Counted from the first letter of the stretch, positions 1-31,147 are shown. The stretch is DNA of 31,147 nt from a bacterium (GCA_965233585.1 CBDDTI010000466.1:1-31147); one strand, 5' to 3'. A program made the numbers and translations. Notes: generated from the sequence alone by a model not told the origin.

Positions 1-414
1 GCTGCCAGCTGCCATTGGAACTGCTTGGAACATGCAGACATCACCTGTCAGATGTCAGCTGTCAGAGTCAATGGGGATCATCGGGCCATGGGTTATCATC
101 ATGTTATACATTGAACTCCAAAAATAGCATGTTAATGTATAACCCATTGATTATCCCATTTTATCATTATCAACTATCAACTGATGTGAATTGATGTTGA
201 TAGATGGCTACATCAGTGACCTGTAAACTCCAAAAAATTGCAACGACAAACATGGATTTTTCGGAGAACTCCATGTTTTTTTGGCAACCCAAAGTCAAGA
301 TCCAAAGGATCTACAAATTATTGCACAAATTGCTGGTTGTGGTCACTCTGATCATCCGTATTCCTCATGTATATATATATATGTATGTATAGTTATATAT
401 ATATAATACATGTA

Positions 415-494
415 CCCTCTGGTAAATTAACATAGACCATTTTTAGTGCAAATCTTCCAAACCCTATCTGCCAGGGTCTCAATTTACTGGAGGG
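415..494. mobile_element. Short (~80 bp) MITE-like element
   Basis: Ends CCCTCTGGTAAATT (415) and AATTTACTGGAGGG (494) are imperfect inverted repeats (12/14). Left flank is TA and right flank is TC; it lies next to a (TA)n tract at ~369-405. Confidence 0.5.
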
Positions 495-1032
495 TCTATG
501 ATTTCAACCCTCGGATCCGCCAGTTAGGACACCAGAATTTCTTAAGCCATATCTGCCATACAAAAACCATCCATTTTGGAGATCTCATCATGTTGAATCC
601 TACGCAAGTAAAAAACAACTCCAAATGTTGTCATGTCGGTCATGTTGGTGGATTTTGGAGGCATCATTTCTGCCACTAAGGGGCCGAGGTATAGGTGGCC
701 AGTGTGGGCAGCATCTTCCGCTTCTGCGCAGATAGGAGAAAAGACACCTGCCGCTGTCGGGATTTTTTCTTGGCCGTCCCGGAGGTTTAATGTGGGGTGT
801 TCACCATAAAAAATGGGAATTTCATCAACAAACAATGGGATATTCGTCATCAGACATAAACATGATATGAATTTCATCAACAAAATGCGGCCTGGAGTGT
901 CAGATGTTTTAATATCCTGTAAATTTTTGACCCTATCTAGAGTGGAACAAAAATCGTGAAAATCTTCGGACACCTACCATATTATGCAAAGTCTAGAATG
1001 ATTTTGGATCATTTTGGGAACCCAATTGAGTT

Positions 1033-3354
1033 GTGTTTTTTGATGTAGAGTGTTATCATTTTAATGATTTTCGATCTCGATGGTTGCTGCCCACTCTTTC
1101 TACTCGATTGGCCAAGCACCGCCTCTTGTATGCCTTCAAGATGGTTCAACATGCCCCGCAAGATCTGATCACCTGCATCACGGCTGAGGATGAGCTGGAC
1201 GGTCACTCACCCTGGTGTCGTGCGCTTCGACATGCCATTGACTGGCTCAGACTTCATGACCCACAAGGCATTGCCCAGTGTTCTGTTGACACGCCTGCTA
1301 CGTTGATTCAGTGGCTGCATGATCACCAACGTGATGGACCATCCCTGGTGCGAAGGCTAGCCCGCAGAGTTGTCAAACAAGATCAACTTGCCTATGACTT
1401 GAAACAGAAGACTCGACAGATCTATGAAGCATGTCGGCTACAAGGTGTTGTTTTTGACCATGTGCCCGAAGAGCCTCTTTCTGCCTCAACCACAGCGTTT
1501 GTTTGCACAACGTGTGGGCAGGGATTTAGCTCAGTTCAAGGTCTTCAAGCTCATCGCTGGCGCAAGCATCAGATCTTTTCAGAGGAACGGCGATACATAT
1601 ATGACACCACGTGTCGAGCCTGCAACCGCTGCTTCTGGACGGTTCAGCGCTTGCAGCAGCATCTCCGTTGGAGTCGTCAGCATTCTGATGGCTGCTACTA
1701 TGTGCTGCAGCGCTATTTCCAACCCCTTGATGTTCCAGTTCAATGCAGCCTGCCGGACTTTGCACGTGGGATTTCACGTCTACCAGCCAGTGTGGTGGAA
1801 GGTCCCTTACCAGATGTGATGCCTACGGTTTGGCAACTTCAACAGAAGGAGAAGCGTGCTCAGCTGATGCAACAGTGGCGTCATTGTGGTTATCCTGATG
1901 ATCTACCACCAGATTTTCAGCAGCATGTTTATGCCCAATGCACTGCCGTCACTTTGACATGGTGCCAAGACACGCTTCTGGATGATCTATGTGATGATCA
2001 CCTGATGCACCGTTGGCTCTCCACATTGGACGACATTGCAGATGCGGACACTGAACAAACTCATTTGGCCACGTGGGCCTTTTTGCTGTGGGGACAATTT
2101 GTGCTTCCTGACCTTGTTGAAGGCACCGAAGACCCTGATTTTCAGATTTGCATGGATCGTGCTTTCTTTGAGGTGGCCAAATTGTTCGAGATGGGCGATC
2201 TTTTGAATGCTTTGGATAAGCTTGATCGTGCTCGTGAACCAGAAGCTGCTTTGAGCGACCCACCCGTTGTGACCACCGACTCCAGACAGAGAGTGACTCT
2301 TGAGCCCTTTTCCCAGGGATACCTTGACCAAGCATTGCTTTTGCGCCCTGTAACACCTCCGGTTTTGACTTGGCCTGAAGCTTCTGCTGTCCCTGTGGTG
2401 ATGGGATATCATGAGAAGCCTACGTTGTTTGTGCTGCACATGTTTTCAGGCAGACGGCGAGCGCTTGACTGTCACCACTGGATTGAAACGTTAGCTCCTG
2501 TTTTGCTGCCTGAGTACAATGTGATCTCTCTTTCTATGGACACAGCCATTCACCCTCAGCTTGGCAATATCCTGGAAGGAACAAGCCTGACTCATGCAAT
2601 TGCTCTGGCCCAAGGGCATGCAATTGCGTTAGGGCTGACAGGGCCGCCTTGCGAGACATGGACGGCGGCGAGACACATTGCATGTGATGAACTCCATGGC
2701 GAAGGCCCTCGGCCACTCCGTTCATGTGAACATGCTTGGGGCCTCATCGGATTGTCCTTCAAAGAGCTTTGCCAGCTTGGAACAGGCTCTGGATTAATGC
2801 TGAACAGCATGCTTCTGGAGGTTTTGATTTCATGGGCAGGGGGCGGCAGCATCATGGAGCATCCAGCGATCCCCGAGAATGAGGAGTACGCTTCCATCTG
2901 GAGGACGCTGATCCACCGCCACCTCATCATGCGCGCGCCGATGGCTCAGATGGTGCGCATTGAGCAGTGGCGCTATGGAGCACCATCGGTCAAACCGACG
3001 ATTCTGAGAGGCTTAGGACTGCCCAAATTGGCGAAGCATTTGCATGCGTGCAAACAGCCCGATTTGAAGAGACCCACGACAGTCTTGGCCGGATTTGACC
3101 GCACCAAAGGGTGCTTTAGAACTTCTGCGGCAAAGGAGTACCCCGCCGGCCTGTGCGAGGCTCTTGTTCGCTCTGCATTTCAGAGCCTCAAGCTCCGCCT
3201 TTTGCGCTCAGGCACCAAACCTGTACAGTGGCAAGACTTTGACCCCAGTGCCCGTTCGTGGGCTGGAGGTTCAAAGCACCATCGCTTTTGCTCCATCCTA
3301 CCTGCCGGACTACCAACCTTTGTAAAGTGTACACAATTGGTGGTCCCAGGATGA
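1033..3354 (+). CDS. C-terminal part of LINE ORF: 2x C2H2 zinc finger + C5-cytosine DNA methyltransferase domain (no true start codon; probable frameshift near the end, alternative stop at 3325)
   Basis: Zinc fingers: CTTCGQGFSSVQGLQAHRWRKH (~1504-1569) and CRACNRCFWTVQRLQQHL (~1612-1666). DNMT motifs in the expected order: I LHMFSG (~2434-2451), IV GPPCETW with catalytic Cys (2641-2661), VI MEHP (2854-2865), VIII-like QWRYGAPSVKPT (2965-3000), X-like AAKEYPAGLC (3127-3156). Confidence 0.8.
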   Translation: MFFDVECYHFNDFRSRWLLPTLSTRLAKHRLLYAFKMVQHAPQDLITCITAEDELDGHSPWCRALRHAIDWLRLHDPQGIAQCSVDTPATLIQWLHDHQRDGPSLVRRLARRVVKQDQLAYDLKQKTRQIYEACRLQGVVFDHVPEEPLSASTTAFVCTTCGQGFSSVQGLQAHRWRKHQIFSEERRYIYDTTCRACNRCFWTVQRLQQHLRWSRQHSDGCYYVLQRYFQPLDVPVQCSLPDFARGISRLPASVVEGPLPDVMPTVWQLQQKEKRAQLMQQWRHCGYPDDLPPDFQQHVYAQCTAVTLTWCQDTLLDDLCDDHLMHRWLSTLDDIADADTEQTHLATWAFLLWGQFVLPDLVEGTEDPDFQICMDRAFFEVAKLFEMGDLLNALDKLDRAREPEAALSDPPVVTTDSRQRVTLEPFSQGYLDQALLLRPVTPPVLTWPEASAVPVVMGYHEKPTLFVLHMFSGRRRALDCHHWIETLAPVLLPEYNVISLSMDTAIHPQLGNILEGTSLTHAIALAQGHAIALGLTGPPCETWTAARHIACDELHGEGPRPLRSCEHAWGLIGLSFKELCQLGTGSGLMLNSMLLEVLISWAGGGSIMEHPAIPENEEYASIWRTLIHRHLIMRAPMAQMVRIEQWRYGAPSVKPTILRGLGLPKLAKHLHACKQPDLKRPTTVLAGFDRTKGCFRTSAAKEYPAGLCEALVRSAFQSLKLRLLRSGTKPVQWQDFDPSARSWAGGSKHHRFCSILPAGLPTFVKCTQLVVPG

Positions 3355-3416
3355 GCGCTTTTCTGCTGCATGTCCGCACAGTCCGTGAGACTTACTGCGA
3401 GTGAATTGAAAAAAAA
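1075..3416 (+). mobile_element. 5'-truncated non-LTR (LINE) retrotransposon carrying a cytosine methyltransferase domain
   Basis: Intronless GC-richer ORF with post-RT-type sequence (LPTLSTRLAKHRLLYA), two C2H2 fingers and a C-terminal DNMT, followed by a short 3' UTR ending GTGAATTG-A8 (3409-3416). The architecture matches the DNMT-bearing LINEs described in Symbiodinium. RT and endonuclease are absent. The 5' boundary is approximate and no TSD was found. Confidence 0.8.
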
Positions 3417-4121
3417 CCTACGCGAGGCTTACATTTCGCGTACGCGCGCACAATTTCAGCCTACGCGGAAGCTTGGGTGGGGATAGGTTGCCTACGCAGG
3501 CCTACGCGCGTGAGGTTTTATGCAATTTTTAGCTAAATATGCCTACGCGCCCACAGTCTCAGCAACATTTTCGTATGATTGCGCACCCTTTTACAAAGCT
3601 GTTCATGATCCAATGATCGCATTAAAAACAATGAGGAGGAAGAGGGCCATGTGCTTATTCATCGGTTGTTACATGGTGAGAAGACATTAGGCAACTACCT
3701 ATTTCGCCAAAAATGCATCGAGCACGTTGAGCGCGCGTTTTTGTTTCCAGTCCGCAGATGACTCAAACGAAGAGGAGGAAGAGGAACTTGAAGAAGAAGA
3801 AGAAAAAGAAGAAAAAGGAGAAGAAGCAAAAGAAGAAAAAATTAGTCCGCAGGTGTAAGACGCTGGTTCTGCCGTCGCTTCTTGGCAGCAGGGATATAAT
3901 ATTCGTTGCAGGAGCATGTTTGGGGGCATCCCTGGTCATGAGAGTTTTCGCCTACGCGTTGCCTACTTTTCGCCTACGCGGTGCCTACGCGGGGGAGCTC
4001 CTTTATTTTCGGATTTTGGCCATGCAAACTTCGAGGCTTGAGACTCTGCAGAAAAGGGAACGGAATAGTTCCATTAGCTTTTGTTTCTCAGCAAAACAGT
4101 TGCTATCTTCTAATTACTTGT
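3417..4121. repeat. Left part of a repeat region with clustered (G)CCTACGC(G) motifs; target of the giant insertion
   Basis: Same-orientation CCTACGC motifs cluster at ~3417-3550 and ~3949-3992. The same motif resumes after the giant element at ~30837-30910. Confidence 0.55.
3768..3840 (+). repeat. Purine-rich (GAA/GAG)n low-complexity tract
   Basis: gaagaggaggaagaggaacttgaagaagaagaagaaaaagaagaaaaaggagaagaagcaaaagaagaaaaa. Confidence 0.8.
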
Positions 4122-4261
4122 AACCTCTGTTCTTTGATTGGGATAGTTTGGTTTTTGAAATGATAGTTTCATTTTGGGTGAAACAATGCAGTTGTTTTTT
4201 GCTTTTCAATTTGGGGATGGTTTTCCAACATGTTTCTTTTCATTTTCTAGGGTTAAGTTTT

Positions 4262-4500
4262 CATGCTAAAATTGAAACCTGGAGAGGTGGGGGCAGGTCA
4301 GAACAAAAAAACATGCTGTAATTCAAACAACAAGTATCATGATTACTGAACCAAACGCACACACACATACACACAGTTGTCATGCTTAAATTGAAACCTG
4401 AAGGGGTGGGGGCAGGTCAGAACAAAAAAACATGCTGTAATTCAAACAACAAGTATCATGATTATGAACCAAACACACGCACATACACATACACAGACAC
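4262..4500 (+). repeat. ~119-bp subterminal tandem repeat, 2 copies (left arm)
   Basis: Unit CATGCTWAAATTGAAACCTG...GGGGGCAGGTCAGAACAAAAAAACATGCTGTAATTCAAACAACAAGTATCATG... starts at 4262 and 4381. Confidence 0.85.
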
Positions 4501-4860
4501 ACTGCCAATGACCATCAAGTATCATGAACATATAAATATATACATAAATGTCTTTATATATATATACTTAATCAATGGTCATGCACATATGATACCAATA
4601 TAGTGTCACCAAGAGGCATGCACGTATGTCACCATCACAAATCATAATATACCATCCAGTGTCCCACAGTTGTCATCCACTTGTGATACCACCATGCACA
4701 TGTCATGAACATAAATATGATACCATTAATTTGTACCTGCAGGTTTCCTGGACAGGTGATGCCGTTGCAGCAGCCTTCAGCTGGGGATGGTGGGGATAAC
4801 GTCCCTGAACAAGGGACTAGCCCTGAACAAGGGCATCATAACCCCTAAAATAATGGGCTT

Positions 4861-5063
4861 CAATTCCAAGACTTGGCATTCCAGGCCTTGGCAATTGAAT
4901 TAAGACATCAAATTCAATTCCAAGACTTGGCGTTCCAGGCCTTGGCAATTGAATTAAGACATCAAATTCAATTCCAAGACTTGGCGTTCCAGGCCTTGGC
5001 AATTGAATTAAGACACCAAATTCAATTCCAAGACTTGGCATTCCAGGCCTTGGCAATTGAATT
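4861..5063 (+). repeat. 54-bp minisatellite, ~4 copies (left arm)
   Basis: Unit CAATTCCAAGACTTGGCRTTCCAGGCCTTGGCAATTGAATTAAGACATCAAATT starts at 4861, 4915, 4969 and 5023. It produces the 18-aa repeat ORFs in the track. Confidence 0.9.
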
Positions 5064-7149
5064 CGTATCCGTTCCAAGAAAAGGGTTAAACAAAAATCTG
5101 TCCCGTAGCTGGCAAATACATACATACACCTCCCTGTCATTTTCAAAGTTGTGAGAATTCATCAGGAATAATTCCAGTCTAGATTTTTTTTCATATTCTT
5201 ATTTTCACAAATGAGTTGGATGACTATATGCATAGTTCTTTTTTTTGTCTGGTGCGTGGCATTTTTGGGGCTTGGTGTGATCTACAGGTGTTCAATGCAT
5301 ATACATGACTATACTCATACACTTCTAGTGGATTGCATGCTCCAACCATCAGGTTCCCAAATGTGGTTGTAGGAATGGAGCTGCATAGGAACCTAAATAC
5401 CGACTGGTTTGACATTAGGATTTCAAATGGCAGACCTTCAACCAAATTAAACAAAAACACACTGTTTTTGAAGACATGATTAGATATGAATAGTTGTGAC
5501 TAGTGTAACGATGGAACAGTTTGAATTTGCTTACTATGGTCTTTGCACCAAAAGGTGTCGAACTTTAGCTGCTCTTGACAGAAAACACATTGTACCAACA
5601 GGGCACTGTTACTCTTCTAGATAAACCATACTCTTAGAGGGACATTCCATCATGCCTCCCTCGGGGATTTCCATTCAAGGTTCCAAATGTCCAAGAGGAA
5701 CAGAATTGCTTGTTTGCTTCTCTTGGGTTCAATTTCTATATGATGTTGTTATTGATGATGATTATTAAATGTGGAAGCTGAACATGAAATTCAGACTTGG
5801 TCATTTTCCAAGTCTGCAAAATCTCTATGGTTCGGTCTCCCAGACAATGTTTTGGCACAATAGTGAATCTTCAATGCACTTCAAGACTTGGCCTCTCAAG
5901 TCTTGCACTGACAAACGTGATCACTGAGACTTTAAGGTTTTTCTCGATGTGATGCAAATGAGTTCTTCAAAAGTTCAAGGCTTGAATCCAAGTCCAACCA
6001 CTCATGTTTGTCTCAATTGGCTACACTTCCCAGGTCTTTCACATATGGTTGATTCATGGTAGTTACCACTAACATGGTTCAGAACTTGGCTGTATCAGTA
6101 TTACTTTTTTGTCCTTTCATGACCTGGTCTTTCAAGACATGAACACATTTTTTTCAAGACTTGGCATCCCAAGTTTTGAAACAAAAAGGTAAGAGTTCAC
6201 CCTTAAATTGTCCAAATGCATTGCACCAAGTTCTGGATTTGATTGGACTTGGCATTCCAAGTCTGGAACTCAACTTGACCCATCTTGGTAACTATTTGAC
6301 CTTCCAAGTCTTCAAGCTCAAGACTTGGGTTTTTGTTGCAAGGTTTTCTGCCTTGGCTCACCAATGAAGTTAGTCTTTGCGACTTTTTAAAAATAATAGG
6401 TTTCAACACTTGCTACCGCCCTGAGCCTGAAAACTTGCAAACAAGCTGTTCTGTAGTTTGATACTTGTTATGTTTCCTGTTGGGTGTCCAGAGTGGTAAA
6501 GATTGGTCTTGTGCTCACAACTTGGAACTCCAAGTCCGGAGCCCAAGAATGATATATTGCAATACTTGGCCTTCAAGTGTTGGAAATGATTTTATTTCAC
6601 TTCCAAATTTTAACCACTCCTAACATTTTACAACCATGTACTAAAATGTGTAACAAGCGGAAACTTTATACATGTGTTTTTTCCTGCCATATGTGGGGCT
6701 GTGCCCGCATGATTCTTTACACATGATGCAATCTTAAAACTTGGCTTCTCAAAATTTGAAACCATTTGGTGTTGTATGCTTGCACATGCCTTTTACAAAA
6801 GACACAATGTGGAATTTCATGGCATCATGCCATCTTCAAGACTTGGCTTCCCCAGTCTTGAAACTGTTTGCAGCTAGTTTTTGCTAACAATAGACTGTGG
6901 ACATCCAAGGTATGAACACGATGGGTTGTTTTTCAAGACTTGGCATCCCAAGTTCTGAAACGTGACAATTTTTCAACTCATGCCCCTAACTTGACAACGG
7001 TACCAAGTGTAACACCCATCCAGGTTTGGCAGTCCAAAGCGGTAGGGATGGGCATTGTGCAGCTTAAGAATGGTGCATTGCAAAATTTGGCCTCAAAGTG
7101 TGAAAATGAGGTTCCTGAGAAAATGGTTTAGAAACTCGCCACACTTGCC

Positions 7150-9328
7150 TTCCCAAGTCTTGAATCCTTTTGGGGCAAAGAATTTCAACATTAGACCCTT
7201 GCCAAGAATTATGTCTTTCATGATTTGGCCTTCCAAGACATGAACACAAGTGAACATGATTGTCAAGACTTGGCAGCCACAGGTCTGAAATCTTACACCT
7301 TTTTTTTGAAGACTTGGCATGCCAAGTTTTGAAATGTTACATTTTTGCAACTCCATGTCCCCAAGTCTTGACAATGACTGCACTATTCAAGACGTGGCTT
7401 TCCAAGTCTTCAAACTTGTCGGGGTAACGAATTTCAACATTAGACCCTTGCCGAGAATTATGTCTTTCATGACTTGGCCTTCCAAGACATGAACACAATT
7501 GGAAAAAGTTTTTCAAGACTTGGCAGCCACATTTCTGAAATCTAACACCTTGTGTTCAAGACTTGGCATGCCAAGTTTTGTAATGGTGTTACATTTTTTT
7601 GCAACTCCATGTCCCCAAGCATTGACAATGATTGCCCTATTCAAGACTTGGCTTTCCAAGTCTTGATTTTTTTGGCGGTATAGAATTTCTTCAGTATAAG
7701 TAAGATTTACTGTATGTCTTTCATGACTTGGTCTTCCAAGACATGAACACAAGTGAAAATGATTGTCAAGACTTGGCAGCCACAGGTCTGAAATCTTACA
7801 TTTTTCTCTCAAGACTTGGTATTCCAAGTTTTGAACTGCTACATTTTTGCAACTCCATGTCCTCAAGTCTTGGCAATGATTGCACTATTTGAGACTTGGC
7901 TTTCCAAGTCTTGAAACTATTTGCTGTATAGACTTTCAACAGTATAACAAAGACTTATGTCTTTCATGACTTGGTCTTCCAAGACATGAACACAAGTGAA
8001 AATGATTGTCAAGACTTGGCAGCCACAGGTCTGAAATCTTACATAGTTCTTTTAAGACTTGGCATGCCAAGTTTTGAAATGTTACATTTTTGCAACTCAG
8101 TGTCCCCAGGTCTTGACAAATAACTGCACTATTCAAGACTTGGCTTTCCAAGTCTTCAAACTTTTCGTGGTAAAGAATTTGAACGTTAGACTCAAATAAG
8201 AACTTTCATGACTTGGTTTTCCAAGACGTGACCACAAGTGAACATGATTGTCAAGACTTGGCAGCAACAGGTCTGAAATCTTACATTTTTCTTTCAAGAC
8301 CTGGTCTGCCAAGTCTTGAAACGTTACGTTCTTTGGCAACTCCATGTCCCCAAGTCTTGACAATGATTGCCCTACTCAAGACTTGGCTTTCCAAGTCTTG
8401 ATTTTTTTGCGATATAGAGTTTCAACAGTATAAGTAAGATTCATGTCTTTCATGACTTTGTCTTCCAAGACATGAACACAAGTGAAAATGATTGTCAAGA
8501 CTTGGCAGCCACAGGTCTGAAACCAAGTCTTGAACTGCGGCATCTTTTTGCAACTCCATGTCCCGAAGTCTTGACAATGATTGCACTATTCAAGACTTGG
8601 CTTTCCAAGTCTTGAATCCTTTTGGGGCAAAGAATTTCAACATTAGACCCTTGCCAAGAATTATGCCTTTCATGACTTGGCCTTCCAAGACGTGAACACA
8701 AGTGAACATGATTGTCAAGACTTGGCAGCAACCACAGTTCTGAAATCTTACATTTTTCTTGAGACTTGGCAATATCCCATGTCTTGAAATGTTACATTTT
8801 TTGGCAACTCCATGCCCCCAAGTCTTGACAATGATTGCACTAGATAAGTCTTGAAACTTTTTGGGGCAAAGAATTTCAACATTTGACCCTTGCCAAGAAT
8901 TATGTCTTTCATGACTTGGTCTTCCAAGACGTGACCACAAGTGAACATGATTGTCAAGACTTGGCAGCCACAGGTCTGAAATCTTACATTTTTCTTTGCT
9001 ACAATTTTGCAACTCCATGTCCTCAAGTTTTGACAAAGATTGCACTATTCAAGACTTGGCTTTCCAAGTCTTGAAACTTTTTGCTGTATAGACTTTCAGC
9101 AGTATAACCAAGATTTATGTCTTTCATGACTTGGTCTTCCAAGACATGAACACAAGTGAAAATGATTGTCAAGACTTGGCAGCCACAGGTCTGAAATCTT
9201 ACATAGTTCTTTTAAGACTTGGCATGCCAAGTTTTGACATGTTACATGTTTGCAACTCAGTGTCCCCAGGTCTTGACAAATAACTGCACTATTCAAGACT
9301 TGGCTTTCCAAGTCTTGAAACTTTTTGC
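7150..9328 (+). repeat. ~245-bp satellite, ~9 diverged units (inner part of left arm)
   Basis: Anchor TTTCATGA(C/T)TT recurs at about 7216, 7465, 7719, 7962, 8204, 8448, 8668, 8907 and 9122. Each unit holds several CAAGACTTGG/CCAAGTCTTG motifs. Confidence 0.9.
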
Positions 9329-10980
9329 AGGAAACAGTTTGATAATGTTTGGCTTGCGCTTGTTGGTGCTTGTAGCCGCTGCTGCTGCTGCCCCTGATGA
9401 TTCACCCTCAGCTCGGTATGCATTGCCCTCCCTGTTGAGAGCAGCATTGTGCTGCTGAACCACCTTCATCCATTCATCCCGCACTTCTGGAATGGTGAGC
9501 TTCTCCTCCATCGCATCCAGGAAGGCGGCTCTGAGAGGAAGTTCATTCGATGCACTTGGAAATGTGCATGTGAAATCAGCAGAATTCAAACTGGGCATGA
9601 TAAGATTTTCTGCGTAAGTCGACAATGGCTCCCAATTTGGAACGACTGTGATGCCTTCTGTGGCTAGCCTGAAGCCGCCTCTTCAGGGCGACACAAAGCC
9701 AATTCGCAACTTTCGCCGCATCGACCTTCCTGTTGGCACCATTTGGATCACGAGTATTGGCCTCGGCCCAACAAGGCCGACACAAAGCATTGATGGCAAC
9801 TTTGTGTTGGAGGACAGCCGCATGATGGCTTCAGCCATGCTGTGGTCATAGGCAAAGGTGTCAATGATGCAGCAGCCCACTGAGCCATCAAGGCCAAGAC
9901 CAAGCAAAAGGCCCTGTAGCCATGCAGATGGCAAAGAAAAGCCTGACAGCCATTGCTTTCGCCTGCTGGCTCTGGACAAATCCATGACTCCTGCAGAAGT
10001 CTTGAAGTCACGCCGAGGGTCGACGTAATTCCTCACTGAATTCATCTGCACCGTGATGTCCTTGGAGGATGGAGTCACCTGTCGTTTCCAAGCTGCAGAC
10101 TTGGCAAACACACTGACATAATCACCTTCTTCCTGCAAGTCACTAATGATTGCACATGAAAAACTTGTGTACACCAGGTCGGTATGACTGTGGTGGATAA
10201 CTTGAATGGTCAAACATCACAGTGACTTCACGCAGCACGAGTCGGTGCTCTGGCATCTTCAAAAGTTCCATCATCTTGGCAGCTGTATTCGCAATTTCAT
10301 CCTCATCACATGCGTTGCCATATCCACCAACAGTCGGGCATGCAAGGACCAAGCATGTGTTTGCTGGTGATGCTGCGATCAAACCAGCATACTCCTTCAC
10401 AGCTGTCACTGTGTTCTTCCAGCCATCATACCCCAAGGTTGAAAAATTGAGCCAGTAGATCTTGAGAAACTTGTTCTCAGCCAGACCCTTCTCAGCTGCA
10501 AAGCGATGGATTGATGCCTCATAGAATGTCGTTCCATGGCCACATTCTGAAAGATCTCGGACTGGGAAGTTGCACTCTTGCATGGCATTGATTGCAGCAC
10601 GTTGAGCCTCACGCTGTTTCTCAAGCATTTCTGCACGTAGACCCAGACCGACCTTCTGAAAGTTTTCAACGCCAAGCTGGTACTCCTTGAACTTGGTCTC
10701 TTCTTTTTTGGAGCTTTGCAACGGCCTTGACCATCTCAGCTTTCTGTAGATCCAAGTTGGCTTTCTGCAGGTCCAAGTTGGGCCCCAGCATCCCCTCTGC
10801 AACACCATAGTCAGCCAAGAATCGGAAGTCGCCAACTTGCAGGGGACTGGATCCGGATCTCCTCCATCATCTCAGTGGCCAGGTAACTGCGGACAAACGT
10901 CAACTCACAAGCTTCCAGCTGTGCATCTGTGAGCACCTTCTCGAATGCCGGGCGAAAGTGTGCAAACAAGCAGCACATTT
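9329..10980 (-). pseudogene. 3' portion of cargo gene 1 (unknown protein; degenerate amino-MTase-like segment); frameshifted and 3'-truncated against the satellite
   Basis: Protein-like frames chain through ORFs 10143..10835, 9683..10213, 9576..9785 and 9293..9625 via small frameshifts. The frame is continuous with 15882-16116 once the 10981-15879 insertion and one TT are removed (...DDAHSWQ|MCCLFAHFRPAFEKVL...). Confidence 0.7.
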
Positions 10981-13900
10981 CCCTGAGTCTCCGGAATTAG
11001 TAAATTTAGGTCGAGCTAAATTTACGTAAATGGGAGCAGTTTAGGTAAAACATTTACTAATTTATTTTTCCACCTAAATAAAAAATCAAATTTAGGTTAC
11101 GACCTAAATTAATTTACTGATCGACCTGAATTAATTTACTAATCGACCTAAATTTTTGGATGTTGTATTTTTACTTAAAACTATTTAGTTTTGTTAGCAT
11201 TTTGCATGTGGGGTTTTTACAGAATCATCAAATTTTGCTGTGATTTTGCATGCGTTGCCCTAAGTCTGCAAACCTAGTAACTTTACTAATTTAGTAAACT
11301 TACTAATCGGGAGGAGACTGCGATTCTTTTTTGGCCAAGTCACCCAATATTAGTAGATTGTGTGAACAATGAAAAATGCACCAAAGGTGCATCAAACATG
11401 CCTGTTGTTGTTGTTGTCGTCGTCGTTGTTCTATCTATATAGTTGCCATGCATCTGATACATGGGGAAGAATCTGCTAACAAAATTTTGCAAATTTAGTA
11501 TATGCTGTTTGTTGAGAATGTTCACAAGTAAGCCTCTGTAAAAAACACATGATTTTTGCTAAACTGTATTACGTGTAAGCTAGATTGATGCGAAAAAGAA
11601 GGCCAGAATCTTAGCAAGTGACCACTCAAGTAAAAAAAACAACTATTTAGGGGAACCTACATTGGGATTTACATGAGGTATCTGTATTATATCAAGTGTG
11701 ATTTTTCTAGTGAAATTTACAAAAGATAATTACATTGGAATTTACACGAGTGACTGCGGAGCATTCCAGTTTGGGATGAAAAACATGTTAGGTAGATTGC
11801 AATCACATTAAAACAAATCATATATCAAAGCAGGAAGAACTAAACCATAGCTATGAAAGCTATGCTCTTTGATAAAGAACAAATATAGAGGGGTATTGTT
11901 CGTTTTGTTTTTCAGCCTGGTTTCTTGGTTTGTGTGGTTTTTCTGATTTGGTCTCTTGGCTTTAGTGGCTTTTGGTTTTTATGACTCATAAAGTGTGCTG
12001 CAATTGCTTTTGCGGTTTTTGTGTTTTTTTCGGATTTTGTAGTTTTTGTAGCTGTTGTGGTTTTTATGGTGTGTGGCTCTTGTGGCTCTTGGTTTCTTCG
12101 CCCTTTGGGGTTGTTTTGGTTCGTTGGCTTTTGCGGTTTCTTGGTTTTTGTGCTTTTCCCTCTCTGAGTTTATATGCATGTGTTTGCGAAAGGGATTAAC
12201 ACATGGTTTCAACAAGTGTCCTAACTTGCCCTTTTCCATGTTCTGAAAACAGTATTTCAGGACACTTGTTGAAATTTATTGTCCAAAAAAATTCTACTTG
12301 ATTTGTGTTTCACAACAAATAATCAGTGGGGAAAAAGGGGTGCTCAGTTCTTCATTTGAACTTACATGGAACCAATAGGAAAACCAAAACAAATGAACGG
12401 TACTTCAGAAGAGATTCAATTTCACATTGCCTTCATTTGGGTTTACTTGAGCTAGCATTCAGTTTACATGGCATGAGTGTTTGCACAGTGGACTCTATTT
12501 ATTTGAGACTGCTTTTAGGGACCCTGCATTCACTTAACTTTACTTCAGACTGCGCTGGTGGCTGCACTTGGACTTTATACTTGAGAACAATTCCAATGAG
12601 TTTGCTTTTGAAAACAACTCCAATGAACTTTACCCGAGAGGGAATCCAGTGAACTTTACTTGGGAACAACTCCAATGAACTTTACATATCTGAAAAAAAA
12701 ACTTTACCTGAGAACCCTTTTTTAAGGCTGCTCAAGACGATATTGGGGTCACGTCCAGTTAACTTGGTTTGAAACCATTTCCCTTGAACTTTTGGTGAAT
12801 CCTATCTTACAGAAACAATTTTCTTTTAGATTCAACACGCCACCTGAATCTTCATGAGATGCCTCATCTCATCATCAAATGCATTCAGCTTGTCATCTTG
12901 TCTACATGTTTATTTTGGAATTCAACTATACTATACAAGGTTGCTTGCGACTTTCATTCTTAAGACTCATGTATTCCACCGCAGTTCAAATTGCAAAAAC
13001 ATATGAAAACTATTTGGAGTTATCTTGAATACAGGTTTTGCTGTATTTTTATATTTACGTTATGGTTTCACGTATAGACTCTTGTTTTTTTTGGGGGGGT
13101 CACAACACATGGTTCTTGTACACAAGGCCTTCAGGAAATCCCTTTTGAATTTCTTATGAACTTCTTGTGACATTTCATGATCTTCTTTTGCATTTTCAAG
13201 AAATCGTTATGCATTTTTTATGCTTTTCTTATGCAGTTCTTATGCATTTCTTATGCATATCTTATGCAATTCTTTTGCATTTCTTATGCAATTATTTTGC
13301 ATTTCTTATGCAATTCTTTTGCAATTCTTATGCATTTCTTATGCACTTCTTATGCAGTTCTTTTGCAGTTTTAAAAACTTCATACACTTTTGCCAAAACT
13401 GCATACACTTTTGCCAAAACTGCATACACTTTTGCCCAAAACGTATGAAGTTGTAAAAACTGCATAAGAATTGCATAAGAAATGCATAAGAATTGCATAA
13501 GAAATGCGTAAGAAATTCATAAGAAATGCATAAGACATGCATAAGAAATTCATAAGAAATTCCTTTACAAAAAATCAGAAATGCATAAAAACTGCAAACA
13601 AAAATGCAAAAGAAGTAAAAGGAATTCAGGAGAATTTCAATAGACATGCAAAAGGAATGCATCAGAATTTCAGAAGAAATTCACAAGAAAATATTGCCAT
13701 TGTGTCCAAAAAATGATGAAAAAATGGAATGCCTCAGGAATTTCTTTTGAAATTATGTTGCTGTTCCTTTGCACTCTTCATGCACTTTCTACTGCATAGA
13801 AATTTTCTCCAAAATTAATTCAAACCTCATCAAACACCGAAAAACGTTCATCACATGTTTATCAATTTTCGTTTGCACAACACTGACTTCAACTGAATCT

Positions 13901-15879
13901 GAATTTGCCAAAACAGATTCCAGGATATTTTGACCCAGCTGCTCAAGTAAAACCAAGCCCAACCCATGTAAACCCTTCAAGGTCTTATATAAGTATGCAA
14001 CAAATAAATGCGATTATACTTACAATATGTTATTATGTTACTATAGCTTTAGGCCTCCCCACCTTCAACCCTAATGCTCAAACAACATCAAGAAAAACCC
14101 AAGCAAAACGAACAGGTTTGAACTACCTTTTATGATCACAAATAGATCTTAAATACGTTCATGTAAACCTTCAGGTGGGGATGTCTCAACATGAGGTGTC
14201 CTTTTTTCTTTAAAGTGACATTTTATCCCATAAAAAGGACACCTTATTTGTTTGATGATTTTTTTTAGAGTTAAAGTGTTTAGCTTTCAATTTTACCAGA
14301 AACGTGGTCACTTGCTAGGATCCTGGTTGTACTTTAACATGTACATTAAGGGTCCAGATTACAGAAAAAATGGCCTGCGGTCTACAAAACGGAAGGGGAC
14401 AGCCTGAGAGTGTTTTTTTTGTGTTTTCTACACCTGCAATGGATTAATTTGTTCTTCGCAGTCTCGCCTTTGCATGGTCTTTCCTTTTTGCAGAATACAA
14501 CACCCCAAAAAGAACAAACACAAACAAACAAGAAACCCAAAAATTCCACCAAAAAAGAGCACCAACCCAAGAAACCAAAATACAAAGAAACAAAACAAAT
14601 TGCACACCCAAAACGGGGGAAGATGCAGAGAATTGGGTCCCGTCATGTTTTCTGTTTTGTTTGTTTTTTTGGTTTGTCTTTTTGGTTCCTTGTTTCTTTT
14701 GAAGGGCTGGCAGGACAAAAAAAGTGGCAGGACCTAACCTTCTGCTACTTCTCCCAGCTTAGGGTTTGCAAATTTGATTTTTGTTATTGTTTGCTGTGGG
14801 TCTGTGGTTTCATGACAAAACTACGACAAAACCACAGAAAAATGTAGGTATCATCGTGGGAACTTTGTGGGTTTGGGACATGGATTGGGCAATTTTATGT
14901 CCGATTCAGTTTTGAAAATATGCCAAAAGATTATGCAAAACATAGGCAGCCAATCAATTTGTAGGATTGACTTTGCTATTGGCATTTTTCAGTCAAAACC
15001 TTAGGTCAACAACACCTGAAATTAGTCCATTAAATATGAACAAAAAACTAATCACAGTTTTTGACCTACCCATGGAACACTTTAAAAAATGTTCAACATC
15101 CAATACATACAACACATTTCCAAAACATCTACATATCAAAGCAGATGCATACAAAACACGTATACAAAATCACAATTTCTCATCAGAAATTACATTGATT
15201 TTTAGATATTCCAACATAGAAACGTTAGTAGGTGTTTTTCTAACATAAGTGAATTGTGGTACATACGTAGATTTTACTAACACAAGGAAAACTCTTGAAT
15301 TTACGGTAGTAAGTCCCACAGTTTAAATAATTTTGTGCGCACCTAAATTCACTAGCTTTGCGGACTTATGGTGGTTGCTGGTGCATCTATGTTTGGCCTA
15401 ATGGTTTTCACTTGTGTGGGAAGATTTAGGAGAAAGGATGAGAGCTATGACTCCTGCAGTTGAAACACAGCTTACCTCAAACTAGCCTTGTTTCTTGATG
15501 TTACTTATGCCATTGTTTTTGACTTTGATTGACTTTGCAGCTTGTCACTTTGCTTGATTTACTTGTGATGGCTTCTGTTACTTCACATCAAACCACTTGT
15601 TCTTTTGAACAGCCAACCGCACACACACACGTGATATTTTTGAAAACAGCACAATATTTATAGAGAAACTCGTCAGATCAAGACACATAGCTGACTTGAG
15701 AACATCATGTGAATATACCGAAAACAACAGAAATTTAAGCAAAAAAAAGTCACTATGAAATTTAGGTTACGACCTAAATTAATTTGGGTCGTAAAAAATA
15801 GGTCAATTTTTGCACCTAATTTTTTTGGATTATCTAAATCAAGGCCCTAAGTAAAATTACTAATTCCGGAGACTCAGGG
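10981..15879. mobile_element. Non-autonomous ~4.9-kb CACTA/EnSpm-like DNA transposon, copy 1 (TSD TT)
   Basis: 28-bp TIR CCCTGAGTCTCCGGAATTAGTAAATTTA (one mismatch at the right end). TT lies on both flanks (10979-10980 and 15880-15881). Subterminal repeats TTTAGGTCG/CGACCTAAA occur at both ends. No long ORF. Superfamily inferred from the CCC...GGG termini, 2-bp TSD and subterminal repeats. Confidence 0.85.
13205..13562. repeat. Central inverted microsatellite of nested element copy 1
   Basis: ~11-bp TGCAWTTCTTA units on the left and complementary TAAGAAWTGCA units on the right, around a loop of 21-bp CATACACTTTTGCCAAAACTG x3 closed by CTTCATAC...GTATGAAG. Confidence 0.85.
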
Positions 15880-15881
15880 TT

Positions 15882-17205
15882 GCCATGAGTGTGCATCATC
15901 TCGAACATCACGAAAACTCTGGGCATTGCTGTGCAGATTGATCTTTTTCCGGAGACGCTTTGCTTCTGCCAGCCTGTGGACAAAGTAGCGCACCTTCCTG
16001 CTGATCCACATGTGTCGCTTGTCATTGTTTGGAGCCAGGATTTCCTTCCACAGGTCAGAGTCCACTTTGGGTTTTGCACCATTCCCTTGGTCAGTGTCAG
16101 TGAAAAAACTGTTCAAAATTCATACACAGCAAAGTTTCTGGACCTGAAAAGAAAATATACCATCAAGAATTGCCAAGGGACGCAGAACCTCAGAGCCAAT
16201 GATCTTCAAGGTGAGGGCTGAAGTCTTGGACTCGAAGTTCGACCAGTGATATGCCACTAAGTCCTGTGTTGCTTGGTGCAACGTGGGGTACATCTTAATC
16301 ACAGAGGCCTCCAAGGCTGAAACCTTCTTGTGTTCCCTGCCACTGCCACCATTGAACTCCTGGATAAGCTCACCAATCCCCTCATTCCAAGTTTTACCCG
16401 TCTCATCTGGCGAAACATGAACGCACACTGAATTGGGTCTGGTCTTGGCCTTGATGATTCACTGAACTTCTCTGCAAGGCAATTGAACTGGTCAGCCTTA
16501 GCATCACCTGAAGTCTTATGAACACACCTGAACCCGTAGCATGCTGCAAGGAAAGGGTAAAGAGATTTCAGCTCAGCGTCTGTCAGAGACACATCGATGG
16601 CAGCAACCAGGATGAGCTTCATGGCGATGATTTTGGTGTACCCATTTGTGATGGTCACTGAGAACGGGTCGATGTTGGACCCAGGGTTCAGATTCTTGAA
16701 GCTGACACCAATGGGATTTTTGACTGAGTGGTATGGGACTTCAAGGAACTCTTGCACGAGCCTGAGCACATACACACTCTTCGAGGTTCCTTTGAAGCTG
16801 AAATCTGGTCCAAAGCCCAGCATCCAAGGTTGTAAGACAATCTCCTCTGTACTCCCTTCTGCTGGTGGCACCGGCACAGCCAGAGCTGCTGCACGTCGCT
16901 CAAACTGAAAAGAAGGCTGCACCCTCTCAATGCAAATCATCGGGTCATGAAGGTCACTGCGAAAAGCTCCATGGTTCTGCCCGAACTGGTTCACCAGGTA
17001 GGTACCTTCAGTGAATCGACTGACACTGTCACTCAGGTGAAAATGCAATTTGACCACTCGAACAACATATTTCTATACTGGGGCCTAAGCTGCAGTCCAC
17101 TGCATCATCCATTTCTGGGCTGCCAGATCCACTGAACATCTCAGTGGACCAGTTGATGAGCTTCTGGGCTGCGGCTTTTGCCTCAGGGCTTGCCCTCCAC
17201 GCCAT
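15882..17205 (-). pseudogene. 5' portion of cargo gene 1 (MAWRASPEAK...), intron-containing, with a tentative ParB/Srx-like segment
   Basis: GCCATGG start at 17205. A GC-AG intron (17084-17006) joins ORF 17029..17388 in frame to ORF 16299..17057 (...VDCSL-G-TYLVNQFG...). There is a frameshift near 16410 into ORF 16120..16428, then a probable second intron at ~16187-16086 (phase unresolved), then ORF 15874..16116. Confidence 0.7.
17006..17084 (-). other. 79-bp GC-AG intron in cargo gene 1
   Basis: Donor TTAG|GCCCCA and acceptor CTGAAG|GTACC on the minus strand. Removal restores a continuous frame. Confidence 0.6.
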
Positions 17206-17594
17206 GGCAAGTTCCAAAATTGGGATGTCCTGAAAAATTCTGAGCCAAAAGTGCTGAAAGTCATCATTCTCAAATGACTTCAGATGATAGTGCCAAAACC
17301 TCCTGGTCCTGTGCCAATGCTCAAGAACTGGCACTGGCCACCCCCACCAGTGCCATTTCTCATGAATTGCTACATGAAGTGCTGCCAAAAGTTATCCACC
17401 ATCAGTTAGAGTTCAAGAAAAGGCAGCTGAAGATAACTCAATAAAGAGAAATGGCACTAGCGGTGGTGGGCAGTGCCATTTCTCAGCTGTGGAAACTGAA
17501 TCCTGAGATTGGGCACAATCAATTGACATCACTAAGTATCTCCTCAGTTTCAGACAAACCTCTATTGGGACATCACTGAAGGCGGTGAAGCCCT

Positions 17595-18603
17595 CAGAAA
17601 TGGCACTGGCCAGGGTGGCTAGTGCCATTTCTCCAGATGCCAATAGTGTAGTGACTTTGGAAATCGGGGCCTGGTACCTTACAGGCCACTGGAAAGAAAC
17701 TTTAAGACCAAATAGGCAATGTCATTAAGATAATGATGTCCTGAGAAATGGCACTGGCCAGGGTGGCTAGTGCCATTTCTCCAGATGTCATTATTGTAGT
17801 GACTTTGGAAATCGGGAGCTGAAAAATGACAAAGAAACTTCAAAGACCAAAAAGGCAATGTCATTAAGATAATGATGTCCTGAGAAATGGCACTGGCCAG
17901 GGTGGCTAGTGCCATTTCTCCAGATGTCATTATTGTAGTGACTTTGGAAATCGGGAGCTGAAAAATGACAAAGAAACTTCAAAGACCAAAAAGGCAATGT
18001 CATTAAGATAATGATGTCCTGAGAAATGGCACTGGCCAGGGTGGCTAGTGCCATTTCTCCAGATGTCATTATTGTAGTGACCTTGGAAATCGGGAGCTGA
18101 AAAATGACAAAGAAACTTCAAAGACCAAAAAGGCAATGTCATTAAGATAATGATGTCCTGAGAAATGGCACTGGCCAGGGTGGCTAGTGCCATTTCTCCA
18201 GATGTCATTATTGTAGTGACTTTGGAAATCGGGAGCTGAAAAATGACAAAGAAACTTCAAAGACCAAAAAGGCAATGTCATTAAGATAATGATGTCCTGA
18301 GACATGGCACTGGCCAGGGTGGCTAGTGCCATTTCTCCAGATGCCATTATTGTAGTGACCTTGGAAATCGGGAGCTGAAAAATGACAAAGAAACTTCAAA
18401 GACCAAAAAGGCAATGTCATTAAGATAATGATGTCCTGAGAAATGGCACTGGCCAGGGTGGCTAGTGCCATTTCTCCAGATGTCATTATTGTAGTGACTT
18501 TGGAAATCGGGAGCTGATACTTTACAGACCACTGGAAAGAAACTTTAAGACCAAATAGGTAATGTAATTAAGATAATGGTGTCCTGAGAAATGGCACTAG
18601 CCA
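17595..18603. repeat. 139/148-bp tandem array, each unit containing a 39-bp palindrome
   Basis: GAGAAATGGCACT-GGCCAGGGTGGCT-AGTGCCATTTCTC at 17595, 17743, 17882, 18021, 18160, 18299 and 18438, with an interrupted copy at 18586. Inner spacing is 139 bp; the outer two intervals are 148 bp. Confidence 0.95.
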
Positions 18604-21600
18604 CCCTGAGTCTCCGGAATTAGTAAATTTAGGTCGAGCTAAATTTACGTAAATGGGAGCAGTTTAGGTAAAACATTTACTAATTTATTTTTCCACCTAA
18701 ATAAAAAATCAAATTTAGGTTACGACCTAAATTAATTTACTGATCGACCTGAATTAATTTACTAATCGACCTAAATTTTTGGATGTTGCATTTTTACTTA
18801 AAACTATTTAGTTGCGTTAGCATTTTGCATGTGGGGTTTGTACAGAATCATCAAAATTTGCTGTGATTTTGCACTGCAAACCTAGTAACTTTACTAATTT
18901 AGTAAACTTACTAATCGGGAGGAGACTGCGATTCTTTTTTGGCCAAGTCATCCAATATTAGTAGATTGTGTGAACAATGAAAAGTGCACCAAAGGTGCAT
19001 CAAACATGCCTGTTGTTGTTGTTCTATCTATATAGTTGCCATGCATCTGATACATGGGGAAGAATCTGCTAACAAAATTTTGCAAATTTAGTATATGCTG
19101 TTTGTTGAGAATGTTCACAAGTAAGCCTCTGTCAAAAACACATGATTTTTGCTAAACTGTATTACGTGTAAGCTAGATTGATGCGAAAAAGAAGGCCAGA
19201 ATCTTAGCAAGTGACCACTCAAGTAAAAAAAACAACTACTTAGGGGAACCTACATTGGGATTTACATGAGGTATCTGTATTATATCAAGTGTGATTTTTC
19301 TAGTGAAATTTACAAAAGATAATTACATTGGAATTTACACGAGTGACTGCGGAGCATTCCAGTTTGGGATGAAAAACATGTTAGGCAGATTGCAATCACA
19401 TTAAAACAAATCATATATCAAAGCAGGAAGAACTAAACCATAGCTATGAAAGCTATGCTCTTTGATAAAGAACAAATATAGAGGGGTATTGTTCGTTTTG
19501 TTTTTCAGCCTGGTTTCTTGGTTTGTGTGGTTTTTCTGATTTGGTCTCTTGGCTTTAGTGGCTTTTGGTCTTTATGACTCATAAAGTGTGCTGCAATTGC
19601 TTTTGCGGTTTTTGTGTTTTTTTCGGATTTTGTAGTTTTTGTAGCTGTTGTGGTTTTTATGGTGTGTGGCTCTTGTGGCTCTTGGTTTCTTCGCCCTTTG
19701 GGGTTGTTTTGGTTCGTTGGCTTTTGCGGTTTCTTGGTTTTTGTGTTTTTCCCTCTGAGTTTATATGCATGTGTTTGCGAAAGGGATTAACACATGTTTT
19801 CAACAAGTGTCCTAACTTGCCCTTTTCCAAGTTCTGAAAACAGTATTTCAGGACACTTGTTGAAAATTATTGTCCAACTATTTCTACTTGAATGTGTTTC
19901 ACAACAAATAATCTGTGGGGAAAAAGGGGTGCTCAGTTCTTCATTTGAACTTACATGGGACCAATAGGAAAACCAAAACAAATGAACGGTATTTCAGAAG
20001 AGATTCAATTTCACATTGCCTTCATTTGGGTTTACTTGAGTTATTAGCATTCAGTTTACATGGCATGAGTGTTTGCACAGTGGACTCTATTTATTTGAGA
20101 CTGCTTTTAGGGACCCTGCATTCACTTAACTTTACTTCAGACTGCGCTGGTGGCTGCACTTGGACTTTATACTTGAGAACAATTCCAATGAATTTGCTTT
20201 TGAAAACAACTCCAATGAACTTTACCCGAGAGGGAATCCAGTGAACTTTACTTGGGAACAACTCCAATGAACTTTACATATCTGAAAAAAAGAACTTTAC
20301 CTGAGAACCCTTTTTTAAGGCTGCCCAAGATGATATTGGGGTCACGTCCAGTTAACTTGGTTTGAAACCATTTCCCTTGAACTTTTGGTCAATCCTATCT
20401 TACAGAAACAGTTTTTTTTAGATTCAACACGCCACCTGAATCTTCATGAGATGCCTCATCTCATCATCAAATGCATTCAGCTTGTCATCTTGTCTACATG
20501 TTTATTTTGGAATTCAACTATACTATACAAGGTTGCTTGCGACTTTCATTCTTAAGACTCATGTATTCCACCGCAGTTCAAATTGCAAAAACATATGAAA
20601 ACTATTTGGAGTTATCTTGAATACAGGTGTTGATGTATTTTTATATTTACGTTATGGTTTCACGTATAGACTCTTGTTTTTTTTTGGGGGGGGTCACAAC
20701 ACATGGTTCTTGTACACCAGGCCTTCAGGAAATCCCTTTTGAATTTCTTATGAACTTCTTGTGACATTTCATGATTTTCTTTTGTATTTTTAAGAAATCT
20801 TTATGCAGTTCTTATGCATTTCTTATGCATATCTTATGCAATTCTTTTGCATTTCTTATGCAATTCTTTTGCATTTCTTATGCAATTCTTTTGCAATTCT
20901 TATGCATTTCTTATGCATTTCTTATGCACTTCTTATGCAGTTCTTATGCAGTTTTAAAAACTTCATACACTTTTGCCAAAACTGCATACACTTTTGCCCA
21001 AAACGTATGAAGTTGTAAAAACTGCATAAGAATTGCATAAGAAATGCATAAGAATTGCATAAGAAATGCGTAAGAAATTCATAAGAAATGCATAAGACAT
21101 GCATAAGAAATTCATAAGAAATTCCTTTAAAAAATCAGAAATGCATAAAAACTGCAAACAAAAATGCAAAAGAAGTAAAAGGAATTCAGGAGAATTTCAA
21201 TAGATATGCAAAAGGAATGCATCAGAATTTCAGAAGAAATTCACAAGAAAATATTGCCATTGTGTCCAAAAAAATGATGAAAAAATGGAATGCCTCAGGA
21301 ATTTCTCTTAAAATTATGTTGCTGTTCCTTTGCACTCTTCATGCACTTTCTACTGCATAGAAATTTTCTCCAAAATTAATTCAAACCTCATCAAACATCG
21401 AAAACGCGCATCACATGTTTATCATTTTTTCTCCAACCAGCTCCCTTCTTTTGCACAACACTGACTTCAACTGAATCTGAATTTGCCAAAACAGATTCCA
21501 GGATATTTTGACCCAGCTGCTCAAGTAAAACCAAACCCAACCCATGTAAACCCTTCAAGGTCTTATATAAGTATGCAACAAATAAATGCGATTATACTTA

Positions 21601-23464
21601 TAATATGTTACTATGTTACTATAGCTTTAGGCCTCCCCACCTTCAACCCTAATGTTCAAACAACATCAAGAAAAAACCAAACAAAATGAACAGGTTTGAA
21701 CTACCTTTTTTATGATCACAAATAGGTCTTAAATAAGTTCATGTAAACCTTCAGGTGGGGATGTCTCAACATGAGGTGTCCTTTTTTCTTTTAAAGTGAC
21801 ATTTTATCCCATAAAAAGGACACCTTATTTTTTGATGATTTTTTTAGAGTTAAAGTGTTTAGCTTTCAATTTTACCAGAAACGTGGTCACTTGCTAGGAT
21901 CCTGGTTGTACTTTAACATGTACATTAAGGGTCCAGATTACAGAAAAAATGGCCTGCGGTCTACAAAACGGAAGGGGACAGCCTGAGAGTGTTTTTTTGT
22001 GTTTTCTACACCTGCAATGGATTAATTTGTTCTTCGCAGTCTCGCCTTTGCATGGTCTTTCCTTTTTGCAGAATACAATGATACAACACCCAAAAAAGAA
22101 CAAAAACAAACAAACAAGAAACCCAGAAATTCCACCAAAAAAGAGCACCAACCCAAGAAACCAAAATACAAAGAAACAAAACAAATTGCACACCCAAAAC
22201 GGGGGAAGATGCAGAGAATTGGGTCCCGTCATGTTTTCTGTTTTGTTTGTTTTTTTGGTTTGTCTTTTTGGTTCCTTGTTTCTTTTGAAGGGCTGGCAGG
22301 ACAAAAAAGTGGCAGGACCTAACCTTCTGCTACTTCTCCCAGCTTAGGGTTTGCAAAATTGTTTTTTTTTATTGATTGCTGTGGGTCTGTGGTTTCATGA
22401 CAAAACTACGACAAAACCACAGAAAGATGTAGGTATCATCGTGGGAACTTCGTGGGTTTGGGACATGGATTGGGCAATTTTATGTCCGATTCAGTTTTGA
22501 AAATATGCCAAAAGATTATGCAAAACATAGGCAGCCAATCAATTTGTAGGATTGACTTTGCTATTGGCATTTTTCAGTCAAAACCTTAGGTCAACAACAC
22601 CTGAAATTAGTCCATTAAATATGAAAAAAAAACTAATCACAGTTTTTGACCTACCCATGGAACACTTTAAAAATGTTCAACATCCAATACATACAACGCA
22701 TTTCCAAAACATCTACATATCAAAGCAGATGCATACAAAACACGTATACAAAATCACAATTTCTCATCAGAAATTACATTGATTTTTAGATATTCCAACA
22801 TAGAAACGTTAGTAGGTGTTTTTCTAACATAAGTGAATTGTGGTACATACGTAGATTTTACTAACACAAGGAAAACTCTTGAATTTACGGTAGTAAGTCC
22901 CACAGTTTCAATAATTTTGTGCGCACCTAAATTCACTAGCTTTGCGGACTTATGGTGGTTGCTGGTGCGTCTATGTTTGGCCTAATGGTTTTCACTTGTG
23001 TGGGAAGATTTAGGAGAAAGGATGAGAGCTATGACTCCTGCAGTTGAAACACAGCTTACCTCAAACTAGCCTTGTTTCTTGATGTTACTTATGCCATTGT
23101 TTTTGACTTTGGTTGACTTTGCAGCTTGTCACTTTGCTTGATTTACTTGTGATGGCTTCTGTTACTTCACATCAAACCACTTGTTCTTTTGAACAGCCAA
23201 CCGCACACACACAAGTGATATTTTTGAAAACAGCACAATATTTATAGAGAAACTCGTCAGATCAAGACACATAGCTGACTTGAGAACATCATGTGAATAT
23301 ACTGAAAACAACAGAATTTTAAGCAAAAAAAGTCACTATGAAATTTAGGTTACGACCTAAATTAAATTAGGACGTTAAAAAAATAGGTCAATTTTTGCAC
23401 CTAATTTTTTTGGATTACCTAAATCAAGGCCCTAAGTAAATTTACTAATTCCGGAGACTCAGGG
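18604..23464. mobile_element. Non-autonomous ~4.9-kb CACTA/EnSpm-like DNA transposon, copy 2 (TSD CA)
   Basis: Perfect 28-bp TIR CCCTGAGTCTCCGGAATTAGTAAATTTA. CA lies on both flanks (18602-18603 and 23465-23466). Same orientation as copy 1 and near-identical to it along its whole length. Confidence 0.85.
20800..21124. repeat. Central inverted microsatellite of nested element copy 2
   Basis: Same structure as 13205-13562 but with fewer left-hand units and two rather than three 21-bp loop units. Confidence 0.85.
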
Positions 23465-23585
23465 CACCTTGGCAGACCAGAGTTGTCACGCCAAAAAAAA
23501 CACAATGTAGTTATTTTGAATTTATGCTCCTTAAACTCTGATTCTGTTTGGGGATGACAGAGAACCACACTGCATCATGTTACAA

Positions 23586-24722
23586 TCAAAAAAGTATAGT
23601 CTTTTTCAAGCAACTGACACCATGGAATTCAAAGTTCTCACTGAACTGGAAATATTTCACGTATGTGGCAATGGTCAGATGACACACCCAACCATTCATT
23701 GGATTGACATTTGAAACATGCAGCATAGAAATGTTGAACACTTGAAGTAACAGTGTGGTATTTCCTGGCAATGTCACGCACAAACAGCTCAACATTTTCC
23801 CATCCAAGCATTGCTCTCCATTCTGGACTGATTGCCTCTGGATCTTAGTCACAAGAGACCTTTGAAACCCTTTCTGCGTTGAATGGTCTTTTAAGACCTT
23901 CCTTCGCAACGATGCCCCCATTAATGGCATCCCCTTGCCATGGTGACGAGGAAATTGAGCTGTCCACTTGCATCGCCGACGTTCAGGCATGGTCCATGGA
24001 GCCTTTGAGTTTGTCATGAGTTGGTCCATCGCTCGCTGTTTCGGCTTCGTGAAACTCTCGTCCTTCACGGCGAGCTTGCCCAAGACCACACCACTCAGCG
24101 GCATCTGCATGGAGAACATCTTCTTGTGACAGACAGGCTGGACATGTGGGCTTCCAAGCTTCTTCACAAGCACGATCCTGGCTGATGTTTGAGAGCAATT
24201 TTGGGGATGTGCGGTAGAAAAAAACAAATTCAATCGGTAACTCACATGCTTTTTCGTTTAGTACATCCCAAGTTCACAGCAAAATTAATATTGAAACATG
24301 TTTTCTTCAACAGAGGTGATGGCCCCCAAGTCCTTCCATACCCATTGTGGCGAAGAACCAGCTGATCTCCAAACTCGTTGAAAACTGCCAGCCGGAACTG
24401 AGGGAACTTGTTGTTTTGAGCCGGTACTGCATTGCAGAGCCATCTCCTTCAAGCAAGCAATCTTCCAACCAGATCTCGTTGCCCTCTGTGATTTCCTGCA
24501 GCATGGCACACAAGAGGCACTACAGTTTTGAACAAATCAAATCAACAAATAATAGTCATGCAAATCAATTCACAAATTGTTAAGTCGTTCTTTTTTCGAC
24601 TGCCCCACCTCCCAACCATCCTCGTCCAGAAATTCCTGGACCAGGGCCGTTTGCCTTCTGTAATAGTGGTAGGCTGAGATTTCCTTCACTTGCCAGGCAG
24701 CCAGTGCACGAAACCAAGCCAT
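23586..24722 (-). CDS. Cargo gene 2, unknown spliced protein (MAWFRALAAWQVKEISAYHYYRRQ...), with one probable 1-bp frameshift; 3' end uncertain
   Basis: GCCATGG at 24722. Exon 24722-24609, GT-AG intron 24608-24496, exon 24495-24333 (needs +1 A in the run at ~24414-24417), GA-AG intron 24332-24178, then ORF 23586..24245 in matching phase (GYG-R-IVLVKKLG...). Confidence 0.5.
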
Positions 24723-25458
24723 GGCAACACTAGAGATTCAATAATAGAGATGCAAAAAAATGTGGTCAAGACTGCACTACAAAGAGTAAGATGTGAGATG
24801 TACAAATGAGACATAACCAGCAGTCAAGCCATGGCACTTGATGCCAGATGTACAAAAAGCTGCTGCTGCAGTAAAAACTCGCCGCAATAAGATCTGGAAT
24901 GGGTCACAGAATCTGTTCATGCAATTCAAATTGACTGAATTGGCTGACCCAAGTCTTACTCATTATTTGTGTGCCATAATCAGATCTTGAACCTGAAATA
25001 CACAAGGAAGAAAATGCGGCATGGCAAAGCTCGTGGCAGAGCACAACTTAGAGGCACTGAAAATAGAACATTTAAATTAGATGTTTTCATTGTCATGTGT
25101 TTCTGTTTTCTTCAACCAGCATTACCTTAAGATCAACCAGCTGTACTGAAATCCAGAAAGTGTACCACTATGCTTACTTTTTTCTGATTACACAGTAGCT
25201 TGTTCTCATAGTACCTGCAGACAGACCCTTGTCTTTGGGATATCGAATCTTGTGATACTACAATATGGTTCATACTGCTGTACACTCAAGATCCTTGATA
25301 TGAAGGCTTATGTTTGAGATACATAGATTTGACTAATACCATATTTGGGTAGTAACCAGTACGCAGCAAGACCACATGCACAAGAGATGTCGTGAGCGCA
25401 TTTTTGTTTGCATCAGTTTTGTGATTACTCAATGTTTTCGAAATCATACAAATGCAGT

Positions 25459-27250
25459 GACATAATTTTTGGCAAGGGTCTAATGGCTAGTGTTGAAACT
25501 GTTTGCCCTAAAAGGTTTCAAGGCTTGGAAAGCCAAGTCTTGAATAGTGCAATCATTGTCAAGACTTGGGGACATGGAATTGCAAAAAAACGAATACCAT
25601 TTCAAAACTTGGGATATCAAGTCTTGAAAGAGAAATGTAAGAATCAGACCTGTGGCTGCCAAGTCTTGACAATCATGTTCACTTGTGTTCATGTCTTGGA
25701 AGACCATGACATGAAAGTTCTTACTTGGGTCTAATGTTGAAATTATTTGGCTCAAAAGGTTTCAAGAGTTGGAAAGCCAAGTCTTGAATAGTGCAATCAT
25801 TGTCAAGACTTGAGGACATGGAATTGCCAAAAAAAACATTTCAAAACTTGGGATTCCAAGTCTTGAAAACATGCAAGATTTCAGAACTGTGGCTGCCAAG
25901 TCTTCAAACATATTTCCAAATGAGTTCATGTCGTGGAAGACCAAGTCATGAAAGACATAATTCATGGCAAGGGTCTAATGTTGAAGTTCTTTACCCCGAA
26001 AAGTTTCAAGACTTGGAAAGCCAAGTCTTGAATAGTGCAATCATTGTCAAGGCTTGGGGACATGGGGTTGCAAAAAAATGTAACATGTCAAAACTTGGGT
26101 TCAAAGTCTTGAAAAAATGTAAGATTTCAGAACTGTGGCTGCCAAGTCTTGAAAAAATATTTCCAAATGTGTTCATGTCTTGGAAGACCAAGTCATGAAA
26201 GACAATTCGTGGCAAGGGTCTAATGTTGAAAGTCTTTACCCGAAAGTTTCAAGACTTGGAAAGCCAAGTCTTGAATAGGGCAATCATTGTCAAGTCTTGG
26301 GGACATGGAGTTGCAAAAAAGTAACAGTTCAAGACATGGGATATTGCCAAGTCTTGAAAGAAAAATGTAAGATTTCAGAACTGTTGTGGCTGCCAAGTCT
26401 TGACAATCATGTTCACTTGTGTTCATGTCTTGGAAGACCAAGTCATGAAAGACATAATTCGTGGCAAGGGTCTGATGTTGAAATTCTTTGCCCCGAAAAG
26501 TTTCAAGACTTGGAAAGCCAAGTCTTGAATAGCGCAGTCATTGTCAAGACTTGGGGACATGGTGTTGCAAAAAATGTACATTTCAAAACTTGGAATACCA
26601 AGTCTTGAAAAAAAGATTTCCGAACTTGGTCTGCCAAGTCTTGAAAATATTTCCAGATGTGTTCATGTCTTGGAAGACAAAGGCATGAAAGGCATAATTC
26701 TTACTTATACTGTTGAAATTCTTTGGCCCAAAAGGTTTCAAGAGTTGGAAAGCCAAGTCTTGAATAGTGCAATCATTGTCAAGACTTGGGGACATGGAAT
26801 TGCAAAAAAACATTTCAAAACTTGGGATTCCAAGTCTTGAAAACATGCAAGATTTCAGAACTGTGGCTGCCAAGTCTTGAAAAAATATTTCCAAATGAGT
26901 TCATGTCTTGGAAGACCAAGCCATGAAAGACGTAATTCTTGGCAAGGGTCTATAATGTTGAAATGCTTTACCCCGAAAAGTTTCAAGACTTGGAAAGCCA
27001 AGTCTTGAATAGAGCAATCATTGTCAAGGCTTGGGGACATGGGGCTGCAAAAAAATGTAACATTTCAAAACTTGGGGTACTGCCAAGTCTTGAAAGAAAA
27101 ATGTAGGATTTCAGATCTGTGGTGGCTGCCAGTTCTTGACAATCATGTTCACTTGTGTTCATGTCTTGGAAGACGAAGTCATGCAAGACATAATTCTTAC
27201 TTGGGTCTAATGTTGAAATTCTTTACCCCGAAAGGTTTCAAGACTTGGGA
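25459..27250 (-). repeat. ~245-bp satellite, ~7 units (inner part of right arm)
   Basis: Anchor CATGAAAG (one variant CATGCAAG) recurs at about 25710, 25947, 26194, 26444, 26684, 26922 and 27180. It is the reverse complement of the left-arm satellite. Confidence 0.9.
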
Positions 27251-29403
27251 AGGGAAGTGTAGCAAGTTTCTGACTGTTAGATAATTTCATCCGCATGAGC
27301 CAATGCAAAGTCTTAAGAAGCTAAACCATTTTCTCAGGAACCTCATTTCCACACTTTGAGGCCAAGTATTGCAATGTACCATTCTTAAGCTGCACAATGG
27401 CCCATCTCTACCGCTTTGGAATGCCAAATCTGGATGAATGTTACAATTGGTACCGTTGTCAAGACCTAGGGACATGAGTTGAAAAAATGTCACGTTTCAG
27501 AACTTGGGATGCCAAGCCTTGAAAAACAACCCATCGTGTTCATGCCTTGGATGTCCACAGTCTATTGTTAGCAAAAACTAGCTGCAAACAGTTTCAAGAC
27601 TGGGGAAGCCAAGTCTTGAAGATGGCATGATGCCATGAAATTCCACATTGTGTCTTTTGTAAAAGGCATGTGCAAGCAAAAAAAACAAATGGTTTCAAAA
27701 TTTGAGAGGCCAAGTTTTAAGATGGCATCATGTGTAAAGAATCATGCGGGCACAGCCCCACATACGGCAGAAAAAACACAGGTATAAAGTTTCCGCTTGT
27801 TACACAGTTTAGTACATGGTTGTAAAATGTTAGGAGGGGTTAAAAATTGGAAGTGGAAGAATATCATTTCGAACACTTGAAGGCCAAGTATTGCAATATA
27901 TCATTCTTGGGCTCCAGACTTGGAGTTCCAAGTCGTGAGCACAAGACCAATCTTTACCACTCCGGACACCCAACAGGAAACATAACAAGTATCAAACTAC
28001 AGAACAGCTTGTTTGCAAGTTTTCAGGCTCGGGGCGGTAGCAAGTGTTGAAACCTATTATTTTTAAAAAGTCGCAAAGACTAACTTCATTGGTGAGCCAA
28101 GGCAGAAAACTTTGCAACAAAAACCCAAGTCTTGAGCTTGAAGACTTGGAAGGTCAAATAGTTACCAAGATGGATCAAGTTAAGTTCCAGACTTGGAATG
28201 CCAAGTCCAATCAAATCCAGAACTTGGCGCAATGCATTTGGACAAGTTAAGGGTGAACTCTTACCTTTTTGTTTCAAAACTTGGGATGCCAAGTCTTGAA
28301 AAAATATGTTCATGTATTGAAAGACCAAGTCATGAAAGGACAAAAAAGTAATACTGATAAAGCCAAGTTCTGAACGATGTTAATGGTAACTGCCATGAAT
28401 CAATCATATTTGAAAGACCTGGGAGGCGAAGCCAATTGAGACAAACATGAGTGGTTGGACTTGGATTCAAGCCTTGAACTTTTGAAGAACTCATTTGCAT
28501 CACATCGAGAACAACCTTAAAAGTCTCAGTGATCATGCTTGTCAGTGCAAGACTTGCGAGGCCAAGTCTTGAAGTGCATTTAAGATTCACTATTGTGCCA
28601 AAACAATTTCTGGGAGACCAAGCCCAAATAGATGTTGCAGACTTGGAAAATGACCAAGTCTGAATTTCATTTTCAACTTCCACATTTAAAAACCATCATC
28701 AAGAACAACATCATATTGAAATTGAAGCCCAAGAGAAACAAAAAACAATCATGTTCATCTTGGACATTTGGAACCTTGAACGGAAATCACCAAGAGAGGC
28801 ATGATGGAATGTCCCTCCAAGAGTATGGTTTATCTAGAAGAGTAACAGTGCCCTGTTGGTACAATGTGTTTTCTGTCAAGAGCAGCTAAAGTTCGACACC
28901 TTTTGGCGCAAAGACCATAGTAAGCAAATTCAAACTGTTCCATTGTTACACTAGTCACAACTATGCATATCTAATCATGCCTTCAAATCCATGAGTGAAA
29001 CCGTGTGTTTTTGTTTAATTTTGTTGAAGGTCTGCCACTTGAAATCCTAATGTCAAATCAGTCGGTATTTAGGTTCCTATGCAGCTCCATTCCTACAACC
29101 ACATTTGGGAACCTGATGGTTGGAGCATGCAATCCACTAGAAGTGTATGAGTATAGTCATGTATATGCATTGAACACCTGTAGATCACACCAAGCCCCAA
29201 AAATGCCACGCACCAGACAAAAAAAACTATGCATATAGTCATCCAACTCATTTGTGAAAATAAGAATATGAAAAAACATCACCTTCTAGATTGTAGTTAT
29301 TCCTGGTGAACTCTCACAACTTTGAAAATGAAAGGGAGGTGTATGTATGTACTTGCCAGCTACGAGACAGATTTTTGTTTAACCCTTTTCTTGGAACGGG
29401 TAC

Positions 29404-29822
29404 GAATTCAATTGCCAAGGCCTGGACTGCCAAGTCTTGGAATTGAAGTTGATGTCTTAATTCAATTGCCAAGGCCTGGAACGCCAAGTCTTGGAGTTGA
29501 ATTTTATGTAATTCAATTGCCAAGGCCTGGAATGCCAAGTCTTGGAATTGAAGTTGATGTCTTAATTCAATTGCCAAGGCCTGGAATGCCAAGTCTTGGA
29601 ATTGAAGTTGATGTCTTAATTCAATTGCCAAGGCCTGGAACGCCAAGTCTTGGAATTGAAGTTGATGTCTTAATTCAATTGCCAAGGCCTGGAACGCCAA
29701 GTCTTGGAATTGAATTTGATGTCTTAATTCAATTGCCAAGGCCTGGAACGCCAAGTCTTGGGGTTGAAATTTATGTCTTAATTCAATTGCCAAGGCCTGG
29801 AATGCCAAGTCTTGGAATTGAA
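29404..29822 (-). repeat. 54-bp minisatellite, ~8 copies (right arm)
   Basis: Reverse complement of the 4861-5063 unit. ORF 29314..29808 shows eight QALAIE repeats, one unit being 3 bp shorter. Confidence 0.9.
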
Positions 29823-30159
29823 GCCCATTATTTTAGGGTTTATGATGCCCTTGTTCAGGGCTAGTCCCTTGTTCAGGGACGTTATCCCCACCATCCCCAG
29901 CTGAAGGCTGCTGCAACGGCATCACCTGTCCAGGAAACCTGCAGGTACAAATTAATGGTATCACATATATGTTCATGACTTGTGTGCATGGTGGTATCAC
30001 AAGTGGATGACAACCCGGGGACACTGGGTGGTATTTTATGATTTTATGACTCTTGGTGACATTATATTGGTATCATATGTGCATGACCCTTGATTAAATA
30101 TAAATATATATATATATATATATTTATGTTCATGATGCTTGATGGTCATTGGCAGTCTG

Positions 30160-30591
30160 TGTGTGTGTATGTTTGTGTTTGGTTCAGTAATCATGAAACT
30201 TGTTGTTTGAATTACAACATGTTTTTTGTTCTGACCTGCCCCCCCTCCAGGTTAGTGTGTGTGTGTGTTTGGTTCAGCAATCATGATACTTGTTGTTTGA
30301 ATTACAGCATGTTTTTTGGTTCTGAACTGCCCCCACCCCTCCAGGTTTCAATTTAAGCATGACTACAGTGTGTATGTGTTTTGTTTGGTTCAATAATCAT
30401 GATACTTGTTGCTTGAATTACAGCATGTTTTTTGTTCTGAACTGCCCCCACCCCTCCAGGTTTCAATTTAAGCATGACTACTGTGTGTATGTGTTTTGTT
30501 TGGTTCTGTAATCATGATACTTGTTGTTGGAATTACAGCATGTCTTTTTGGTTCTGACCTGCCCCCCCCTCCAGGTTTCAATTTTAGCATG
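30160..30591 (-). repeat. ~119-bp subterminal tandem repeat, ~4 copies (right arm)
   Basis: AATCATGA(T/A)ACTTGTTG...GAATTACA(G/A)CATGT...CCCCTCCAGGTT recurs four times, one unit shortened. Confidence 0.85.
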
Positions 30592-30732
30592 AAAACTTAT
30601 CCCTAGAAAATGAAAAGAAACATGTTGGAAAACCATCCCAAAATGGAAAAGCAAAAAAATACTGCATTTTTTCAGCCAAAATGAAAATATCATTTTCAAA
30701 AACCAAACTATCACAATCAAAGAACAGAGGTT

Positions 30733-30912
30733 TTGTGCTTTTTGGACAGCGGAAATTTCACATGCCGCATCGAGCTACACTCATTAGACCCTTCAATCTT
30801 GACCCACAGGCTGCAAAATTCGTCGAATCCGCGGTCGCCTACGCGGCGTCTGCCGCAAAATGAAGCAAAATATGCCTACGCCAGCCTACGCACCCCAGCA
30901 AACTGCCTACAT
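30733..30912. repeat. Right part of the GCCTACGC-motif repeat region
   Basis: GCCTACGC motifs at ~30837, 30874 and 30884 and GCCTAC at 30905, in the same orientation as those at 3417-3992. AAATATGCCTACGC occurs on both sides (3535 and 30868). Confidence 0.5.
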
Positions 30913-31147
30913 CCAACCATGTGCAGGTCAACTTTCATATAAATCTTTACTTGTAAAAAAAAACTCTGCTCAATTGGACATGACGATGGGCCATTTAAAG
31001 GTGCCAAGTATGACACATATCTTTCTGACCGGAGTTTCTAGGTTTCTTGTTGAAATCATAAGGTCAATGGTCAGTAGATTGATGTAGGAAACACGGGTTT
31101 TGCATAGTTTTGCCAACAATGGGGTTTGCCTTAAAAAAGAATCCTTC

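Follow-up and report, generated by a model that had tools for sequence, protein, structure and literature searches.

What is the 26.6-kb segment that occupies most of a 31,147-nt stretch of DNA (hereafter, the window) and whose two ends are inverted copies of one another over several kilobases? The sequence-only reading had taken it for a giant foldback-like transposon with cargo genes, carried by a dinoflagellate. We examined in turn its ends and arms, its target site, its interior, the protein family encoded there and its copies on other contigs, and then compared it with known transposon groups.

The segment has long, modular inverted arms with sharp ends

Self-BLASTN aligned 4122–4489 with 30732–30369 in inverted orientation (91.6% identity) and 4858–8906 with 29607–25459 likewise (87.1% over 4,207 columns). 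On global alignment the two arms were 83–98% identical per 300-column block, falling to 63% in the last block, beyond ~9340/~25495. Direct reading of the sequence revealed sharp homology edges, AACC at the start (4122) and GGTT at the end (30732), which set the element size at 26,611 bp. The outermost 19 bases form a perfect terminal inverted repeat (4122–4140 and 30714–30732), and a search of the window for this 19-mer with up to three mismatches returned two matches, both at the outer ends (0.06 expected; none of 100 shuffles reached two), with no inner copy.

Three tandem modules of 115, 54 and ~244 bp are common to both arms. In the left arm (4122–9340, plus strand, ~5.2 kb), the perfect terminus is followed by 140 bp of unique sequence, the 115-bp module (~4261–4490, ~2 units), the 54-bp module (4859–5063, 3.8 units), ~2.1 kb of unique sequence (5064–7142) and the ~244-bp module (7143–9340). 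The right arm (25459–30732, minus strand, ~5.3 kb, with its inner edge at ~25460–25497) consists, from the tip inwards, of the perfect terminus, the 115-bp module (30165–30592, ~3–4 copies), the 54-bp module (29405–29823, 7.8 units), a unique part (27259–29404) and the ~244-bp module (25459–27258, 7.2 units). The near-palindromic 9-mer CAAG[A/T]CTTG occurs at 81 sites, 40 in the left arm and 41 in the right. Self-BLASTN, arm alignment and direct reading thus bear out the earlier description of inverted homology that starts sharply at 4122/30732, runs for more than 5 kb through three modules and is flanked by TTGT.

The target site is a host repeat with empty copies elsewhere at the protein level

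TTGT lies immediately outside both ends (4118–4121 and 30733–30736, read directly). Beyond it, the left flank (3906–4121, plus strand) is a multi-copy host repeat with CCTACGC motifs, and the right flank (30737–30953, plus strand) is its continuation. All 12 CCTACGC occurrences in the window are in the sequence flanking the element, on the plus strand, and none is within the element. P0191, a 147-aa protein from a 56.5-kb contig, maps to the left flank with residues 2–~72 and then directly to the right flank with residues ~76–147, and its stretch LSSNYLCFLDSGNFTCRIELHS is the translation of the window flanks joined with a single TTGT. P0188, from another contig, has the same left-flank/right-flank join with a small upstream deletion; P0189 and P0190 also map to the right flank. 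A search with an ORF spanning an element terminus gave four matches, all to the flank, and none of these four matched its 48 element-terminal residues. A 774-aa ORF in the flanking DNA has a C2H2 zinc finger just above the Pfam cut-off (27.5 versus 27 bits).

A 4-bp match between flanks would by itself be expected at a chance of ~1/256, and it is the empty sites that identify TTGT as a true target duplication. These sites were read at the protein level, P0191 and P0188 being predicted proteins from other contigs, and at that level they show that the 26,611 bp entered one copy of the host repeat as a single unit and duplicated its 4-bp target TTGT. Thus an empty site, suggested earlier as a check, does exist at the protein level, and arms, ends and empty sites together uphold the view of a mobile, foldback-like insertion whose modular TIRs are very long and whose TSD is 4 bp.

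The interior holds one broken gene and two nested elements

The sequence-only reading had envisaged spliced cargo genes, a claim that is not supported: the interior has a single, intronless gene on the minus strand, 5'-complete, frameshifted, 3'-truncated and split by a nested element, and nothing else recognisable. Its 5' part (15880–17205, start Met near 17205) corresponds to residues ~1–385 of 1,179-aa relatives and contains one frameshift, which is common to all near-identical copies. Its 3' part (9413–10980; residues ~385–912), delimited by tblastn of P0046, P0044 and P0028 and by translations, is also frameshifted and lacks the C-terminal ~270 residues where the gene meets the left arm.

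The intervening segment (10981–15879, plus strand, 4,899 bp) is a TIR element with a ~30-bp TIR beginning CCCTGAGTCTCCGG and a 2-bp TSD, TT; when excision with 0–4 extra bp was tried, only removal of the element plus 2 bp restored the reading frame of the relatives. Self-BLASTN revealed a second copy (18604–23464, plus strand, 4,861 bp, 96% identity, 2-bp TSD CA) at the edge of an array of ~7 tandem 139-bp units (17586–18603) upstream of the gene. Subtracting both from 26,611 bp leaves 16,851 bp, matching the ~16.8 kb estimated earlier. Since the arms make up ~10.5 kb of this, TIRs constitute most of the element. With long TIRs built of tandem repeats, a length dominated by them, and a TSD with evidence of insertion, the element belongs to the foldback structural class.

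The remaining interior spacer (23465–25458) is without recognisable coding content, its ORFs matching neither Pfam nor, by tblastn, any retrieved protein of the interior-gene family. Pfam searches of 54 window ORFs (29 + 25) matched no transposase family; sub-threshold matches were to 7tm_1, FtsK_alpha, a holin family, Peptidase_M48_N and VirB3. Scans of the window yielded no Rfam match at gathering thresholds and no tRNA. Viral and Helitron-like readings were dropped, there being no matching gene and the TSD being wrong for them.

The interior gene belongs to a large unnamed protein family

Relatives of the interior gene are ~1,150-aa proteins forming 175 clusters at E ≤ 1e-3. One cluster at ≥90% identity has 11 members within one Symbiodinium genome, 10 of them at least 1,055 aa long, spread over contigs of 10 or more lengths. 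Pfam profiles run on 8 relatives and then on 21 long ones reached no cut-off, and this included N6_N4_Mtase, so that none of the 21 long members qualifies by sequence as a Beta-class N6A/N4C DNA methyltransferase; nor was there a Phage_integrase-type match in these 21 or in the 54 window ORFs. The family had no match in NCBIfam, one in PHROGs (E 0.06), none among PDB sequences at E ≤ 1 with the family profile (one meaningless match at E 1.1) and no usable one in the ESM Atlas.

Folds were compared with Foldseek. Among the 37 PDB matches listed, 34 were amino-methyltransferases and two ParB, and among the 50 BFVD matches listed, 11 were named DNA methylases and six were ParB/Spo0J-like; no transposase, integrase or recombinase fold was present among either the 37 or the 50. 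The matches are weak, with best E-values of 1.4e-3 (PDB) and 1.6e-4 (BFVD), a TM-score to target of 0.4–0.6, and at E ≤ 1e-3 none in PDB and one in BFVD. The N-terminal domain alone retrieved nothing below E 0.3, and its ParB-type matches 5k5d, 6sdk and SspE are leads only. DPPY and FxGxG, the canonical amino-methyltransferase motifs, are not conserved by eye in a 12-member alignment, and the invariant acidic residues in these 12 full-length members are one Asp and one Glu only. The fold weakly resembles an N6/N4 DNA methyltransferase together with a ParB-like domain, rather than a transposase.

Copies and relatives elsewhere point to a probable dinoflagellate host and amplification after the gene broke

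The sequence is multi-copy: the P0001 cluster has 114 members, with one member sequence on 83 contigs, and at 99% identity the P0034 cluster gathers 74 members, with the frameshift of the window gene. P0028, P0029 and P0032 fall in a single ≥90% cluster on contigs of three different sizes, and the two fetched from it, P0028 and P0032, run from the interior gene into the 244-bp arm module; thus, the gene/arm junction recurs on other contigs. A right-arm ORF (28086–28313) has an exact copy on three other contigs, in a 6-member cluster. Of 10 ORFs from the arms or junctions, nine had no exact copy in the protein collection, a weak negative given that the look-up was for exact matches. In prokaryote contigs the terminal 19-mer had three matches (~4.3 expected by chance), each extending over 20–24 bases only.

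All members of the interior-gene family with a named source organism are from Symbiodinium. A 15-base piece of the dinoflagellate spliced leader had no match in the window with up to two mismatches, and the host call hence rests on the named relatives, which support a Symbiodinium-like dinoflagellate and agree with the dinoflagellate origin proposed earlier.

Two frameshifts of the interior gene are common to dozens of near-identical copies elsewhere, from which it follows that the family was amplified after the gene broke; these shared lesions show this for the gene, and by extension the whole element was probably amplified after that event too. A gene that was broken and amplified thereafter argues for mobilisation in trans.

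A probable non-autonomous foldback element and the alternatives to it

We consider, with a probability of roughly 0.7, that 4122–30732 is a class II (TIR) transposon of the foldback type, non-autonomous and mobilised in trans, in a Symbiodinium-like dinoflagellate. It inserted as a unit into a copy of the host repeat, duplicating TTGT, and would have done so through a transposase encoded outside the window, most likely a cut-and-paste enzyme making 4-bp staggered cuts. The perfect 19-bp tips may be the ends that are recognised and cleaved, and the CAAG[A/T]CTTG arrays putative protein-binding sites. Two copies of the unrelated 4.9-kb TIR element, with their 2-bp TSDs, entered the interior later, one of them inside the gene. 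The DNA-level view covers one complete copy, and the TSD is a single instance.

That the structure is no mobile element but a segmental duplication in inverted orientation, or a foldback artefact of assembly, is hardly credible: replication errors or chimeric reads can yield large inverted duplications, but here the arms diverge (83–98% identity), differ in module copy number and enclose a 16-kb asymmetric interior, and sharp ends, a TSD and, above all, the empty sites contradict it. Scarcely more credible is the chance juxtaposition of two solo arm elements in opposite orientation around unrelated DNA. In its favour, the arm ORF is on several other contigs, so that arm sequence is itself repeated; however, the terminal 19-mer at the outer ends only leaves each arm without an inner terminus, both arms and the interior are missing together from empty sites with one TTGT, and the gene/arm junction recurs on other contigs. 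A recombinase, site-specific or of the tyrosine type, might instead have inserted the element, TTGT being the shared crossover core and no fill-in duplication. This would fit one TTGT at empty sites and two at the filled site equally well; yet the 54 window ORFs contain no recombinase domain and long, perfect-tipped TIRs are typical transposase substrates, and we regard this as improbable.

The most serious contender, though still unlikely, is that the ~1,150-aa ParB-like/methyltransferase-like family is the element's own mobility protein, the window copy being an internal-deletion derivative of an autonomous giant element from an undescribed superfamily. The gene is intronless and 5'-complete, its truncation falls exactly where the arm begins, as it does in deletion derivatives, this junction recurs on other contigs, the family is large (175 clusters, 11 members of one cluster in a single Symbiodinium genome), and the 54 window ORFs offer no other candidate enzyme. 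Set against this are the lack of any transposase, integrase or recombinase fold among the 37 PDB and 50 BFVD matches listed, the single invariant Asp and Glu in 12 full-length members, and the equal simplicity of a methyltransferase-like passenger gene. We therefore entertain only tentatively that an undescribed superfamily of giant foldback elements exists in Symbiodiniaceae, with 4-bp TSDs and CAAG[A/T]CTTG arrays in multi-kilobase arms, and that this protein family moves them or is indispensable to the machinery that does. The element also places a large, confidently folding and unannotated protein family in a mobile context.

Comparison with known transposon groups

Dinoflagellate genomes are huge and repeat-rich, and their DNA transposons are barely characterised; the literature that we searched yielded no description of foldback-type elements in them. 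The window copy provides a structurally complete example whose insertion is supported by predicted-protein empty sites. As proposed earlier, its 4-bp non-TTAA TSD excludes several groups. piggyBac and Kolobok target TTAA and are ruled out by TTGT. Maverick/Polinton elements have a 6-bp TSD and genes for a protein-primed polymerase and an integrase, and are ruled out by the TSD and by the absence of both domains from the 54 ORFs; Crypton and other tyrosine-recombinase elements were set aside, no tyrosine recombinase gene being found in the same ORFs. TSDs of 4 bp are made by Sola, Chapaev/CMC and Ginger1, and of 3–4 bp by Academ, whose TSD length the element shares, the window being without a DDE or integrase gene to compare; to our knowledge, multi-kilobase arms and AACC termini are not features of these groups, and we know of no superfamily with AACC...GGTT termini. 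The likeness to phage and giant-virus ParB-like and N4-N6 DNA methyltransferase proteins is weak and concerns only the interior gene, whose best fold matches they are. Repbase sorts non-autonomous elements by TSD length and the first 11 terminal bases (PMC4455052).

The closest structural parallels are in Drosophila. In FB and the D. virilis element Tetris, the TIRs are very long, built of tandem sub-repeats and divided into outer, tandem and inner domains; the middle region varies, and there are copies that are non-autonomous (PMC4079207). The window element resembles them in its long tandem-built TIRs, variable middle and non-autonomous copies. Tetris was assigned to Mutator on the basis of its 8–10-bp TSD (PMC4079207), and the 4 bp found here rules out the Mutator/FB superfamily; the window arms also differ in their ~5.2 kb, three different modules and dinoflagellate host. 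None of the 54 window ORFs encodes a MULE-type transposase, which a non-autonomous copy need not carry. In Galileo, of the P superfamily, TIR length shifts as internal tandem repeats expand or contract; these repeats differ between arms and were proposed as secondary transposase-binding sites, and the longest TIRs are in non-autonomous copies (PMC3573991). In Drosophila, ectopic recombination and inversions are favoured by long inverted arms of this kind (PMC4079207, PMC3573991), and such elements could likewise contribute to structural divergence among Symbiodinium genomes. The window element is like Galileo in its foldback-like TIRs with tandem repeat numbers that differ between arms, whereas no P/THAP9-type transposase remnant matched Pfam in the 54 ORFs and the 7-bp TSD of Galileo (PMC3573991) rules out the P superfamily. 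With ~5.2-kb arms and a 4-bp TSD, compared to TIRs of up to ~1.25 kb and 7 bp in Galileo, the window element has arms about four times as long as the longest of Galileo, and its TSD length separates it from the known foldback lineages.

Long modular arms and a single-unit insertion

The inverted homology between the arms of the element (4122–30732; 26,611 bp) is real and far beyond chance. Among 270 inverted pairs found by repeat search in the window, the longest spans 535 nt at 97% identity, and self-BLASTN paired 4122–4489 inverted with 30732–30369 (91.6% identity) and 4858–8906 with 29607–25459 (87.1% over 4,207 columns). In global alignment the arms are 83–98% identical per 300-column block, falling to 63% beyond ~9340/~25495, with large gaps that correspond to differences in tandem-array copy number between them. 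GC content shifts from ~0.50–0.53 in the left flank to ~0.39–0.40 in the arms. Modules defined with Tandem Repeats Finder and BLAST occur in both arms: one of 115 bp (~2 copies left, ~3–4 right), one of 54 bp (3.8 left, 7.8 right) and one of ~244 bp (7143–9340 on the left; 7.2 copies on the right), a unique stretch of ~2.1 kb lying between the 54-bp and 244-bp modules. The window has 81 occurrences of the near-palindromic 9-mer CAAG[A/T]CTTG, all of them within the arms (40 left, 41 right).

Read at their ends, the arms begin to match at precisely 4122 and 30732; their outermost 19 bases are a perfect inverted repeat, and TTGT sits immediately outside at 4118–4121 and 30733–30736, which confirms the sharp-ended inverted arms with flanking TTGT described in the sequence-only reading. 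With up to three mismatches allowed, the terminal 19-mer matches the window only at these two ends (0.06 expected), and in prokaryote genome contigs its matches stay at chance level (3 versus 4.3 expected, with 20–24 matching bases each).

The same reading had proposed a transposon and called for an empty-site check. A 91-aa ORF across the right terminus was used as query against the protein collection. All four matches were to its flank portion and none to its element portion. P0191, a 147-aa protein from a 56.5-kb contig, maps onto window 3906–4121 and then straight onto 30737–30953, and within it LSSNYLCFLDSGNFTCRIELHS agrees residue for residue with what the window flanks encode when fused with a single TTGT; P0188 joins the flanks in the same way, apart from a small deletion immediately upstream. 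Read at the protein level, P0191 and P0188 represent paralogous, allelic or orthologous empty sites, upholding the transposon interpretation and showing that all 26,611 bp, with perfect 19-bp tips and motif-dense modular arms, were inserted as a single unit and duplicated 4 bp of the target. Removal of the element from these two proteins as an intron is unlikely, since no junction phase at the ends yields a GT...AG intron. The ENA-sourced proteins moreover seem to be simple ORF predictions from contigs, because wrong-frame ORFs (such as P0007 and P0039) are among them, which also speaks against splicing.

A sequence motif supports the insertion independently. CCTACGC occurs 12 times, always on the plus strand and in the flanks (599; 3417–3984; 30838–30885), and is absent both from the element and from the minus strand of the window; both flanks are thus part of one host repeat. 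The motif marks a multi-copy flank repeat found also in P0188–P0191, from four other contigs. The left flank holds an unbroken 774-aa ORF (1030–3354, plus strand) that probably belongs to this target repeat; its sole domain match is a C2H2 zinc finger (27.5 bits against a 27-bit cut-off) and its PDB matches are all zinc fingers. The left flank also has a purine-rich (AAG/GAA)n tract (3770–3840) immediately before the target region.

A resident gene broken before amplification

The 'spliced cargo genes' of the sequence-only reading were not borne out. Outside the nested copies the interior contains one broken gene on the minus strand, running from a start Met near 17205 to ~9413 and spanning about residues 35–912 of 1,179-aa relatives, with no intron-sized gaps in tblastn mapping. 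No coding signal was found in the 139-bp tandem array just upstream of it (17586–18603; about 7 units, 89–96% alike) or in the 2-kb spacer (23465–25458). Every 139-bp unit holds an internal inverted repeat.

At least four frameshifts interrupt the gene (~16400, ~10840, ~10700 and ~10160). Those at ~10840 and ~10700 appear only in the window and in the protein P0008; those at ~16400 and ~10160 recur in every near-identical copy outside the window, dozens in number (the P0034 cluster, with 74 members at 99% identity; the P0001 cluster, with 114 members, one member sequence being on 83 contigs), so the gene was already broken when the family was amplified. It is also truncated, its C-terminal ~270 residues being absent and the break falling where it adjoins the left arm. 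P0028, P0029 and P0032 form one cluster at ≥90% identity, listed on contigs of three different lengths, and the two that were fetched (P0028, P0032) continue out of the same truncated gene into the 244-bp repeat of the arm, which makes the gene/arm junction a feature of the family and not a peculiarity of the one locus.

Two 4.9-kb TIR elements are nested in the interior, copy 1 (10981–15879) inside the gene with the 2-bp flanking repeat TT, and copy 2 (18604–23464) at the edge of the 139-bp array with CA. They lie in direct orientation, are 96.0% identical and non-coding, and have ~30-bp TIRs with termini CCCTGAGTCTCCGG... When copy 1 was removed with 0–4 extra bases, only removal of two restored the frame read by relatives (P0040), which confirms its 2-bp TSD. 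Both copies contain an internal palindrome of ~0.5 kb (13142–13690 and 20743–21250), in which repeats of an 11-bp unit (TTATGCATTTC) are set opposite repeats of its complement. Without both insertions the element measures 16,851 bp, matching the earlier estimate of ~16.8 kb.

Family and predicted fold of the resident gene

A phmmer search of 1.84 billion representative proteins with P0040 recovered 175 sequences at E ≤ 1e-3, of which 92 reached E ≤ 1e-10 and 19 reached E ≤ 1e-30; members of full length measure ~1,100–1,240 aa. Organism-named records are all 'unnamed' or 'hypothetical' Symbiodinium proteins; one cluster at ≥90% identity includes 11 proteins of Symbiodinium sp. CCMP2592, of which 10 are at least 1,055 aa long, on contigs of at least 10 different lengths. 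None of 21 long members reached the Pfam cut-off, and NCBIfam, PHROGs, PDB sequence search and Atlas gave no match.

An AlphaFold2 model built from a 79-sequence alignment had a mean pLDDT of 90.7 and pTM of 0.50; a model of the N-terminal 420 aa alone had 92.7 and 0.89. The 37 matches listed by Foldseek in PDB comprised 25 N6-adenine/N4-cytosine DNA methyltransferases, nine METTL3-14, two ParB and one ClpA (best E 1.4e-3, none ≤1e-3), and the 50 listed in BFVD included 11 named DNA methylases and six ParB/Spo0J-like proteins (best E 1.6e-4); no transposase, integrase or recombinase was among either set. The N-terminal domain alone gave no significant fold match, with ParB-type rows at E ~0.45, and the canonical catalytic and SAM-loop motifs were not conserved in the family alignment as judged by eye. 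At this weak fold level, the predicted structure seems to combine one domain resembling ParB with another resembling a methyltransferase.

Proposed mobilization and relation to known elements

We propose that the element was moved in trans by a cut-and-paste transposase, which would cut its target with a 4-bp stagger, bind the 19-bp tips and perhaps also the CAAG[A/T]CTTG arrays; passages of PMC3573991 propose the TIR tandem repeats of Galileo as secondary binding sites. The main alternative would make the resident family the mobility protein of an undescribed superfamily. A 5′-complete gene truncated at the arm would suit this view, as it looks like the product of an internal deletion, but the fold searches showed neither a nuclease nor a transposase for this family, and we regard the alternative as improbable. 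Insertion by a recombinase would account equally well for one TTGT at the empty sites and two at the filled site, but it is unlikely, given that 54 window ORFs gave no recombinase domain and that long TIRs with perfect tips are typical of transposase substrates. Two solo arms in chance opposition are unlikely too, because the 19-mer terminus is confined to the outer ends, P0191 and P0188 lack arms and interior together, and the gene/arm junction recurs on other contigs. An inverted duplication or an artefact of assembly is also unlikely in view of the empty sites, the sequence and copy-number differences between the arms, and the asymmetric 16-kb interior.

By structure the element is of foldback type, as are FB, Tetris and Galileo, and our search of full-text literature found no description of such an element in dinoflagellates; the Amoebophrya introners are, in the part of PMC7789003 concerned, short intronic elements. 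FB/Tetris (Mutator) differ in TSD, 8–10 bp versus 4 bp here, the length and the Mutator assignment being given for Tetris in a section of PMC4079207. Galileo (P superfamily) has 7-bp flanks instead of 4, and TIRs of up to ~1.25 kb, according to passages of PMC3573991. For non-autonomous elements, the Repbase rule as excerpted from PMC4455052 relies on TSD length and the terminal 11 bases. The TTGT duplication does not agree with the TSDs of piggyBac/Kolobok or of Polinton. Sola, Chapaev and Ginger1 generate 4-bp TSDs and Academ TSDs of 3–4 bp, in agreement with the length seen in the element described here.
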